A stretch of DNA of 64,000 bases from Nitrospinota bacterium (GCA_016176845.1 JACOWJ010000029.1:3397-67396); one strand, 5' to 3'. Positions 1 through 64,000 are shown, counted from the first letter of the stretch. Program-made: numbers and translations. Notes: generated from the letters alone by a model not told the origin.

Positions 1-789
1 GAAGTAGGTGCGGCAGAAGTACTTGCCGAAGTCGGTCGGGCCGATGCGCAGCCAGTGTTCCCCGAGCTTTCTGGCGTGGTACTCGTGGGCCCGGCGGTAC
101 TCCGAGAGGCTGGGCTCCAGGTGCTGGAGGTTCTTGCCGAACCCGATCCCCTTCAAGGAGCAGATGCAGACGTAGCGCATCCCGATCTCGTCGATGAGCC
201 AGTCGAGCGTCTCCTCGATCGTCTCGATGATCGGCTTGCTCAGCGTGATCACCCCCATCAGCTTGTCCAGCGGGAAGCCCGCCTCTTGCAGGTAGCGGAA
301 CCCGCGGATCTTCTGCTCCAGGGTCCGAGGAGCGGTGTGGACCTGGTCGTACACCTCTTGCCGCAGGGTATCCAGGTGGGTGACCAGGAGCGAGAGGCCA
401 CTCTCCGATAGGCGACACAACCTCCTGGCCGTCTCCTGGTTGATCATGATGTTGATGTCGATCCCGACCGTCAACCCCTTTTCCACGGCGTACAGGGTCA
501 GGTCGAACCAATCGGGATGCAGGAGGGGATCTCCGCCGGTATAGAGGACCTCTCGCACGCCGAGCGCGACCGCTTGATCGATCAGCTTGCGGACCAGGTC
601 AGCCGGCAGAGTCTGGCTGTCCTTGGCGTCGGTGGAGCTGGCGAAGCAAAAGGAACAGCTGCCGGCGCAGCGGCTGGTCAGCTCGATGCACATCATCTCC
701 GCCGTGCCCTTCTCCTCGCACTCCATCCGCTCTGGGGGAAGGACCAGCTTGTTGAACATCGGATCGCTGCAGGAAGCTGCAAAGACCAT
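1..789 (-). CDS. Radical SAM protein, 3' end outside window
   Basis: Manual translation from ATG at 789 (RBS AAGGAGG): MVFAASC...IELTSRCAGSCSFC...LYTGGDPLL. Contains CxxxCxxC and a GGDP motif; open to position 1. Absent from the ORF track. Confidence 0.9.
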   Translation of the reverse strand, partial: MVFAASCSDPMFNKLVLPPERMECEEKGTAEMMCIELTSRCAGSCSFCFASSTDAKDSQTLPADLVRKLIDQAVALGVREVLYTGGDPLLHPDWFDLTLYAVEKGLTVGIDINIMINQETARRLCRLSESGLSLLVTHLDTLRQEVYDQVHTAPRTLEQKIRGFRYLQEAGFPLDKLMGVITLSKPIIETIEETLDWLIDEIGMRYVCICSLKGIGFGKNLQHLEPSLSEYRRAHEYHARKLGEHWLRIGPTDFGKYFCRTYF

Positions 790-994
790 AATCACGTCCT
801 CCTTTCTTAGGGCGTATGGGTAGGGAGCTCTCTGCTCCCAGACCGTGGATTGGCGGCTGACTGGGGCATTGCTCGGATTCGCTTTCACTCGAAACTTATG
901 CATCTCCCAGGGAGCTTGAACTGGAAATCGACAGGCGGCAGCGGGGCAGATTCGGGAAAGACTAAGGAGAATCGGGTTCAGTGTGGCATCCTCC

Positions 995-1028
995 TTATCT
1001 CACCCTGGCGATATTTTGTCAACAGTTT
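995..1028 (-). promoter_or_regulatory. Putative sigma70-type promoter (TTGACA-N17-GATAAG, extended TG)
   Basis: AAACTGTTGACAAAA...GTGAGATAA on the minus strand; a matching copy lies at 7626-7659. Confidence 0.5.
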
Positions 1029-1133
1029 CTTTGCTGTGCGACCCCCAATTGTCCTTGTCATTCTCCCCCGAATTCGCTATCCTGAAATGGTTCATCTCCA
1101 GGAGCATGAAGTCCCAAAAAGAGGAGATCTTGC

Positions 1134-1272
1134 TAGTACACATTGGCGGAAATGATTCTCTGGTTCTTGCTTCCCTGGGATTGCTTCGCTGCGCTCGCAA
1201 TGACAGGGACAGGTCATTGCGAGCGCAGCGAAGCAATCTAAACCAGCGAGAAACTTGCGCCAAGGTGTACTA
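1134..1272. mobile_element. MITE family A with internal RPE/REP-like hairpin
   Basis: Terminal inverted repeats TAGTACACATTGGCG / CGCCAAGGTGTACTA; internal palindrome GATTGCTTCGCTGCGCTCGCAATGAC...GTCATTGCGAGCGCAGCGAAGCAATC. A second, inverted copy is at 36246-36391. Confidence 0.8.
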
Positions 1273-1457
1273 GCGGAGGCCAACGTGGTGAGAGCCCGCT
1301 ACCCCCAGTGGACATCAACCACATCCATACGGACGGCAGACGGACCTGTACGACCTCCTGGTAGGCTATCGGCCTCTGGATGCCACCCAAGGCTCTGGGA
1401 GGCATCCGGCAGCACCAGGGTAGAGGAAGGCTTCTATAAGGTATGATAAAGGCATGG

Positions 1458-2155
1458 ATGCGGCTATTTAGATTAACATTTTTGGCTTAAATTGTCTTTT
1501 TAATATCCCCAAATGATATATTATTTGCGAAAGACGCCCCTATAGTTATCAATACATTTCCAAAAAACGGTGAAGATAAAGTAAGTGTGGCCTTGTCCGA
1601 AATAGTCGTTGAATTTAATCGTCCTCTGCAGAAAAGAGTAATGATGAATTCCTTTTCAGAGTTATCAAGCACGAATACACCCATTTTCTAATCCGTGAAA
1701 AAATTGGAAAATATGAGATTCCCATGTGGCTAGATGAAGGCCTCGCTGAATATGTTGCGTACTCTCTTCCTCCTTTTGAGATGGAGAAAAGTTATTTGGG
1801 ATTTGGAGATATGTATTTTAGAGAAGCTATAAATAATAACGAATTAATAGATTGGGATATTTTATTTAGAACCGATAGAAGATACTTCTTAAGTTTGCCA
1901 GAAAAAGAGAGATCATATAAATTCCGATTGGCATATAGCCAGTGCTTCACATTTGTAAAATTTTTGATTGATACGTATGGTATTGAGAAACTTTTTAATT
2001 TACTTGAAATTTTTTCTCATAACGATAACTTGAAAGAAGTATTTGAAATAGTTTATGAAGAGGGGTTTGAAAAAATTGAGAAAAAATGGTTTGAATTGCA
2101 AAAAGCGCACCTTTCTTCCAAGATGAAGGCAGGCTGGCAAACGACCCCATTTTAA
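1458..2155 (+). pseudogene. Degraded secreted zinc metallopeptidase (Ig-like fragment plus peptidase MA/gluzincin domain)
   Basis: The signal-peptide-like start has an in-frame TAA, followed by an Ig-like fragment (PIVINTFPKNG...VEFNRP). A different frame gives HEYTH...PMWLDEGLAEY. AT-rich. Confidence 0.7.
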
Positions 2156-2182
2156 ACCCTGTTTGGCGGGAAGGAGGAAGGT

Positions 2183-2490
2183 ATGTACGGCTGGACCGGG
2201 ACCCTGCTGCGGGTCGATCTGTCCTCGGGAAGGATCGAAAAGGAGCCCCCGGATCGCGAGCTGGGGGCCAGCTACATCGGAGGAAGGGAGATCAATGCCC
2301 GGATCCTTTACGATGGGCATCGGCCGGACATCGATCCCCAACGGTTCGAGCAGATGCTCACGGAGTATTACCGGATGCGAGGCTGGGACGTGAAGACGGC
2401 CCCCCCCGCCGGGCCACCCTGGAGAGGCTGGGCCTGCGGGACGTAGCCGATGACCTGGAGCCCGGGGGATCGTCGTCAACAGTGGATGAC
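2183..2490 (+). pseudogene. Aldehyde:ferredoxin oxidoreductase remnant (N-terminus joined to C-terminus)
   Basis: MYGWTGTLLRVDLS (AOR N-terminus) is joined at IDP to FEQMLTEYYRMRGWD and a frameshifted TLERLGLRDVADDL (AOR C-terminus). Confidence 0.85.
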
Positions 2491-2568
2491 CCGGGCCATA
2501 GCTGCCCCGAGACGATGCTCAGCGTCCATGCCACGCGAATATGATCCCGGCGGGCAGCCTCGGGGTCA

Positions 2569-3291
2569 TCAGGACCTCTCGGAGCTAGGCTCCGGCGATG
2601 TGGCTTGCCCATCGATGAGCTGCCACACTTTCATCGTCCGGGCCAGATGCGCCGCCTTATCCGTAACCCTCTTTCCTGCCACTACCGGAAGGGCAGGGGT
2701 GCCGACTTTGGCCAAAAGCGCAGCCTTTCGTACCGCCCGCTCCACGTCTTGGGGGCCCACTCCCCACGAGACCTCCACCACTACGTAAACCTCGGCGCCG
2801 TCCTCCCGACGCCTCCCCCGAACCACAAGGTCGGCCCAGGTGACGTCCTCCGCCTCGGCTTCGGAGAGCTCTCCTCTCTCCACGGCTTCCTCAAGCAGGA
2901 AGGAAAGCGCCTCGGTGGAAAGCACCTGGGCCCTGCGGACCAGGCGAGCAAGGTAGGCAGGGGCCCTTTCGCGGTAGCGGCGCTCAAGGCTATCTCCTTT
3001 CAGCTCACCGACCTCATTGGTCAGGGTGTGAAGGGCTATGGTCAACTCCGCCACCTGTCCTTCGACCCGTCTTTGGGCCTCGGCCAGCTCCGCCACTCGC
3101 CCTTCGGTCCGTCTTTGGGCCTCGATGAGCTCTTGAAAACGCCGCTCGGTCTCGGCTCGAAGGCTGGCCACCTGCTCGGGGAGGGACAAAAGCTCGTCGG
3201 TGAGCACCAGGCGGCGAAGTTCCACCCGCCACTCGGGCCTCTCCTCTAAAATTCGGACCAGATCCCGAAATTCCTCTACCGTAAAGGGCAT
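2569..3291 (-). CDS. Coiled-coil protein with C-terminal PD-(D/E)xK-like domain
   Basis: MPFTVEEFRDLVRILEERPEWR start, heptad EAQRR repeats and a C-terminal ADLVVRG...VVVEVS motif. Confidence 0.75.
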   Translation of the reverse strand: MPFTVEEFRDLVRILEERPEWRVELRRLVLTDELLSLPEQVASLRAETERRFQELIEAQRRTEGRVAELAEAQRRVEGQVAELTIALHTLTNEVGELKGDSLERRYRERAPAYLARLVRRAQVLSTEALSFLLEEAVERGELSEAEAEDVTWADLVVRGRRREDGAEVYVVVEVSWGVGPQDVERAVRKAALLAKVGTPALPVVAGKRVTDKAAHLARTMKVWQLIDGQATSPEPSSERS

Positions 3292-3501
3292 CCTTCCTCT
3301 TCTCCGGACTGCCGTAACCATCGCCGCCCTTGTCCAGATGTTCCCCCTGCCCAGCGGCACCTGCGACTTCATCGGTGTGCTGAGATCATTCCGCAGCCCA
3401 ATCCTGCTCATATGCCTATTATAAGCCCTTTCAACTCTTTGTGCCAGTCCACCGAGGCCTTTCGAGCCGTTTTAGCCAGCACTGGCGACCGGCACCTCCT
3501 T

Positions 3502-4680
3502 CTAGCGGTCGATCTCCACCCCGCCGATCTGCCGCCGGACCTCGTCCCACAGCAGGGTATAGTTGGCGCAGCGGTAGCAGTTCAGCAGGCCCCGGCGGGA
3601 CCACTCCTCGGCGAGCACCTCCGGCAGGTGTCTCCCCATAATCCTCACCACCTTCTCGTTCACCTCCAGCATCCATTCGGGATAGGGGGCGCGGTGTCCC
3701 TCGAGCTTCGATCCCACCCCGACGAACCAGGGCTGCAGCAGCAGGACGATCCCCCGTTCGGCCAGGGACTGAGCCGCCTCGAAGTAGTGGACCTTCTCCT
3801 CCAACCCCAGGACTAACTGGGTGTAGACGTTGCCCTTGCCGAAGACGGTGACGGCATGGTCCAGGGCCCGCTCGTAGATGTCCCGCCCCAGGTTTTTGGC
3901 CTTCCCGGGGCAGAGGGCCTCGAACATGTTCCGGTCCCAGACCTCGATGTCGTAGACCACGCTGCGAGCCCCGGCCTCGTAGAGCCGCTCGTTCTCCGAG
4001 AGGTCACGGGGAGCGGCGATGTTGAGGCCGAAGGGGACGTCCTCCCGCCCGCTGTGCCTTTTCACCGCCTCCATGATGGCGATGCAGGCGTCGGAGACGC
4101 GGGTCCTCGGCAGGGAGCCGCCGGAGAGGATCAGGTGGATATAGGGCCTCTCCTTCAGGGCGGCGGCCGCCGTTTCGCCGATCTGGTCGGCCCGCTTGGA
4201 GGGAAGGATGGCGTCCTTATGGTGGTTGGCCGTGGCGTTGATGTTGCAAAAGCGGCACTGCAGGCCTCCCTCCCAGTTCATGCAGTAGTAGCTGAACATG
4301 ATGGCCCCGCAGCACTCCCCGATAAGGGGTATCACCTTGCGCATCTCCAGCCCATCGGAGGTGCACTGGCCGTAGTAAGCGGGCCGCTCGGTCCACTCGA
4401 CGGTGCTGACGAACCGGCCTTCCTTCTCCAGCACCAGCACGCCATCCTCCTTCCGGATGAGGTAGGGCGAGCGGGGGTCCACCCGGACGAATACCACCGA
4501 CCCCAGGGGGAACCGGATATCGCAGGGAAACGCGTGCTCCACGTACTCGGCGCAGTAGTCGAAGATGAGTGGGACGTTCTCCTTGTAGCGCTCTCCCACC
4601 CCCTCCAGGGCGGCTGGGTCCAGTCGCACCCCTTCCACCATCGCGCCCATCTTGGCCTCGATCTCTGGCGATAGGTCCAT
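3502..4680 (-). CDS. Radical SAM protein with extended Cx8Cx2C motif (biotin-synthase-like)
   Basis: CMNWEGGLQCRFC, LSGGS, CPGK and LVLGLE motifs; C-terminal CYRC; RBS AAGGAGG. Confidence 0.85.
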   Translation of the reverse strand: MDLSPEIEAKMGAMVEGVRLDPAALEGVGERYKENVPLIFDYCAEYVEHAFPCDIRFPLGSVVFVRVDPRSPYLIRKEDGVLVLEKEGRFVSTVEWTERPAYYGQCTSDGLEMRKVIPLIGECCGAIMFSYYCMNWEGGLQCRFCNINATANHHKDAILPSKRADQIGETAAAALKERPYIHLILSGGSLPRTRVSDACIAIMEAVKRHSGREDVPFGLNIAAPRDLSENERLYEAGARSVVYDIEVWDRNMFEALCPGKAKNLGRDIYERALDHAVTVFGKGNVYTQLVLGLEEKVHYFEAAQSLAERGIVLLLQPWFVGVGSKLEGHRAPYPEWMLEVNEKVVRIMGRHLPEVLAEEWSRRGLLNCYRCANYTLLWDEVRRQIGGVEIDR

Positions 4681-4847
4681 GGGTTCTCCTCCTTAAGGGC
4701 CCTTGTGTTTTCCGTTCGACGTGCACAGACGGGGGCTCATCTTATTCCCTTTCTCCGCGTCCTCTGCGATCTATGCGGTGAGCCTTCCCATTTTCAAGGC
4801 ATTCATGGGTAAGGACCCAGGGACGATGATTTCGGGATTTGCGGGGT

Positions 4848-5945
4848 TCATAAAGAGCTGTTCACCGAGCATTCCATATGAGGATTTTCGGCGTTGAAGG
4901 ACAGGCATTTGTTGCATTCGATGCACGGCACGATCTGATCCTTCTCGCCTCGAAGGCTCTTGCTCACAAATTCCGGATCGGCGATCAAGGCCCTGCAGAT
5001 CGCGACCAGGTCCGCACATCCCTCTTCCAGGGCCCTCTCCGCCCGGTCCAGATCCAGGATCTTGCCCACGCAAATCACCGGGATATTGACGCTCTCCTTG
5101 ATGCCCTTGGCTAATCGGAGATAGACGCCTTGATGGATCTTCTCGTCGCTATCAGCCATGTTGGATGCCACACTGCCCGATACATCGATCCCCGCAGCGC
5201 CGTTTTCCTCTAAAATCCGGGCGATCTCCTGGGCATCCTCCAGGTGCAGGCCGCCCTCTAAGAATTCATCCGCGCTGATTCGCACCAACAGGGGGAAGTC
5301 CTCTCCCACCTTCCCCCGGCTCTTCTTTAAGATGTTGACCACGAACCGGGCCCGGTCCTTCAAAGAGCCTCCGTAATGATCTTTCCGCTGGTTGGAGAGG
5401 GGGGATAAGAATTGATGGATCAGATATCCATGAGCGCCATGGAGCTCTACCATCCGGGCGCCCGCCTTCTTGGCCCTGAGGGCCGCTTCGGCGAAGGCGT
5501 CTTCCAGGTCTTCTACCTCGTTCCCGGCCAACTCCCTGACCTCTCCCCGCCATAGGGGACAGGGAATGGAGGAGGGGCCTACCTTCTTGAGCCCTCCAAC
5601 GATCTTCGACGAGGTCTGGCGCCCGGTATGGCCGATCTGGATGGCAGGCACCGACCCGGCCTCCCTGATGGAGGAAAACAGCTTCGAGAGGCCTGGAATG
5701 AACCGGTCATCGTAGATCATGGCGGAGTAAAAGGAGAATCGGCCTTCGGGAGAGACTGCGGTCGCGCCGGCAATCGTCAGGCCAACCTGGTTCTCGGCGA
5801 TCCGTTTATGGAAATGGATCAGCCGATCGGCAACCTCTCCATCTTTAGTGGCATAATTGTTCACCACCGCAGGGAAGACGATCCGATTGGGGAGATTAAC
5901 CCCTTTGATCTTCAAGGGGCTCATGAGCCTTGGATATTGGGACAT
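4848..5945 (-). CDS. NADH:flavin oxidoreductase (Old Yellow Enzyme family)
   Basis: LPNRIV, QIGHTGR, ELHGAHGYLIHQFLSPLSNQRKDHYGGS and the CIECNKC Fe-S motif. Confidence 0.92.
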   Translation of the reverse strand: MSQYPRLMSPLKIKGVNLPNRIVFPAVVNNYATKDGEVADRLIHFHKRIAENQVGLTIAGATAVSPEGRFSFYSAMIYDDRFIPGLSKLFSSIREAGSVPAIQIGHTGRQTSSKIVGGLKKVGPSSIPCPLWRGEVRELAGNEVEDLEDAFAEAALRAKKAGARMVELHGAHGYLIHQFLSPLSNQRKDHYGGSLKDRARFVVNILKKSRGKVGEDFPLLVRISADEFLEGGLHLEDAQEIARILEENGAAGIDVSGSVASNMADSDEKIHQGVYLRLAKGIKESVNIPVICVGKILDLDRAERALEEGCADLVAICRALIADPEFVSKSLRGEKDQIVPCIECNKCLSFNAENPHMECSVNSSL

Positions 5946-6068
5946 CTTCTTTTCCCTCCCGCTCGGCCTCGCTCGCCATAACAAGATCAGCCTTCCATGT
6001 CATTGCGAGAAGCGTTAGCGACGAAGCAATCTCAGTTCGGTTAAATAGACGGGATTCGCCTGAATTGC

Positions 6069-7436
6069 CTACTTCTCCACCAACTCCACCTCCACCTCTG
6101 CCCTTTGGGCGGCCAGCGCTCGGGCCTTCGCCTTCGCCGGCACCAGCCGGACCTTCCTGGGGCTGGCGACCCACATGGCCCCCGCAGCCAGGGCGACGCC
6201 CGCAATGGCCACCGCGAAGGCGACGTGGTAGCTCCCCGTGGTGTCGAACAGGTATCCGGAGAAGACCGGTCCGAGGGCGCCTCCAATGGCCACCCCGATA
6301 CCGGCAGAGCCGAAGATCCTGCCCAGGCTGGGTCCCTGGAACAGGTCGGCCATGACGGCGGTGATCAGAGGCTGGGCGATCCCATAGCTCAGCCCGAAGA
6401 GCAGGCTGAAGGCATAGAGGAGCCACAGCTGAGAGGGGTCGCTCACGGACATCAGCAACAGTATGGCAAGCATATTGCACAAGGCGCCCAGGGTATAGGT
6501 CATCTCTCTTCCGATGTAATCGGACAGGAACCCCCAGCCGAATTTCCCGAGCGTGCCCATCAGCCCCACCAGGGCAAAGGCGCTGCTGGCAACGGTAATG
6601 CTAAATCCCACATCCACGGCGTGTTGCACCTGGTGCATCATCACCGCATACAGGCCAAAAGGGAAGAACATCAGGTTCGCGACCACAGCCCAGAACCGGA
6701 GGGTCTTGAGGGCCTTCGTCAGAGTCCATTCCGTCTCCGCCCATTGGCGATCCACGATGGTCTCCACCTTTTTGGCCGGCCCTGTCCGGGGATCCTCCCT
6801 CCTGGCCTCTGGAACTTCCCTATCTCCATCGGGCAACAGCCCCATCTCTTCCGGACGGCGGCAGAGAAAGATGGCAGTCAGGGGGGTGATAACGAGGAGC
6901 GCGATGGAGCCCAGAATCGCATAGCCCCAACGGAAACCGTAATGTTGGATGACCCAAGGGAGCAACAGGCCAACGATGGCGAACATGCCAAAGCCGGTCC
7001 CCGAGGTGGCGGCTCCCGCCGCGGTGCCCCTCCTTCTCACGAACCAATTGGAGATCAGGGTACCCTGGGTAACATACCCCAGACAGGAGACCCCCAGGGC
7101 CGCTATGCCCGAGCAGAGGTACAGATGCCACAGCTGCGTAATCTGGCTGGTAGCGACCAGGCCCACAAACAGGAAGGCTGCGCCCGCCGGGAAGACGATT
7201 CGGGGACCATACCGGTCGAAGAGGCTCCCGGAGATGGGACTGGTAAAGCCATAAACGGAGATCACGATGGAAAAGGCCATATGGATGCCAGCCCGGCTCC
7301 AGCCGAACTCCTCTTCCAGCGCCACGGAGAATACGGAGAACGAATAACGCAAGGCGTAGGCGATGGCCATGCTGATAAAGGCGACGGCCACGATGACCCA
7401 TCCGTAAAAGATTCCCTGGCCTTCTTTCTCCTTCAT
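6069..7436 (-). CDS. MFS transporter (OFA/monocarboxylate-like)
   Basis: IFYGWVIVA, FGWSR, GSLFDRYGPR, NWFVRRRGTA and GFLSDYIGR; many TM helices. Confidence 0.92.
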   Translation of the reverse strand: MKEKEGQGIFYGWVIVAVAFISMAIAYALRYSFSVFSVALEEEFGWSRAGIHMAFSIVISVYGFTSPISGSLFDRYGPRIVFPAGAAFLFVGLVATSQITQLWHLYLCSGIAALGVSCLGYVTQGTLISNWFVRRRGTAAGAATSGTGFGMFAIVGLLLPWVIQHYGFRWGYAILGSIALLVITPLTAIFLCRRPEEMGLLPDGDREVPEARREDPRTGPAKKVETIVDRQWAETEWTLTKALKTLRFWAVVANLMFFPFGLYAVMMHQVQHAVDVGFSITVASSAFALVGLMGTLGKFGWGFLSDYIGREMTYTLGALCNMLAILLLMSVSDPSQLWLLYAFSLLFGLSYGIAQPLITAVMADLFQGPSLGRIFGSAGIGVAIGGALGPVFSGYLFDTTGSYHVAFAVAIAGVALAAGAMWVASPRKVRLVPAKAKARALAAQRAEVEVELVEK

Positions 7437-7625
7437 GGCAGGTCCCTCCTTCCTCCGGAAATGGTCCTGGTCGATGACCTCCCGGCGGCCTTGAAATTGA
7501 CAGTATGCAACGTGGAACGGGTTCGGTACAGAGAAGCGAACGGGCTGAAACAGAACAGGAGAAGGACCGGCGCAGCCAAACTGGAGCATCCGTCAAGAGA
7601 AGGGGTAGGGGTCAGCCCCAGATCT

Positions 7626-7659
7626 TTATCTCACTCTCTCCCTCTTTTGTCAACAGTTT
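7626..7659 (-). promoter_or_regulatory. Putative promoter of the MFS-OYE-radical SAM operon
   Basis: TTGACA-N17-GATAAA; same flanking words as 995-1028. Confidence 0.5.
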
Positions 7660-7847
7660 TGTCAGGCCAGACAAAGGGGGGGGGTGAGTATTCCAGATGG
7701 CTGCAGTAAAGGGGTAGACCCGGAGAGATTTCACTTGAGGAGTAAGGCGCTGTCGTGCTAGAGTAAATACCTGGGAAAATAGAAGAAGCCATAGACGACT
7801 TGGCTGAAAGGGCTGTAGATCGTATGGAAGCCCACGGGAGGAAGATC

Positions 7848-8405
7848 ATGAACACCGTGCGACGCGAGACCCCATTGCCCTCAGGGCAATGGATCCGGAT
7901 CGTGGAGGGGGATCTCACCCAAGAGGCCGTGGATGCCATCGTGAACGCGGCCAACGAGCGGCTCCAGCACGGGGGAGGAGTGGCGGGCGTCATCGTGCGC
8001 AAAGGGGGCCGGGTCATCCAGGAAGAAAGCAACCGGATCGGATACGTCCCAACCGGTTCCGCCGCCATCACCACGGGCGGGGCCCTGCCCGCCCGGCACG
8101 TCATCCACGCCGTAGGGCCCATCTGGGGCTCCGGGGACGAAGATAACAAGCTCATCTCCGCCATCCGGAGCAGCCTCCTCCTGGCTGAACAGCATGGACT
8201 CTCATCGATATCGTTTCCGGCCATCTCCTCGGGGATCTTCGGGTTCCCCAAGGACCGTTGCGCGCGCCTTCTGCTGGAGAGCACCCGGGACTTCTTGACC
8301 GATAACCCCTCTTCCCATGTCCGGGAGGTGCGCTTCTGCCTGTTCGATTCGCCCACGCTGGATGAGTTTATTACGGCCTTCGACAAGTTAGCTCAAAGCT
8401 CGTAG
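7848..8405 (+). CDS. Macro domain protein (ADP-ribose binding/hydrolase, YmdB-like)
   Basis: GDLTQEAVDAIVNAAN..LQHGGGVAG, VIHAVGP and FPAISSGIFGFP. Confidence 0.93.
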   Translation: MNTVRRETPLPSGQWIRIVEGDLTQEAVDAIVNAANERLQHGGGVAGVIVRKGGRVIQEESNRIGYVPTGSAAITTGGALPARHVIHAVGPIWGSGDEDNKLISAIRSSLLLAEQHGLSSISFPAISSGIFGFPKDRCARLLLESTRDFLTDNPSSHVREVRFCLFDSPTLDEFITAFDKLAQSS

Positions 8406-8536
8406 CTCATAGCTCATAGAGGGTTTAGCTCCGAGCTGAGAAAGGTAATTCCTATACGCTTAAATTACCCCCCCTTGCCCCCCCTTCGTAAGGGGGGGGT
8501 GGGGGGGTTCTTGGCTGAAAACGGAAATTCCTATAC
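8384..8536 (+). mobile_element. Two tandem miniature elements with IS91-like ends
   Basis: CAAGTTAG...heptamer repeats...GGTAATTCCTATAC (8384-8457), then TAAATTA...C/G hairpin...GGAAATTCCTATAC (8461-8536). Confidence 0.6.
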
Positions 8537-8606
8537 CTTAGATTTATGAATAATACAGGTTGAGTGAACAGCCGGCGAAGGAAGAAAAAAGGAGGAGGAT
8601 ACTCCC

Positions 8607-11030
8607 ATGGAAGAATACTCGGTGATCGGCCAGAGGATTCCCCGCGTGGACGGCCCCATCAAGGCGAGCGGAGAGGCGAAGTACGCCGCGGACCTCTCGC
8701 TGCCGGGCATGCTCCACGGGGCGATCTTGCGCACTCCCCTACCCCATGCCAGGATCTTGCAGATCGATGCCAGCCGGGCCGAGCGGCTGCCCGGGGTCCG
8801 GGCGGTGGTAGTCGGCCCGGACCTGGGAAATTTTAAGTACGGCTTTCTCCCCACCACGCGGGATGAGTCTCCCCTGGCGCTCGACAAGGTCCGCTTCATC
8901 GGGGAGGAGGTGGCCGCCGTGGCCGCCATCGACGAGGATACGGCCCAGGAGGCCCTCGAGCGGATCCGGGTGGATTACGAGGAGCTGCCGGCGGTCTTCG
9001 ATCCCCTCGAGGCAATGGCGGAAGGGGCCCCCCGCATCCACGACCACGCCGAGCGGAACGTCAGCGCCCGGGCCTCGATGAACTTCGGCGATGTAGAAAA
9101 GGGCTTTCGGGAGTCGGACCACATCCGAGAGGATCGCTTTGTCACCCAGCCCGTCCTGCACGGCTTCCTGGAGCCCCACGCCGTCCTTGCGAGCTACGAT
9201 AGCTCTGGGAAGCTGACGATCTGGGCCTCCAAGCAGAGCCCCTACTTCCTCTATCGCAACCTCTCTACCGCCCTGGGCCTGCCCTTGAGCCGGGTGCGGG
9301 TGATCCAGCCGTGCATCGGCGGGGGCTTCGGAGGCAAGAACGAGTCCTTCGCCCTCGACTTCGCCGCCGCCCTGCTCTCGAAGAAGACGGGCCGGCCGGT
9401 GAAGATCGTTTACTCCCAGGAAGAGGTTTTGACCGCCGGCCGCCGCCGCCACGCGATGATTCTGGAGCTCAAGACGGGCGTGAAGCGCGACGGCACGCTG
9501 GTGGCCAGTTCTTGTCGCAACATCGCCGACGGGGGGGCTTACACCAGCGTGGGGCCGCTCACCATCTACCTGTGCGGCGTCTTCCTGACGCTCCCCTACC
9601 GGCTTCCCCATGTCAAGTACGAGGCCTTTCGCGTTTACACCAACAAGCCGGTATGCGTGGCCCAGCGAGGAAACGGGATCCCGCAGATGCGCTTCGCCGC
9701 CGACTGCCAGCTGGACATGATCGCGCAGGACCTGGGCATCGATCCCGTGGAGATCCGCCTGAAGAACGCCATCCGCTCCGGGGACCGCACGGCGAACGAC
9801 CTGGCCATCACCAGCTGCGGCCTGAGCAAGTGCATCGAAAAGGTGGCCGAGGCAGCGGGCTGGGAGGAGAAGCGCCGGCAGCCCCGGGGGACGGGCAAGC
9901 TCCTGCGGGGGATCGGCTTGGCCTGCAATTCCCTGGTCTCGGGGGCCCGGTTGCGGGGCCACAACAGCTCCGGGGCGATGGTCAAGATCCATGAGGACGG
10001 CGGGGTAAGCCTGCTGACCGGGGCGACCGACTCGGGCCAGGGAGCCGAGACCGTCCTGGCCCAGATCGCCGCCGAGGAGCTGGGGGTCGGGGTGGAGGAC
10101 ATCCAGGTCTCCCGGGTGGACAGTGAGCTTACGCCGGTCGATCCCGGCAGCTACGGCAGCCGGGTGACCTCCATAGCCGGCAACGCCGTCAAGGCCGCCG
10201 CCGGCGATGCCCGCCGCCAGCTGGCCGAGGCGGCCGCCGAGCGGCTCGACGCCCTGCCCGAGCAGATCGAATTCCGCAATCGCCGGGTCTACGTGAAGGA
10301 AAGCCCCAGGCCCTTCGACCTCGCTCAGGACAGGCTCATCTCCCCGCCCGCTGCTGAAGCGGAGCCGAAGAGCATTCCCATGGGGGAATTGAAAGAAAGA
10401 AGGGAAGCCCAGACCGGGGGTAAGCTTCAAGCAACGGAGCGGGGGATGAGCTTTAAGCAGCTGGCGCAGCTGGCCTGTTACGCCGGCAGCGGCAAGACGA
10501 TCCTGGGGCGAGGCTCCTACGCCCACGATATCGAAGTGCCCAACTGGGAGACGGGCGAAGGGAACCTCTCGGCCGCTTACAGCTTCGGCGCCCAGGCGGC
10601 CGAGGTGGAGGTGGACACCGAGACGGGACAGGTCCGGGTGGTCAGCACCGCCGTAGCCCACGACTGCGGCCGGGCGATCAACCCCATGGCGGTGGAGGGG
10701 CAGTTCGAGGGCTCGATCTCCGCGGGGCTGGGCCAGGCCTTGCTCGAGGAGTTTACCCTCGAAGAGGGGAGCACCCTCAACCCCAGCCTCATGGGCTACC
10801 ATCTCCCCAGCGCCCCAGATATGCCCCCGGTGAAGACCGTCCTGGTGGAGACCCACGACCCCGTCGGTCCTTACGGAGCCAAGGAGGCGGGCGAGGGGAC
10901 GCAGATCTCCACGGTCCCCGCCATCGTCAACGCCATCAACCACGCCCTCGGGGTCTGGATCAAGGAGCTTCCCATCACGCCGGAAAAGATCCTGAAGGCC
11001 TTGGAGGAAAGAGGGGGACAACGAACATGA
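8607..11030 (+). CDS. Xanthine dehydrogenase family molybdopterin-binding subunit (4-hydroxybenzoyl-CoA reductase alpha-like)
   Basis: VIGQRIPRVDG, GGGFGGK, DSGQG, AHDCGRAINP..VEGQ and GAKEAGE. Confidence 0.93.
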   Translation: MEEYSVIGQRIPRVDGPIKASGEAKYAADLSLPGMLHGAILRTPLPHARILQIDASRAERLPGVRAVVVGPDLGNFKYGFLPTTRDESPLALDKVRFIGEEVAAVAAIDEDTAQEALERIRVDYEELPAVFDPLEAMAEGAPRIHDHAERNVSARASMNFGDVEKGFRESDHIREDRFVTQPVLHGFLEPHAVLASYDSSGKLTIWASKQSPYFLYRNLSTALGLPLSRVRVIQPCIGGGFGGKNESFALDFAAALLSKKTGRPVKIVYSQEEVLTAGRRRHAMILELKTGVKRDGTLVASSCRNIADGGAYTSVGPLTIYLCGVFLTLPYRLPHVKYEAFRVYTNKPVCVAQRGNGIPQMRFAADCQLDMIAQDLGIDPVEIRLKNAIRSGDRTANDLAITSCGLSKCIEKVAEAAGWEEKRRQPRGTGKLLRGIGLACNSLVSGARLRGHNSSGAMVKIHEDGGVSLLTGATDSGQGAETVLAQIAAEELGVGVEDIQVSRVDSELTPVDPGSYGSRVTSIAGNAVKAAAGDARRQLAEAAAERLDALPEQIEFRNRRVYVKESPRPFDLAQDRLISPPAAEAEPKSIPMGELKERREAQTGGKLQATERGMSFKQLAQLACYAGSGKTILGRGSYAHDIEVPNWETGEGNLSAAYSFGAQAAEVEVDTETGQVRVVSTAVAHDCGRAINPMAVEGQFEGSISAGLGQALLEEFTLEEGSTLNPSLMGYHLPSAPDMPPVKTVLVETHDPVGPYGAKEAGEGTQISTVPAIVNAINHALGVWIKELPITPEKILKALEERGGQRT

Positions 11031-12148
11031 TGAGCGCCGAGGAGAGAATTCAAGCCGCCATCCACCTGGAGGAGTCCGACCAGGTCCCCACCTACTTCAT
11101 GTGCTCGCTCTTCGCGGCCCGCTACGCCGGGATCCCCACGGAGCAGTTCCTGGAGGAGAAGGAGGCCTACCACCGGGCCATGGACCGGCTCTACGAGGAC
11201 CTTGGGGGGTGGGACGCCATCTGGGCGACGGGGGGGCTCGACTATGCCAACACGGCCTTCATGTTCGGCATGAAGATGCGTTTCCCGGGCCGGGACCTTC
11301 CTTCCGACACCACCTTTCAGTTGCTGGAGGAGCCCGTCCTCCGGTCGGAGGATTACGACGTCATCCTGGAGAAGGGCTGGCCGGCCTTCAGCGGCGAGGT
11401 CATGGCTCGCATCCGGCCCGACCTCTTCGGGGGCGCGGAGGGCCGCCAGCGGATGAAGGAGGCCCGGGTCCGCTGGAGCGCCGAGATGGCCCGGGACATC
11501 GCTAAATGGAAAGAGCGGGGCGTGGTTCCTCTCCTGGGGGGATTTACCGGCCATCCCCTCTCCACCCTCTCGCTGATGCGGACGCTGGAGGAGTTCACCG
11601 CAGATCTCTATCGCTGCCCGGACAAGGTCCTGGCAGTGATGCAGAACATCGCCCAGCGGGCCATCGAGTCTTCCATCGCCCAGGTCCGGGCCTCGGGCAT
11701 CCGGCGGGTCTTCCTGGCCGATAACCGCAGCTGTGCCGGGCTGCTCTCGCTCAAATTCTTCGAACGCTTCGCCCTGCCCATCCTGGTGCAGATGGTGGAG
11801 GCCCTGGCAACCGAGGGGATCACCACCGTGCTCCACTTCGATCAGAACTGGACGCGCAACCTCCCCTACTTGCGCCAGCTTCCCTCCAAAAGCTGCATCC
11901 TGCAGCTGGATGGCGCGACCGACATCCTCCGGGCCAAGGAGGTGTTGGGCGACCACCTGTGCCTCCAGGGCGATGTCCCGGCCTCGCTGCTGGCCCTGGG
12001 CACGCCCCGGGAGGTGGAGAGCTATGTCCGGCGGCTGATCGAGACAGTGGGACGGGGCGGCGGCTTCATCCTCTCCAGCGGCTGCGAGGTTCCCATTAAC
12101 GCCCGGCCCGAAAACGTCCGCGCGATGCTGGAGGCGGCTAGAAGATGA
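11027..12148 (+). CDS. Uroporphyrinogen decarboxylase / MtaA-CmuA methyltransferase family protein
   Basis: EERIQAAIHLEESDQVP, LHFD, GDVP, GGGFILSSGCEVP...PENV; ATGA overlap with the upstream gene. Confidence 0.88.
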   Translation: MMSAEERIQAAIHLEESDQVPTYFMCSLFAARYAGIPTEQFLEEKEAYHRAMDRLYEDLGGWDAIWATGGLDYANTAFMFGMKMRFPGRDLPSDTTFQLLEEPVLRSEDYDVILEKGWPAFSGEVMARIRPDLFGGAEGRQRMKEARVRWSAEMARDIAKWKERGVVPLLGGFTGHPLSTLSLMRTLEEFTADLYRCPDKVLAVMQNIAQRAIESSIAQVRASGIRRVFLADNRSCAGLLSLKFFERFALPILVQMVEALATEGITTVLHFDQNWTRNLPYLRQLPSKSCILQLDGATDILRAKEVLGDHLCLQGDVPASLLALGTPREVESYVRRLIETVGRGGGFILSSGCEVPINARPENVRAMLEAARR

Positions 12149-12208
12149 TGGAGAGGACCCAATCGCTTGAACTTTTCGGACCGGCTCCAAAAAGAGCAGG
12201 AGGTTTCA

Positions 12209-12997
12209 ATGGCATCTCCCTTTCCGGGCATGAACCCCTATCTCGAAGAGAGTAATATCTGGCCGGGCTTCCATCATCGTTTAGCCGATGAACTGGCAGG
12301 CCAATTGAATGCCCGCATCGGCCCCAAATACTATGCCGATGTGGAAGTGCGCACCGTCTTTGAAGAGGTGGCCATTGCCGTGCCCCGCACCATCTACCCG
12401 GATGTCGGCATCTATGAACCGTCAAATCTTGAACCCGTGCCGGGACCGGTGGCAATGGCTGTGGCCATCTCGCCCGCGCCGGTGCAGCGGCTGACAACCG
12501 TCGGCCAGACCAGACTGCACGCCGTGCGCGTCTACCTGACCGAAACCGACGAGTTGGTAACCTCCATCGAGATCCTCTCCCCTTCCAACAAGCGAGTGGG
12601 CGAGGGGCTGGAAGCCTATCGCCGTAAGCGGGCGCAACTCCTGCTCTCGCCTGTGCATCTGGTCGAGATTGACCTGCTGCGTGGTGGAGAGCGGCCGGGC
12701 CGGGAAGTGGTCGCTCCCCCTCTGGAGGCCGATTACATCCTGCTGGTCAATCGCTGCCGCGCCGGGGACGAACCGCGCATCTCGGAGATCTGGCCGGTAG
12801 CGCTCAATGAGCCCCTGCCGGTGCTGCCCGTACCCTTGCTCCCTCCGGACCCCGATGTGGCGTTGGAGCTGAGTGCGGCGCTCCAGGCCGTCTATGTCCG
12901 GGCGGGCTACGCCTGGCGCATCCACTATCAACCTCCTGTGCCTCCCCCTGAGCTGCGACCCGAAATGGCCGCCTGGCTCAAACAGCTCCTGGGGTGA
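12209..12997 (+). CDS. DUF4058 family protein (restriction-endonuclease-like fold)
   Basis: MASPFPGMNPYLE, IEILSPSNK and HLVEIDLLRGG. Confidence 0.88.
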   Translation: MASPFPGMNPYLEESNIWPGFHHRLADELAGQLNARIGPKYYADVEVRTVFEEVAIAVPRTIYPDVGIYEPSNLEPVPGPVAMAVAISPAPVQRLTTVGQTRLHAVRVYLTETDELVTSIEILSPSNKRVGEGLEAYRRKRAQLLLSPVHLVEIDLLRGGERPGREVVAPPLEADYILLVNRCRAGDEPRISEIWPVALNEPLPVLPVPLLPPDPDVALELSAALQAVYVRAGYAWRIHYQPPVPPPELRPEMAAWLKQLLG

Positions 12998-13106
12998 AAG
13001 AGCCGATGGTTGGTTGTTGGGCTGCAAAGCCTGACCTTACTGCGATTGATCCCGAAACCCAAACCATGGCGCCGTTGTTCAATCCGGGTGTGCAGGAATT
13101 GGCTTC

Positions 13107-13463
13107 ATGATTGAATTATTGAAAGAACGGTTCACTCGAGACAGGCAAGCGGTCTACGACCGGTGTGAGCGTATTTTACATCGGTTATTGGAGCATAAAG
13201 AGGTCTTTGAAAGATATCCTGACCTGCGAAGGGTTATTCTATTTGGGTCTTTTGCCCTGCGTAGGGCAAGAGAAGATTCGGATGTTGACGTTTACGTAGA
13301 AGGTCTGGGAGCCAGAGAGTATTGGGAATTATGGGCCGGTTTGGAAGATCTATTAGGTTCTTCTGTCGATCTTCACGACGAAAAGGATGGCCTTGACATT
13401 GAATGGATTGAAAGAGAAGGCATTTTAATTTATGAAAGAGGCATTTGCAATTCTAAAAGCTGA
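13107..13463 (+). CDS. Minimal nucleotidyltransferase (MntA-type antitoxin)
   Basis: LFGSF...DSDVD (GSx10DxD) motif. Confidence 0.88.
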   Translation: MIELLKERFTRDRQAVYDRCERILHRLLEHKEVFERYPDLRRVILFGSFALRRAREDSDVDVYVEGLGAREYWELWAGLEDLLGSSVDLHDEKDGLDIEWIEREGILIYERGICNSKS

Positions 13464-13914
13464 GATAAAAGAGGAGATTTCTCAACTTGATAAAGTGAAA
13501 ACCGAATACGAGGCTTTGTGGCAAAGGGTTAACCTGGAAAACCCAACCAGGGATGAAGTGATTTTAATTGGGTTTCATCTTCACAATTTCTATAATGGGA
13601 GTGAGAACATATTCAGGTTAATTGTCAGGTTTTTTGAAAATGATTTACCTCCTTTAACATGGCATGATGAACTTTTGAAAAGAATGATGTTGGAGATAGA
13701 AGGTATCAGGCTCCAAGTCATTGACCGTCCGCTCTTTAAGAAGCTTGATGAATTCCGAAAGTTTCGTCATGTGTTCCGTAGCGTCTATTCTTTTGAGCTT
13801 GACTGGGAAAAGATGAAGCTTGTTGCCAGGGTGTTTGATGAAACTTATAAGGACTTCGTTGAGGCTGTAACCAGGTTCCTGGAGAAGATGGAGAAGGCTA
13901 TTGCAGGAGGGTAA
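13432..13914 (+). CDS. HEPN RNase toxin (HepT-like)
   Basis: LHNFYNG.ENIF, WHDELL and FRHVFRSVY; overlaps the MNT gene. Confidence 0.88.
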   Translation: MKEAFAILKAEIKEEISQLDKVKTEYEALWQRVNLENPTRDEVILIGFHLHNFYNGSENIFRLIVRFFENDLPPLTWHDELLKRMMLEIEGIRLQVIDRPLFKKLDEFRKFRHVFRSVYSFELDWEKMKLVARVFDETYKDFVEAVTRFLEKMEKAIAGG

Positions 13915-13965
13915 GTACTTGCTCAGTGCGAAGAGTTGAAGGATGCTGCCCGGTTCCTGTAGCTC

Positions 13966-14091
13966 TTACTGCCTGAGCAGGCCCAGGATCTCCAGCGCCC
14001 GCCTCACAGCTGCCGTGCGGGTTTGGACACCCAGCTTCCGGTAGATTTGTTCCAGATGATACTGCACCGTGCGGGGGCTGATGCCCAGGAT
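13966..14091 (-). pseudogene. LuxR-type HTH C-terminal fragment
   Basis: ILGISPRTVQYHLEQIYRKLGVQTRTAAV; no N-terminal part. Confidence 0.75.
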
Positions 14092-14188
14092 CATCAGCCG
14101 CTCATATGGTCGAACGTGTCATGGCGAAAGACTTTGCGCAGAATGGACTGCCGCTCTCGCGCGGACATGAATCGGAGGTCTCCTCCTG

Positions 14189-14706
14189 TCAGAATTCATC
14201 TTCCTCCTCCTCTGGCCGTATCTCTTGAGCCACGAGCTCCTGCCACACAGTCAGCACCGCTGGGTCAGCTCCGGTTGCTTGTAGACAGTCCACGACCGGA
14301 CCCGGATCGCATTTGAGGTCGGAAAATCTCAACAACAGCACCGCCAGATCTCGCCAATCAGTGCCCGACTTCGGCTGGCCGCGCGCTGATGGTACGCTAT
14401 CACCTTGTAGGCAATCAATTCTGCTGGGGCCATCACCAGCACGTCCCCTATTCGTTGTGCTAAGGGCAACCTCTCGACGGGCTTCACATCGACCAGGTGA
14501 CGGTTGCCAGACTTCCGAACCTGGAACAACCGATATCCCTGTCCTTGGCTAACTTGTCGCACGCGCACTGCTATGTGGAACCGTTGACCCAGATAGTCTC
14601 ACAACTCCTGCGCGAGATCTTTGGCACGGGGCGAAAGGAGATCTATATCCTGGGTCATCCGTGGTTGACCCACGTAAGCATTGACGGCCTGAGCGCCAAA
14701 CACCAC
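14189..14706 (-). pseudogene. Nucleotidyltransferase (AbiEii-like) pseudogene
   Basis: VVFGAQAVNAY..PRMTQDIDLL; in-frame TGA at 14599, a later frameshift, then DWRDLAVLL; 5' end missing. Confidence 0.7.
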
Positions 14707-15294
14707 AGTAGGCCCTGAGGGCCCTAAAATGCTCTTTTGATTTCTGGACACATTGATATAGCGCCTCTTCGTCCTTCGCTGCATAATGGATATAACGACC
14801 AAGAACACCCCGCAGGGAGGGCAAAGGGATGAGCCTCTTGAAAGCAAGCGTTTCGGTAGCGCTGGTGGTGAGGGTAGGTTTGGGTCTGACCCTGGCCTGG
14901 ATATTGAGTGAGCTCACGAGAGGTCCCGCCGGAGGTGGAGCGAGGCTGCGTCCGAGGAAAGAAGAAGATGCCCAGCAGCCAGGCCCAGGAGAACCTACTG
15001 TGGCTGTTGAACCGGCTCAACCGATCGAGACTCCCCAGCTGGCCGTGGCGACCAACGATCTCTGCAACGCTGGCAGCCTGGACTGTCGGCGCAGCGAAGG
15101 CTGGGCTCGACGGCGCCAGGAGGATGTCAAGGCGATCCTGGGCAAGGAGACCGACCGAACGCTGGAAGCCTTGATCCGCTGGGGCCACACGGGAGTAGTT
15201 CCCGACCGAGAAATGCGCTGGGTGGTCGACCTGCGTAAGATGATGCTGGTCAACCAGCTGCGAGACTTAGAAGCACCTGCCTGGCGGTCCTGGC

Positions 15295-15837
15295 TCAGGG
15301 GCGCTCGAACTCGAAGGAGACCTCTGTGGGCTTCCTCTCCTTCCCCCCCGTCAGCTTCCGCTCCAGTTCCCGCATCTCCGGGGTAGGCTCCAGGGAGAGG
15401 GTGAGCCGGTACTTGCCCTTCAGGGCTGGAGGGAGGTCCCCCTGGTAGTGCAGGCCCTCCCGCTCGATAACCGGCTTGAGGGAGAGTTTCAAGGGCTCAC
15501 CCGGGCCCTCCAGCGTGACGTTGACCTTCAGGTAAGCGAAGGCCCGCCCCTCCACTTCCCGGACCAGGACGTTGAGTCGCTGGCCGGACGGAGAGGGCGA
15601 CTCCAGGAAGGCCTCCACTTCCACCGCACCGGTCTTGGCTTTCCCGATCTCCTGTCGCTGGACCTCTCCCTCGGCGGCCTCTCCCTCGTTCCAGGTAAAG
15701 GGTAGAAACAGCAGTACCCCGACCAGTAAAACAGATCCGACCTGAACGCGAATACCCAATTTCAAGGTGGCTTCCTCCCGATATCTTGATCTCATAAGAT
15801 GACCCAATTCCAGCACCAGCGGGGTCACATGGACCAT
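15295..15837 (-). CDS. Secreted protein, weakly P19/Tp34 (iron transport)-like
   Basis: Hydrophobic signal segment; AFAYLKV...LKPVIEREGLHYQG...GKYRL. Start codon uncertain. Confidence 0.55.
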   Translation of the reverse strand: MVHVTPLVLELGHLMRSRYREEATLKLGIRVQVGSVLLVGVLLFLPFTWNEGEAAEGEVQRQEIGKAKTGAVEVEAFLESPSPSGQRLNVLVREVEGRAFAYLKVNVTLEGPGEPLKLSLKPVIEREGLHYQGDLPPALKGKYRLTLSLEPTPEMRELERKLTGGKERKPTEVSFEFERP

Positions 15838-16229
15838 TTTAACATATAATGCCTGTGATTCAAGTCGTAATATTCCACCCGTTGACTTGTCACCCGAGCG
15901 ACTTTACCCATACGAATGGCCTTTGTTTTGAATTCTTCCAAGCGGAACAAATGCCGTAACCGTCCAGGAATCTCGGATGCCCGGCAGTCAGGCAACGGAA
16001 AACAAAGAACACAATACCGTTCATCGGCTCGAATCCGCTCCCAAAAATCTGTCACATTGATGGTGATAAAAGTCGATTGGCGTGCTCGGCACAAGAGATC
16101 AGGGATTGCATCGTCTTTAATGACTGTCCCAGGCCGAAGTTCCGTGATATCTAAGACTCGCCCTCGATACCAGTGATCAATTCCTTCGATTACCCCGGTT
16201 CCTAGCAACTGCTCATCGACCACAATCAT
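15825..16229 (-). CDS. PIN-like (DUF5615/VapC45-like) toxin
   Basis: MIVVDEQL, DDAI and FITINVTDF; ATGA-coupled to the DUF433 gene. Confidence 0.7.
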   Translation of the reverse strand: MIVVDEQLLGTGVIEGIDHWYRGRVLDITELRPGTVIKDDAIPDLLCRARQSTFITINVTDFWERIRADERYCVLCFPLPDCRASEIPGRLRHLFRLEEFKTKAIRMGKVARVTSQRVEYYDLNHRHYMLKWSM

Positions 16230-16510
16230 GTGGTCGGCTCGGGAGTAAGTGCCTCACGCACCAAAGCATCAGCGGCTAAGCGCAATGCTTCTTCAAGGGC
16301 TTCTCTGGGGACACGCCCACGATATCCGGTCACAATCTCTTCTATTGTCTCCCCCGCGCCCAAACGTTCCAGCACTCCTGCTACCTCAATACGGGTATAC
16401 TTAAAGGTGGGGCGACCACCACACACACCAGGTGCGGAGACAATATATTCTCCAAGGGGATAATAGCTGTAAGGTTCATTCCCAACGATTTCTTTTTTGA
16501 GTCCTCTCAT
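16226..16510 (-). CDS. DUF433 family antitoxin
   Basis: IVSAPGVCGGRPTFKYTRIEV...GETIEEI. Confidence 0.9.
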   Translation of the reverse strand: MRGLKKEIVGNEPYSYYPLGEYIVSAPGVCGGRPTFKYTRIEVAGVLERLGAGETIEEIVTGYRGRVPREALEEALRLAADALVREALTPEPTT

Positions 16511-16898
16511 AAGATGGTCTCCTTGTTACCATTATGGATCTCTTGCGGATACGCTTAAAAACCAGGCGTGCCAGAATAAGTCTACCACAAGATCAACGGG
16601 CCCTCCATCGGCAATTTGGGCTCCAAGGAAAGGTGAGGCCTGAAGGGAACCAGGTCCATTCCCGAAAGGGAGAGGTGAGACCGGGGCAGGTTTTGGGGCC
16701 CGGTCTCATACGCATAATTGCCTGGTGGGACGTAAGCGCCCGGTCCCTCAAGCTCTTGGTCATATTTGCATTCGCATAGGCCTCACCTCCTCGGGTGCCC
16801 GTGGCTCTCGGTACAACCTTTGACTGTCTATTTGGCCCCCTTCTCCCTTGCCTTTTCGGTCAAGAGGAGCCTGTCGGCAGCTTTGAGGGCCCAGGCTC

Positions 16899-17948
16899 TT
16901 ACGGTCCGATCTCCAGGGCAAACGGCAGCTCCAGGCCTGGGGGTGGGCCTTCTGCGGGTGCGGAGCCTGGAGGGGAGAGCCGGAAGGACTTGGAGTCGAA
17001 GTCAAAGTTGAAGAAGTAGCCGATCGAGCTGTAGTGGGTACCTTCGATAAAATAGGACCCCAGGGGCTCGCTGCCGGTGAAGGTGTAGCGGAGGATCTCC
17101 CCCGAGAAGGATGTCCCTGGAGAGACGTGTACATTGGCCATATTGAGGATGTTCAGATAGGAGTCTTTCACTCCCGGCCCTGGCGGCGGGACGCGAACGT
17201 AAGCCTTGGCGTCGAAGTCTAGCGATAGCGGGCCATCGTGGTTGACGGTGGCCGAGAGCACCAGCGTCTCCCCAGGCCGGAAGCTGGTCTGGTTCAGGCT
17301 GAGCTGGATGGTGGGCATCTTAACCACCTCAAGGATTTGCACCTGAGCACTGGAACTGGAGAACCCCTGGTCTTTCATCAGGAGTGTGAGGGGGATGTCC
17401 TGGTGGCACTGCCAACCCATCTCGTAGAGCCAGCCGGAGTCCGGAGGGGCTTCCTTGAAGGAAGCAAATTTGAAGGCGCCCCACCGCAAAAGACGAGCGT
17501 TTGCGCCGAATAGAGCGAACTGATCGAATGCCGGATGCAGTCGGTCGTTCTCGTTGGTGAGGAAATTGAAGCAGAGACTCACCGCTACCTCATCGCCAGG
17601 GTTAATGGAGAAGGGCTGGCGCAGAAGGCTGATGTCGAAGACATAAAGGGATGACCCAGGAATTGCCCCCACGCCAGTAGTCAGCAGGGCAAAGTGGGCA
17701 CTGCCGTCGGGCGAGCCGATGGAGCCCACATTGTTCACCACCCGGACATCTCCTCCAGGGGTAAACCCGTCCAGGGTGCCCGTCTCGAAGTCGAAGTTGG
17801 GGTTGATGGGCGTGCCGTTGACCTTCAGCGCGAAGTTGTCGATCAGGACGGCCGAATCGGTCTCGTCCGCCCGGGCTGAGGGTTGAAGAAGAAAAAAGAG
17901 GATGGCCACTAATGTGACCGCCATCTTCCACCACTGCTTTGTCTTCAT
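16899..17948 (-). CDS. Secreted protein with C-terminal Ig-like LNQ..FR.G domain
   Basis: Sec signal ending in ARA; NFDFETGTLDGF; C-terminal LSLNQTSFRPGETL...EPLGSY. Confidence 0.8.
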   Translation of the reverse strand: MKTKQWWKMAVTLVAILFFLLQPSARADETDSAVLIDNFALKVNGTPINPNFDFETGTLDGFTPGGDVRVVNNVGSIGSPDGSAHFALLTTGVGAIPGSSLYVFDISLLRQPFSINPGDEVAVSLCFNFLTNENDRLHPAFDQFALFGANARLLRWGAFKFASFKEAPPDSGWLYEMGWQCHQDIPLTLLMKDQGFSSSSAQVQILEVVKMPTIQLSLNQTSFRPGETLVLSATVNHDGPLSLDFDAKAYVRVPPPGPGVKDSYLNILNMANVHVSPGTSFSGEILRYTFTGSEPLGSYFIEGTHYSSIGYFFNFDFDSKSFRLSPPGSAPAEGPPPGLELPFALEIGP

Positions 17949-17980
17949 TGCCTTTTCCTCCATAACCTTGATCGTGGATC

Positions 17981-18196
17981 GTGTAGGAATTTCCATTTTT
18001 TTCAGATTCCTCGGTCGCTATCGCTCCCTCGGAATGACAGCCGTACAACCTGTCATTCCGGGCGAAGCGAGGAATCTAAGTCCCAGAAACTGCCCAGGGG
18101 GAGGGTTCGCTTTCGGCAATGATCGTCGTTTCGGCCAACATTGTCATTTCGAGCGTAGCGAGAAATCTAAGATTTCTCCCTTCGGTCGAAATGACA
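17981..18196. repeat. Cluster of REP/RPE-like hairpins starting at an oriIS-like end
   Basis: GTGTAGGAATTTCCATTTT, then AGATTCCTCG...GGAATGACAG...CTGTCATTCC...CGAGGAATCT and TGTCATTTCGA...TCGAAATGACA. Confidence 0.7.
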
Positions 18197-18380
18197 ATCC
18201 AGGACTCAAGGGTAAACACAACGTAGGTGGCCGAAACGAAAATCATAGCCTCGCTTTCCCCATGGGTGCGAGACCAGAAACCGGTTTCCCGGCTCCGGTC
18301 TCGCGCGCATCGGGGCCCGACGGGGAGTAAACGCCGGGCTTCTCAGCCCCTAAAATGCCCGTGGGCGACCAGGGGCGTGG

Positions 18381-19946
18381 TCAGGGAAGCACGTTGAAAG
18401 GCTTGCTGCCCATGCACAGCTCCTCCCGGGTGATAATATTATTGATCCGGAGGCCGAACTCGTAAGAGCCAGTGGGCATAGGTGGAAGCGACAGGTTCAG
18501 GAAGTTGAAGGTCTGGTCGAGGCTGGCCGGGAGGCCGACGCTATTGGAACCCGCCATATCCAGCAGTGAGGTCAGGTTCCCGGGAGGGACCGCGGGGGTC
18601 TTGAGCCAGATGGCCGCCTCGAACTTCCAGTTGCCTCCTCCCGGAGGCGTCTGGGGAGGGGTGAGGACGCGCACGTCCAGCTTCAAGGGATCGCCGATCC
18701 GGAAGTTGTCCTGGTTGAGCAAGAGGGCGGCGCATGGCTTGACCGGCAGGCCCGTCAGGATGATCCCGTAGACATCGGGGTTGCCGTTGCGATGGTCGCC
18801 CCAGGCCACCAGGAAGCGCTTGTTGGCCGAATCGTAGGCAGTGGAAGGGACGTCCTGGGTGTCGGGGGCGGTGGAGAGAGGGGCGTTAATGCCGGCCAGG
18901 CTCCCATTGGTGTTGACCAACTGCCCGTAAAGGTTGTTGCTGAAAGTGTTCCACCAGGCTACCAGGAAGCGTTGCCCGGTGGGGTCGAAGGCCAGGCGGG
19001 GACCACGGTCATCGCTCTGCTTGCCAGGGACGGAAGAGAGGGAAAAGGCCGGGCCGAAGGGGCTTCCATCGGCATTGGCCAATTGGCCCTTGATGATGGT
19101 GCGGCCAGCGTTGTCGCCCCACCCAGTGGACCAGGCCACCAGGAACCGCCGGTTGACCGAATCGTATGCCAGACCAGGCCCCTCGCCCCTCCAACCGCAA
19201 CAGTCTGGGGAGATCGTGAGGCTGGTGCCAAAGAGCGTCCCGTTGTTGTTCACCAGCTGTCCTCGGACACCAGGCTGGTCGCAGCATCCTTGGTAAACCG
19301 CCAGGAACCGCCCGTTGGAGGGGTCGGCGGCCACGGAAGGACTCCACTGGCTATCCGGCCCGGTGGCGATGGAGAAGTTGGCGCCCATCAGGCTCCCGTC
19401 GGCATTGACCATCTGGCCCCAGATGTCCGCATCGTTGCCCGCCCCTGAATTATCGTACTGCCAGGCCACCAGGAAGCGCTGGCTGGTCGAGTCGAAGGCT
19501 ACTGAAGGTCGCTGCTTCTCCCCGGGCGCAGCCCCGCTGGCGATGAGGATCTCTCCCCCCGAGAGCGTCCCGTCGGGGTTGACCAACTGGCCTTTGATGA
19601 AATCGTTGCCCCACCAGTGCCAGACCACCAGGAAGCGGCGATTGACCGAGTCGTAGGCCACCGCTGGCCAGCCGCCGCCGCAGCAGGTGCCGATCTGAAA
19701 GCTGGGGCCGATGGGGGTCCCGTTGGCGTTCAGCAGGAGGCCCCAAGGGCCCTCATAGACCACCAGGTAGCGCTGGCTGGCCGGGTCAAAGGCCACAGCG
19801 GGGCTCCACGTATGCTCGGGTCCGGTGAGGATGGGAAACTCCTCCCCCACCGCCCCAAACCCCAGGTCTGGCCCAAGCCACTGGGCCAGGAGCAGCGTCA
19901 TTCCCAGGATGATTGCCCACGTTCCTTTCCGCTCTCTCCGTTCCAT
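18381..19946 (-). CDS. Secreted seven-repeat beta-propeller protein with C-terminal Ig-like domain
   Basis: Signal peptide; seven PxVAxDxxxxRFLVxW...GQLVNxxG repeats; C-terminal LLNQDNFRIGDPL...PTGSY. Confidence 0.85.
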   Translation of the reverse strand: MERRERKGTWAIILGMTLLLAQWLGPDLGFGAVGEEFPILTGPEHTWSPAVAFDPASQRYLVVYEGPWGLLLNANGTPIGPSFQIGTCCGGGWPAVAYDSVNRRFLVVWHWWGNDFIKGQLVNPDGTLSGGEILIASGAAPGEKQRPSVAFDSTSQRFLVAWQYDNSGAGNDADIWGQMVNADGSLMGANFSIATGPDSQWSPSVAADPSNGRFLAVYQGCCDQPGVRGQLVNNNGTLFGTSLTISPDCCGWRGEGPGLAYDSVNRRFLVAWSTGWGDNAGRTIIKGQLANADGSPFGPAFSLSSVPGKQSDDRGPRLAFDPTGQRFLVAWWNTFSNNLYGQLVNTNGSLAGINAPLSTAPDTQDVPSTAYDSANKRFLVAWGDHRNGNPDVYGIILTGLPVKPCAALLLNQDNFRIGDPLKLDVRVLTPPQTPPGGGNWKFEAAIWLKTPAVPPGNLTSLLDMAGSNSVGLPASLDQTFNFLNLSLPPMPTGSYEFGLRINNIITREELCMGSKPFNVLP

Positions 19947-20159
19947 GATCCTGTGCTCCTCTGCGTACTCGCATGCTGGTTGCTGTCAGATCTTTTCCCA
20001 CCCGCCCCTTGCCGGCCTGAAGCTCATTTCCCCATAGGCCTCACCTCCTTTACAGCCACAATCCACCCCCGCAACTTCCCACGCTCTCTCATGGTGATCT
20101 CCTTGTCCCTTGTCTCCTGGCTGCTTTTGCTCAAGGGCGCTGAATGAGTGAAGAGACTT

Positions 20160-20362
20160 TTGTAGGCTCCCTCTGCATCTTCGCCATCGCCTATCGCTAC
20201 TACTCGGCCTTTTTGGCCAGCAAGGTGGCCGTGCTGGATGATTCCCGGCCGACGCCGGCCCATACCCGGTACGATGGGCACAATTACGTCCCCACGAGCA
20301 AATGGGTGCTCTTCGGCCACCACTTTGCGGCCATTACCGGAGCCGGTCCCCTCATCGATCCC
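20160..20362 (+). pseudogene. cstA: Carbon starvation protein A (CstA) N-terminal fragment
   Basis: AYRYYS...[34 protein letters not shown], then homology stops. Confidence 0.85.
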
Positions 20363-20465
20363 GTAAGGAAGAAGAGACCGAGGAGAGGTCTTCCTGCCCC
20401 GGTCTCGTGGGGAGAAGGAGGGCCGATGGGAGGTAAGCGTCTGGGGACCCAGGACGCCAGGGGAC

Positions 20466-20927
20466 TCATTGGGACAGTTCACCAAACTGTTGCCGATAGC
20501 GGGCCAACAGGGCCTCCAGCTCCTTCTCCCGTCGCTGTGCTTCCTATACCTGCTGCTGTGCTTCATTTTATCGCTGCTGTGCTCTCCGAGATCAGCTCGA
20601 TCACCACATCGGGCCCTTTGCCCTCCTGCCAGACCACCCAGCTCTTGTGCTCACGCCTGGGAACGCCCGGCACCACAAAGAAATCGGGCCCCCGGAAGTC
20701 CCGGTTGCGCACCTGCTCCAGGCTGAAGTAGACGAACATGTTGCCGCCGACGAAAACGTCTTGTCGGTCGGTCCACAAAAGGAGCACGGGATACATCAGC
20801 AGGTCGAGCTGAAGGACATGTCGCTGGGTTTCCATGGGAGCTCCATCATCGTAGGAAGTTCGTCCTCCGTGGGGGGCCATTCCACATCGACCATGACGGG
20901 TTCAACCAGAGTCAGCTCTTTTTCCAT
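20466..20927 (-). pseudogene. Uma2 family endonuclease pseudogene
   Basis: Frameshift after EDELP; YDDGAPMET, GPDFFVV and [12 protein letters not shown]; internal deletion up to the C-terminal [13 protein letters not shown]. Confidence 0.85.
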
Positions 20928-21122
20928 GGCTCTCACCTCTCTGTCAGGGCTATCCGGCCACCCAAAACGCTTCTCGGATGGCTTGGCTCCATGCGGTATG
21001 AAGACCGCGCGCTCTTAAAAGTTAGGCCTACCGAGACAAGTCTACCACAAGATCGATAGGACCTCTTACCAGCGATCGTTGCCCTGGAGGCGAGATGAGG
21101 CCTGGAGGAAGTAAGGGCGGCC

Positions 21123-21590
21123 TCAGGCCGAAGGGCCGGTCTTCCCGAGATATCGCAGGCATTTCCAGCCCGTTTCGTAGAGCCATCCAGAGTCCGGCGG
21201 GGCGTTCTTGAAGAAGGCAGCGAGAGAGCTTTTCTGGTTAAAAAACACCCCGGTCTGCAAGACTTTGATGTTTCCAGGAGAATTGATGCTGATCATGAAC
21301 CAATCATTTCCTGGATGTTGGAGGTCGGTCTCGTTGGTGAGAAAGTCGTAGCAGAAACTGAGCGTCACCTCGTCCCCGGGGTGGATGGAGAAGGGCTCAG
21401 CCAAAATGCTGAGGTCGAAGAGATAGGGATCCGCCAGGGGCAGCACCCCGACGCCGGTGGTCAGAAAGGCGAAGTGGGCGCTGCCATCGGGCGAGCCAAT
21501 GGAGCCCACATTGTTTACCACCTGGACGTCTCCTCCAACAGAGAACCCGTCCAGGGTGCCCGTTTCAAAGTCGAAATTCCCATATATTCC
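21123..21590 (-). pseudogene. Truncated paralog of the secreted protein at 16899-17948
   Basis: NFDFETGTLDGF..GGDV.VVNNVGSIGSPDGSAHFA...PPDSGWLYE; lacks the signal peptide and C-terminal domain. Confidence 0.8.
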
Positions 21591-21592
21591 CG

Positions 21593-23356
21593 CTATGAGC
21601 CAGCCTTTATGCTCACCTCCGGCCGCACCAAGAGGCTCTTATAGGACGAGACCGTAACCTGCCCGGGCGGGGCCCCGGGGGGCTTGCGGACGTTTTTGGC
21701 GGGGGTGTAGAGGACCGGGACCTTGGTGGAACCTTTTCCCTTGCTGAAGTAAGCAGCCACCTGCGCCGCTTCCAGCAGGGTCCGTTCGGGAACCTCTCCG
21801 GCAGCCTTCCTCCGGATCAAGACGTGGGAGCCCGGGAGTCCCTGCGCGTGGAGCCAGAGGTCTTCCGGCCTGGCGACAGACCGCAGGAGCCAATCGTTTC
21901 CCCGGTTGCTCTTGCCGCAAAGGATCTCCCAGCCCTCCGAGGAAGTGAACCGGCGGCACCACTGGGCAAGCTGCGCCTGGCGGGCCGACGGAGCTCCCGG
22001 AGGGTGCGCCGGGGCGGGTCCCGAGCCGGAAGCAGGCGCGCGCTTTGCGATGCGCGAGGGGGGTTTCGCGTCAGAGAGGGGCTTCCACTTGAGGCTCTCC
22101 CGCACCTCCTCCTGGAGCAGGGAAAGGGCCTCCAAATCTTCGGCCTCCTCGACCTGGTAGAGGAGCCCCTCGACATACTCCAGCTCGGTCCGGGTCTGAG
22201 ACTGGAGCTCGGCCACCCGGTCCAGGCCGTTCCTGGCCTTCCGGTACTTCTTGTAATAAGCCTCGGCGTTCTCCCGGGCCGAGAGCCGGACGTCCAGCGG
22301 CACTTCGATCTCCTCCATCTCGGGGGAGTAGTAGTTGACCAGCCGGGCCGAGGGAGCGCCCTTGGTCACGGCGGCCTGTTGGGAGACGAGGAGGTCGGCG
22401 TGCTCCTTGAGCCTCAGGTAACCCTCGAGTTTGCGGTGGTCCCCCTCCAGGTTCTCCAGCTTGCGGTGACGGCGCTTCTTTTCCTTTTCCAGGAAGCGCT
22501 GCAGCTCCTTCAGGCCCTCCCGGAGGGCCTCCTCTTGCAGGCAGGGCCAGTAAAAGGCGTCGGCCGCCCGGTTCATCTCCTCGAAGAGCTGCCGGTCCAC
22601 CCGGGGAAGGTGCAGGAGGTCAAAGGCACAGAGGGCCGCCTTTCCCTCGGGAAGCCGGATGATCTGGGGGACGAAGGGCCCTTGCAGGTAGCGGGCGCGC
22701 CACTGCTCAAGGGTTTCCCAGAGGAGCTCTAACCCCTCCGAGGCGTTCAGCTCCACCAACTCCCGTGTCAGGAGGGGGCCCATCCCCAGCAGGGAGAGAA
22801 TGGACGCTTGGGGATGCTGCTGCAGGGATTCCCGCTCCAGTTGGGCCAGGCTCATCCGGGAGGGAGGGGGCGGCATCGGCCGGTACTTCTCCCCGGGCAA
22901 GATCGGCCGGATGGGGCTCTCCTGGGGGGAGAGATGCCTCAGGGCCTCCAGAATGGTCCGGTCCTCATCGGTAATCAGGATGTTGCTGTGGCGACCCACG
23001 ATCTCCACGATCAGGTGAAACGTCTCCAACTTCCCATCGGCGTCTTTCCTCTGGTAGACTTGGGTGAGGACCCGGTCAAAAGGGGTGAGCTGGATGTCCA
23101 CCAGCCGCGCCCCCGACAGGTGGCTGCGCAGGTAGGCGGCGAAGCGAAGGGGAGATGGCGGGTAGAGGGGCTTGTGCTCGGTGAGGTGAACGCGGCCCAT
23201 CTCCGGGTCCACCGAGAGATAGAGCCGCTTCTCCCCGCGCCCCCAGAAATAGATCACCAGGTCGTTCTCGTTGACCTGGTAGACCTTGGAGACCAGGCTG
23301 TAGATCAGTCGTTCCTTAAGCTCCTCGACGATCGCTTTGAGGACGAAGATATCCAC
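21593..23356 (-). CDS. rqcH: Ribosome quality control protein RqcH/Rqc2 (NFACT, FbpA family)
   Basis: FDRVL, EIVGRHSNIL, ENAEAYYKKYRK, GKSNRGND.L and LWLHAQGLPGSHV. Confidence 0.93.
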   Translation of the reverse strand: MDIFVLKAIVEELKERLIYSLVSKVYQVNENDLVIYFWGRGEKRLYLSVDPEMGRVHLTEHKPLYPPSPLRFAAYLRSHLSGARLVDIQLTPFDRVLTQVYQRKDADGKLETFHLIVEIVGRHSNILITDEDRTILEALRHLSPQESPIRPILPGEKYRPMPPPPSRMSLAQLERESLQQHPQASILSLLGMGPLLTRELVELNASEGLELLWETLEQWRARYLQGPFVPQIIRLPEGKAALCAFDLLHLPRVDRQLFEEMNRAADAFYWPCLQEEALREGLKELQRFLEKEKKRRHRKLENLEGDHRKLEGYLRLKEHADLLVSQQAAVTKGAPSARLVNYYSPEMEEIEVPLDVRLSARENAEAYYKKYRKARNGLDRVAELQSQTRTELEYVEGLLYQVEEAEDLEALSLLQEEVRESLKWKPLSDAKPPSRIAKRAPASGSGPAPAHPPGAPSARQAQLAQWCRRFTSSEGWEILCGKSNRGNDWLLRSVARPEDLWLHAQGLPGSHVLIRRKAAGEVPERTLLEAAQVAAYFSKGKGSTKVPVLYTPAKNVRKPPGAPPGQVTVSSYKSLLVRPEVSIKAGS

Positions 23357-23370
23357 CTTTCACCCTTTTT

Positions 23371-23442
23371 TTAAGTTTTAGGTGTTAAGTGTTAAGTGTT
23401 AAGTGTTAAGTCCTAACACCTAAAACTTAAAACCTAAAACTT
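23371..23442. repeat. Inverted heptamer tandem repeat (TTAAGTG-type) hairpin
   Basis: TTAAGTTTTAGGTGTTAAGTG... is paired with ...TAACACCTAAAACTTAA; related to 39332-39400. Confidence 0.8.
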
Positions 23443-23459
23443 ATTAATCTGCGTCTGAG

Positions 23460-23488
23460 ATTATAGGACGGGATGGACCGGGGGGCAA
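23460..23488 (-). promoter_or_regulatory. Sigma70 promoter of rqcH
   Basis: TTGCCC-N17-TATAAT. Confidence 0.6.
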
Positions 23489-23500
23489 CGGGAGGAAAGG

Positions 23501-24649
23501 TTAAAGCTTCACCACCAGCTTCTTGATTGCCAGATCCAGCCCCTCGAGGGTCAGGGGGTACATGGGGAAGACCTGCCGGGCCATGCGGATGGTGGGATGG
23601 TTCCAGAGGCGGAGCGGTTCAGGGTTCAGCCAGACGCAGTGGGTGAAGTGGTCCGCTACCCGTCTCAGCCAGAGGATGCCCGGCGTCTCGTTCTTATCGA
23701 TGTACCAGATCGCCCCATGGCGCTGGGTCAACTCCTCGGTGCCCATGGAGGCGTCTCCTACCAGGATCACCCGGTAGTCTGACTCCAGGGTCCGCAACAT
23801 CTGGGAGGTATGGTAGGTGGACTTGCGCTCGACATCCAGATAGATTCTATCGTAAATACAGTTGTGGAAGTAATAATACTTAAAATCCTTAAAATGGGTG
23901 GCCGAATGGGCGGCGGAGAAGAGCTGGCTGCAGAGACGGGAGTATGGGGTCATCGAGCCCCCCACGTCCATCAGGAGCAGGAGCTTCACCGCGTTCTTGC
24001 GACTGCGCCGCCAGATGAGCTCCAGCTCCCCGGCGTTGCGGCTGGTGGCGTCGATCGTCTCCTCCAGAGCAAGCTCGTCCACCGGTCCCTGGCGGTTGAG
24101 CTGCCGCAGCCGCTTCAGGGCCAGCTGAAACTGGCGCACGTCCAGCGTCACGTCATCCCGGTAGTTCTTAAAGTGGCGCTCTGCGGCCACCTTGACCGCC
24201 GAGCGGCGTCCCCCTTCGCCATCCGTCCGGGTCCCCTCCTCGCCCTGGCCATCATGGCCCCGGGAGGACCTCCCCCCCCGGCCGATCCAGCGATCTCCCC
24301 CATCGTGCTGGCCATCCTGCTCCTCAACTTCGAACGCCCGCTGCATCCGGCGCATCTGGGCCAGCTCTTCCGGGGTGAGGCGAAGGTTGGCGGGGTTGCG
24401 CATCCACTCCAACGCCTGCTGAATCAGATCCTCGGAGGCCTCCACCCCTTTAAAATACTCCTGGAAGGCCAGGTCGTACTGGTCGTAATGGACCTCGCTC
24501 TTGACCAGAATGGCGCGGGCCAGGTAGTAGAAGGCCTGCAGGCTGCTCTGGGCGTAACCGCGGGAAAGGGCCTCCATCAGCGTCATCCACTCGGTGATGG
24601 AGACCGGCACCTTCTTCTGGCGCAGCAGGTAAAAGAAATCGATGAACAT
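23501..24649 (-). CDS. VWA domain protein (CoxE-like)
   Basis: LLMDVGGSM MIDAS-like motif, YYFHNC, VGDASM and VWLNPEP. Confidence 0.9.
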   Translation of the reverse strand: MFIDFFYLLRQKKVPVSITEWMTLMEALSRGYAQSSLQAFYYLARAILVKSEVHYDQYDLAFQEYFKGVEASEDLIQQALEWMRNPANLRLTPEELAQMRRMQRAFEVEEQDGQHDGGDRWIGRGGRSSRGHDGQGEEGTRTDGEGGRRSAVKVAAERHFKNYRDDVTLDVRQFQLALKRLRQLNRQGPVDELALEETIDATSRNAGELELIWRRSRKNAVKLLLLMDVGGSMTPYSRLCSQLFSAAHSATHFKDFKYYYFHNCIYDRIYLDVERKSTYHTSQMLRTLESDYRVILVGDASMGTEELTQRHGAIWYIDKNETPGILWLRRVADHFTHCVWLNPEPLRLWNHPTIRMARQVFPMYPLTLEGLDLAIKKLVVKL

Positions 24650-24661
24650 TCGCCGTAAACC

Positions 24662-25525
24662 TTAAACGTACTTGCGCCGTTGGCCGAAGGTCCCGGTCAG
24701 CTTCCCCTCCAGGTAGTCCAAATCCTCCTCCTTTTTGATCAGGGCGCCGAGGAAGGGCAGCTCCTTCTCCACCCTCTCCTGCGAAACGCCGCCGGCCATC
24801 AAGGCCTGGAGCCAATCAATCAGCTCGCTGGTGGAGGGCTTCTTGCGCAATTCTTCGAATTGCCTCAGCCAGTAAAAACGCTTCAAGCACTCCCGCAGCA
24901 GGCTCTCCTCGATGGTGGGGTGGTGGACCCGGACGATCCGCTCCATCATCTCCGGGTTGGGGAACTCGATGTAGTGGAAGACGCAGCGGCGCAGGAAGGC
25001 GTCCGGGAGCTCCTTCTCCGAGTTGCTGGTCACGACCACGATGGGCCGGTGGTTGGCGCAGACCGTCTCCTCCAGCTCGGGAATGTAAAAGGACATCACG
25101 TCCAGCTCGTTGAGGAGGTCGTTGGGGAACTCCAGGTCGGCCTTGTCGATCTCGTCAATGAGCAAGACCCCATGCTCCTGCATGACGAAGGACTTTCCCA
25201 ACTGCCCCAGCTTGATATATTGGCGGACGTCGGAGATATCCTTGTCCCCAAAGCGGCTGTCGTTGAGCCGCTGCACGGTATCGTAGATGTAAAGCCCCTC
25301 CTGGGCCTTGGTGGTGGACTTGATGTTCCAGACGATCAGTGGCTTTCCCAGTCCCAGGGCAATATTATGGGCCAACAGGGTCTTCCCCGTTCCCGGTTCC
25401 CCTTTGACCAGCAGGGGGCGCTTCAGGGCGATGGCCACGTTGACCGCGTTCCTCAAGTCTTCCGAGACGATGTATCGGTAAGTGCCCACGAACTGATCAA
25501 ATGAACTATTTCCATCGACTCCCAT
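24662..25525 (-). CDS. MoxR family AAA+ ATPase
   Basis: GEPGTGKT, LLIDEIDKAD.EFPNDLL and ELPDAFLRRC. Confidence 0.93.
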   Translation of the reverse strand: MGVDGNSSFDQFVGTYRYIVSEDLRNAVNVAIALKRPLLVKGEPGTGKTLLAHNIALGLGKPLIVWNIKSTTKAQEGLYIYDTVQRLNDSRFGDKDISDVRQYIKLGQLGKSFVMQEHGVLLIDEIDKADLEFPNDLLNELDVMSFYIPELEETVCANHRPIVVVTSNSEKELPDAFLRRCVFHYIEFPNPEMMERIVRVHHPTIEESLLRECLKRFYWLRQFEELRKKPSTSELIDWLQALMAGGVSQERVEKELPFLGALIKKEEDLDYLEGKLTGTFGQRRKYV

Positions 25526-25608
25526 CGTTTTCCCTCCGCCGTCTGCCTTTTTCCTTTCTCCCGAAAGCCACCCGAGCTCGCCTTCGCTCGCACCCTAATT
25601 GGAGGTCC

Positions 25609-25748
25609 TTAGTACAACTCCACGCAATAAAGTACCCATTTACCGCGGAGAACGCAGAGGCCGCAGAGAAGAGGGAAAGCGGGTTGTCTCTGCGCTCTCC
25701 ACGCCCTCTGCGGTTTAATTGGATACCCTTTTGTTGGAGCGGTATTAG
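25609..25748. mobile_element. MITE family B carrying a 9-mer (CGCAGAG-type) hairpin
   Basis: TTAGTACAACTCCAC...TGGAGCGGTATTAG ends shared with 36169-36247 and 39892-39970; extra internal ACCGCGGAGAACGCAGAG/CTCTGCG..CTCTGCGGT. Confidence 0.75.
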
Positions 25749-25775
25749 CATAGAGGAAAAGGGCGGGGCCGTCAA
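25747..25775 (-). promoter_or_regulatory. Sigma70 promoter of the moxR-VWA pair
   Basis: TTGACG-N17-TATGCT. Confidence 0.6.
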
Positions 25776-25857
25776 GGGCAAAATCGAGAGGGGTGACGAG
25801 TTCCTTTTGATCACCCCGACCTCATTTACCGCTTCAAGGTGCTCGACCCCCCCGAGG

Positions 25858-26065
25858 TCAACGCCTTCTTCCACCTCCTCACGCAGGAGGAGCAGTTGCG
25901 CACCCTGCGGAACCTTCGGGACCACTTGGCCCCCGGAGGAAGGGGGATCATCGACCTCTTCTCCTATGACCCCGCCAAGGGCGCCATCAACTACGCCTAC
26001 GACCTCTCCGCCGAGAACCCCGCCACCAAGGAGACGATCCACCGCTACTCCCTTCCGGATGGCCT
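25858..26065 (+). pseudogene. Class I SAM methyltransferase fragment
   Basis: NAFFHLLTQEEQLRTLRNLRDHLAPGGRGIIDLF. Confidence 0.6.
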
Positions 26066-27080
26066 CGCTCCTCTGGAGCAGCTTCCGCCGGATCTTGCAA
26101 AAATACCGCTCCGCCGTGCGGGCCACCAGGAGGACCAGGGAGGCCCCGCCCGGCAGGCGGAGGACCCCGCGGAGCACGGCGCGCATCCAGCCGGGGAGGA
26201 AGAGGCGCATGATCTCATCCTCCAGGGAGAGATAAAACTGGGACGAGCCCGGGTCCCCCTGGCGTCCTGCGCGCCCTCGGAGCTGATGATCGATGCGCCG
26301 GGACTCGTGCCGCACGCTGCCGATCACGTGCAGCCCGCCCAGGAGGATGTCGGTTCCTCGGCCGGCCATGTTGGTCGCGATGGTCACGGCCCCGAATCGA
26401 CCCGCGTTGGCCACCACCTGGGCCTCCTCGGCATCCTGCTTGGCGTTCAGGATCCGGTGGGGGACATTGCGTCGGGCCAGCTGCTCGCTCAGGCGCTCCG
26501 AGTCGGCCACGGAGATCGTCCCCACCAGCACGGGTCGCCCCAGGGCATGCCAGTGGCTGATCTCGTCCACGATGGCGTAATGGAGCTCCCGCTGGATCCG
26601 CTCGGCTGGTGGGACTTCCGATCCGTGGAGGAGATAGTCGAAGAAATTGCCCCCGTTCAGGGTCTGCTGCAAGAGCTCTCCCCTGGAGCGGGGGAGGTGG
26701 TCGCGGAGATAGTCAAATCCGAATTCCTTGTTGCTGCCGTAGGAGACCTCATCCCGGTAGGCCTGCCGCCGTTCCAGGTGGGGTCTCCCGTGGAGGAGGA
26801 CGCCGGTGCTGAGGCCCAGGAATTGATAAACGGGGCCCAGCAAGTCCCGGTCGCGTTGGGCCAGGTAATCGTTCGTCGTGACCACATGGACCCCCTTGCC
26901 GGCCAAGCCGTTCAGGTAGGCGGGGAGGGAGGCCACCAGGGTCTTCCCTTCGCCGGTGGCCATCTCGGCGATCTTGCCCTGATGGAGGGCGATCCCTCCG
27001 AGCAGTTGCACCGGGAAGAGGCGCATCCCCAGAATCCGGTGGATCGCTTCGCGAACCACGGCGAAGGCTTCGGGCAGGAG
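26065..27080 (-). pseudogene. secA: Internally deleted SecA paralog
   Basis: AEMATGEGKT, VVTTNDYLAQRD, FGFDYLRD, IATNMAGRGTDI and RGRAGRQGDPG; IVDE is joined directly to ISHWHALGRPVLVGT. Confidence 0.85.
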
Positions 27081-27578
27081 GGCTCGCCACGGTAAACATG
27101 GGCACACATAGCGTGATCGCAGCGAAGATCAAAATAAGCACAGCACGCCAGCGCATCAGCTGGGATCCTCTTTATATTTGCCATATTTTTTCTGTTCTGT
27201 TTCCATAATTGATGCTCACTCAATAAATGTGGGTGTGTTCTCGAGTATAAACCCGATGCCTTCGAAGATATTGGTATTTTGTAGAAGCAAAGAAAGTGCC
27301 AAGACTCCACAAAACTCAAATTGGTCCTCGTCGAAGCTGTCAAGGGCTTCCTTGTGGCTCACCCGGATCCAACATTGAGGCTTGTTATGGCCATTTTTTT
27401 CTTCGCTAAGAAAAAATTTCATGGAAAAAAATTCAATCGGTCAAATCACTTTGGGTAAGACCGAACAAAATGACAGAATTGTAATCTTCCTGTAAGCCTG
27501 CCGTTAGGGCGCGTATGGTATTTATATCTTCTCAAATCTGGCCCCCTCAAATGCTTCAAATTCCGGCGAGACATGAGA

Positions 27579-27830
27579 ATGAGCAAGGCCTTCGTCACCA
27601 TACCGACCTACAACGGGCATGAAGGAGTCGGCCCTCTTTTACACCGGACGGCAGGGCCAGGTCCTTCGGAGCCGCCAGGAGCTGGTGGGCTACCTCCAGG
27701 GGGGCAAGAGGGTTTACTGTTTGATGGAAAAGCGAAGATACCGCAGGCTGGATGACGCGCTGAAGCGAAGGATGAGGGTCGTCGCCCGTGAGGGCGACAT
27801 TTGCTGTTGGCCACGCCCAAGTAATGCGGT
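27579..27830 (+). pseudogene. Glycosyltransferase remnants (GT2 N-terminus joined to an ArnT-like C-terminus)
   Basis: MSKAFVTIPTYN, then in another frame SALFYTGR...RVYCL. Confidence 0.5.
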
Positions 27831-27842
27831 CTCGATAAAGGG

Positions 27843-28826
27843 GTGCATCTCTTGTCCGATCTGGAACGATTTTCCCTCAAGCGGGAGCTGATCAGGAAAA
27901 GGACGTTGCTCTCCGCCCTGATTTGCGCCCTCTTGCTCTCCCTCTTTCTCTCCCGGGTGAGTTTCTCAGAAACCGGGCGGGCCCTCTGGCGGGCCAGGCT
28001 TGCCTTCCTCTTCCTGGCCTTCCTCTCCCACTACCTGGCCTATCTCTTCCGGGGACACCGCTGGAAACGAATCGTGTCACGCCTGGGCTTCCAGGGAAGA
28101 AGCCTGGACCTGGCCAGAATCATCCTGCTCTTCCAGTCCCTCGACTGTGTGATCCCGGCCCGGCTGGGGGACCTCTATGGGGCCCATCTGATGAAGCTCA
28201 ACTTCTCGCTGAGCCGCTCCTCTTCGTTGGGCTCGATCTTCCTCTGGCGCATCCTGGATGCCCTGGTGATGTTCTCCCTGATCCTGCTCACGACCCTTCT
28301 GCTCTTCGGGCGGCGGGTGCCTGCAGAGCTGGCCTTCCTCTTGCACGCCGTCCAGGTGGGAGCCCTGCTGATCCCTGTTCTGGCCGTATCGCTCCTGGTC
28401 GGCCGGAAGACGATCCTGCCCCGCCTCCCCCTCGGAAAGCGGTTGAGGCGGGCCGTGGATTCCTTTGGAGGAGGGCTGAAGCCGGAGATGAGCGCCCTTC
28501 CCTTTCTCCTGCTCTCCACCGGCCTGGTCTGGCTGTTGGAGATGGGAAGGCTCTACTTTATCTGCTGTGCCTTCTCTTTGCGGCTCAGCCCGGTCGAGGT
28601 GGCCTTCGTCTCGCTGGCGGCGACCCTGTCTACCGCCATTCCCTTGACCCCTGCGGGCCTGGGAGCCGTCGAGTTGATCATGGTGAAGCTGCTGACCCTG
28701 GTGCGCGTGGATGGGGCCCTGGTCTATCCGATCACGATGCTGGATCGGGCCATTGCCCATTGGAGCCAGATCCTCCTGGGAGCCCTCTGCTTTGGCTTCT
28801 CGGGAGGATTGAAGGTCAGGGATTGA
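27843..28826 (+). CDS. Lysylphosphatidylglycerol synthase TM / flippase-like membrane protein (UPF0104)
   Basis: RGHRW, IPARLGD, RILD and IPLTPAGLGAVE; many TM helices. Confidence 0.85.
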   Translation: MHLLSDLERFSLKRELIRKRTLLSALICALLLSLFLSRVSFSETGRALWRARLAFLFLAFLSHYLAYLFRGHRWKRIVSRLGFQGRSLDLARIILLFQSLDCVIPARLGDLYGAHLMKLNFSLSRSSSLGSIFLWRILDALVMFSLILLTTLLLFGRRVPAELAFLLHAVQVGALLIPVLAVSLLVGRKTILPRLPLGKRLRRAVDSFGGGLKPEMSALPFLLLSTGLVWLLEMGRLYFICCAFSLRLSPVEVAFVSLAATLSTAIPLTPAGLGAVELIMVKLLTLVRVDGALVYPITMLDRAIAHWSQILLGALCFGFSGGLKVRD

Positions 28827-28855
28827 TGAAAAACCTGGAAATACTGTGGTGGAAT

Positions 28856-29592
28856 ATGAAGATCTCAGAACAACTCAGTTGTACCGGCGCTTTCTTTTTT
28901 CGATGAAGAGGGCATCTCCCCCTGTTGCTCCTTCCGGTATTCCTCTTGAGCTTTATCGGATACGAGTATCCCTTCGGCTCCCACAAGCTTGACTTGCTAT
29001 GGGAGATCGGCTGCCTCCTGGTCTCGATGCTGGGGCTTTCCGTCCGGATCTTGACCAGTGGAACGGTCCCCGCCGGAACCTCCGGACGCAATACGAAGAG
29101 GCAAAAAGCGGATGCCTTAAATACCACGGGGGTCTATTCGATTGTTCGCCATCCCCTTTACCTGGGGAACTACCTGATCGCTTTGGGGGTCTCTCTCTTC
29201 CCCCGATCCTGGTTCTTGCCGATCATCGTATCGCTGGCGTTCATCCTTTATACGAGAGGATCATCTTTGCCGAGGAGGAGTATCTGGAAAGCAAATTTGG
29301 GGATCAATACCGGCAGTGGGCAGAGAGAGTCCCGACGATCATTCCGCGATTTAAGTCTTATCAACCGGCGGAGTTGTCATTCAGCTGGAGGGCTGCTCTA
29401 AGACGGGAATTCTACGGAGCGGTTGTGATCATTACGACGTTCTTTATCCTGGAAGTGATTGCGGACCTCATCGCATGTGGAGAGTTTCGATTGGATCCCT
29501 TTTGGACACCTTTATTTGTGATGGGTGTCGTTTTCTTTCTAATGATGAGAGTGCTTAAGAAGAAGATGCGTTGCGTGAGAGCTAAAGGGTGA
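28856..29592 (+). pseudogene. ICMT/PEMT-family methyltransferase (LmtA-like) pseudogene
   Basis: FFR*RGHLP with TGA at 28904, LNTTGVYSIVRHPLYLGN, and a frameshift near 29250 before YERIIFAEEEYL. Confidence 0.8.
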
Positions 29593-29716
29593 GAGATATC
29601 CTGAGATTTTCGTAGAAGAAAGGAATCTCTTGTCACCCTCTCCCCCCTCCTGATCGGCTTGCGCCTTCCCGAGTTGGTTCTCCAGCTGAAACTAAAGCCC
29701 ATCCTCGCAATTCCTC

Positions 29717-29745
29717 TTGATTTGGCGGGGGCGATTCCCTATACT
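29717..29745 (+). promoter_or_regulatory. Sigma70 promoter of the UbiD gene
   Basis: TTGATT-N17-TATACT. Confidence 0.6.
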
Positions 29746-29844
29746 TAGCGAACCAAGGGGGGGAAGGCCTCTCTGGAATGGGAGGTTATTCCCTTTCAAC
29801 CTTTGCCACCTGGATCACCTTTTTCCCGAGGAGGGCAAACGATC

Positions 29845-31227
29845 ATGTTCGAGGATCTGAGAAGCTTCATCGAGGGGCTGGAGAAGGCCGGGGAGTTGAT
29901 CCGCATCCAGGAGGAGCTCTCGCCGGTCTACGAGATCCCGGGGGCCATCCGTCAGGTGGACAAGAGGATGGGCAGCGCCGTCCTCTTCGAGAAAGTCCAG
30001 GGCTTCTCCGTTCCCGTCGTAGGAAACCTTCTGGGAAGGCGGCGGCGCCTGGCCCTGGCCCTGCGAGTCCCGGAGGAGGAGCTGGCCCAGACTTACTCCG
30101 CTCGCAGGCAGAGGCTCATCCCGCCTCAACGGGTCGAGCATGGCCCGGTCCAGGAGGTGGTGATCTCCCAGAATATCCAGATCTCCCGGGCGATCCCCGT
30201 CCTGACCCATCACCAGAAGGACGCGGGCCCTTATTTCACCAGTGCCACCACCCTGGCCAAAGACCCCGTCACGGGGGTCCGGGGGATGGGGATCCATCGC
30301 ATTCAGGTGAAGGGAGACGATACCCTGGGGATCTTCCTGGCTACCCCGCCGCTCTCCCATTTCCTGCGGAAGGCCGAGGAGCGGGATCAGCCCCTGGAGA
30401 TTGCGCTGGCGGTGGGATTGGACCCCATCACCTTCTTCTCTTCGGTCGTTTGGGCCCCAGAAGGGGTGGACAAGTTTGAGATCGCGGGCGGCCTGGCCCA
30501 GCAGCCCATCGAGCTGGTCAAAGCCCGATCGGTCGATCTGGAGGTGCCCGCGCGGGCCGAGTTCGTCCTCGAGGGCTCCATCCTTCCTCACCGGCGGGAA
30601 AAAGAGGGTCCCTTTGGCGAATCCACCGGCTATTACTTCTCCTTCGACAACCCGGTGGCCCAGATCCGGACCATCACCCACCGGCGTAACCCCGTCTACC
30701 ATGCCCTGATGCCCTTTGCCAGCGAGGAATCGGTGCTAATCGACATCTCCTGGGAGATGGACCATCTCAAGATGGTCCAGGAAGCCCTGCCTAAGGTCCG
30801 GCGGATGCACTTGCGCAATCTGGGGGAGATCGCCCTCCTCCAGATCGCCAAAGACTCGGAGGGGGATGTTGCCGAGATCTTCCGCTATCTGTTGCCTTCC
30901 AACCCCTTCGTCAAGGTGGCCATCGTGGTGGATACCGATGTGGACATCACCGATCCCCAGGAGGTGGAATGGGCGGTGGCCACCCGCGTCCGCCCTCAGC
31001 AGGACCTGACGGTGATGACGGACCTGCCTGGGGTGATGATTGACCCTTCGACCACCGGAGGGGAGCGGACTGCCCGCGAATCCCTCCTGATCACCCGCAC
31101 GTCCAAGCTGGGCATCGATGCCACGGTGCCCCTGAACGAGCGGGAACGGTACGAGAAGATCGATATCCCCGAAGCGGTCAAGGCCAGGGTGGCCCAGATC
31201 GTGTCGAAATACGAACGAAAGGGTTAG
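29845..31227 (+). CDS. UbiD family prFMN-dependent (de)carboxylase
   Basis: DLRSFI..LEKAGELIRI, DAGPY, GIHR, EGPFGESTGYY and VEWAVATR. Confidence 0.95.
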   Translation: MFEDLRSFIEGLEKAGELIRIQEELSPVYEIPGAIRQVDKRMGSAVLFEKVQGFSVPVVGNLLGRRRRLALALRVPEEELAQTYSARRQRLIPPQRVEHGPVQEVVISQNIQISRAIPVLTHHQKDAGPYFTSATTLAKDPVTGVRGMGIHRIQVKGDDTLGIFLATPPLSHFLRKAEERDQPLEIALAVGLDPITFFSSVVWAPEGVDKFEIAGGLAQQPIELVKARSVDLEVPARAEFVLEGSILPHRREKEGPFGESTGYYFSFDNPVAQIRTITHRRNPVYHALMPFASEESVLIDISWEMDHLKMVQEALPKVRRMHLRNLGEIALLQIAKDSEGDVAEIFRYLLPSNPFVKVAIVVDTDVDITDPQEVEWAVATRVRPQQDLTVMTDLPGVMIDPSTTGGERTARESLLITRTSKLGIDATVPLNERERYEKIDIPEAVKARVAQIVSKYERKG

Positions 31228-31271
31228 GAATCTAAGTTCTTGCTGCTCACTTGCTATCGAGGAGGAACCTC

Positions 31272-31670
31272 ATGCTGAAACGCTTGATCCTGTTTGGGCT
31301 GGTGATCTGCTTGCTCGATTTTGCGGTGTCTTCCGGGGTGGGAGCGGAACAGCCTGCGCCGCCACCGGCGACGCCAGCGGAGCGGAGCACGGCCGCCGAG
31401 GTCGGCCTGGGAGCCGGCAGTGCCCTTCTTACCCTGGTCTATGGCCCGGTCAAGATCGGCTATTGCCTCTTGGGGACAATCACCGGGGGGATGGCCTATG
31501 TCGTGACGGCCGGCAACCGCGAGGTGGCCCTGAGGATCATCGAGCCGGCCGTGCGGGGGACCTACGTAATCACCCCGGCCATCCTGACCGGGGAGGAGGA
31601 TTGGCACTTCGTGGGTCCCTCCCGCGCCCAGGAGGAGAAGCGGAAGGAGGTGGCGCCCTCGAAGCCTTGA
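31272..31670 (+). CDS. Secreted/membrane hypothetical protein
   Basis: RBS GGAGG, signal peptide and a Gly-rich hydrophobic hairpin. Confidence 0.7.
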   Translation: MLKRLILFGLVICLLDFAVSSGVGAEQPAPPPATPAERSTAAEVGLGAGSALLTLVYGPVKIGYCLLGTITGGMAYVVTAGNREVALRIIEPAVRGTYVITPAILTGEEDWHFVGPSRAQEEKRKEVAPSKP

Positions 31671-31717
31671 GGTGAGACAGCGGGGCAGCCATGGCGGGAC
31701 GGGATATGGCCGCCCCT

Positions 31718-31791
31718 TGAAAAATTGCAAAATGCAAAATGCAAAGTGCAAAATGAAGGAATTTTTCATTTTTCAATTTGCATTTTACATT
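31718..31791. repeat. Inverted heptamer repeat (AAAATGC/AAAATTG-type)
   Basis: Tandem AAAATGC units paired with (CATTTT) units; related arrays at 47752-47792 and 47964-48050. Confidence 0.8.
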
Positions 31792-31806
31792 GGAGCGAAG
31801 CGACTA

Positions 31807-32550
31807 ATGCGGGCCACACTGTTCATCACCTGTCTGGTGGACCAGTTCTTCCCCGAGGTGGGGGAGGCGATGGTCGGAGTCCTGAGCCGCTTGGGCGTAG
31901 AGCTGGAGTTCCCCGAAGAGCAGACTTGCTGCGGCCAGCCGGCCTTCAACGGGGGGTTCCGGCGTGAGGCCGCGCGGGTCGCTCGCCATTTCATCTCCGT
32001 CTTTGAGGGGAAGGAGTGCATCGTGGCCCCCTCCGGCTCCTGCACCAGCATGGTGAAGCACTTCTACCCGGAGTTGTTTCGGGATCAACCCCGCTGGCGG
32101 GAGCGGGCGGAGGCCCTCTCCTCCCGGATCCACGAGTTCTCGGAGTTCCTGGTGCGGGTCCTGGGGGTCGAGGACGTGGGAGCCCGCTACGCTCTCCCGG
32201 GTGGTGCGGCGGGGAGCACCCGGGTGGCCTACCACGACTCCTGCCATCTCCTGCGAGAGCTGGGCATTTCAGAGGAACCCCGGCGCCTGATCCGGTCAGT
32301 CCAGGGAGTCGAGCTGGTAGATCTCAGCCGGTCTCCGGCCTGCTGCGGGTTCGGAGGCATTTTCTCCGTCAAGTACCCGCACATCTCCGGGGCGATCCTC
32401 CAGGAGAAGATCGAGGCCATCCGGGAGAGCGGGGCCGAGGTGGTGGTGGCCAACGACATGGGCTGTCTGATGCATATCGCGGGGGGCCTCAGCCGACAGG
32501 GGATTCCGTTAAAAGCAATGCATCTGGCCGAACTGTTGAACGGCGCTTGA
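31807..32550 (+). CDS. lutA: Lactate utilization Fe-S protein LutA (CCG domains)
   Basis: LFITCLVD, QTCCGQPAFN, PSGSC, YHDSCH and CCGFGGIFSVK. Confidence 0.92.
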   Translation: MRATLFITCLVDQFFPEVGEAMVGVLSRLGVELEFPEEQTCCGQPAFNGGFRREAARVARHFISVFEGKECIVAPSGSCTSMVKHFYPELFRDQPRWRERAEALSSRIHEFSEFLVRVLGVEDVGARYALPGGAAGSTRVAYHDSCHLLRELGISEEPRRLIRSVQGVELVDLSRSPACCGFGGIFSVKYPHISGAILQEKIEAIRESGAEVVVANDMGCLMHIAGGLSRQGIPLKAMHLAELLNGA

Positions 32551-32571
32551 TCCAGATCGGGTAGGGAGATC

Positions 32572-34776
32572 ATGGAGGTTCGGACGGATCAGTTTTACCG
32601 GAGCGCGGGAAAGGCCCTGCAAGACCAGCGGCTGCAGCGGGCCCTACACAACGCCACCTCCCGTTTCCTGGGGCAGCGGGAGGCGGCCTTCGCTGAGCTC
32701 CCGAACGGGGAGCTCCTCCGGGTGAAGGCCCGGGAGATCAAAGAGGAGACCTGCCGGAGGCTGGAGGAGCACCTGGACCGGCTGGAGAGGTCGGTCAGCC
32801 AGGCGGGAGGGGTGGTCTTCCGGGCCCGGGACGGGGAGGAGGCCTGCCGTTACATCCTGGAGCTGGCCCTGAGGCATGGGGTGAAGCGGGTCGTCAAGAG
32901 CAAGTCGATGACCTCGGAGGAGATCGGGCTCAACGAAGCCCTGGAGCGGGCCGGGATCGAACCGGTGGAGACGGACCTGGGGGAGTACATCGTCCAGTTG
33001 GCCGGCGAGAAACCCTCCCACATCATGGTCCCCGCCATCCATAAGTCTAAGGAGGAGGTCGCGGAGCTGTTCGCGGAGCGGCTGGGAGCCGAACGGTCCA
33101 CGGAGATCGCCAGGCTGACCCGCATCGCCCGGGCGACGCTGCGTGAGAAGTTCTTGACCGCCGGGATGGGGATCAGCGGGGCCAACTTTGCCGTAGCCGA
33201 GACGGGGACGGTCACCGTGTTGGAAAACGAGGGGAATGCCCGTCTCTGCACAACGCTTCCTCCCATCCATGTGGCCCTCGTGGGGATGGAGAAGGTCATC
33301 CCGACCCTGGAGGACCTCCCCGTTTTCCTGAAGCTGCTGCCCCGCAGCGCCACCGGCCAGAAGATCTCGAGCTACGTCTCCCTGATCACGGGCCCCCGGA
33401 GGGAGGCCGAAGCGGATGGGCCGGGGGAGTTTCATCTGGTCCTCCTGGACAATGGCCGCTCTCGCCTCCTGCAGGACCCATATCTCCGGGAAGCCCTCTA
33501 TTGCCTGAAGTGTGGAGCATGCCTGAACGTCTGTCCAGTCTACCAAAAGGTGGGCGGGCATGCCTATGGGTGGGTCTACCCAGGCCCCATCGGGTCGGTC
33601 CTGACCCCTCATTTCGTCGGGCTTCGCCAGGCTCGGGATCTGCCCTGTGCCTCCACCCTTTGCGGGGCCTGCCGGGAAGTCTGCCCGGTCCAGATCGACA
33701 TCCCCGGGCTCCTGCTGCGATTACGGGGGGACCTGGCCGGAGGAAAGCGACAGCCCTCCCCTTCTCTGCCCCCTGGGCGAGGTTTTCGGACAACTTTTGG
33801 TTGGCCGGAGGCGACGGACCTTCTTGCGCCCTGGGGCGCGGCCCCCTGGGGGGAACGGGTGCTGATGGCCCTTTGGGCCGCCATCATGCGGAGCCCGAAT
33901 CGTTACCGCCTGACCTCTCGCTGGGTTTCCTGGCTGCAGCGTCCCTGGGTCCGGGAAGGGAAGATCCGGCGGCTGCCCTCCCCGCTCTCCGGCTGGACTC
34001 AAAATCGCGACTTTCCTGCGGTGGCCCGCCGGCCTTTTCGGGAGAGATGGAAGGAGCTGTCGGCAGGGGAGCAGGGGGGGGGAAGGGCGAGGGAACAGAG
34101 GGGCGGAGGGGCGGAGGGGCGGAGGAGCAGAGGAGTCCCTCAATCCCCCAGCCCTCCGGCTTTCCAGCTCCCCGGATCAGAAAACAGGGCAGAGGAAGGC
34201 ATGGGGGAGGGAAAGAGCTCCCTGATCCAGCAGTTGGAGCGGGAGCTCGGCCGGGTCGGAGGGAAGCTCCATCGGGTTAGATCCTCCGAGGAAGCGTGCC
34301 TCTGCCTGCGGGAACTGGCCCAAAGCTACCAGGTCAAGCGTGTGGTCCGCTGGAATGAGGCTCCTCCCCTGGAAGCGGTGGAGATCGACCGGGCCTTCGA
34401 GGGGCTGGAGATCGAGGTGATTCCTGGCAGCGGAGAGGCTCCCGAGAGGCTGGCCGGGGCCGAGATGGGCCTCACCGGCGCCGAGTACGCCCTGGCCGAT
34501 ACCGGCACGCTGGTCCTGGTGGCCCGAGAAGGGCAGGGGAGAGCGGTCTCCCTGCTGCCCTGGGTCCATGTAGCCTGGCTAGCTGCCGACCGCGTCCTGC
34601 CCGGGCTCGAGGATCTCTTCGCCCGGGTTGGGGACGCCCGGCTGGCCGCCGCCAGCAGTTGCCTCACCTTCATCACCGGCCCCAGCCGGACGGCGGACAT
34701 CGAGCTCACCCTGACCATCGGGGTCCACGGGCCCGGGGAGCTGCACTTGATTCTGATCGAATTCGGCCGAACTTGA
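32572..34776 (+). CDS. lutB: LutB-LutC fusion protein
   Basis: VKSKSMTSEEI, ETDLGEYIVQL and CLKCGACLNVCP, then a low-complexity linker and a second LUD domain (LADTGTLV, FITGPSRTADIELTL.IGVHGP). Confidence 0.9.
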   Translation: MEVRTDQFYRSAGKALQDQRLQRALHNATSRFLGQREAAFAELPNGELLRVKAREIKEETCRRLEEHLDRLERSVSQAGGVVFRARDGEEACRYILELALRHGVKRVVKSKSMTSEEIGLNEALERAGIEPVETDLGEYIVQLAGEKPSHIMVPAIHKSKEEVAELFAERLGAERSTEIARLTRIARATLREKFLTAGMGISGANFAVAETGTVTVLENEGNARLCTTLPPIHVALVGMEKVIPTLEDLPVFLKLLPRSATGQKISSYVSLITGPRREAEADGPGEFHLVLLDNGRSRLLQDPYLREALYCLKCGACLNVCPVYQKVGGHAYGWVYPGPIGSVLTPHFVGLRQARDLPCASTLCGACREVCPVQIDIPGLLLRLRGDLAGGKRQPSPSLPPGRGFRTTFGWPEATDLLAPWGAAPWGERVLMALWAAIMRSPNRYRLTSRWVSWLQRPWVREGKIRRLPSPLSGWTQNRDFPAVARRPFRERWKELSAGEQGGGRAREQRGGGAEGRRSRGVPQSPSPPAFQLPGSENRAEEGMGEGKSSLIQQLERELGRVGGKLHRVRSSEEACLCLRELAQSYQVKRVVRWNEAPPLEAVEIDRAFEGLEIEVIPGSGEAPERLAGAEMGLTGAEYALADTGTLVLVAREGQGRAVSLLPWVHVAWLAADRVLPGLEDLFARVGDARLAAASSCLTFITGPSRTADIELTLTIGVHGPGELHLILIEFGRT

Positions 34777-34863
34777 TCGTATAGGAAAACCCGAGTTATC
34801 CTGATTTAGAGATTCCCGGATTCTGGACCTCTCCCTCTTCTCCCCGGTCCGCCATCGCCTGGG

Positions 34864-35832
34864 CTATGGCGATCGGGTGGCGATGATCTTGAGCGGCAGC
34901 TTCTTAATCCGGCATCTAAATTCGTCGCACTCCCCCTGGATGAGCGTCCACTGGAGGGTCAGTTTGCCGCTCTTCGGCTCGTACTTTCCTTTGATCTTCT
35001 CTGCAAATAAAAAAGTCTCTTCTTCATCGCTGGCCACGAACTCACCGTGGACCATCTGGTTCTTTGAGTTCAGCAAGAACTGGCCCGAGAGCGACAAGTC
35101 GCCCTCGGGGGCCGGCGGCAGCGTGCCGGAGATGGAATAGAAGCCCGGTGTAGGGGGGATAGGCTCCTCAAATATTAAATCGGTGAGATCGTCCGTACCG
35201 ACCGTAAAGTCCATCGTTCCCTTGATCTTGCCAAAGGATACGGAACCGCTCCAGTCCCCGGACAGATCCACATCATTCGCAGTAGCAGACCAGCGCCTGG
35301 CAGTGAGGGAACCCTTCTCGATGATTTTCCCCTCGAATTCGTCCTCTATTTCTCCTGACCAACGGATGCTCAGCGATGTACGGGCGCCGTTGGCTTTGGC
35401 CGTGAGGGAGTCGAGGATGGCAAAGAAATTCTCCTCACCCCTTGTCAGAACGACCTCTTTGCCCTCCTTGCGGACTTCGTAGGTACCCGTGGCTGACGTG
35501 ATTGAGAAGAGAGCAGAAGAGTAGTACCAGGCAGCTTTCCAGTTGCGGTCGTCGTCAAGCACCAGCGTGCCGAGCAATTTGCCCTTATCTGTCTCCCTGA
35601 TTTTCCTCCCAGATTCATCCACAAATTCTTCTATCGTAGTAGCGCTTCCTGTAATATCCCAATTGCCGGCAAAAGAATCCCCCTGCGCAGACGCGGGGGA
35701 AGGCAGGCCGACCAGGCTGGTCAGCACCAACAGGGTCACCGTCACCGCGCTCAGGAGCACGCAAAGCGTCCGAAATGTCCGATGAGCTCGATCGAGTCTT
35801 CTCTGGGGGAAATCTTCCGCTTTCTTCTTCAT
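34864..35832 (-). CDS. Secreted beta-rich hypothetical protein
   Basis: 322 aa ORF with a signal peptide (ASA) and two GxW lipocalin-like starts (FAGNWDI, LSGDWSG). Confidence 0.75.
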   Translation of the reverse strand: MKKKAEDFPQRRLDRAHRTFRTLCVLLSAVTVTLLVLTSLVGLPSPASAQGDSFAGNWDITGSATTIEEFVDESGRKIRETDKGKLLGTLVLDDDRNWKAAWYYSSALFSITSATGTYEVRKEGKEVVLTRGEENFFAILDSLTAKANGARTSLSIRWSGEIEDEFEGKIIEKGSLTARRWSATANDVDLSGDWSGSVSFGKIKGTMDFTVGTDDLTDLIFEEPIPPTPGFYSISGTLPPAPEGDLSLSGQFLLNSKNQMVHGEFVASDEEETFLFAEKIKGKYEPKSGKLTLQWTLIQGECDEFRCRIKKLPLKIIATRSP

Positions 35833-36168
35833 GGCTCCTTTCTCCTTTCTACAGCTCTACAGCCGCCAACCCTCACTTCAGCAATCTGCTCCAATCCCTT
35901 TGCCTGCGAGTCAGCCACACACGGTGGCCGTCCAGCAGGCCCTTTTGTATCACAGCCCGTCTGATCGGTCAACGGGTTATTTCGCGTATTTCCTCACCCC
36001 CAGTTTACCCGGGAGCTCCTGGCCGAGGGGGCGGTTTGGTCGTTGATAGTCGTTGATAAATGTGGGAAGGTTGTGTATAGTGGAAAAGGCGGGTTGCCAA
36101 GAAAGGCCAAAGCGGTCAAGGCGCTAGGGAGAGGGGGACTTGGGGCGGACATCGAGCTCACCCTGACC

Positions 36169-36247
36169 TTAGTACAACTCCACGTAAATAAGTATCCAAA
36201 ATAGCCTGAAGAATAAATGGATACTTTATTGTGTGGAGGTGTACTTA
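36169..36247. mobile_element. MITE family B
   Basis: TTA-GTACAACTCCAC...GTGGAGGTGTAC-TTA; very similar to 39892-39970. Confidence 0.8.
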
Positions 36248-36391
36248 GTACACCTTGGCGAAAGTTTCTCGCTGGTTTAGATTGCTTCGTCGCTTGCGCT
36301 CCTCGCAATGGCCTGTCCCTGTCATTGCGAGCGCAGCGAAGCAATCCCAGGCAAGTAAGAACCAGAGAATCATTTCCGCCAATGTGTACTA
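36246..36391. mobile_element. MITE family A (inverted copy of 1134-1272)
   Basis: TA-GTACACCTTGGCG...CGCCAATGTGTAC-TA. Confidence 0.8.
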
Positions 36392-36444
36392 GGGGTCCAC
36401 GGACTCGGGGAGCTGCACCTGATTCTGATAGAATTCGATGAGAG

Positions 36445-37140
36445 ATGTTAAAAACAGTAAAAGATGTCACGGAACGACTTATTGAATATTATAACCCTGA
36501 CAGGATAATCCTATATGGTTCCCATGGAACGAAAAAGAGTAGGAGAGATAGTGATGTAGATTTATTCATCATAAAAGATACTGATAAACAGCCAATCGAA
36601 AGAAGGATAGAGGTTGAAAAGCTACTCTCTGATAGATCATTACCTTTAGATATATTAGTTTATACTCCACAGGAGGTGAGGTTATTATTTTCCATGGGCT
36701 GCCCTCTTGTAGAAGAGGTTATGGAAAACGGAAGGTTGCTTTATATGAGGAAAGTAACGAATATTTGGATAAAAGATGCAGAAGATGAGCTTGATTCGGC
36801 CATAATTCTCTATGAGCATGGAAAATACCGTGGTTCGTGCTATCACAGTCAGCAATGCGTCGAAAAAGGACTTAAGGCATTAATTTTAGAGAAAGGTAAG
36901 AGGCCGGGAAAAATTCATGACCTTGTGGAGCTTCTTAATAAGATAACAAAGATGGGGTGGGATACTGGGCTATCCGTGGATGATGCCGTGTTCTTAAATA
37001 GTATCTACAAAGGGAGGTATCCAACAGAGGAAGGGCTTCTTCCCCATGGGGAACCCTCTTATGAAGATGCCGGAAGGGCCGTCTCGGCAGCGAAGGCTGT
37101 GATTAGAGAGATTAAAAAAATCTTCTTTAGAGCTCAATAG
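36445..37140 (+). CDS. Fused nucleotidyltransferase-HEPN protein
   Basis: IILYGS...DSDVD in frame with YHSQQCVEKGLKA..IHDLVEL..RYP; AT-rich. Confidence 0.88.
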   Translation: MLKTVKDVTERLIEYYNPDRIILYGSHGTKKSRRDSDVDLFIIKDTDKQPIERRIEVEKLLSDRSLPLDILVYTPQEVRLLFSMGCPLVEEVMENGRLLYMRKVTNIWIKDAEDELDSAIILYEHGKYRGSCYHSQQCVEKGLKALILEKGKRPGKIHDLVELLNKITKMGWDTGLSVDDAVFLNSIYKGRYPTEEGLLPHGEPSYEDAGRAVSAAKAVIREIKKIFFRAQ

Positions 37141-37152
37141 AAGGAGGCCTGG

Positions 37153-37818
37153 TTGAAGTTGAAAAGGAGACTAGCAGTGCTCTTCGACATGGATGGGGTG
37201 ATCGTGGACAGCATGCCCTTTCATTTTCGGGCCTGGCACCAGGCCTTTGCCTCGATCGGGGTGGAGGTGAGCCAGGAGGAGATCTACCTGCGGGAAGGGG
37301 AGAAGGGGGAAGTGACCGCCCGGGAGATCCTGGAGGAGAGGAAGATCCCCCCTCGTGAAGAAGAGCGGCAAGAATTGGTCCGGCGGAAGCGGGAGATCTT
37401 CCGGCAGATCGTAACCCACGAGCTCTTTCCCGGCGTGAGGGAGTTGCTGGAGGAGCTCCGCAGCCGAGGAGCCTCTTTGGGACTGGTGACCGGGACCTCC
37501 CGAAAGGAGGCGGAAAGGCTTTTGCCCGAAGGGTTCCTGGACCAATTCGACGTCGTGGTTACGGGGGATGACGTCCGCCAGGGAAAGCCTCACCCGGAGC
37601 CCTATCTCAAGGCCGTCCGGGAATTGGGGCTCGATCCGTCCCAATGCGTGGTGATCGAGAACTCCCCCAATGGGATCCGGTCAGCCAAAGGGGCCGGCTT
37701 GCGCTGCATCGCCCTCACCACCTCCCTGCCCCGAGAGCACCTGGGGGAGGCCGATCGGGTGGTCGATTCGCTGACCGAGGTGCGGGAGGTGCTCAGCTTG
37801 GAGATCAGCCAGAGATAA
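37153..37818 (+). CDS. HAD family phosphatase (beta-PGM/CbbY-like)
   Basis: FDMDGVIVDS, GKPHPEPY and VIENSPNG. Confidence 0.92.
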   Translation: MKLKRRLAVLFDMDGVIVDSMPFHFRAWHQAFASIGVEVSQEEIYLREGEKGEVTAREILEERKIPPREEERQELVRRKREIFRQIVTHELFPGVRELLEELRSRGASLGLVTGTSRKEAERLLPEGFLDQFDVVVTGDDVRQGKPHPEPYLKAVRELGLDPSQCVVIENSPNGIRSAKGAGLRCIALTTSLPREHLGEADRVVDSLTEVREVLSLEISQR

Positions 37819-37836
37819 TCTCTACGAATGGCCAAA

Positions 37837-37940
37837 AAGTTTGTTAGCGCGAATAAGCGTTGGGATGACCAATAGCAGTGTAGGGGCAGGATTTATCCCG
37901 CCCGCCTCCATCCCAACGGTTTTTCGCGCCTATAAAACTT
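37837..37940. repeat. Long inverted repeat enclosing a GTAG-type REP
   Basis: GCGCGAA...CGTTGGGATG / CATCCCAACG...TTCGCGC arms around GTAGGGGCAGGATTTATCCCGCCC. Confidence 0.7.
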
Positions 37941-37962
37941 CGCTTCTCAAGGAGGACAGAAA

Positions 37963-38715
37963 GTGGGCAGACTGGAAGGGAAGGTTGCCATCGTGACGGG
38001 CTCCAGCCGGGGGACGGGGGCCGCCATCGCCAAGGTGTTCGCCCGGGAAGGGGCCTGCGTGGTCATCAATCAGGTCAGGGACGAGGGGAATCCCCAGGCC
38101 GTCCTCCAGGAGATCGCCCAGGAAGGAGGCCAGGCCCTCTGGGTCAAAGCGGACATCACCCGACGCGAGGAGGTCGAACGGTTGGTGAAAGAAGTCGAAG
38201 GGCGCTGGGGCAAGGTGGATATCCTGATCAACAACTACGTCCCCTCAGTTGCCAACAAGCCCTTTGCCCAGACCACCTGGGAAGACTGCCAGGAGCAGAT
38301 CGATGGGACCATCCGTGCCGCCTTCTATACCTGCCAGGCGGTTCTGGAGGGGATGGTGCGGCGCCGGTGGGGGCGGATCGTCCTGATCGGCAGCATGGTG
38401 ATCCATCAGCCCCGCGTGGGGACCCACGCTTACGCAGTGGCCAAATCGGCCCAGCTGGCCTTCGTCCGCAACCTGGCCATCGAGTACGGCCCTTATGGCA
38501 TCACGGTTAACCTGCTCTCTCCCAGCATCATCCTGACGGAGGAGGTGGCGGCGATGCCCCAAGAGCTCAGGGACCGATTCGTGCAGCGCACTCCCCTGGG
38601 CCGCATCGCCCTGCCGGAAGAGGTGGCCCGAGCAGCTCTGTTCCTCTCGTCCGACGATTCTTCTTATGTGACCGGGGTCTACCTGCCCGTCAACGGGGGC
38701 AACCTCATGGTCTGA
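37963..38715 (+). CDS. SDR family oxidoreductase (FabG-like)
   Basis: TGSSRGTG, YAVAK and TPLGRIA.PEEVA. Confidence 0.92.
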   Translation: MGRLEGKVAIVTGSSRGTGAAIAKVFAREGACVVINQVRDEGNPQAVLQEIAQEGGQALWVKADITRREEVERLVKEVEGRWGKVDILINNYVPSVANKPFAQTTWEDCQEQIDGTIRAAFYTCQAVLEGMVRRRWGRIVLIGSMVIHQPRVGTHAYAVAKSAQLAFVRNLAIEYGPYGITVNLLSPSIILTEEVAAMPQELRDRFVQRTPLGRIALPEEVARAALFLSSDDSSYVTGVYLPVNGGNLMV

Positions 38716-38818
38716 ACCATTCCCTCCTGACGGAGGAGGTGGCGGCAATGCCTCAAGTGCTCAAGGTTTGGACCGCATCGCCCTGCCGGAGGGGAGATCC
38801 GCTGAAAGGGGGAATCTC

Positions 38819-39244
38819 ATGCGCTTTCTGATGCTCCACGTCGATTCCTTTTGCTGCCGGATCACCGAGAAGGGACGCTCCAAGGTCTACGAGGATTTCG
38901 ATGACCCCGAGACCCGGGTGGCGGAAGCCCTCATTGTCCTTTCCAGCGTGGAGAAAGGGGACGAAAGGGCCCCGGAGGTAGTGGCGGAAAGGGCCGTGGC
39001 CGAGATCGAAAAGCTGGCCCGTCAGCTGAAGGTGTCGGTGATCGTCCTGCATCCCTTCGCCCACCTCTTCGGGGAGCTCAGCAGTCCGCAGGTGGCCATC
39101 GAGGTCCTCCAGGAGGCCGAAAGGCAGCTCGAAGAGCGGGGCTTCACGGTCAGGCGCACCCCCTTCGGATGGTTTAACGCCCTGGAGATCAAGGCCAAGG
39201 GCCATCCCATCTCGCGGGTGGCGCGGATCGTCACCCCGGATTGA
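38819..39244 (+). CDS. Stand-alone archaeal-type threonyl-tRNA synthetase editing domain
   Basis: MRFLMLHVD, SVEKGDE, LHPFAHL, RTPFGWF and KGHPISR. Confidence 0.85.
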   Translation: MRFLMLHVDSFCCRITEKGRSKVYEDFDDPETRVAEALIVLSSVEKGDERAPEVVAERAVAEIEKLARQLKVSVIVLHPFAHLFGELSSPQVAIEVLQEAERQLEERGFTVRRTPFGWFNALEIKAKGHPISRVARIVTPD

Positions 39245-39263
39245 TGGAGGATGCCATTTGGCC

Positions 39264-39418
39264 CAAGTCAGCTCGTAGCTCGTAGCTCGTAGCGGGCTGA
39301 GTTCCGAGCTGAAAAAGGAAATTCCCTCAAGCTAAGTTTTAAGTTTTAGGTGTTAAGTTTTAGGTTTTTTGCTTAACACTTAAAACCTGAAACTTAAAAC
39401 TTTCCCGTAAATCCTGTC
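39264..39418 (+). mobile_element. Two head-to-tail miniature elements with IS91-like ends
   Basis: CAAGTCAG, three GCTCGTA units and GGAAATTCCCT, then CAAGCTAAG with a TTAAG heptamer hairpin and a degenerate end. Confidence 0.55.
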
Positions 39419-39822
39419 TAAAAAGGGGTAATCTCGTCGCCATCTTGGACTTCCAAGGCCTCCTTGAGGTTGTGGGGGGCAACGACCTCAAGCTTATCCA
39501 CCGGGTAGCCCGCCACCTCCGGGAAGACGATCGCCCCCGAGAGCTTTCCCTGGATAAGGACCTTAAAGCACTTGCCGTTGCAAAAGCCCGTCTCCGGCGG
39601 GACGATAGTGATTCCCGGCTGGTTTCTCAGCTCCCTCCACCGCTTCAAGACCTCTGCGCTATCCAGCCTCAGATTCAGCGTTCCGGGATAGGGATCGATG
39701 CCCACCTTGCCGATAAACTGTCCCTTAGCCCAAGGCAGCTCGGTGAAGAAACGCCCTTCTCCCAAGCCGGAGACGATGACCCCCTTCAGGCTGACTCCCC
39801 TCTGCGCTTTGTTCTCATCCAT
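39418..39822 (-). CDS. ribK: CTP-dependent riboflavin kinase (archaeal type, DUF120)
   Basis: LKGVIVSGLGEGRFF, PYPGTLN and LEVVAPHNLKE.L...DGD. Confidence 0.9.
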   Translation of the reverse strand: MDENKAQRGVSLKGVIVSGLGEGRFFTELPWAKGQFIGKVGIDPYPGTLNLRLDSAEVLKRWRELRNQPGITIVPPETGFCNGKCFKVLIQGKLSGAIVFPEVAGYPVDKLEVVAPHNLKEALEVQDGDEITPF

Positions 39823-39891
39823 CTCGCGGCTCCTCTCACCTCCAGGCTCAGTCGCCGGAGGAGGACTTTCAACCGTCCGACCTCCCCACGC

Positions 39892-39970
39892 TTAGTACCG
39901 CTCCACGTAAATAAGTATCCAAAATGGCCTAGTGAATAACGGATATTTTATTGTGTGGAGGTGTACTTAG
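39892..39970. mobile_element. MITE family B at the ubiX stop codon
   Basis: TTA-GTACCGCTCCAC...GTGGAGGTGTAC-TTA. Confidence 0.8.
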
Positions 39971-40536
39971 ATATCGGAGGGGGCCCCCCAGCGCCGAAAA
40001 AGCTGATGGTTGATCCCGAAGAGGTCCAGGACCTTCCCCACCGTCTGATCCACCACATCGAGCAGCGTCTTGGGCTTATGGTAGAAGGCCGGGACCGGGG
40101 GAAGGACGATCCCCCCCATCTCGGCCACCCGCTCCAGGTTGCGGAGATGCCCCAGGTGAAGGGGGGTCTCCCGGAAGAGCAAAACCAGCCTCCTCCGTTC
40201 CTTCAAGGCCACATCACAGGCCCGGATCAGGAGGTTATCCGTATACGAATGGGCGATGGCCGAGAGCGTCTTGACGCTGCAGGGGGCCACCACCATCCCA
40301 TCGGTCTTGAAGGAGCCACTGGAGATCGAAGCGCCGATATCCCGGACGTCATAGCAATAGTCGGCCAGGGCCTCCACCTCCTCCACTTTGTACTCGGTCT
40401 CCATCAAGAGCGTCTTCTTCCCCGGATCGGTGATCACCAGGTGGGTCTCCACCTCTGGATATTCTTTGAGAACTTCCAACAGCCTCACCCCGTAAATGGC
40501 CCCGCTGGCCCCCGAGATCCCTACGATCAGTCGCAA
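39967..40536 (-). CDS. ubiX: Flavin prenyltransferase UbiX
   Basis: GISGASG, ASISSGS, APCS, RACDVALKERR, RETPL and PAFY. Confidence 0.96.
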   Translation of the reverse strand: MRLIVGISGASGAIYGVRLLEVLKEYPEVETHLVITDPGKKTLLMETEYKVEEVEALADYCYDVRDIGASISSGSFKTDGMVVAPCSVKTLSAIAHSYTDNLLIRACDVALKERRRLVLLFRETPLHLGHLRNLERVAEMGGIVLPPVPAFYHKPKTLLDVVDQTVGKVLDLFGINHQLFRRWGAPSDI

Positions 40537-40589
40537 GTCCCACGCTCCTTTAAGAATTTGCCCCCCTGAGGATTCTCCCTTGTGTAAGG

Positions 40590-40690
40590 TTAGTACGAAA
40601 ATACCCCCTCACCCCAACCCTCTCCCCAAGGGGAGAGGGAGTGTCGTAAGCCATTTTCATGGGCTTGGGTGCCCAAAAGGCATGACCGAT
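40590..40690. repeat. CCCTCACCCCAACCCTCTCCC...GGGAGAGGG repeat element
   Basis: A near-identical ~95 bp copy lies at 47858-47955. Confidence 0.8.
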
Positions 40691-40712
40691 TGACAAGGAG
40701 CTGGCATCCTGG

Positions 40713-41933
40713 CTACAACACGTTCTCCAGCTCCGCACAGTCCAGGAGGTGGCCCAACTTCTCCCGCTTGGTCCGGAGATAGCGGATGTTTTCCGGGGTG
40801 GAAGCCACCACGATGGGAACCCGTTCGGTGACTTTGAGGCCGAACCCCTCGATCCCCACCACTTTTTTGGGGTTGTTGGTCAGCAACCGGATGGAAGAGA
40901 GGCCGAGGTCAGCCAGGATCTGCGCCCCAATCCCATAGTCCCGGAGGTCCGGGGGAAAGCCCAGCTCCAGATTGGCCTCCACCGTATCTTTTCCCTCTTC
41001 TTGCAACTTATAAGCCCGCAGCTTGTTCAGGAGGCCGATGCCGCGTCCCTCTTCCGACATATAAACGAAGACCCCGATGCCCTCCTCCTCGATCTGCTTC
41101 AGGGCATCCTCGATCTGCTGTCCGCAGTCGCACCGCAGGGACTTAAAGACATCCCCCGTCAGGCACTGGGAGTGGACCCTCACCAGGACGTCGCTCTGGC
41201 CCCGAACGTCCCCCTTGACCAGAGCGACGTGGGCCTTCTGGTCCAAGGTGCAGAGGTAACCGACCGCCCGGAACTCCCCAAATCGGGTGGGCAGCGCCGC
41301 CTCGGCTACCCGTTCGATCAGGCGCTCCTTACGGCGGCGGTACTGAATGAGATCGGACACCGAGGCGATCTTCAGTCCGAACCGCTTGGCCACCTCCAAC
41401 AACTGCGGCAGGCGAGCCATGGTCCCATCCTCGTTCATGATCTCGCAGAGGACCCCCGCCGGGAACAGGCCAGCCAATCGGGCCAGGTCCACCGCAGCCT
41501 CCGTGTGACCAGCCCGCTGCAGCACCCCCCCCTTCCGGGCCACCAAAGGGAAAACGTGTCCAGGCCGGCTGATGTCCTGTGGCTTGGTTCGGGGGTCGAC
41601 CACCGCCTGGATGGTCACGGCCCGATCGTAGGCAGAGATGCCCGTGGTGATCTTAGCCTTCGCCCCGATGGAGACGGTAAAGGCCGTGCCGTGGGTGGAG
41701 GTGTTATTCTGCACCATGAGAGGGATCTCCAACTCCCTCAGACGCTCCTCACAACAGGGCATGCAGATCAGGCCCCGGCCATACCTGGCCATGAAATTGA
41801 TCACCTCGGGCGTGACCTTCTCGGCCCCCATCAGGAAATCGCCCTCGTTCTCCCGGTCCTCATCATCCACCATGATGATCATCTTCCCTGCCTGGATGTC
41901 CTCGACAACCTCTTCGATCGAATAGAAGCTCAA
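40713..41933 (-). CDS. ribBA: Bifunctional DHBP synthase / GTP cyclohydrolase II
   Basis: [41 protein letters not shown] and LTNNP. Confidence 0.97.
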
Positions 41934-41959
41934 ATTGATTTACCTCCTTGCTTTATGCA

Positions 41960-42328
41960 TTAGACCTTTTCCAGCCACTCGTCCACTGCCGAGTGGGCGT
42001 TGCGCATGACCGCCTCCAGATCCTGGGGAGTGGCGTTGTCCACGTGAATGCCGGCGATCACCACGGCGATCTGGCCCAACCTCCGAACCACTTTATCGGC
42101 GATGGGACGGGCCAACTCGTCGTCTTTGTGTCCGAGGATGCTGACGACCGACACGTTGGCCGTAACCCGCAAGGGGTCTCGACTGCTGGGGCGGGGAAGC
42201 CCTACGGCAACTCCCCCGATGTGGGGAAGGTCTCCTCCTTGGAGGTAAAGGATCACGCCATTGGTAGATTGGATGGCCTGCAGGGAGACCCGGCGGGAGC
42301 CTTCCCCTTTGGAGACCTCATGAAGCAC
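41960..42328 (-). CDS. lpdD: Prenylated flavin chaperone LpdD-like protein
   Basis: GGDLPHIG, GHKDD.LA and AGIHVDNAT; GTG start with a GAGGA RBS. Confidence 0.8.
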   Translation of the reverse strand: MLHEVSKGEGSRRVSLQAIQSTNGVILYLQGGDLPHIGGVAVGLPRPSSRDPLRVTANVSVVSILGHKDDELARPIADKVVRRLGQIAVVIAGIHVDNATPQDLEAVMRNAHSAVDEWLEKV

Positions 42329-42454
42329 TTTCCAAATTCCTCGGCGACATCGGGTTGATTCCATGAAAGCCCGCACGGGCTTTTGCCACAAAACGGCCGA
42401 TCCTTCCCCATTTCGGCCCTAGTGTACCTTTTCTGTCTCCGGGATTCAAGAGGG

Positions 42455-42540
42455 GAATTTTCCCGTGAAAATGCCCAGGACTCTCTGAAGCCCATTCCCA
42501 TTATCGGGGACGGCTAACTTCACCGGCCTATGACGGTTTG
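42455..42540. repeat. ~90 bp dispersed motif, copy A
   Basis: ATTTTCCCGTGAAAATGCC...CCATT..CATT.TCGGGG.CGGC.AACT; homologous to the copies at 57047 and 60332. Confidence 0.7.
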
Positions 42541-42623
42541 TGAGATAAAGTGATATGATAGTAGACCTGATTCCTTGTTTGATCCAATTGGGGTTCTGGG
42601 GGGGGGGTGATCTTCTGCGAGGG

Positions 42624-42705
42624 CAAGTTAGGGGGGACAGGGCACAGGCCACAGGGAACACAGGGAAGAAGAACCCCTGTAAGCTGAAAATGGAAATTCC
42701 TATAC
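42624..42705 (+). mobile_element. Miniature element with IS91-like ends
   Basis: CAAGTTAG...(ACAGGG)n...AAAATGGAAATTCCTATAC. Confidence 0.65.
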
Positions 42706-42717
42706 TTTCAAGATAGA

Positions 42718-43632
42718 ATGACATCTCAATGGTGGGAGCTTCTGGAGCAGATCGAAAGACATCCAGGGTTGACCTTCGTGCTTGGAGCCGCCCATAGCGG
42801 GAAGAGCACTTTGGCAAAATTCCTGGTAACCCGGATCAGTCAGCGCCGCCACGTGACGGCCTATCTGGATGGAGACATGGGCCAATCCACCTTGGGCCCT
42901 CCGGCCGCCCTCAATTTGGCCTTGCTGCAATACCCATTCGAGCCTACCCGAGAACCGCTTGAAAATAAGGATGCTCTCGTCGTTGCCCGCTATTTTATCG
43001 GCTCCAACGCCCCCGGGGGACACTTCTTGCCCTTGCTCGTGGGACTCCGGAAGCTGACCCAGCGGGCGCGGCAGCTGGGTGCGGAGATGGTGATACTGGA
43101 CTCGACGGGCTTTGTCTCGGGGGGAGCGGCTCGGGAGCTTAAGTTCCAGAAGATCGACCTGCTCAGCCCTCAGCACCTGGTGGCCCTGCAGCATGCCGGG
43201 GAGCTGGAGCCCATCCTGCAGCCTTTAGAGGGCCGGCCGGGGATGCGGATCCACCGGCTGCCCGTTCACCCCCTGGCCCGACCCAAGACACTCGAAGAGC
43301 GACAGGCCAACCGTAGCCATAAGTACTCCGAATATTTCAGAGGGCGACGGCTCGCAGGTTTCAACCTGCAAAAGATCCGGGTCATCGGCAATGCCTCCCC
43401 CCTGGAGACCTATTCATCTTCGGCTTGCGCGGACCTGAAGGGGTTGCTCGTAGGCCTCAACGATGCTGAGAACTTCACGCTGGGCATGGGGATCCTCTCC
43501 CATCTCGACCCCCGAAAAGGGAAGATCACCCTATGGACCCCCCTATCGCCCCTGTCGGGGGTCAGGATCCTGCGGCTGGGGGCCCTTAAGCTCGATTCCT
43601 CCTGGCGGGACCATAGCTGGCGCCCTTACTGA
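42718..43632 (+). CDS. Clp1/Grc3-type polynucleotide 5'-hydroxyl kinase
   Basis: GAAHSGKST, LDGDMGQSTLGPP, DSTGFV, K..KIDLL and ERQANR. Confidence 0.88.
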   Translation: MTSQWWELLEQIERHPGLTFVLGAAHSGKSTLAKFLVTRISQRRHVTAYLDGDMGQSTLGPPAALNLALLQYPFEPTREPLENKDALVVARYFIGSNAPGGHFLPLLVGLRKLTQRARQLGAEMVILDSTGFVSGGAARELKFQKIDLLSPQHLVALQHAGELEPILQPLEGRPGMRIHRLPVHPLARPKTLEERQANRSHKYSEYFRGRRLAGFNLQKIRVIGNASPLETYSSSACADLKGLLVGLNDAENFTLGMGILSHLDPRKGKITLWTPLSPLSGVRILRLGALKLDSSWRDHSWRPY

Positions 43633-43645
43633 GGGATGGGTGATC

Positions 43646-44152
43646 TCACCCCGCATCGGCGATCTCTTCCTCCTCCCAGAGGAGCCAGCGCTCTGGGTGT
43701 TCCAAATAGGCATGCGTGTTCCGAAGGGTTTGGAAGTGCTCGTTCTCCTGCTCGGCCAGGAAGTCGAAGAAGGCCTTCAACTGGAGATCAGAGGTCTCCC
43801 GAGCCATTTTCCGATAAAGGCGGAAGCCCTCCACCTCCATTTCCATGGCAATCCTGAGGGCCTCCAACTCATCCGGATTGCCGGCGATCCGCTCTTGGAG
43901 CTTATGCCGGGCTAGATCGAAGATGGTCTGGCCCTTCCCTCGGCCGGTCCGTCCTCCCAACGCGGGGGTGGTTAACTCGCGGGTCATCTCCTGCAGTTCC
44001 TTCAGATGGACCTCCTCCTCCGCCACAATCGAGAGGAACATCTGACGCCCTAAGGGATGGGCCGTCTCCTGGCTGGCCTTGCCGTAGAACTCTATGCCAT
44101 CCTTCTCCAGTTTCATGGCATGTTCCAAGATTTGCGAAATCGGCTTTTTCAT
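43646..44152 (-). CDS. Ferritin-like (rubrerythrin family) protein
   Basis: AMKLE..G.EFY, EEVH, AMEME..G..LY and ENEH. Confidence 0.9.
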   Translation of the reverse strand: MKKPISQILEHAMKLEKDGIEFYGKASQETAHPLGRQMFLSIVAEEEVHLKELQEMTRELTTPALGGRTGRGKGQTIFDLARHKLQERIAGNPDELEALRIAMEMEVEGFRLYRKMARETSDLQLKAFFDFLAEQENEHFQTLRNTHAYLEHPERWLLWEEEEIADAG

Positions 44153-44191
44153 GAGCGATCCCCTCAGTTTCTCCCTGGGCTGGTTTTCGCA

Positions 44192-44220
44192 TTGACAATT
44201 CCGAACGAATTGTATAGAAT
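44192..44220 (+). promoter_or_regulatory. Sigma70 promoter of tRNA-Leu
   Basis: TTGACA-N17-TAGAAT. Confidence 0.8.
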
Positions 44221-44250
44221 AAAAACCGTTTTGCGTCAAAGTCCTTGGGT

Positions 44251-44338
44251 GCCGAAGTGGCGGAATTGGTAGACGCGCTAGATTCAGGGTCTAGTGGGCC
44301 CTGCGCCCGTAGGGGTTCGAGTCCCCTCTTCGGCACCA
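44251..44338 (+). tRNA. tRNA-Leu (anticodon CAG)
   Basis: GCCGAAG/CTTCGGC acceptor stem, D-loop GG, CTAGA-TTCAGGG-TCTAG anticodon arm, long variable arm, GTTCGA T-loop and encoded CCA. Confidence 0.97.
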
Positions 44339-44360
44339 TCCTATCCATATTTTTATTCTT

Positions 44361-45428
44361 TTACCTTCCCAGCGCCTTCTGGATCCCCTCGGGGCTGGCC
44401 TCCACGATCCCCTGCTCGGTGATGATTCCCTGGATGTAGCGGGCAGGAGTCACGTCAAAAGCGGGGTTGCGGGCAGCGCCCCCTTCGGGAGAGGTCCGGA
44501 CCCGCTCGAACTCCCCCCGCTGCGACCATCCCCAGGCGTAAAGGACTTCCTCCTGGCTGCGCTCTTCGATGGGGATCTGATCGCCCGAGGGACAGTTCGG
44601 GTCGATGGTCGTGGTGGGGGCCGCCACGTAAAAGGGGATCCCATTTTCCCTGGCCAGCACCGCCTTGGTGTAAGTGCCAATCTTGTTGGCCACGTCCCCG
44701 TTGGCGGCGATCCGATCGGACCCCACAATGACCATCTCGATCTGGCCGGTTTTCATATAGTATCCCGTGGCGTTATCCGCGATGATGGCGTAGGGGATCC
44801 CTTCCTGCCCCAGCTCCCAGGCGGTCAACCGCGAGCCCTGACAGCGGGGGCGGGTCTCATCCACATAGACGAAGACCTTCTTTCCCTGGCGGGCGGCGGC
44901 GTACATGGGGGAAAGAGCGGTGCCCCAATCGACGAAAGCCAGCCAGCCAGCGTTGCAATGGGTGGAAAGGTGCATCCCGCTCCGGATGAGCTGTTCCCCG
45001 TACTCCCCGATCCGTTGGCAGGCCGAGGCGTCCTCGTCCGCGATCGTTTGGGCCATCGCCACGGCCGCCTCCCGGGCCAACCGCGGATCGTCCCGGTGTC
45101 GCTCGATCTCGGCCAGGACCCTGTCGATGGCGTAGAAGAGATTTTGAGCAGTCGGCCGGGTGCTCCTCAAGGTCTGCGCCCCCCGTTGGATATATTCCCA
45201 GAAGCCCTTCTCCGGAGCCTCCAGGGCCACCTGGGCCATGCCGTATCCCCCCGTGGCCCCGATGGCCCCTGCCCCTCGCACCACCATGGTCTGAATGGCC
45301 TGGGCCGTCCTCTCGTGGTGCTCCATCTCCACGATCTCGAACCGGTGGGGAATGGGAGGTTGATTGATCATCTTGACCACCGGCCCCTCCATCCAAACGG
45401 TCCGGTAGTGCACCCCCTGAACCTTCAT
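44361..45428 (-). CDS. mtnA: S-methyl-5-thioribose-1-phosphate isomerase
   Basis: MVVRGAGAIG, RPTAQNL, THCNAG, DETRP..QG.RLT and NPAFDVTP. Confidence 0.95.
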   Translation of the reverse strand: MKVQGVHYRTVWMEGPVVKMINQPPIPHRFEIVEMEHHERTAQAIQTMVVRGAGAIGATGGYGMAQVALEAPEKGFWEYIQRGAQTLRSTRPTAQNLFYAIDRVLAEIERHRDDPRLAREAAVAMAQTIADEDASACQRIGEYGEQLIRSGMHLSTHCNAGWLAFVDWGTALSPMYAAARQGKKVFVYVDETRPRCQGSRLTAWELGQEGIPYAIIADNATGYYMKTGQIEMVIVGSDRIAANGDVANKIGTYTKAVLARENGIPFYVAAPTTTIDPNCPSGDQIPIEERSQEEVLYAWGWSQRGEFERVRTSPEGGAARNPAFDVTPARYIQGIITEQGIVEASPEGIQKALGR

Positions 45429-45501
45429 GGACTTCTTCCTTTCTATTCCTCATCCTTCAGCAAGGGGCCGGGGCTCCCTGCTCTTTAGCAGCGTTAGACA
45501 T

Positions 45502-47730
45502 TTAGCTCTTATTCTTCAAAGCCGCCAGGATCTTCTCCGGCGTGACCGGCAGGCTATTAACCCGGACCCCCGTGGCGTTGGCGATGGCGTTGGCGATGGC
45601 CGCCGCCGAAGGCACATGCGGGGGCTCTCCCACACCCCGGGCTCCGTAAGGATTGGTACCCGAAGGCTCTTCGATCAGGATCGGATCGATGTTGGGAAGA
45701 TCCATGGCGGTGGGCATCTTGTAGTCGGTGAAATTGGGGTTGATCATCCGCCCATCGCTGAACTTCATCTGTTCCATCAGCCCGAAGCCGATCCCCTGGA
45801 CGGCCCCACCCTGGATCTGGCCCTCGACCATCAGCGGGTTAAAGGCCAGGCCAACGTCCTGGGCGGCCACGAATTTGAGCAGCGTCACCTCCCCGGTCTC
45901 CGGGTCTACCTCCACCTCGGCCGCCTGGGCCACCAGGGTGATGGTATTCTTGATCATCAGATTCTCGGTCCTAGCCTGCAGGAGCTTACCCGTCTGCTGG
46001 CGGTACCGGGACGCCAGCTCCCTTAAGGCGATCCCTCTCTGGGGGTTGCCGGCGACCACCACTTGCCCCCCCTCCAACGAGAGTTCCTGCGGGGAGACGC
46101 CCAACTCGCCGGAGGCTAGCTCGAAGAGCGGTTTTTTGATGGCGTCGCAGGACACCTTGATGGCATTGCTCATGTTATAGGCAATCATGCTGCCGCCGCT
46201 GGGCGGGACCATCGGGACTTTGTTGGGCACCTCGGTCCGGATGCTCACCCACTCGAAGGGGATCCCGAACTCCTCGGCCGCCACCTGGGCTAAGACGGTG
46301 GGAGCACCGGTCAGGTCCACCACGCCGCTGACCACGGAAAGGGTGCCGTCTTCATTGAGGGTCACCTCCGCACCGCTGGGCATAGCCATGGTGTTCCACT
46401 GGCCGCAGGCGATCCCCTTGCCCCGATTCTTCCCGCTGGGGGTGCCCCAGCCGATCCCCTCGGCCACCGCGTCCAGGAGCTTGGGGAGGCTGGATTTCTT
46501 CAGCTTCTCTCCGGCGAAGGTGGCATCCCCATCTCGGAGGGCATTCTTGCGGCGCAGATCCAGGGGATCGATCCCCAGCTTCTGGGCGATCTCGTCCATC
46601 TGGGACTCCACGGCGAAGGTCACCTGGGGAAAGCCCGGGGCCCGGTAGGAGCCACAGTTGGGTCCGTTGATGTAGACGGAGTAACCCTCCAGATGGGCGT
46701 TCTCGATATGGTAGGGACCACAAGCGCTGGAGGACGAACCCTGGGCCGTCAGGGGGGTCATGCCGGCATAGCCGCCGGAATCGTAGATCACCTTGGCCTC
46801 GCGGGCCAGGATCGTCCCATCCTTCTTCACGCCGGTCTTAAGGTAGATCTTGGCCGAGGAGCGCGGGGTAGCGCTGGTGAACTCCTCTTCCCGGCTGATG
46901 GTGATCTTGACCGGTCGGCGGGTCTTGCGCGCCAGGACTGTGGCCACGTGGGAGATCAAGGGGGGAAACTTCCCGCCGAAGCCGGCCCCGATGGTCGAGG
47001 GGACGATCTCGATCTTCTCCTCGGGCAACCCCAAGGCCTGGGAGAGGAGCATGCGCAGGATAAAGGTGGCCTGAGTGGTCGTCCAGATGGTGACCTGGCC
47101 ATCCTCCTCCACCCTGGCGATGGCGGAATGGGGCTCGAGGTAGCCCTGGTGGGTGTTGGGGGTGGTGTAGACCCCCTCGACGACCAGGTCCGATTCCTGG
47201 AAGGCCTTATGCACGTCACCGCGGTCGAGCACAAAGGCCATGTTGGCGTTTCCTTTCCGTGTGACCGGGGGCAACATCCCCCCGTACTGGGAGAGCTTCT
47301 CATGCAGGATGGGAGCGTCAGGCCTGAGGGCCTCCTCGGGGTCGAGGAGGGCCGGAAGCACTTCGTACTCCACTTTGATCATTTCCAGGGCCTTCTCGGC
47401 GATCTCCTCCGTGTCTGCGGCAGCGGCAGCCACCCGGTCTCCCTTGAAGTAGACCTTGCCGGTGGCGAAGATCCGCTCATCGGCCACCAGCCAGCCGTAG
47501 GGCTCCCCGGGACAATCCTGGGCGGTAGCCACCGCTCTCACTCCCGGCAGGGCCTCGGCCGCCGAGGTATCGATCTTCAGGATCCGGGCATGGGCATGGG
47601 GGCTATAAAGAATCTTGCCGTAGAGCATCTCCTTCTCGCCCTTATCGTCCGCAAAGACCGCCTTGCCCGTGACCTTCTCAACAGCATCCAGCCGTTTGAT
47701 GTTCTTTCCGATGACTGAATATTTGCCCAT
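45502..47730 (-). CDS. Xanthine dehydrogenase family molybdopterin-binding subunit
   Basis: DAVEKVTG, GAGFGGK, YRAPG, VEGQIQGG and GARGVGEPP. Confidence 0.93.
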   Translation of the reverse strand: MGKYSVIGKNIKRLDAVEKVTGKAVFADDKGEKEMLYGKILYSPHAHARILKIDTSAAEALPGVRAVATAQDCPGEPYGWLVADERIFATGKVYFKGDRVAAAAADTEEIAEKALEMIKVEYEVLPALLDPEEALRPDAPILHEKLSQYGGMLPPVTRKGNANMAFVLDRGDVHKAFQESDLVVEGVYTTPNTHQGYLEPHSAIARVEEDGQVTIWTTTQATFILRMLLSQALGLPEEKIEIVPSTIGAGFGGKFPPLISHVATVLARKTRRPVKITISREEEFTSATPRSSAKIYLKTGVKKDGTILAREAKVIYDSGGYAGMTPLTAQGSSSSACGPYHIENAHLEGYSVYINGPNCGSYRAPGFPQVTFAVESQMDEIAQKLGIDPLDLRRKNALRDGDATFAGEKLKKSSLPKLLDAVAEGIGWGTPSGKNRGKGIACGQWNTMAMPSGAEVTLNEDGTLSVVSGVVDLTGAPTVLAQVAAEEFGIPFEWVSIRTEVPNKVPMVPPSGGSMIAYNMSNAIKVSCDAIKKPLFELASGELGVSPQELSLEGGQVVVAGNPQRGIALRELASRYRQQTGKLLQARTENLMIKNTITLVAQAAEVEVDPETGEVTLLKFVAAQDVGLAFNPLMVEGQIQGGAVQGIGFGLMEQMKFSDGRMINPNFTDYKMPTAMDLPNIDPILIEEPSGTNPYGARGVGEPPHVPSAAAIANAIANATGVRVNSLPVTPEKILAALKNKS

Positions 47731-47751
47731 CGATCCTCCCTCGCTACGCGA

Positions 47752-48050
47752 GAATTGAAAATTTAAAATTGAAAATTGAAAATTGCAAATTAAGGAAGGC
47801 TTAAAATTCCCTGTTCGCTTTTACATTTCCCGATCTCCGAAAAGGCCTTCTTGCATGATACGAAAATGTCCCCTCACCCCAACCCTCTCCCCAAGAGGAG
47901 AGGGAGTGTCGTAAGCCATTTTCATGGGCTTTGGTGCTCCAGGGGCGCATGGCGCATTGACAAGAATTGAATTGCCAAGTGGAAATTGGAAATTGTAAAA
48001 CGCAAAACGGGAATTTTTAAATTTAAAATTTTCAATTTTCAATTTTCAAT
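47752..48050. repeat. Composite repeat cluster inside the xdh operon
   Basis: AAAATTG heptamer arrays on both sides of a copy of the 40590-40690 element. Confidence 0.75.
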
Positions 48051-48078
48051 CCCCCGAAGGGGCAGTTCCCCGAAGGGG

Positions 48079-48537
48079 TTACGGGTTAACGGACATGATG
48101 GCCTTGACGATCTTATCGTAGCCCGTGCAGCGGCAGAGATTGCCGGCAATCGCCGTCCGGACTTCGAGCTCGGTGGGGTGGGGATTGGACTCCAGCAGGG
48201 CCTTGGTCGAGAGGACCATACCCGGGGTGCAGAAGCCGCACTGGATGGCTCCATGATCGATGAAGGCCTGTTGGATGGGATGAAGCACGCCGTTTTGGGC
48301 GACGCCCTCGATGGTCTGGATGTGCTGGCCGTCGGCCTCTACCGCCAAGGTCAGGCAAGAATTGACGGGCCTTCCCTCTAGCAGGACGGTGCAGGTGCCA
48401 CAATCGCCCATCCCGCAGCCCTCCTTGGTGCCGGTCAGGCTCAGGTCCCTGCGCAAGACGTCCAGCAGTGTCCTCTGGCTGTCCACTTCCAGGGTGTAAC
48501 TCTTTTCGTTGACAATCAAAGTGATGTTGTGCTTCAA
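48079..48537 (-). CDS. 2Fe-2S subunit (CoxS/XdhC-type)
   Basis: GTKEGCGMGDCGTCTV, QCGFCTPG and GNLCRCTGY. Confidence 0.95.
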   Translation of the reverse strand: MKHNITLIVNEKSYTLEVDSQRTLLDVLRRDLSLTGTKEGCGMGDCGTCTVLLEGRPVNSCLTLAVEADGQHIQTIEGVAQNGVLHPIQQAFIDHGAIQCGFCTPGMVLSTKALLESNPHPTELEVRTAIAGNLCRCTGYDKIVKAIMSVNP

Positions 48538-48595
48538 GGTCTTAGCCTCCCTGCGAATTCCTCAAGTTAGGGGTTAGGGACTATGAGCTTTGAGC

Positions 48596-49459
48596 TTATC
48601 TTGCCAACGCGGCCGCCTGCATGAGGGTCCGGCTGGTCAGGGCCTGGACGATGGCCCGGCGATATTCGATCGAGCCCCGCATATCGGTGATGGGCCGGGC
48701 CTCTTGGGCAGCAGCCGTGCCGGCCTGGGCAGCCAGATCCTGGGTCAGGGCCTTCCCCGACAAGAGGGACTCCGCCTGGCGGGCTCGGAGAGGTGTAGGG
48801 GCTACCGCCCCCAGCGTGATCCGGGCTCCAGCGCAAACCCCATCTTGAAAGGAAACGCAGGAGGCTACGCAGACAATGGCGATCTCCATGGCTTTGCGCA
48901 CTCCGTGCTTCAGGAAGATGGCTGCGCTCCGCTGTGCGGCGGGAGGAACCTTCAGGGCCACCAGGAGCTCATCATCTTTGAGGACCGTCTGGTTGGGACC
49001 GGTAAAAAAGTCCTCCAGCAGCAGCTCCCGTTGGCCTGCAGATCCCTGGATCACTGCCGTGGCCCCCAGAGCAATCAGGGGAGGGGCCATGTCGGCCGAG
49101 GGGACCGCGTGGCAGAGGTTGCCGCCGACGGTGCCCCTGTTGCGCACCTGAACGGAGCCAATCGTCCCGGCGGCCTGGGACAGGACAGGGTAATGGCCGG
49201 CGATGTCGCGGTTGGCCAAAATATCGGAATGGGTGGTCATGGCCCCGATCCTCAGTCCCGAGCTCGCATCATAGCTGATCCCCCGCAGAGAGGAGAGCTT
49301 TTTCAAGTCGATCAGGGCCGCCGGCGTGGCCAACTTATTCTTGAGCTGGGGCAGGAGATCGGTCCCTCCCGCCAGGGGAACTCCCCTGCCCTTGTGCTGG
49401 GCTAGCATGGCAATCGCCTGATCCACCGAAGTGGGGGCAAAATAATCGAAGGCTTGCAC
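48596..49459 (-). CDS. FAD-binding subunit (CoxM/XdhB-type)
   Basis: LAGGTDL, QVRNRGTVGGNL and GAVAPTP; GTG start with a GGGAGG RBS. Confidence 0.95.
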   Translation of the reverse strand: MQAFDYFAPTSVDQAIAMLAQHKGRGVPLAGGTDLLPQLKNKLATPAALIDLKKLSSLRGISYDASSGLRIGAMTTHSDILANRDIAGHYPVLSQAAGTIGSVQVRNRGTVGGNLCHAVPSADMAPPLIALGATAVIQGSAGQRELLLEDFFTGPNQTVLKDDELLVALKVPPAAQRSAAIFLKHGVRKAMEIAIVCVASCVSFQDGVCAGARITLGAVAPTPLRARQAESLLSGKALTQDLAAQAGTAAAQEARPITDMRGSIEYRRAIVQALTSRTLMQAAALAR

Positions 49460-49698
49460 GGTTGACCCCTCCCTTTCTAAATGCAGTGAAGGTGAAGAGA
49501 GGTCGCCCAAAACCAGGCAGTCCTGGCGACTCTCCCCTCGGTGAAGTTGACAAAGACAAAAGACAATGGTAACCCAAAGACCCACCCTCCTACGAGGTTG
49601 ACCGGGAGGCGGTGTCTTCCGGGGGCTAACCTCCACAAAAAGCTAGGGTTACTCTATTACATCTGACATTCCGTCGTCAATATTTTTTTCACTGGATC

Positions 49699-50066
49699 GT
49701 ATAGGTATTTCCATTTTTCGTCCCCCTCCCCCTGACCTCGCACCAGGGGAGGGTTGGGGTGGGGGTGAACCTAACTTGCGAATTCCTCTCTTGACTTTCT
49801 CCGTTCCCAGATGTACTTTTTCCACAGGGCAAATTCCTATCCAAAAATCTCCCCAAGAGCAAATTCCTATCCAAGAAAGATAGGGTTAAGATTGTCCATG
49901 ATTTGGACGATACAAAGGGTAATCAGCCGATCGAACCCTGCCCGGCCGGTGCGATCACCGGTACCTATAGCGGCCAAGGTTGCTCGCCGAACCATGGCAG
50001 CGCTATATTAAATTATCCCCCCTTGCGAAGGGGGGGGTTCTTCGCTAAAAATGGAAATTCCTATAC
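49699..50066. mobile_element. Cluster of miniature IS91-like elements and ori-like ends
   Basis: GTATAGGTATTTCC...CTAACTTG (49699-49778); two GCAAATTCCTATCCAA ends 30 bp apart; TAAATTA...GGAAATTCCTATAC (50009-50066). Confidence 0.6.
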
Positions 50067-50074
50067 GACCCAGG

Positions 50075-50180
50075 TACACTGCCAATGGCGAGATCGAGAG
50101 CAAGGCTTCGGGGACCGGACTACGACCTATGTGTACCGCATTTTAAGAAACCTTATGACTGCCGTCTCGCTGGAAGGACG
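50075..50180 (+). pseudogene. RHS/YD-repeat fragment
   Basis: YTANGEIESK, then after a frameshift GDRTTTYVY..L.NL..V..EGR. Confidence 0.45.
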
Positions 50181-50190
50181 CGCGTGTAGT

Positions 50191-52095
50191 ATGGGAATGA
50201 AACGTTACAACTTTTTAAAAATAATTTCGGCGATTTCGGGGTCGATGTGTCTGTTGGCATCCTCCTTACCTGTTGAAGCTGATGTCCTTGAAAAAATCCA
50301 AATTCCCCTTTCTTACCTACAAAAGAATGATATTTCCACCCACTCTGAAGTGAAAAAAAGCCTTCTATCTTTGAATAAGTGGATTAGCAAAAGAGACAAA
50401 AAGGGGATAAAAAAAACAATAGATAATCTTAAAACGATTCGTCTAAATTGGGGGAGCAGGAATCTTCCGTTTATCGCGGATTTCCTCCGAGGAAAAGGCC
50501 AATTCTTGTTTCAATTAGAGGAATATGATTTGGGGATTTTTCTGTTGGAACAGGCTAAAGATGCATTTCCTGAAGATTATAGAATTCGTTTTTCTCTCAC
50601 TAAAATTTATTGCTCTAATCAGGGATTTGACCTTAGAAAGGGATATTTAAACCTGAAAGATGGACTTGGGCTTTATCTAAATTCAAAATTGAGGCAAGAT
50701 CGGTTTGTTTATTCTTCCATTATTTTATTTTGTTTCGCTTTTGTAATTTCCATTTATCTCTATTTTATGCTTCTTCTATTGAAAAATTATAAAAAAGTAA
50801 GCTATGATCTCAAGAAAATACTAGGACTCAATGTTAAATCGTTATTTTCATCTTTCTTTACAATTCTTCTTATCCTACTTCCAGGCATCGCAGGTAGTTT
50901 TTATGTTTTTATCCTGTCTATCCCTGCCTTTATCTGGCCTTATTTGAGAAATTTAAACAAAGCTATTTTGGCTGTGTTTACTGCATTTCTTTTATTTTGT
51001 CCGATTACATTGGGTTATGCTGTAGAAGGAATCATAAAATACAACTCCTCTTATAACGGAAAACTTGATGATTTTTCCCATAATGTTTGGGACACCGAAA
51101 CGTTAAATTATTTTAAAGACCGTCTTAATAAAGACATGCATGATCCTTTTATCAATACATCTGTAGGATTACTCTACAAATGGATGGGAGATCTAAATAA
51201 ATATCATCGCATATTTAACAAACTTAATCAGGATAACCCAGATCATGTACCCACTTTGATCAATTTTGGAAATTCCATGCTTTTATCTGGAAAGCTTGAT
51301 GAAGCGATGAAGCTCTACCAACAAGCCCTGAAGATTGCCCCTAATAGCGTAGAAGCCCATTATAATTTAAGTCTGGCTCTGGAGGAGAATATGAAATTTG
51401 TGGAGGCGAGAGGAGAGTATCAGAAAGCGCACGCCATAGATCCAATCAGGCTTCAGCGTCTTCTGTCTCAATTCTTGGCCCAAAAATCCAATAACGTGCA
51501 ACCAATGGATAAAATCGCAGATATTCCCAAATTTGAAGCGACAGAAAATTCCCAGATCTTATCAAACCAAATGAAGGAAGAGGTGTTAAATTTTCTCTTA
51601 ATTCCACTCTTACGAAAAGAATCGATCATTCCCTTCGCGACTTCGCTACTTTTTCTCATACTGCTTATGCTATGGCGTTACAAAATATTAACCAAAGCAA
51701 GCGAACAATGTGATACCTGCGGTACAGTCTTTGAGCGGGAAATGAAATGCCCGTTGTGCATTGCCATGAAGACATCCCACATGCGGCTAGATCCTGAAAA
51801 AAGGGAAATGGCGTCTGTGAAGATATGGAGATATTCCATATTTAAAAAAACTGTTCCAACCCTATTTAATGCGATCTTACCCGGATCAGGTCTACTTTTT
51901 GACGATTCAGATCTAGCAGGGTTTGTTTTTATTTTTTTGACCCTATTTTTGGTTATTTGCGGAGCCCTCTTTTTAATTTGTCCTTCACAGCCTTTTCAGG
52001 TTGAAGTAATCATTACTTTTTTGGCTGGGTACTATATGATCATTAACTTTCTTTTTATTTTTCAAACTAAAATATGGCACTTAAAGGAAATTTAA
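50191..52095 (+). CDS. Membrane TPR protein with Zn-ribbon
   Basis: Signal-like N-terminus, TM helices, TPRs (EAMKLYQQALKIAPNSVEAHYNL) and CDTC...CPLC. The longer ORF start at 49903 runs through repeats. Confidence 0.85.
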   Translation: MGMKRYNFLKIISAISGSMCLLASSLPVEADVLEKIQIPLSYLQKNDISTHSEVKKSLLSLNKWISKRDKKGIKKTIDNLKTIRLNWGSRNLPFIADFLRGKGQFLFQLEEYDLGIFLLEQAKDAFPEDYRIRFSLTKIYCSNQGFDLRKGYLNLKDGLGLYLNSKLRQDRFVYSSIILFCFAFVISIYLYFMLLLLKNYKKVSYDLKKILGLNVKSLFSSFFTILLILLPGIAGSFYVFILSIPAFIWPYLRNLNKAILAVFTAFLLFCPITLGYAVEGIIKYNSSYNGKLDDFSHNVWDTETLNYFKDRLNKDMHDPFINTSVGLLYKWMGDLNKYHRIFNKLNQDNPDHVPTLINFGNSMLLSGKLDEAMKLYQQALKIAPNSVEAHYNLSLALEENMKFVEARGEYQKAHAIDPIRLQRLLSQFLAQKSNNVQPMDKIADIPKFEATENSQILSNQMKEEVLNFLLIPLLRKESIIPFATSLLFLILLMLWRYKILTKASEQCDTCGTVFEREMKCPLCIAMKTSHMRLDPEKREMASVKIWRYSIFKKTVPTLFNAILPGSGLLFDDSDLAGFVFIFLTLFLVICGALFLICPSQPFQVEVIITFLAGYYMIINFLFIFQTKIWHLKEI

Positions 52096-53216
52096 AAGAT
52101 TTTTCGATTAATAATATTCTCCAGATGATTTTTCTGGAGAAAAAGGGTGGGAGGCTTCTTGTAACCTCCGGAAAAGAATCGATTTCCGTTTTTTTTGATG
52201 AAGGGAAAATACTTCATGCGGAGCAAGGGGGGATAATTGATAAAAGAAGAATGAAACGAGTATTGCTTAAAAATCAATATTTAACTAAAGAACAGTGGGA
52301 TTTGATGGTGGAAGAAAGTGAACGCACCTTTCAACCCCTATGGATACTTTTATCTCGCATTTTAGAAAAAAATACCCATGCATTCCTTTTTCTTCACCAA
52401 CGTCATATTGAACATGTCCTTTTTAGCCTCCTTCGATGGGAGAGGGGTGAGTATGAATATAACCCAGAAGACGTCCCCCACCTGGATAAAAAGGTATTCA
52501 GGCCGGTTGAAGGGGAATTCCTTCTGATGGAAGGATATCGAGTTATCGATGAGTTGAAAAAACTGGAATCCAAGCTTCCACCGATGGAAACCAAGATCTT
52601 TACTTCAACAGAGTATAACAAAATAGTGACTGAAAATGATATTCGAGTCGATGATAACGAAAGATACATTCTGTCGATTTTAGAGCAACCCATATCCCTG
52701 AATGACCTTTTCGATTCAAGTCAGATTAATATTTGTGAAACAGGGAAAGGCGTTGAAAAGTTACTATCTTCAGGCATTTTAACGGTCTTATCAAAAGGAG
52801 AAGTACCTAAACTATCGGACAAATCAACGCATAACTGGAGGAAGCACGCTGTTGTCGGGTCGATATTTTTTTCCGTATTCCTCGGAATTTTGGTTCGAAC
52901 AAAATATTTGGATACAGAATTCGCATCAAATCAATTAGTTAACAGGTATAAAATAATTCAGGTAACAGATACAATGAACAATATTGTAAAATCATTGAAG
53001 TTTTACATTTCACTAACAGGAACATTTCCATATAATCTTGAATCATTGGTGAAAGAGGGCTACATCTCAAGGAAAGAAACCTTGGATCCATGGGGAAGAC
53101 AATTTATCCTTGAAAAAAATAGCCAATTTTTTGCAATCTTTAGTCAAGGTCCCTCCCCGGATGATCCTGGAGATGATATATATTTTCATTTGGATAACCA
53201 ATTTTATCACGAATGA
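52074..53216 (+). CDS. DUF4388 (PATAN-like) protein with TM helix and GspG-like C-terminal domain
   Basis: MALKGNLKDFS..NILQ...KKGG.L and LLRWERGEY; C-terminal G.FP..L..LV...LDPWG...SQGP. Confidence 0.88.
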   Translation: MALKGNLKDFSINNILQMIFLEKKGGRLLVTSGKESISVFFDEGKILHAEQGGIIDKRRMKRVLLKNQYLTKEQWDLMVEESERTFQPLWILLSRILEKNTHAFLFLHQRHIEHVLFSLLRWERGEYEYNPEDVPHLDKKVFRPVEGEFLLMEGYRVIDELKKLESKLPPMETKIFTSTEYNKIVTENDIRVDDNERYILSILEQPISLNDLFDSSQINICETGKGVEKLLSSGILTVLSKGEVPKLSDKSTHNWRKHAVVGSIFFSVFLGILVRTKYLDTEFASNQLVNRYKIIQVTDTMNNIVKSLKFYISLTGTFPYNLESLVKEGYISRKETLDPWGRQFILEKNSQFFAIFSQGPSPDDPGDDIYFHLDNQFYHE

Positions 53217-53222
53217 CTTGTA

Positions 53223-54080
53223 ATGGATAAAACAGAAGAGAGACAGAACCCCTCGACATACTTAAAATTGGCCCAGACCTTCTTAAGTCTGGGCGATGAC
53301 GATCTTGCAAGACTGACCTGCGAGAGAGGGCTAAAACACTTTCCAACAGATGCGAGCCTGCATACTCAGAGGGGAAGTACATTAATCAGCTCGTACAACA
53401 AATCGAAGAAAACGGAAGATCTTATTCAGGCAATTAAGTCTTTCGAGAAGTCTATAGCCATCAATCCCGACAATTATCTCGCATTGATGTTGTCTGCCAA
53501 GATTTATATTAAGGTAAAAGCCTACTTTAAGGCCAGACAAAAACTTACGATGATTCTTTCATCTTTTCCCGGAGATCCTAAGGCGACTGAATTGCTAAAG
53601 TTAATTTCAGCTAAGGAACAGCATTTGAAGCTAGTAGACGAAGAAAAACTGCAAGTAGAGCTAGAAGGCGATGATGATGATATTGATAGTCAGGAAGATC
53701 AGATTTCAGCTAATTACGATTTACTAGCCTCCTATCTAAACCTATTTAAGGAGGAATATGGAATTGAGATGGTATTGTTGGTAGATAAATATGGAATGGT
53801 TATTAAAAGTATTAATATGTCAAAACGAGATTCCAACCGATACGGGATCGCTGTTTCAAATATATTCAGGTCGTCTCAAAACGCCGTGCGGAAAACGAGT
53901 CTTAGCACCTTTTCGAAAGGATTTTTAATCACTCCTGAATACAACATCTACATTGTGGATGTAAAAGGTACCATCTTAGTCATTGTAACACTCCCTAAGG
54001 CCGAAAATGAAGGGATTGAAAAGAGAATCGAACATTATGTCAGAGAAATAGACTCAAAATGGACATCGAAGAAATCCTGA
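53223..54080 (+). CDS. TPR plus Roadblock/LC7 domain protein
   Basis: N-terminal TPRs, an acidic linker, then GIEMVLLVDKYGMVI. Confidence 0.8.
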   Translation: MDKTEERQNPSTYLKLAQTFLSLGDDDLARLTCERGLKHFPTDASLHTQRGSTLISSYNKSKKTEDLIQAIKSFEKSIAINPDNYLALMLSAKIYIKVKAYFKARQKLTMILSSFPGDPKATELLKLISAKEQHLKLVDEEKLQVELEGDDDDIDSQEDQISANYDLLASYLNLFKEEYGIEMVLLVDKYGMVIKSINMSKRDSNRYGIAVSNIFRSSQNAVRKTSLSTFSKGFLITPEYNIYIVDVKGTILVIVTLPKAENEGIEKRIEHYVREIDSKWTSKKS

Positions 54081-54415
54081 AAAAGCTGAACAGGAACAAA
54101 CATATCAAAGGAAGTCTGGTGATTACCCAAGAAGGTATGGTGGTAATGTCGGCATTGGGGGCCGGGCAAAACGCTGACATTTTTGCTGCTTTCTATTCCT
54201 CCGTGGGCTTAACCATTTTGAAATCATTAAAGAACTTAGACATTGAAACCTTTTATCGGTATATCTTATCGTCCGAGGATTCCAACCTTTTTTTTGTTAA
54301 CATTGGAAAACTGTACCTTGTGGTCATAACCGATATCGATGTGAAACTGTCGGAAATGAATGTGGAACTTTATCAGATCGAGAGCCTAATTCGAAAAACG
54401 GGGCGCCTTGAATAA
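54059..54415 (+). CDS. Roadblock/LC7 protein (MglC-like)
   Basis: IKGSLVITQEGMVV...FAA; 118 aa. Confidence 0.85.
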   Translation: MDIEEILKKLNRNKHIKGSLVITQEGMVVMSALGAGQNADIFAAFYSSVGLTILKSLKNLDIETFYRYILSSEDSNLFFVNIGKLYLVVITDIDVKLSEMNVELYQIESLIRKTGRLE

Positions 54416-54441
54416 CCATAAAAATAGCTCACGGTAAAACA

Positions 54442-55791
54442 ATGCAGATCAATTTTTTTAAACGAGAAGTCATTTGTAAAATTGTATATTATGGTCCGGG
54501 GATGAGTGGAAAGACCACGAACCTACAGCAAATTAATGAAAAAACCCCGGTGGACCTCAGGAGCAATCTAACCTCGATTGCAACGGAAGGCGAAAGAACC
54601 CTTTTTTTTGATTATATGCCCCTAAACCTGGGAACCGTTGGTGATATGAACACAAAATTTCAATTGTACACTGTGCCAGGTCAAGTCTATTATAATGCAA
54701 CGAGGAAGCTTGTACTTCAGGGAACGGATGGGGTTGTTTTTGTAGCAGACTCTCAAAATGATAAATTGAATGAAAACATTGAATCTCTACAAAACCTGGT
54801 TGATAATCTTAAAGAATATGGGATCTCGATAAAAGATATTCCTCTGGTTATCCAGTGGAATAAAAGAGACCTACCGAATGCTTTGGATATTGAATATTTG
54901 GAAAAAAACATTAATAAATACAACGTTCCTAGTACAGAAGCAGTTGCTGCAATAGGTGAAGGTGTTGTAGAAACTTTAAAACTCATTTCATCTTTGGTCC
55001 TTGCAAATTTAACCCAAAAACAAAGTACAACGATCTCTGTGACCCAAAAACAAAGCACCACCACTTCTATAACCCAACAACAAAGTAGAGCCGCCTATCC
55101 GACCCTAAAACAAAGAACAACCGCTTCTCCTTCTCCCCAACCCTCAAAAACCACCCTTTTGCATAGGGTCCGGCAAGTTGGACAGAGGTATCTCGGCTGG
55201 ATGCGGCGGAAAGAAAAAATATTAGCGACGATTGATGATGTGAATATTAACAAATCCTATATGATAAATTTTTACAACTTGCAGGTAAGAATGAATGCAA
55301 AATCACCCGTAGAGGATAACTATGATAATTTATCCCAATCGGAGAAGAAAGACTATCTTGATCAACTGATCAACCATTATCTGCTTCTTGGGGAATCTAA
55401 AAAGATAGGGATAACAATATCAAATCAAGAAGTAGATAAATACCTGAATCTTTACGTTAATAAATATGGATCAGAAGAGAAATACAAAACCTACCTCACC
55501 CAAAGGAAGCTAAAACTGGAAGACATAAAGAATGAAATCATCAAACAAATTATTATTAACAAAATTATTAAAATAAAAATCCCTAATTTTCAAGAAAAAC
55601 TCAAAGTAGATGAAAATGAACTTTTAGATTACTACAAAACCAATCTGAAAAAAGTAAATGTTCCTTTTGAAAGCCAAAAAAAAGAAATTGAACAGGCCTT
55701 AACTAAACACAAAAAATCAAAATTGAACCAGGAGCTCTTTCAGATTTTGCGCAGCAAAAATACAATAAAGACCTATCCGGAGAATTTATGA
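54442..55791 (+). CDS. mglA: MglA small GTPase fused to a SurA/PrsA N/C-core-like domain
   Basis: KIVYYGPGMSGKTTN, RTLFFD, LYTVPGQVYY and NKRD; repeat linker; ILATID...LDQLI..LL..E.KKIGITIS..EV. Confidence 0.9.
   Translation: MQINFFKREVICKIVYYGPGMSGKTTNLQQINEKTPVDLRSNLTSIATEGERTLFFDYMPLNLGTVGDMNTKFQLYTVPGQVYYNATRKLVLQGTDGVVFVADSQNDKLNENIESLQNLVDNLKEYGISIKDIPLVIQWNKRDLPNALDIEYLEKNINKYNVPSTEAVAAIGEGVVETLKLISSLVLANLTQKQSTTISVTQKQSTTTSITQQQSRAAYPTLKQRTTASPSPQPSKTTLLHRVRQVGQRYLGWMRRKEKILATIDDVNINKSYMINFYNLQVRMNAKSPVEDNYDNLSQSEKKDYLDQLINHYLLLGESKKIGITISNQEVDKYLNLYVNKYGSEEKYKTYLTQRKLKLEDIKNEIIKQIIINKIIKIKIPNFQEKLKVDENELLDYYKTNLKKVNVPFESQKKEIEQALTKHKKSKLNQELFQILRSKNTIKTYPENL
55011..55130 (+). repeat. 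Four degenerate 30 bp coding tandem repeats (TQKQSTT linker)
   Basis: ACCC(A/T)A(A/C)AACAAAG recurs every 30 nt. Confidence 0.85.
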
Positions 55792-55827
55792 TCGGGTATC
55801 GGATGAATCCGATTAGGAGGAATCTTT

Positions 55828-56346
55828 ATGAACGCCGACGATCAAAAACTTCGCGATGAAAATCTGAGTTTTTACTTTGAAGATATCGAAAAAATTGATA
55901 AAGTGCTTAGTAATTTTCTCACTTTATCGAAGGCCAAGTCTGTTTTTCTGATCGATAAAAGTGGCAGCATGATAACCTATAAAGGGGAGAATCAATCTAT
56001 CAATGTTGATGAATTGTCCGCTCTTGTGGCCGCAAGTTTTGCCGCCACCAAAGAAATAGCCCGTCTCTTAGGTGAGGCTGAATTTACGGTCATGTTCCAT
56101 CAGGGGAAAAAAGATAATATCCATATCAGCCTGATCGGAAACAAAGCCATATCCGTAACCCTATTCGGTGATGATACCACTGTTGGAATGATCGGCCATT
56201 ACTCAAAAGAACTTTCACACAAACTTGCGTCCATATTCGAAATCATATCCAAAAGGATTGTCCGACATCAGGAGCAGATTGCCGGGGATTTAGGCGCATT
56301 CGTCGAAAATAAACTGAATGAACTTTTTAAGGTCTATCCCTCGTAG
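55828..56346 (+). CDS. mglB: MglB Roadblock/LC7 GAP-like protein
   Basis: [38 protein letters not shown] and T.GMI. Confidence 0.9.
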
Positions 56347-57017
56347 AGGATGGGGTCCGGCAGGCCGGCCCGGGCAAACCCTCGCAGGCGCAACGCGCAG
56401 CTATCGCATCGGCCACAGGCCCGCTCGTTGCCCTGGTAGCACGACCAGGTCAGTCCCAGGGGGGCCTGGAGCTCTGCCCCTTTCCTCACAATCTCCGCTT
56501 TGGTCATCCGGATGAGGGGGGTCAAGATTTCGATCCGGGTCTCGGGCCGGGTCCCCAGAGCGATCACCCGATTGAAGGCCCGGTAGAACTCCTCTCGGCA
56601 GTCAGGGTAGCCGGAGCTGTCCTCTTCGACGACCCCGATGAAAATCTTGCAGGCCCCCAGGACCTCACCCCAGGAGACTGCGACGGAGAGCAGATGTGCG
56701 TTGCGGAAGGGGATGTAGGAGGTTGGGATGTTGGGGTTGTCAAGGTCAGCCAGGGAAACGGGGATCGCCTCATCAGTTAGGCTGGAGCCCCCGATCTCCT
56801 TGAGGTAGGCCACCGAGGCGACCAACCGCTTCTCCACACGGTAGTAATCAGCGATCTCATGAAAGGCCCGCAGCTCCCGCTCCTCAGTCCTTTGGCCGTA
56901 GTTGAGGTGCAGGAAGGCCAGCCGGTAATCCAGGTCGGCAATGGCCGCCGTCACACAGCTGTCCAGCCCGCCGCTGACCAGCACCACTGCCCACTCGTTC
57001 TTTCCTTTTTGGCTCAT
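56334..57017 (-). CDS. queC: 7-cyano-7-deazaguanine synthase
   Basis: SGGLDS, YGQR, YIPFRN, GYPDCR and TWSCY...CGRCDSC. Confidence 0.97.
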
Positions 57018-57046
57018 CGTTTTAAATCCTTCCTGTTGATGTGGGA

Positions 57047-57135
57047 GATTTTACCGTGAAAATGCCGGGATCGGTCTGAGATCCATTTTCATTTTCGGGG
57101 GCGGCCAACTTCGTTTGGCCATGTCGGTTTCAAGG
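57047..57135. repeat. ~90 bp dispersed motif, copy B
   Basis: GATTTTACCGTGAAAATGCC...CCATTTTCATTTTCGGGGGCGGCCAACT. Confidence 0.75.
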
Positions 57136-57737
57136 AAACTTTATCTCCCGGGTTCATTCAATTCTCGTTGGAGCCGGACAATGCTCTCTATCCTATTCCC
57201 TATTCTCACGCCAAACGGTTAAGTAAGGATAGTCGGTGGATAACAACCTGGTCAAGTCTTTATATCAACAACCTGCTCAAGCGCGACCGCCGGCCCGTCT
57301 TTGATTTTTTCCCCAGGGGGTCTTATATGACCGATAGAGCTGCTTCCCTTGGGGGACTTGGGGGAAGCAGCTCCTTAAGAGCGTCGAGGTAGACCCTTTG
57401 CCTGTCTTCACTCGGGGAGTCCGTAGGGAGGTCTCAGGCGGTGGGGTGTGATCTGGGCGCAACGGTAAGCGGGAGACCTGCGGAAGGGGTTTTTGACGTC
57501 CGAGCTGCGGCAGGCTTAGAGCTTTAAGCTTTTGTGGCACCGAAGGTCAGATCCCTTCCTGAGCTCTATAGAACCCCAAAAACAGGGAACATTCTGAGCC
57601 CAGTCCCTGCGGAAAAAAGTGGGCTCCGGTTTTGGGGTCGGCCATCTTTGAGAGATCCTGCATGGGAGTCCAGAGAGCGGAACTGGCTTTTCTCCCAAGA
57701 GGTAGCTGCGGAAGTTCCCTGTAGAAGAGGTGTTAGG

Positions 57738-58298
57738 ATGAAACTTTCAAAGCTTATCCCGTTAGGAACCGCGAGCATCTTCGCGTTGACCCTGCTGGTT
57801 GGGCTCAGTGCTGCCACAGCTCAGGCCGGTAGCACTGTGGAATGGAAGCAGATCATTGGGATTATCATGCCAGGCAACGTCGTAGGCAGCGGCGCTGGAG
57901 AAGTGACCGGCGCCGGCCAGCCCTGGTCTGCGACAAGGGGCGAGGCTGGGGTCGATTTGCTAACTGGAGCCATAAACTTCAAGGTCGAAGGGCTGGTGCT
58001 CGCCGGCGGCAACAACATCGGAACCCCGGGCAACGTCACCGAGGTGAAGGGGACCCTGGTCTGCGATACCGATGGCAGTGCCGGTATGGGTCATTCGACC
58101 CTCGTGGACACGGACCTGGTTCCTCTCAGTGCTGAGGGAGATGCCGAGTTCGATGGCGAAGTCGGCCCTCTGCCCGATGCCTGCATCAACGAGCCTGATA
58201 TCGCCTTCTTGATTCGGATCCCCGCTGGCCGCTGGATCGCCAATGGGGCTGTGCGCGTGGTGGAAATGGCAGAAGTTGAAGAAATGGAAATGGAGTAG
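57738..58298 (+). CDS. Secreted hypothetical protein
   Basis: Signal peptide (AQA), VEGLVLAGG, GTLVC and VPLSAEGDA. Confidence 0.8.
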   Translation: MKLSKLIPLGTASIFALTLLVGLSAATAQAGSTVEWKQIIGIIMPGNVVGSGAGEVTGAGQPWSATRGEAGVDLLTGAINFKVEGLVLAGGNNIGTPGNVTEVKGTLVCDTDGSAGMGHSTLVDTDLVPLSAEGDAEFDGEVGPLPDACINEPDIAFLIRIPAGRWIANGAVRVVEMAEVEEMEME

Positions 58299-58393
58299 CG
58301 AGCGATCTTTTCCGCTGACCCCCCGGACTGCGAACGGATCTGCGCATTTACCGTTTTTTTCGGAGGGAGCCTGAGGGATCGAAGCGGGTTCTC

Positions 58394-58732
58394 CTACTTC
58401 CGTTGGGCTCCTTCCAGCAGCCTGTGAAGGACGTCCTCGATGAAGCCGGCGACCTCCACGGGCCTGATCCTCCGGGCCGCTAGCTCCCGCTGCATCCCGT
58501 AGCCGATGCGGGCGCAGAGCACGGCCCCGCAGTCCCCGATCAGCCTCATCCTCTCCTCCATGACTTCGTCCGAGTGCCCCGGCTGATCGGAGGCTCCGCA
58601 AAGCGGGGGACACCTTCGGATCTCGACAAACTGGACGGCAGACCCGGATAGCTCGAAGATCATGAACCGGTCGGCGTGTCCGAAGTGCTGGTTGATCATC
58701 TTGCCGTCGGTGGAGGCGACCGCAATCTTCAT
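58394..58732 (-). CDS. NifB/NifX family (FeMo-co binding domain) protein
   Basis: KIAVASTDG..INQHFGHA..F and DC.AVLCARIG. Confidence 0.9.
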   Translation of the reverse strand: MKIAVASTDGKMINQHFGHADRFMIFELSGSAVQFVEIRRCPPLCGASDQPGHSDEVMEERMRLIGDCGAVLCARIGYGMQRELAARRIRPVEVAGFIEDVLHRLLEGAQRK

Positions 58733-58780
58733 CTCCGATTCTCCTCAAACTTCCATGTCCCTGCGAGCAAAGCCAAGAGT

Positions 58781-58968
58781 CTAACTTGAAGGAATTTCCT
58801 TATCTAAATCTAAGCTCAGGACTCAGCCCTCTATGAGCTATGAGCTACGAGCTTTAAGCTAACTCGATTGTATAGGAATTTCCTTTTCCGATGAATGGGG
58901 GACCATGAGCAAGGGATAGGGGGAGGGAGTGACTAGCCCCTGTCCCCTGTCCCCTGTCCCCTAACTTG
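58781..58968 (-). mobile_element. Head-to-tail stack of miniature IS91-like elements
   Basis: Read on the + strand: CTAACTTG, AAGGAATTTCC...CTAACTCG, then GTATAGGAATTTCC...(CCCCTGT)3...CTAACTTG. Confidence 0.65.
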
Positions 58969-58973
58969 TCCAG

Positions 58974-59666
58974 TCACTGAATTCCCAGGTACTTGTGCAG
59001 CTGCAGTTGGAGGCGGACCGGGAGGCGATCCTCCAGGATCCAGCGCGCCACCTGGCTTGGATCAAGCTGGGGGAGGGCCGCCGAGAGCAGGACAGTGAAT
59101 CGCTGGGCCAAGGAACCGTCCCGAATCACCTGCCGGGCCCATTCGTAGTCCTGGCGGCTGCTGAGGACGAACTTGATCTCGTCCCTGGAGGTCAGTCGCT
59201 CCAGGTTGTCCCAGCAGATCTGGCTCGACATCCCGCTGTCGGGGCATTTCAGATCCAGGATCTTGATGGCCCGGGGATCGAGCCGGCCCACGTTCAGGCT
59301 CCCGTTGGTCTCCACCAGGACCTGGCAACCCTTCTCCAACAGCTGCTCCACCAGGGGGTAGACCCCTTCTTGCAAGAGGGGCTCGCCCCCCGTGACCTCC
59401 ACCAGCCCCCCCTCCGGATGGGCCACCTCCGCCAAGATCTCCTCGATACTCCTCTCGCGGCCCTGGTCGAAGGCGTAAGCGGTGTCGCAGTAAGTGCAGC
59501 GCAGGTTGCACCCGGCCAGCCGGACGAAGATGCAGGGCCAGCCCGCATAAGTGGACTCTCCTTGTATGCTGTAGAAGATCTCGTTCACTCTCAGTGGGGT
59601 CAGTTCAAGCCCACCCCTTTTTCCCGCTTTGGAGTTTTGAGTTTGGGCTGTCAAAGGTTGTCCCAT
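58974..59666 (-). CDS. queE: 7-carboxy-7-deazaguanine synthase (radical SAM)
   Basis: EIFYSIQGE, FVRLAGCNLRCTYCDT, TGGEPLLQ, ETNG and QLHKY. Start codon uncertain. Confidence 0.95.
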   Translation of the reverse strand: MGQPLTAQTQNSKAGKRGGLELTPLRVNEIFYSIQGESTYAGWPCIFVRLAGCNLRCTYCDTAYAFDQGRERSIEEILAEVAHPEGGLVEVTGGEPLLQEGVYPLVEQLLEKGCQVLVETNGSLNVGRLDPRAIKILDLKCPDSGMSSQICWDNLERLTSRDEIKFVLSSRQDYEWARQVIRDGSLAQRFTVLLSAALPQLDPSQVARWILEDRLPVRLQLQLHKYLGIQ

Positions 59667-59881
59667 TCCTCGGGAGTGATTGCTCGCCCAATGATTCCCT
59701 CAACCTCGTGGACCATCATACGAAGCTGTGAGAGAGAGTACTCGCGGTTCGAGGGAATCGCAAGCCGATGACTTTGATAGGTCATAAAGCGATGGCGGGT
59801 TCCGGCAAAAGGGCCATCGAAGCCAAGCACCCGTAGCTTCCGGATAAAGTCTTGACGCTTACAAGGTCTCCACTCGCTCAC
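59651..59881 (-). CDS. hicA: HicA family toxin
   Basis: FIRKLRVLGFDGP..G.RH.FM and LAIP. Confidence 0.85.
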   Translation of the reverse strand: MSEWRPCKRQDFIRKLRVLGFDGPFAGTRHRFMTYQSHRLAIPSNREYSLSQLRMMVHEVEGIIGRAITPEEWDNL

Positions 59882-60146
59882 GGTGTGGCTTTCGGTTTAA
59901 GTCGATGCCCTTAATAATGGGGAGGTGATGACCCATTTTTAATCCTAAAATGATCCAATCCTCCAGAACGGAACGTAATGCGGTTTCACACTCACGTAGC
60001 CTCCCTGCAAAGGCTATCACGCCTTTACAGGGAGGGATACGACCCGCATAGGACCCATCCCCTAATTTATCGTAGACAGCCTCAGCCAAGGCTCCTTCAA
60101 TGTACTCCGTCAATACAAGTTTCATCCAGGAGGCCTTCCAATCCAT
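59859..60146 (-). CDS. hicB: HicB family antitoxin
   Basis: YIEGAL..AVY, DGSYAGRIP.C.GV.A and LEDWI..GL..G..LP. Confidence 0.85.
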   Translation of the reverse strand: MDWKASWMKLVLTEYIEGALAEAVYDKLGDGSYAGRIPPCKGVIAFAGRLRECETALRSVLEDWIILGLKMGHHLPIIKGIDLNRKPHRERVETL

Positions 60147-60331
60147 GACGCCTGATGACTCCCCGGTTCCCGCAGCCTCCCGCAAAGACACCCCACATTG
60201 CCAACATACAGGTTTCCACGTGGCTGAGGAATGGGTCTATCGAGGGGATATAGCCCTGCCGATGAGAAATTTAAGTTGAACAGGACTTTTCCTTAAAACC
60301 AGATTACCTCCGAGGCCAGCGAAAGTCAAAG

Positions 60332-60427
60332 GATTTTTACCGTAAAAATGCCCGAGTCTCTCTGGAGCCCATTTTCATTTTCGGGGGCGGCCAACTCTGC
60401 TTGGTTGGCCATGTCGATTTCCAGAGG
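60332..60427. repeat. ~90 bp dispersed motif, copy C
   Basis: GATTTTTACCGTAAAAATGCC...CCATTTTCATTTTCGGGGGCGGCCAACT...GTTGGCC. Confidence 0.75.
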
Positions 60428-60602
60428 TCAAAGATCGCGGTCGATTTTCCCTTGCATTCGCGCGGCCGAGCGTGTAAGCTTCAAAAAAAGCTCCGCGGTA
60501 CCCTTATCTCCCTCGCAATCCTTGAGAAGTGCGGCGTGCGCATCCAGCCTGAGAATCCATCGTGAGAACAAAGAGGAAAGCGGGGAGAGGGTTTCCCCAT
60601 GA

Positions 60603-61973
<1,371 letters not shown>

Positions 61974-61991
61974 TACCTGGTACAACTCCAC

Positions 61992-62478
61992 CGTTCCGGT
62001 GGAGATGCCGGAGCACAAGGGGCTCTTCGGAGACTTCTCCCATCGCCATGCCGCTGCTGCGGCCGGACTGGGGCAATTTGGCCGCAACACCCTGCTGATC
62101 ACGCCCCAGTTCGGGCCCCGCGTGTGGCTCGGCAGCGTGATCACCACGGCGCCGCTGGAGGCAACCCCCGTGGCGGCAGGGCTCTCCCCTTGCTGCAACG
62201 GCTGCCATCGCTGCGTCGAGGTCTGTCCGGTTCAGGCCCTTACCGGGGACAGGATCGACGCAGCGCAGTGCGCGCGGGGAGGCGTGCACGCCCAGAACCT
62301 CAGCGGCCTCGTCCGCCAGATCAAGACGGTGCTGAATGAGACCGACCCGAAAAAAAGGTTGAGGATCGCGACAGGCCCCGAGACATGGGAAATTTACCAG
62401 TCGATGGTCTGTGGCATGATGCCCAGCTGCAATAAATGCGTGCTGATTTGCCCGGCAGGGATAACCATTGGAGCTTAA
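61992..62478 (+). pseudogene. 5'-truncated epoxyqueuosine reductase (QueG)-like 4Fe-4S protein
   Basis: SHRHAA..AGLG.FGRN.LLI.PQFG, CNGCHRCVEVCP and CNKCVLICP; the N-terminal domain is missing. Confidence 0.7.
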
Positions 62479-62485
62479 CTCCTTC

Positions 62486-62513
62486 CCCCTCCCAGGCTTT
62501 TGCTTGGGAGGGG
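62486..62513. terminator. Hairpin between convergent genes
   Basis: CCCCTCCCAGGC-TTTT-GCTTGGGAGGGG. Confidence 0.55.
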
Positions 62514-62543
62514 TCTCCTTGCTTCAACGAGGAGCTCCAGCCG

Positions 62544-62633
62544 TTATTTCTTCTTGTGGCGCATCCGATCCCGGAGCTTCTTGTGCTTGTGCTTGCGCAT
62601 TTTTTTGCGCCGCTTTTTGATTACACTTCCCAT
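62544..62633 (-). CDS. 29 aa basic protein, AURKAIP1/COX24 (bS22-like ribosomal protein)
   Basis: MGSVIKKRRKKMRKHKHKKLRDRMRHKKK; RBS GAGGGG; below the ORF-track length cutoff. Confidence 0.9.
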   Translation of the reverse strand: MGSVIKKRRKKMRKHKHKKLRDRMRHKKK

Positions 62634-62773
62634 AGCCCCTCTCTTTCTACTCCTTCAATATTCTTCTCAACCTGGATGATGCTTTCAACCACCGATGAGG
62701 AGGCTTTCCGGTCAGGAGAAACCCGATCCCCTTCATGCCCGGCGGCCCTTCGTTCCTCTCCTGAAGACGCGAA

Positions 62774-62802
62774 ATTATAGGCCAAAAATGGGCCCATGTC
62801 AA
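62774..62802 (-). promoter_or_regulatory. Consensus sigma70 promoter
   Basis: TTGACA-N17-TATAAT, upstream of the bS22-like gene. Confidence 0.8.
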
Positions 62803-62824
62803 TAGAAATACCCTAAAAACCCCC

Positions 62825-62853
62825 TTGACGTCCGGGGCTATCCATGCTACGCT
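62825..62853 (+). promoter_or_regulatory. Divergent sigma70 promoter
   Basis: TTGACG-N17-TACGCT with an extended TG. Confidence 0.6.
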
Positions 62854-62868
62854 CTGCAGAAATCCGTT

Positions 62869-62966
62869 CAAGTTAGGGATTAGGGATTAGGGGCTAGTAA
62901 GAAAGAAGAGCTTTTGCTAATCCCTAGCCCCTAGTCCCTAGCCCCTAAAAATGGAAATTCCTATGC
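62869..62966 (+). mobile_element. Miniature element with IS91-like ends and a TTAGGGA heptamer hairpin
   Basis: CAAGTTAG(GGATTAG)n...(CTAGCCC)n...AAAATGGAAATTCCTATGC. Confidence 0.65.
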
Positions 62967-63033
62967 GATAAATTTAGACAGTCTGAACAGGATTTAAAAG
63001 AAATCCTGTTCAGACCATTTTAAGGAGGAAGAG

Positions 63034-64000
63034 ATGACACAAAAGCTCTTGCAGATGGAGCCTCAAGTCCTGGAGGCGGTCAAGAAGGCCTTGGAACATC
63101 CCTTCTTTAAGGCGATCGAGAATCGCAAGTCCCTCCGGTTCCCCGTGGGGGGCAACCTCGAGGCGACCTATTTCAATTTTCAATCCCCACGCGAACCGGT
63201 GCCCCTCTCAGAGATCGAAGAGGCCTTGCTCGTCTGGGCCGCCACCGGGATCGTCGGGCAGATCTTCTCGGACATCGATCCCGACAAGTTTGGTCCCCTG
63301 GGGACCCTGATGCACTGGCAGCGGCGGACCTGGCCCAGCCCTTGTGCCTCCCACGGCACCCAGCTCTTCTTCTCGAACGACGAGGGGATCTGGGCCATGA
63401 AGGTCTGGGACATCGACCCGGAGGATCTCACCGTAGGGTTCGCAGCAGCCCAGACGGTGGAGGAAAAGGCCGAGGCCGCCCTGGAGTTCTACCACAAGTA
63501 CCGGGTGAAGATCTCTGACAACCGCGACGACCTGCCCACGGGCGAAGTGACCGGCTTCTGGACCTTTAACGCCTGGAACGCCAACCGGCCTGGCACCACC
63601 CTCTTCATCCCGGTCTCCGACTTCACCATCGAATATCTCAACATTCTGTTCCTCTTCACTTCCCCTCAATACCGATGGAATATTATCGATGAGCTCCACG
63701 GCGGCAGGAACTGCGGCACCGACCGGTGGCTGAAGTCCGGCCTGATCAAGGATGATGTCCCCTTGCCGCTGGCGGCAACCGAGCGGCTGGTCGCCACGCT
63801 GATCGCCGCCGAGCAAGCCTTCGCCATGCAGAACGTCTCCCTGGCTGCCGTGGGGATGGGGTTGGGAGGCTGGCTCTTCGGAGGCCATATCCCCATGGCT
63901 GTCATGGGGGGGACCCCGCAGTGGAAGGGGCTGGGCTTCAAGTTCGTGACCGCCGAAAAGGGCGATTTTCCCCTTCCGTACCCGATCGGACGGGAGGACG
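63034..64000 (+). CDS. Nitroreductase-like fold protein, 3' end outside window
   Basis: RBS AAGGAGG; AIENRKSLRF, PLSEIEEALLVWAATG, RTWPSPCASH and QNVSLAAVGMGLGG. Confidence 0.75.
   Translation, partial: MTQKLLQMEPQVLEAVKKALEHPFFKAIENRKSLRFPVGGNLEATYFNFQSPREPVPLSEIEEALLVWAATGIVGQIFSDIDPDKFGPLGTLMHWQRRTWPSPCASHGTQLFFSNDEGIWAMKVWDIDPEDLTVGFAAAQTVEEKAEAALEFYHKYRVKISDNRDDLPTGEVTGFWTFNAWNANRPGTTLFIPVSDFTIEYLNILFLFTSPQYRWNIIDELHGGRNCGTDRWLKSGLIKDDVPLPLAATERLVATLIAAEQAFAMQNVSLAAVGMGLGGWLFGGHIPMAVMGGTPQWKGLGFKFVTAEKGDFPLPYPIGRED

Follow-up and report, generated by a model that had tools for sequence, protein, structure and literature searches.

The window, i.e., the whole stretch of 64,000 nucleotides of Nitrospinota bacterium DNA that was analyzed (GCA_016176845.1 JACOWJ010000029.1:3397-67396), carries a series of short repeated units, which are listed in Table 1 together with two transposase gene remnants of the same genome (1.53 Mb, 68% complete). 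An earlier note on this DNA had described a family of miniature repeated units, and all 12 units that it listed were recovered, nine with a left and an origin end, two with a shortened origin end, and one as a fragment. The unit at 39328-39418(+) belongs to the nine only loosely because its origin end has decayed beyond recognition; this decayed end overlaps the 3' end of the ORF at 39418-39822(-). The last codons and the stop of another ORF, 7800-8405, come from the first 22 nt of the unit at 8384..8460.

Table 1. Mini-elements and related features of the window, and transposase remnants on contigs C24 and C20.
Feature	Position	Strand	Ends and remarks
Mini-element class A, (GCTCRTA)n interior	8384..8460	+	Left end CAAG-TTA; origin end GGTAATTCCTATAC-GCT
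Mini-element class F, C7/G7 hairpin	8461..8539	+	Left end TAAA-TTA; exact origin end, then CTT
Mini-element class E, GGAATGACA hairpin	17978..18083	-	Left end GGAC-TTA; origin end GGAAATTCCTACAC-GAT
Mini-element class A	39264..39327	+	Shortened origin end AAAAAGGAAATTCC-CT; abuts element 39328..39418
Mini-element class D, (AAGTTTT/AGGTTTT)n hairpin	39328..39418	+	Left end CAAG-CTA; decayed origin end
Mini-element class C, (GGGRACA)n	42624..42708	+	Exact origin end, then TTT, then CAAG-ATA
Fragment	48563..48598	+	Left end CAAG-TTA; class B and class A repeat pieces; without origin end
Mini-element, C/G-rich hairpin	49696..49778	-	Left end CAAG-TTA; origin end GGAAATACCTATAC-GAT
Solo origin-proximal piece of a full-size IS91-type element	49780..49872	+	Two GCAAATTCCTAT ends 30 nt apart
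Mini-element class F, short form	50009..50069	+	Left end TAAA-TTA; exact origin end, then GAC
Mini-element class A	58789..58866	-	Left end CGAG-TTA; shortened origin end AAGGAAATTCC-TT, then CAAG-TTA
Mini-element class C	58867..58968	-	Exact origin end, then AAT
Mini-element class B, (TTAGGGR/CTAGGGG)n hairpin	62869..62969	+	Origin end GGAAATTCCTATGC-GAT, then AAAT-TTA
Transposase remnant	C24:137-338		
Transposase remnant	C20:16641-16868		46% identical to the T. lovleyi transposase over 79 aa, E 5e-15

When up to 2 mismatches are allowed, the window contains 11 matches to GGAAATTCCTATAC versus 0.33 expected, a number that 0 of 100 shuffles reached; CAAGTTAG was matched 8 times versus 0.84 expected. 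The exact 14-mer of the origin end is present in four of the listed units and in 59 copies genome-wide; 145 copies have at most 1 mismatch, and 199 origin ends were counted in the 1.53 Mb with R at position 13 and at most 2 mismatches. The position matrix of 144 copies gives AAAAW-GGAAATTCCTATRC-GAT, followed by YAARTTA, as the conserved right block. This block is real but longer than the one previously described, and the variant at the end of its A-run is T/A instead of T/C. GAT follows TATRC in just 99 of 195 copies. The GATY directly after TATRC is not the target; GAT is part of the origin end, like CGAT in IS91, and the target tetranucleotide, which was to be looked for in the four nucleotides outside the origin end, does exist but after GAT and not directly after TATRC. 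The shortened origin ends at 39264-39327(+) and 58789-58866(-) consist of GGAAATTCC, then YT, then CAAG.

The ends used for comparison were those of E. coli IS91 (5 ends), of a Trichlorobacter lovleyi element (11 ends), of the IS91-family element of E. coli plasmid pCTXM-2269, and of ISVsa3; a fetched ISCR1 copy was uninformative at its end. In annotated plasmid records, IS91 of E. coli terminates with ...AAATTCCTATCGAT, followed by CAAG or CGAG; the terminus ...GGGGATTTAAATTCCTATCGAT precedes CAAG in 2 copies and CGAG plus the next IS91 in 3 copies. AAATTCCTAT-CGAT followed by CAAG or CGAG in IS91 corresponds to AAATTCCTAT-R-CGAT followed by CAAG and its relatives in the units. The pCTXM-2269 element reads ...CAATTTCCTATACGT before GAAC, and ISVsa3/ISCR2 contains ...TTCTTCCTATACGT. 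The multicopy IS91-family element of T. lovleyi pIAE1, the transposase of which matches Zn_Tnp_IS91 and Y2_Tnp, is represented by 10 full or near-full copies and 1 end fragment, all ending ...AAAAAGCAAATTCCTAT. A terminal origin end of this IS91 type (...AAATTCCTAT or TTCCTATAC type) is present in the units, and the likeness to the oriIS of IS91 and ISCR stated in the earlier note holds as a strong similarity to the ends in annotated records. Of 29 transposase loci, 27 represent a different, integrase-linked IS91 subgroup in which this origin end is missing, which indicates that it defines a subgroup and not the whole IS91 family.

The left end of the units is laid out like the terIS of IS91, with a tetranucleotide, TTA, and then a hairpin. 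The shared left “end” CAAGTTAG of the earlier note is confirmed as shared, but its first four bases are the tetranucleotide itself, of the CAAG, TAAA, CGAG, or GAAC kind. An IS91-type target tetranucleotide (5'-CTTG/GTTC, T at position 2) also abuts the origin end: its sequence on the opposite strand is CTTG in 45, TTTA in 19, CTCG in 14, and GTTC in 8 of 195 copies, with a T at position 2 in 159 of the 195, and the target preference here spans the 7 nt YAARTTA. As far as the available part of the source describes it, IS91 targets 5'-CTTG/GTTC, is cleaved at 5'-CTCG at ter, has a conserved T at position 2, and does not duplicate its target (PMC13181058). Both ends occur together far above chance, as the earlier note had proposed to examine: of 195 usable copies, 128 have the left-end pattern at a distance of 30 to 150 nt upstream and in the same orientation, versus 27 of 195 when the pattern is read backwards and 60 of 2000 random windows. 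The absence of terminal inverted repeats and of a target duplication, noted earlier, was borne out genome-wide, with 3.74 of 14 terminal positions matching versus 3.5 by chance, 4.51 positions agreeing between left and right 7-mers versus 4.33 after shuffling, and 5 exact left/right 7-mer matches versus 4.8 in the permutation test. A MITE in the strict sense, i.e., one derived from a DDE transposon, is ruled out by the lack of both features.

Genome-wide, the full units are 54 to 161 nt long (median, 99 nt) and all non-coding. There are 127 such units that extend from the left tetranucleotide to the origin end; they form 7 classes with 7 to 37 copies each, and the interiors comprise at least 7 hairpin classes, four of them built of 7-base repeats. 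These interiors fold far better than shuffled sequences (median z, -3.35; 87 of 127 below -2), and the first paired base is 2 nt past the tetranucleotide in 45 of 127. The interiors vary, which agrees with the former designation as “interchangeable cargo,” but they are better read as alternative ter-side hairpins than as passenger DNA. This genome shows no capture of flanking DNA, which had also been suggested: except for a single pair, which is a paralogous gene pair, the copies cease to resemble each other within about 200 nt of the origin end.

Each unit is composed of a DNA hairpin and a 22-base end close to the replication-origin end of IS91, without a gene. With a probability of roughly 80%, the units derive from a rolling-circle insertion sequence of the IS91 family (HUH, two-tyrosine), of which they would be miniature, non-autonomous forms. 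The gene for an HUH Y2 transposase (Pfam Zn_Tnp_IS91 and Y2_Tnp) is absent from the non-coding units, and the genome contains just two decayed transposase remnants, so that the units can only be non-autonomous derivatives. The likeness of the ends, their co-occurrence, and the absence of inverted repeats and target duplications thus support the non-autonomous rolling-circle mini-elements postulated before.

The copies may alternatively be dead debris, that is, solo origin ends of decayed IS91-type elements or of one-ended events that happen to be located near host hairpins. All transposase genes present are decayed, nearest-neighbor identity within classes is 0.86 to 0.94 with few pairs at or above 0.95, shortened origin ends occur, and 68 of 195 ends have no recognizable left end within 150 nt. 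The low identity within classes suggests that the activity may be old. Against debris, the whole unit recurs in classes of many copies, the left-end pattern accompanies the origin end far more often than in the control, similarity between mini copies stops at the left end, and the stacks described below show insertion against resident ter ends. This origin of the units is therefore improbable.

The search for a partner yielded the two decayed IS91-type transposase genes but no intact one. About 250 nt beyond the C20 remnant, AAAGCAAATTCCTAT-CGAG is located at the contig end, a GC variant without RCGAT, and the solo piece at 49780..49872 aligns with the tail downstream of this decayed gene. This genome, 68% complete, and genome G001 yielded neither an intact transposase gene nor a full-size element that terminates in the GG-type end GGAAATTCCTATRCGAT. 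An intact partner was not found in 5 mini-carrying genomes, and Y2_Tnp gave no match in G031 (24 ends) or G032 (102 ends); most of the genomes searched are incomplete, whereas the chromosome of G031 is complete. The 29 transposase loci obtained from 96 genomes within one order, and the PLSDB plasmids, likewise yielded no full-size element that carries the GG-type end.

The elements are intergenic: their overlap with predicted coding regions averages 6%, and a crude gene caller classifies 82% of the genome as coding. Their ter side was within 15 nt of the 3' end of a gene in 22 of 60 cases. Such strictly intergenic positions, together with the well-kept 14-mer and the persistence of mini-elements in a complete genome without a transposase, would also agree with functional sites kept by the host, for instance, the palindrome GGAAATTCC as a site bound by a dimeric protein, or a structure at transcript ends, the likeness to IS91 being incidental or the result of domestication. 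The four possible arrangements relative to the neighboring genes were counted 50, 38, 26, and 10 times, no strong orientation bias, and with an A-run after the hairpin on one strand and a T-run before it on the other, a canonical terminator can be read on neither of the two. Rfam families had zero matches in the window. Stacks of two to three units and a spread across phyla with lineage-specific interiors fit selfish spread better, which makes host-kept sites very unlikely.

Head-to-tail stacking, as described in the earlier note, occurs in the window at 8460/8461, 39327/39328, and 58866/58867 and genome-wide in 11 directly abutting pairs, all of which join unlike classes; one same-class tandem pair was present in another genome. 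The TAAA-TTA left end of the element at 8461..8539 doubled as target for the element on its left, and the element at 58867..58968 is inserted against the CGAG-TTA left end of its neighbor. In the 11 pairs, the junction 7-mer tracks the class of the right-hand element, each of the 4 class E/G elements being preceded by GAACTTA or GTACTTA, which fits insertion against a resident ter end.

One hairpin, GCAATGAC, is not confined to this arrangement. It occurs 40 times, 16 times joined to the IS91-type end, in 11, 6, and 3 copies inside three unrelated inverted-repeat element families (2 of them also with the IS91-type end), and 6 times in none of these frames. Inside the IS91-type frame, it is present in both orientations, 11 versus 3. 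The hairpins themselves could be the primary mobile units, inserting into or copied between repeats, with the IS91-type end as one of several frames. This would not account for the left tetranucleotide-TTA and the origin end, which stay constant whatever the hairpin class, and such movement is compatible with derivation from an IS91-type element rather than opposed to it. As a replacement for that derivation, it is hardly to be expected.

An HUH Y1 system, either IS200/IS605 in the form of palindrome-associated elements or REP/RAYT, may have moved the units instead, because either system inserts next to a short specific sequence without duplication and depends on a hairpin. The cleavage sites of IS200/IS605 resemble each other, and so do the left and right 7-mers of the units. 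However, Y1_Tnp (PF01797) had no match in this genome, 68% complete, while the same search was positive in 6 of 14 control genomes; the end agrees with that of IS91 at every base, CGAT and the flanking CAAG/CGAG included; and there is a single hairpin and not one per end, without a REP-doublet or two-hairpin layout. A Y1 origin is the least probable of all these possibilities.

The same 19-mer in the same context was found in metagenome-assembled genomes of many phyla of uncultured bacteria, with at least 84 matches. The canonical context, i.e., a structured interior, an A-run, and then a CTTG/TTTA-type tetranucleotide and TTA, was present in 49 of 82 matches, based on 80 fetched loci among the matches listed. 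One relative from the same order has 7 copies, 29 other genomes have 0, and the interiors are lineage-specific across phyla. In these 80 loci among the matches listed, 0 transposases were found in 65 scanned of 110 large ORFs, and tblastn with 5 IS91-family transposases gave no match to the 80 loci.

On the strand of the finding, the element begins with the ter tetranucleotide YAAR, continues with TTA and a hairpin, the foot of which starts about 2 nt past the tetranucleotide, then with the A-run AAAAW, and ends with the origin end GGAAATTCCTATRC-GAT, outside of which the target YAAR-TTA is located. By analogy to IS91, the units may have been, or may still be, mobilized as follows. A transposase supplied in trans would nick the opposite strand on the 3' side of the target tetranucleotide (there 5'-CTTG, TTTA, CTCG, or GTTC), the expected substrates being single strands of the 5'-TAACTTG/ATCGTATAGGAATTTCC type, and would remain bound to the element strand at its 5' end (5'-ATCGYATAGGAATTTCC...). 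The freed 3'-OH would prime replication, which displaces the element strand up to the hairpin and the 5'-TAAYTTR signal, where a second cut would free the strand to be joined 3' of another TAAYTTR-like site; the hairpin may put both ends of the displaced strand side by side. Such a rolling-circle mechanism leaves neither a target duplication nor inverted ends. Resident copies would themselves offer a target in their ter end, which would explain head-to-tail stacks of unlike elements, and the ter side would need just a hairpin beside a tetranucleotide, so that several hairpin classes can share one origin end. Only the 22-nt origin end is kept constant.

It is possible, albeit rather doubtful, that the 22-nt IS91-type origin end is a universal “launcher,” conserved near letter for letter across phyla, with any hairpin beside TAAYTTR as its stop. 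Some hairpin classes are slippage-prone 7-nt repeats. If this were true, host hairpins and slippage-prone 7-base repeats would continually become new mobile families, and hairpin modules would be swapped with unrelated inverted-repeat elements. Rolling-circle mini-elements would then be a general source of unexplained intergenic heptamer-repeat hairpins in Xanthomonas, cyanobacteria, and others, and the drivers might be transposases on plasmids or in other community members and not on the host chromosome.

Compared to known systems, IS91 of E. coli shares with the mini-elements the origin terminus AAATTCCTAT-CGAT with its CAAG/CGAG flank (5'-CTTG/CTCG on the other strand), a ter end of tetranucleotide, 2 to 3 nt, and hairpin (CGAG-TA-hairpin in IS91, YAAR-TTA-hairpin here), the lack of inverted ends and target duplications, and head-to-tail junctions. 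In contrast, the IS91 repeat unit is 1,829 nt long versus 54 to 161 nt for the gene-less mini-elements, whose ter hairpins of at least 7 classes have no sequence in common with that of IS91, and which differ also by the 7-nt target preference YAARTTA, by 199 ends in 1.53 Mb, and by the fact that no cognate transposase was found. The T. lovleyi element has variable left boundaries; none were seen for the mini-elements. Non-autonomous Helitrons of eukaryotes are rolling-circle HUH elements that likewise have asymmetric ends, carry a hairpin close to the end where termination occurs, leave the target unduplicated, and exist in many copies without genes; they use a different enzyme, a Rep-helicase fusion, and other end sequences and targets. 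The similarity to these eukaryotic elements is one of mechanism and not of membership.

Intergenic heptamer repeats have been described in Xanthomonas (GGGAATC) and Nostoc (GGGGAYT), and no link to mobile elements is reported in the available part of that study (Rehm et al. 2015, PMC4692102). Like the repeats of the mini-elements, they are G-rich, 7 nt long, and intergenic, and those of Xanthomonas often form convergent pairs able to fold into hairpins, as stated in the same excerpt (PMC4692102). For IS801, an IS91-family element of Pseudomonas syringae, the accessible text describes miniature right-end fragments of 229, 360, and 679 nt that were shown to transpose (PMC3189936). These are also gene-less, keep the right (origin) end, and have their left limit at a consensus tetranucleotide, but they are IS801 itself, made afresh from full copies, without a left hairpin or repeat and at low copy number, according to that text (PMC3189936), whereas the mini-elements combine about 22 nt of IS-like sequence with unrelated hairpins at high copy number. 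The laboratory mini-IS91, as far as described in the part available, consists of an 89-bp terIS, a marker, and an 82-bp oriIS and follows the same logic in that ter and ori ends suffice with a transposase in trans (PMC13181058). This mini-IS91 is artificial, and the natural units found here are shorter than either of its arms.

The mini-elements have two unlike ends, the conserved right or origin end, which resembles an oriIS, and the left or ter end, consisting of a tetranucleotide, TTA, and a hairpin. All 12 units that the earlier note had listed in the window, which spans C35:3397-67396, were located. The window contained 11 matches to GGAAATTCCTATAC with up to two mismatches (0.33 expected) and 8 matches to the left-end string CAAGTTAG (0.84 expected). 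In the assembly of the Nitrospinota genome (61 contigs, 1.53 Mb, 58% G+C, 68% complete; its DNA is contained in 12 runs labeled groundwater metagenome), the 14-mer was present 59 times exactly and 145 times with at most one mismatch, and allowing two mismatches, with position 13 as R, gave 199 origin ends, one about every 7.7 kb. In a position matrix built from 144 copies, the right block was AAAAW GGAAATTCCTATRC GAT followed by YAAR TTA, where conservation ended, and the GG and GC variants of this end share the form G[GC]AAATTCCTATRCGAT. The left boundary of each unit was likewise YAAR-TTA, with the interior directly after. Both ends had been proposed to belong to one unit, and the genome-wide scan bears this out: the left-end pattern was upstream of 128 of 195 origin ends, compared to 27 of 195 for the reversed pattern and 60 of 2,000 random windows. 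A left end 30 to 150 nt upstream was assigned to 127 of the 195 usable ends, and units with both ends measured 54 to 161 nt (median, 99 nt).

As the earlier note had described, the units lacked terminal inverted repeats (3.74 identities of 14, 3.5 by chance) and a target duplication. In 61 units with GAT and without a unit stacked on the right, the mean agreement of the left and right 7-mers was 4.51 compared to 4.33 after shuffling, a value reached by 100 of 2,000 shuffles, and both 7-mers were identical in 5 units (4.8 shuffled). The left 7-mer was class specific, and units of classes E and G had GAACTTA, GGACTTA, or GTACTTA, whereas the right 7-mer of these units was variable. Hence, the left word is part of the element, and the right word is supplied by the target.

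The interiors were sorted into seven classes (see the table). As single-stranded DNA, they had a median folding energy of −16 kcal/mol, far stabler than dinucleotide shuffles (median z of −3.35, z below −2 in 87 of 127), and the first paired base was most commonly located 2 nt past the left tetranucleotide (45 of 127). Heptamer copy number differed among the members of a class, as slippage would predict, and a nearest-neighbor identity of 0.86 to 0.94 indicates moderately diverged copies. The class G hairpin, GATTGCTTCG...GCAATGAC...GTCATTGC, was found at 40 sites in the genome. It also forms the center of three other repeat families with inverted ends (AGTACAACTCCAC..., CTAGTACAGCTTGGCGCAAG..., and GCGATTTCTTAAAAAGAA...), and within the IS91-type frame it occurred in both orientations (11 versus 3), which argues for hairpins as modules that are exchanged between the families. 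The string TTCCTATAC is contained in the FRT site of yeast as well; an FRT-like site was rejected because there was no inverted pair around a spacer.

Interior classes of the mini-elements and positions of features discussed in the text (contig positions unless marked as window positions)
Feature	Position	Interior or remark	Copies
Class A		(GCTCRTA)n	14
Class B		(TTAGGGR/CTAGGGG)n	37
Class C		(GGGRACA)n	28
Class D		(AAGTTTT/AGGTTTT)n	13
Class E		GGAATGACA hairpin	11
Class F		C7/G7 hairpin	7
Class G		GCAATGAC hairpin	12
Other interiors			5
Class G hairpin, example sites	C7:17517, C7:33953, C14:42202, C47:12672, C60:3480		
Macro-domain protein ORF	window 7800-8405	extends 22 nt into the next feature	
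Mini-element	window 8384-8460		
tRNA gene	window 44251-44335		
Solo copy of the tail after the C20 transposase remnant	window 49780-49872	two GCAAATTCCTAT ends	
Origin-type ends	window 49829-49872, 50009-50069	just left of the island, directed toward it	
Low-G+C island	window 50100-56346	G+C of 0.36-0.38, about 0.60 in the surroundings	
Facing origin ends	C35:69886-69925	just past the window end; 12 nt apart (GGAAATTCCTCTAC ... GTATAGGAATTTCC)	
Overlapping ori-to-ori pair	C16 near 35650	reverse strand; similar to the preceding pair	
Paralogous genes	C31 near 4954, C33 near 48078	class B mini-element just upstream of each start codon, at differing distances	
Decayed IS91-type transposase gene	C20:16641-17147	outside the window	
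Decayed IS91-type transposase gene	C24:137-700	outside the window	

Evaluation of the claimed likeness to IS91 and ISCR oriIS ends used ends read from annotated element records, since the text of the available IS91 papers gives tetranucleotides and no end sequences. The search path led from a transposase fragment in the sister genome by tblastn to plasmid pIAE1 of Trichlorobacter lovleyi, and from its protein to the classical elements. Plasmid pIAE1 carries an element in 10 full or near-full copies, all 100% identical, together with one end fragment; the 445-aa transposase of the element matches Zn_Tnp_IS91 and Y2_Tnp. At the right end, all 11 had ...CATCGAAAAAGCAAATTCCTAT and diverged one base on; the left boundaries were at three different places, which is the read-through known for the IS91 family. 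Beyond several of the right ends came short, incomplete copies of the same end sequence (...GCAAATTCCTATTCCT...GCAAATTCCTATTCCT). The Escherichia coli IS91 end reads ...GGGGATTTAAATTCCTATCGAT. On one plasmid with five IS91 ends, two were followed by CAAG and unrelated DNA and three by CGAG-TA-GGCAGCC-TGGC-GGCTGC, with which the next tandem IS91 begins. An IS91-family element of pCTXM-2269 ends with ...CAATTTCCTATACGT, followed by GAAC, and ISVsa3, for which a further record from that group of hits gives the name ISCR2, carries ...TTCTTCCTATACGT; the end region of the one ISCR1 copy fetched was uninformative. The likeness held: the window block is the IS91 terminus AAATTCCTAT plus one extra R and CGAT.

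As in IS91, this block is followed by a target tetranucleotide of the same kind. Read on the other strand past 195 origin ends, the tetranucleotides were CTTG (45), TTTA (19), CTCG (14), ATTT (12), TTCA (11), and GTTC (8), among others, with T at position 2 in 159 of 195. According to the available text of PMC13181058, IS91 targets are 5'-CTTG and 5'-GTTC, with GTCC, GTAC, and CTCG as minor targets and T conserved at position 2, and insertion occurs without target duplication.

Head-to-tail stacking, also claimed before, was present as 11 abutting pairs in the genome. All joined unlike classes, and the junction word agreed with the class of the right-hand unit, as expected if a new copy joins a resident ter word. 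Most likely, the new copy was joined 3' of that word on the other strand. The predicted origin-side site on the other strand would be 5'-TAACTTG/ATCGTATAGGAATTTCC and the ter-side site hairpin-TAAYTTR. We infer that the mini-elements are, or once were, mobile. The seven candidates for paralogous empty sites inside the genome were all stacks or a complex ori-to-ori arrangement, and none was clean. BLAST of 86 fetched loci against the genome gave no close relative (best match, about 76% over 181 nt), and a metagenome scan with a neighboring protein gave four loci with 37 to 39% identity, too distant for empty sites. Two origin ends facing each other were located just past the window end, and a similar pair was on another contig (see the table). 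Capture of flanking DNA, which the earlier note had considered possible, was not seen in this genome. One alignment of 800 nt that ended at a pair of origin ends was rejected as captured cargo because the aligned stretches were two paralogous genes encoded on the opposite strand.

The units are intergenic, with a mean coding overlap of 6% and zero overlap in 96 of 127 when coding regions were assigned by a crude gene caller. There was no strong orientation bias toward neighboring genes in the genome, and the ter side was at most 15 nt from the 3' end of a gene in 22 of 60 cases. One mini-element appears to provide the last seven codons and the stop codon of the Macro-domain protein ORF. Two paralogous genes with about 68 to 72% identical DNA each had a class B unit upstream. 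An Rfam search of the window at gathering score found nothing but one tRNA. The low-G+C island, with two origin-type ends at its left, codes for TPR proteins, DUF4388, three Roadblock/LC7 proteins, and a small Ras/Arf-like GTPase fused with a SurA_N-like part, and this gene set looks like an MglA/MglB-type module.

IS91-type transposase genes were represented in the genome by two decayed remnants. The Pfam Y2_Tnp search gave one fragment, C24:137-214, in a remnant whose broken frames include HPHLH, an HUH-like piece, and part of a C-terminal zinc ribbon. A tblastn search using the protein from T. lovleyi matched C20:16641-16868 (46% over 79 aa, E value of 5e-15), a remnant with an RYYGWY motif and an in-frame stop, and four other IS91-family queries gave no match in the genome. 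About 250 nt past the C20 remnant, TTGACT-17-TATAAT was followed by AAAGCAAATTCCTAT-CGAG-ACAAATTCCTAT and the contig end; the hexamer pair is a consensus-like outward promoter just before an origin end. The region downstream of both remnants was common to them (89% over 214 nt), and a solo copy in the window aligned with the C20 tail. These decayed genes and the shared tail show that a full-size IS91-type element was formerly resident in this genome. Its end was the GC variant without RCGAT, so that it was a relative of the presumed partner of the mini-elements and not demonstrably the partner itself.

Outside this genome, the scan of 65 of 110 ORFs of at least 180 aa upstream of the motif, which left out ORFs running through the motif and overlapping alternative frames, gave ordinary genes and no transposase. 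Five IS91-family transposases had no tblastn match in the fetched mini-element loci. Y2_Tnp was absent from three mini-bearing genomes (G031, G032, and G035, the first of them a complete chromosome) and present in two, G033 and G034, yet not adjoining the motif. The order of G033 had Y2_Tnp genes in 35 of 96 genomes; none of 29 such loci carried a AAATTCCTAT-type end with at most one mismatch after the gene, and TTTTCCTATAT was present in two of the 29. A master element was sought in five mini-bearing genomes and the 96 genomes of one order, and of the many IS91-family genes, none was followed by this end. PLSDB plasmids gave no meaningful match to a 41-nt canonical end.

The ends themselves were widespread. 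The exact 17-mer AAWGGAAATTCCTATRC was present 99 times in the genome and seven times in the sister genome, the one other genome of the phylum in the comparison collection, and was absent from 29 other genomes, as was the reversed control. A scan with AWGGAAATTCCTATRCGAT, using one genome per species, gave at least 84 stretches. Among the matches listed were, by record title, MAGs of Desulfobacterota-type lineages, Omnitrophota, Latescibacterota, Verrucomicrobiota, Planctomycetota, Chloroflexi, Nitrospirae, Nitrospinota, Zixibacteria, and others. In 80 of these at least 84 loci, an A-run before and an xxAxxTA-like word after the end accompanied 49 of 82 matches, with CTTG (18), TTTA (11), CTCG (3), and GTTC (2) as tetranucleotides and well-folding 95 nt upstream in 24 of the 49; the remaining matches, in coding sequence, look like chance. 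Twelve matches in viral contigs, all without the A-run and tetranucleotide context, were rejected as chance or coding. Five mini-bearing genomes contained 24, 102, 30, 38, and 10 ends with at most one mismatch (reversed controls, 1 to 5). The interiors were lineage specific, for example, CACGAAG/CTTCGTG or ACAGGAT repeats, and the sister genome had its own AT-rich hairpins.

In Proteobacteria, IS91 and ISCR elements have been noted chiefly for carrying genes and mobilizing determinants of resistance and virulence. No description of natural IS91-type elements of 60 to 160 nt, or of natural high-copy IS91/ISCR derivatives of about 100 nt, was found in the literature outside subscription journals and ISfinder. 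If the reading given here is true, an origin end of about 22 nt and, opposite, a hairpin with a word of 4 to 7 nt would be the smallest known cis requirements for IS91-type transposition. Repeat finders keyed to inverted ends and target duplications will overlook such units, which appear to give stop codons to adjacent genes and probably break assemblies. The mini-elements would be a prokaryotic counterpart, across many phyla of uncultured bacteria, to non-autonomous Helitrons, their relatives by analogy. They would also provide a testable origin for intergenic hairpins of 7-base repeats; intergenic heptamer hairpins have been described in Xanthomonas, where the repeat is GGGAATC, and in Nostoc, and no connection to mobile DNA is reported for them (Rehm et al. 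2015, PMC4692102). Known relatives in kind, as far as the available texts describe them, are the miniature fragments of IS801, with 229 to 679 nt (PMC3189936), and laboratory mini-IS91 constructs (PMC13181058). In IS91 itself, the same text places the ter cut at 5'-CTCG beside a subterminal palindrome (PMC13181058), and the YAAR-TTA-hairpin at the left end of the mini-elements mirrors the CGAG-TA-hairpin layout of this ter side.
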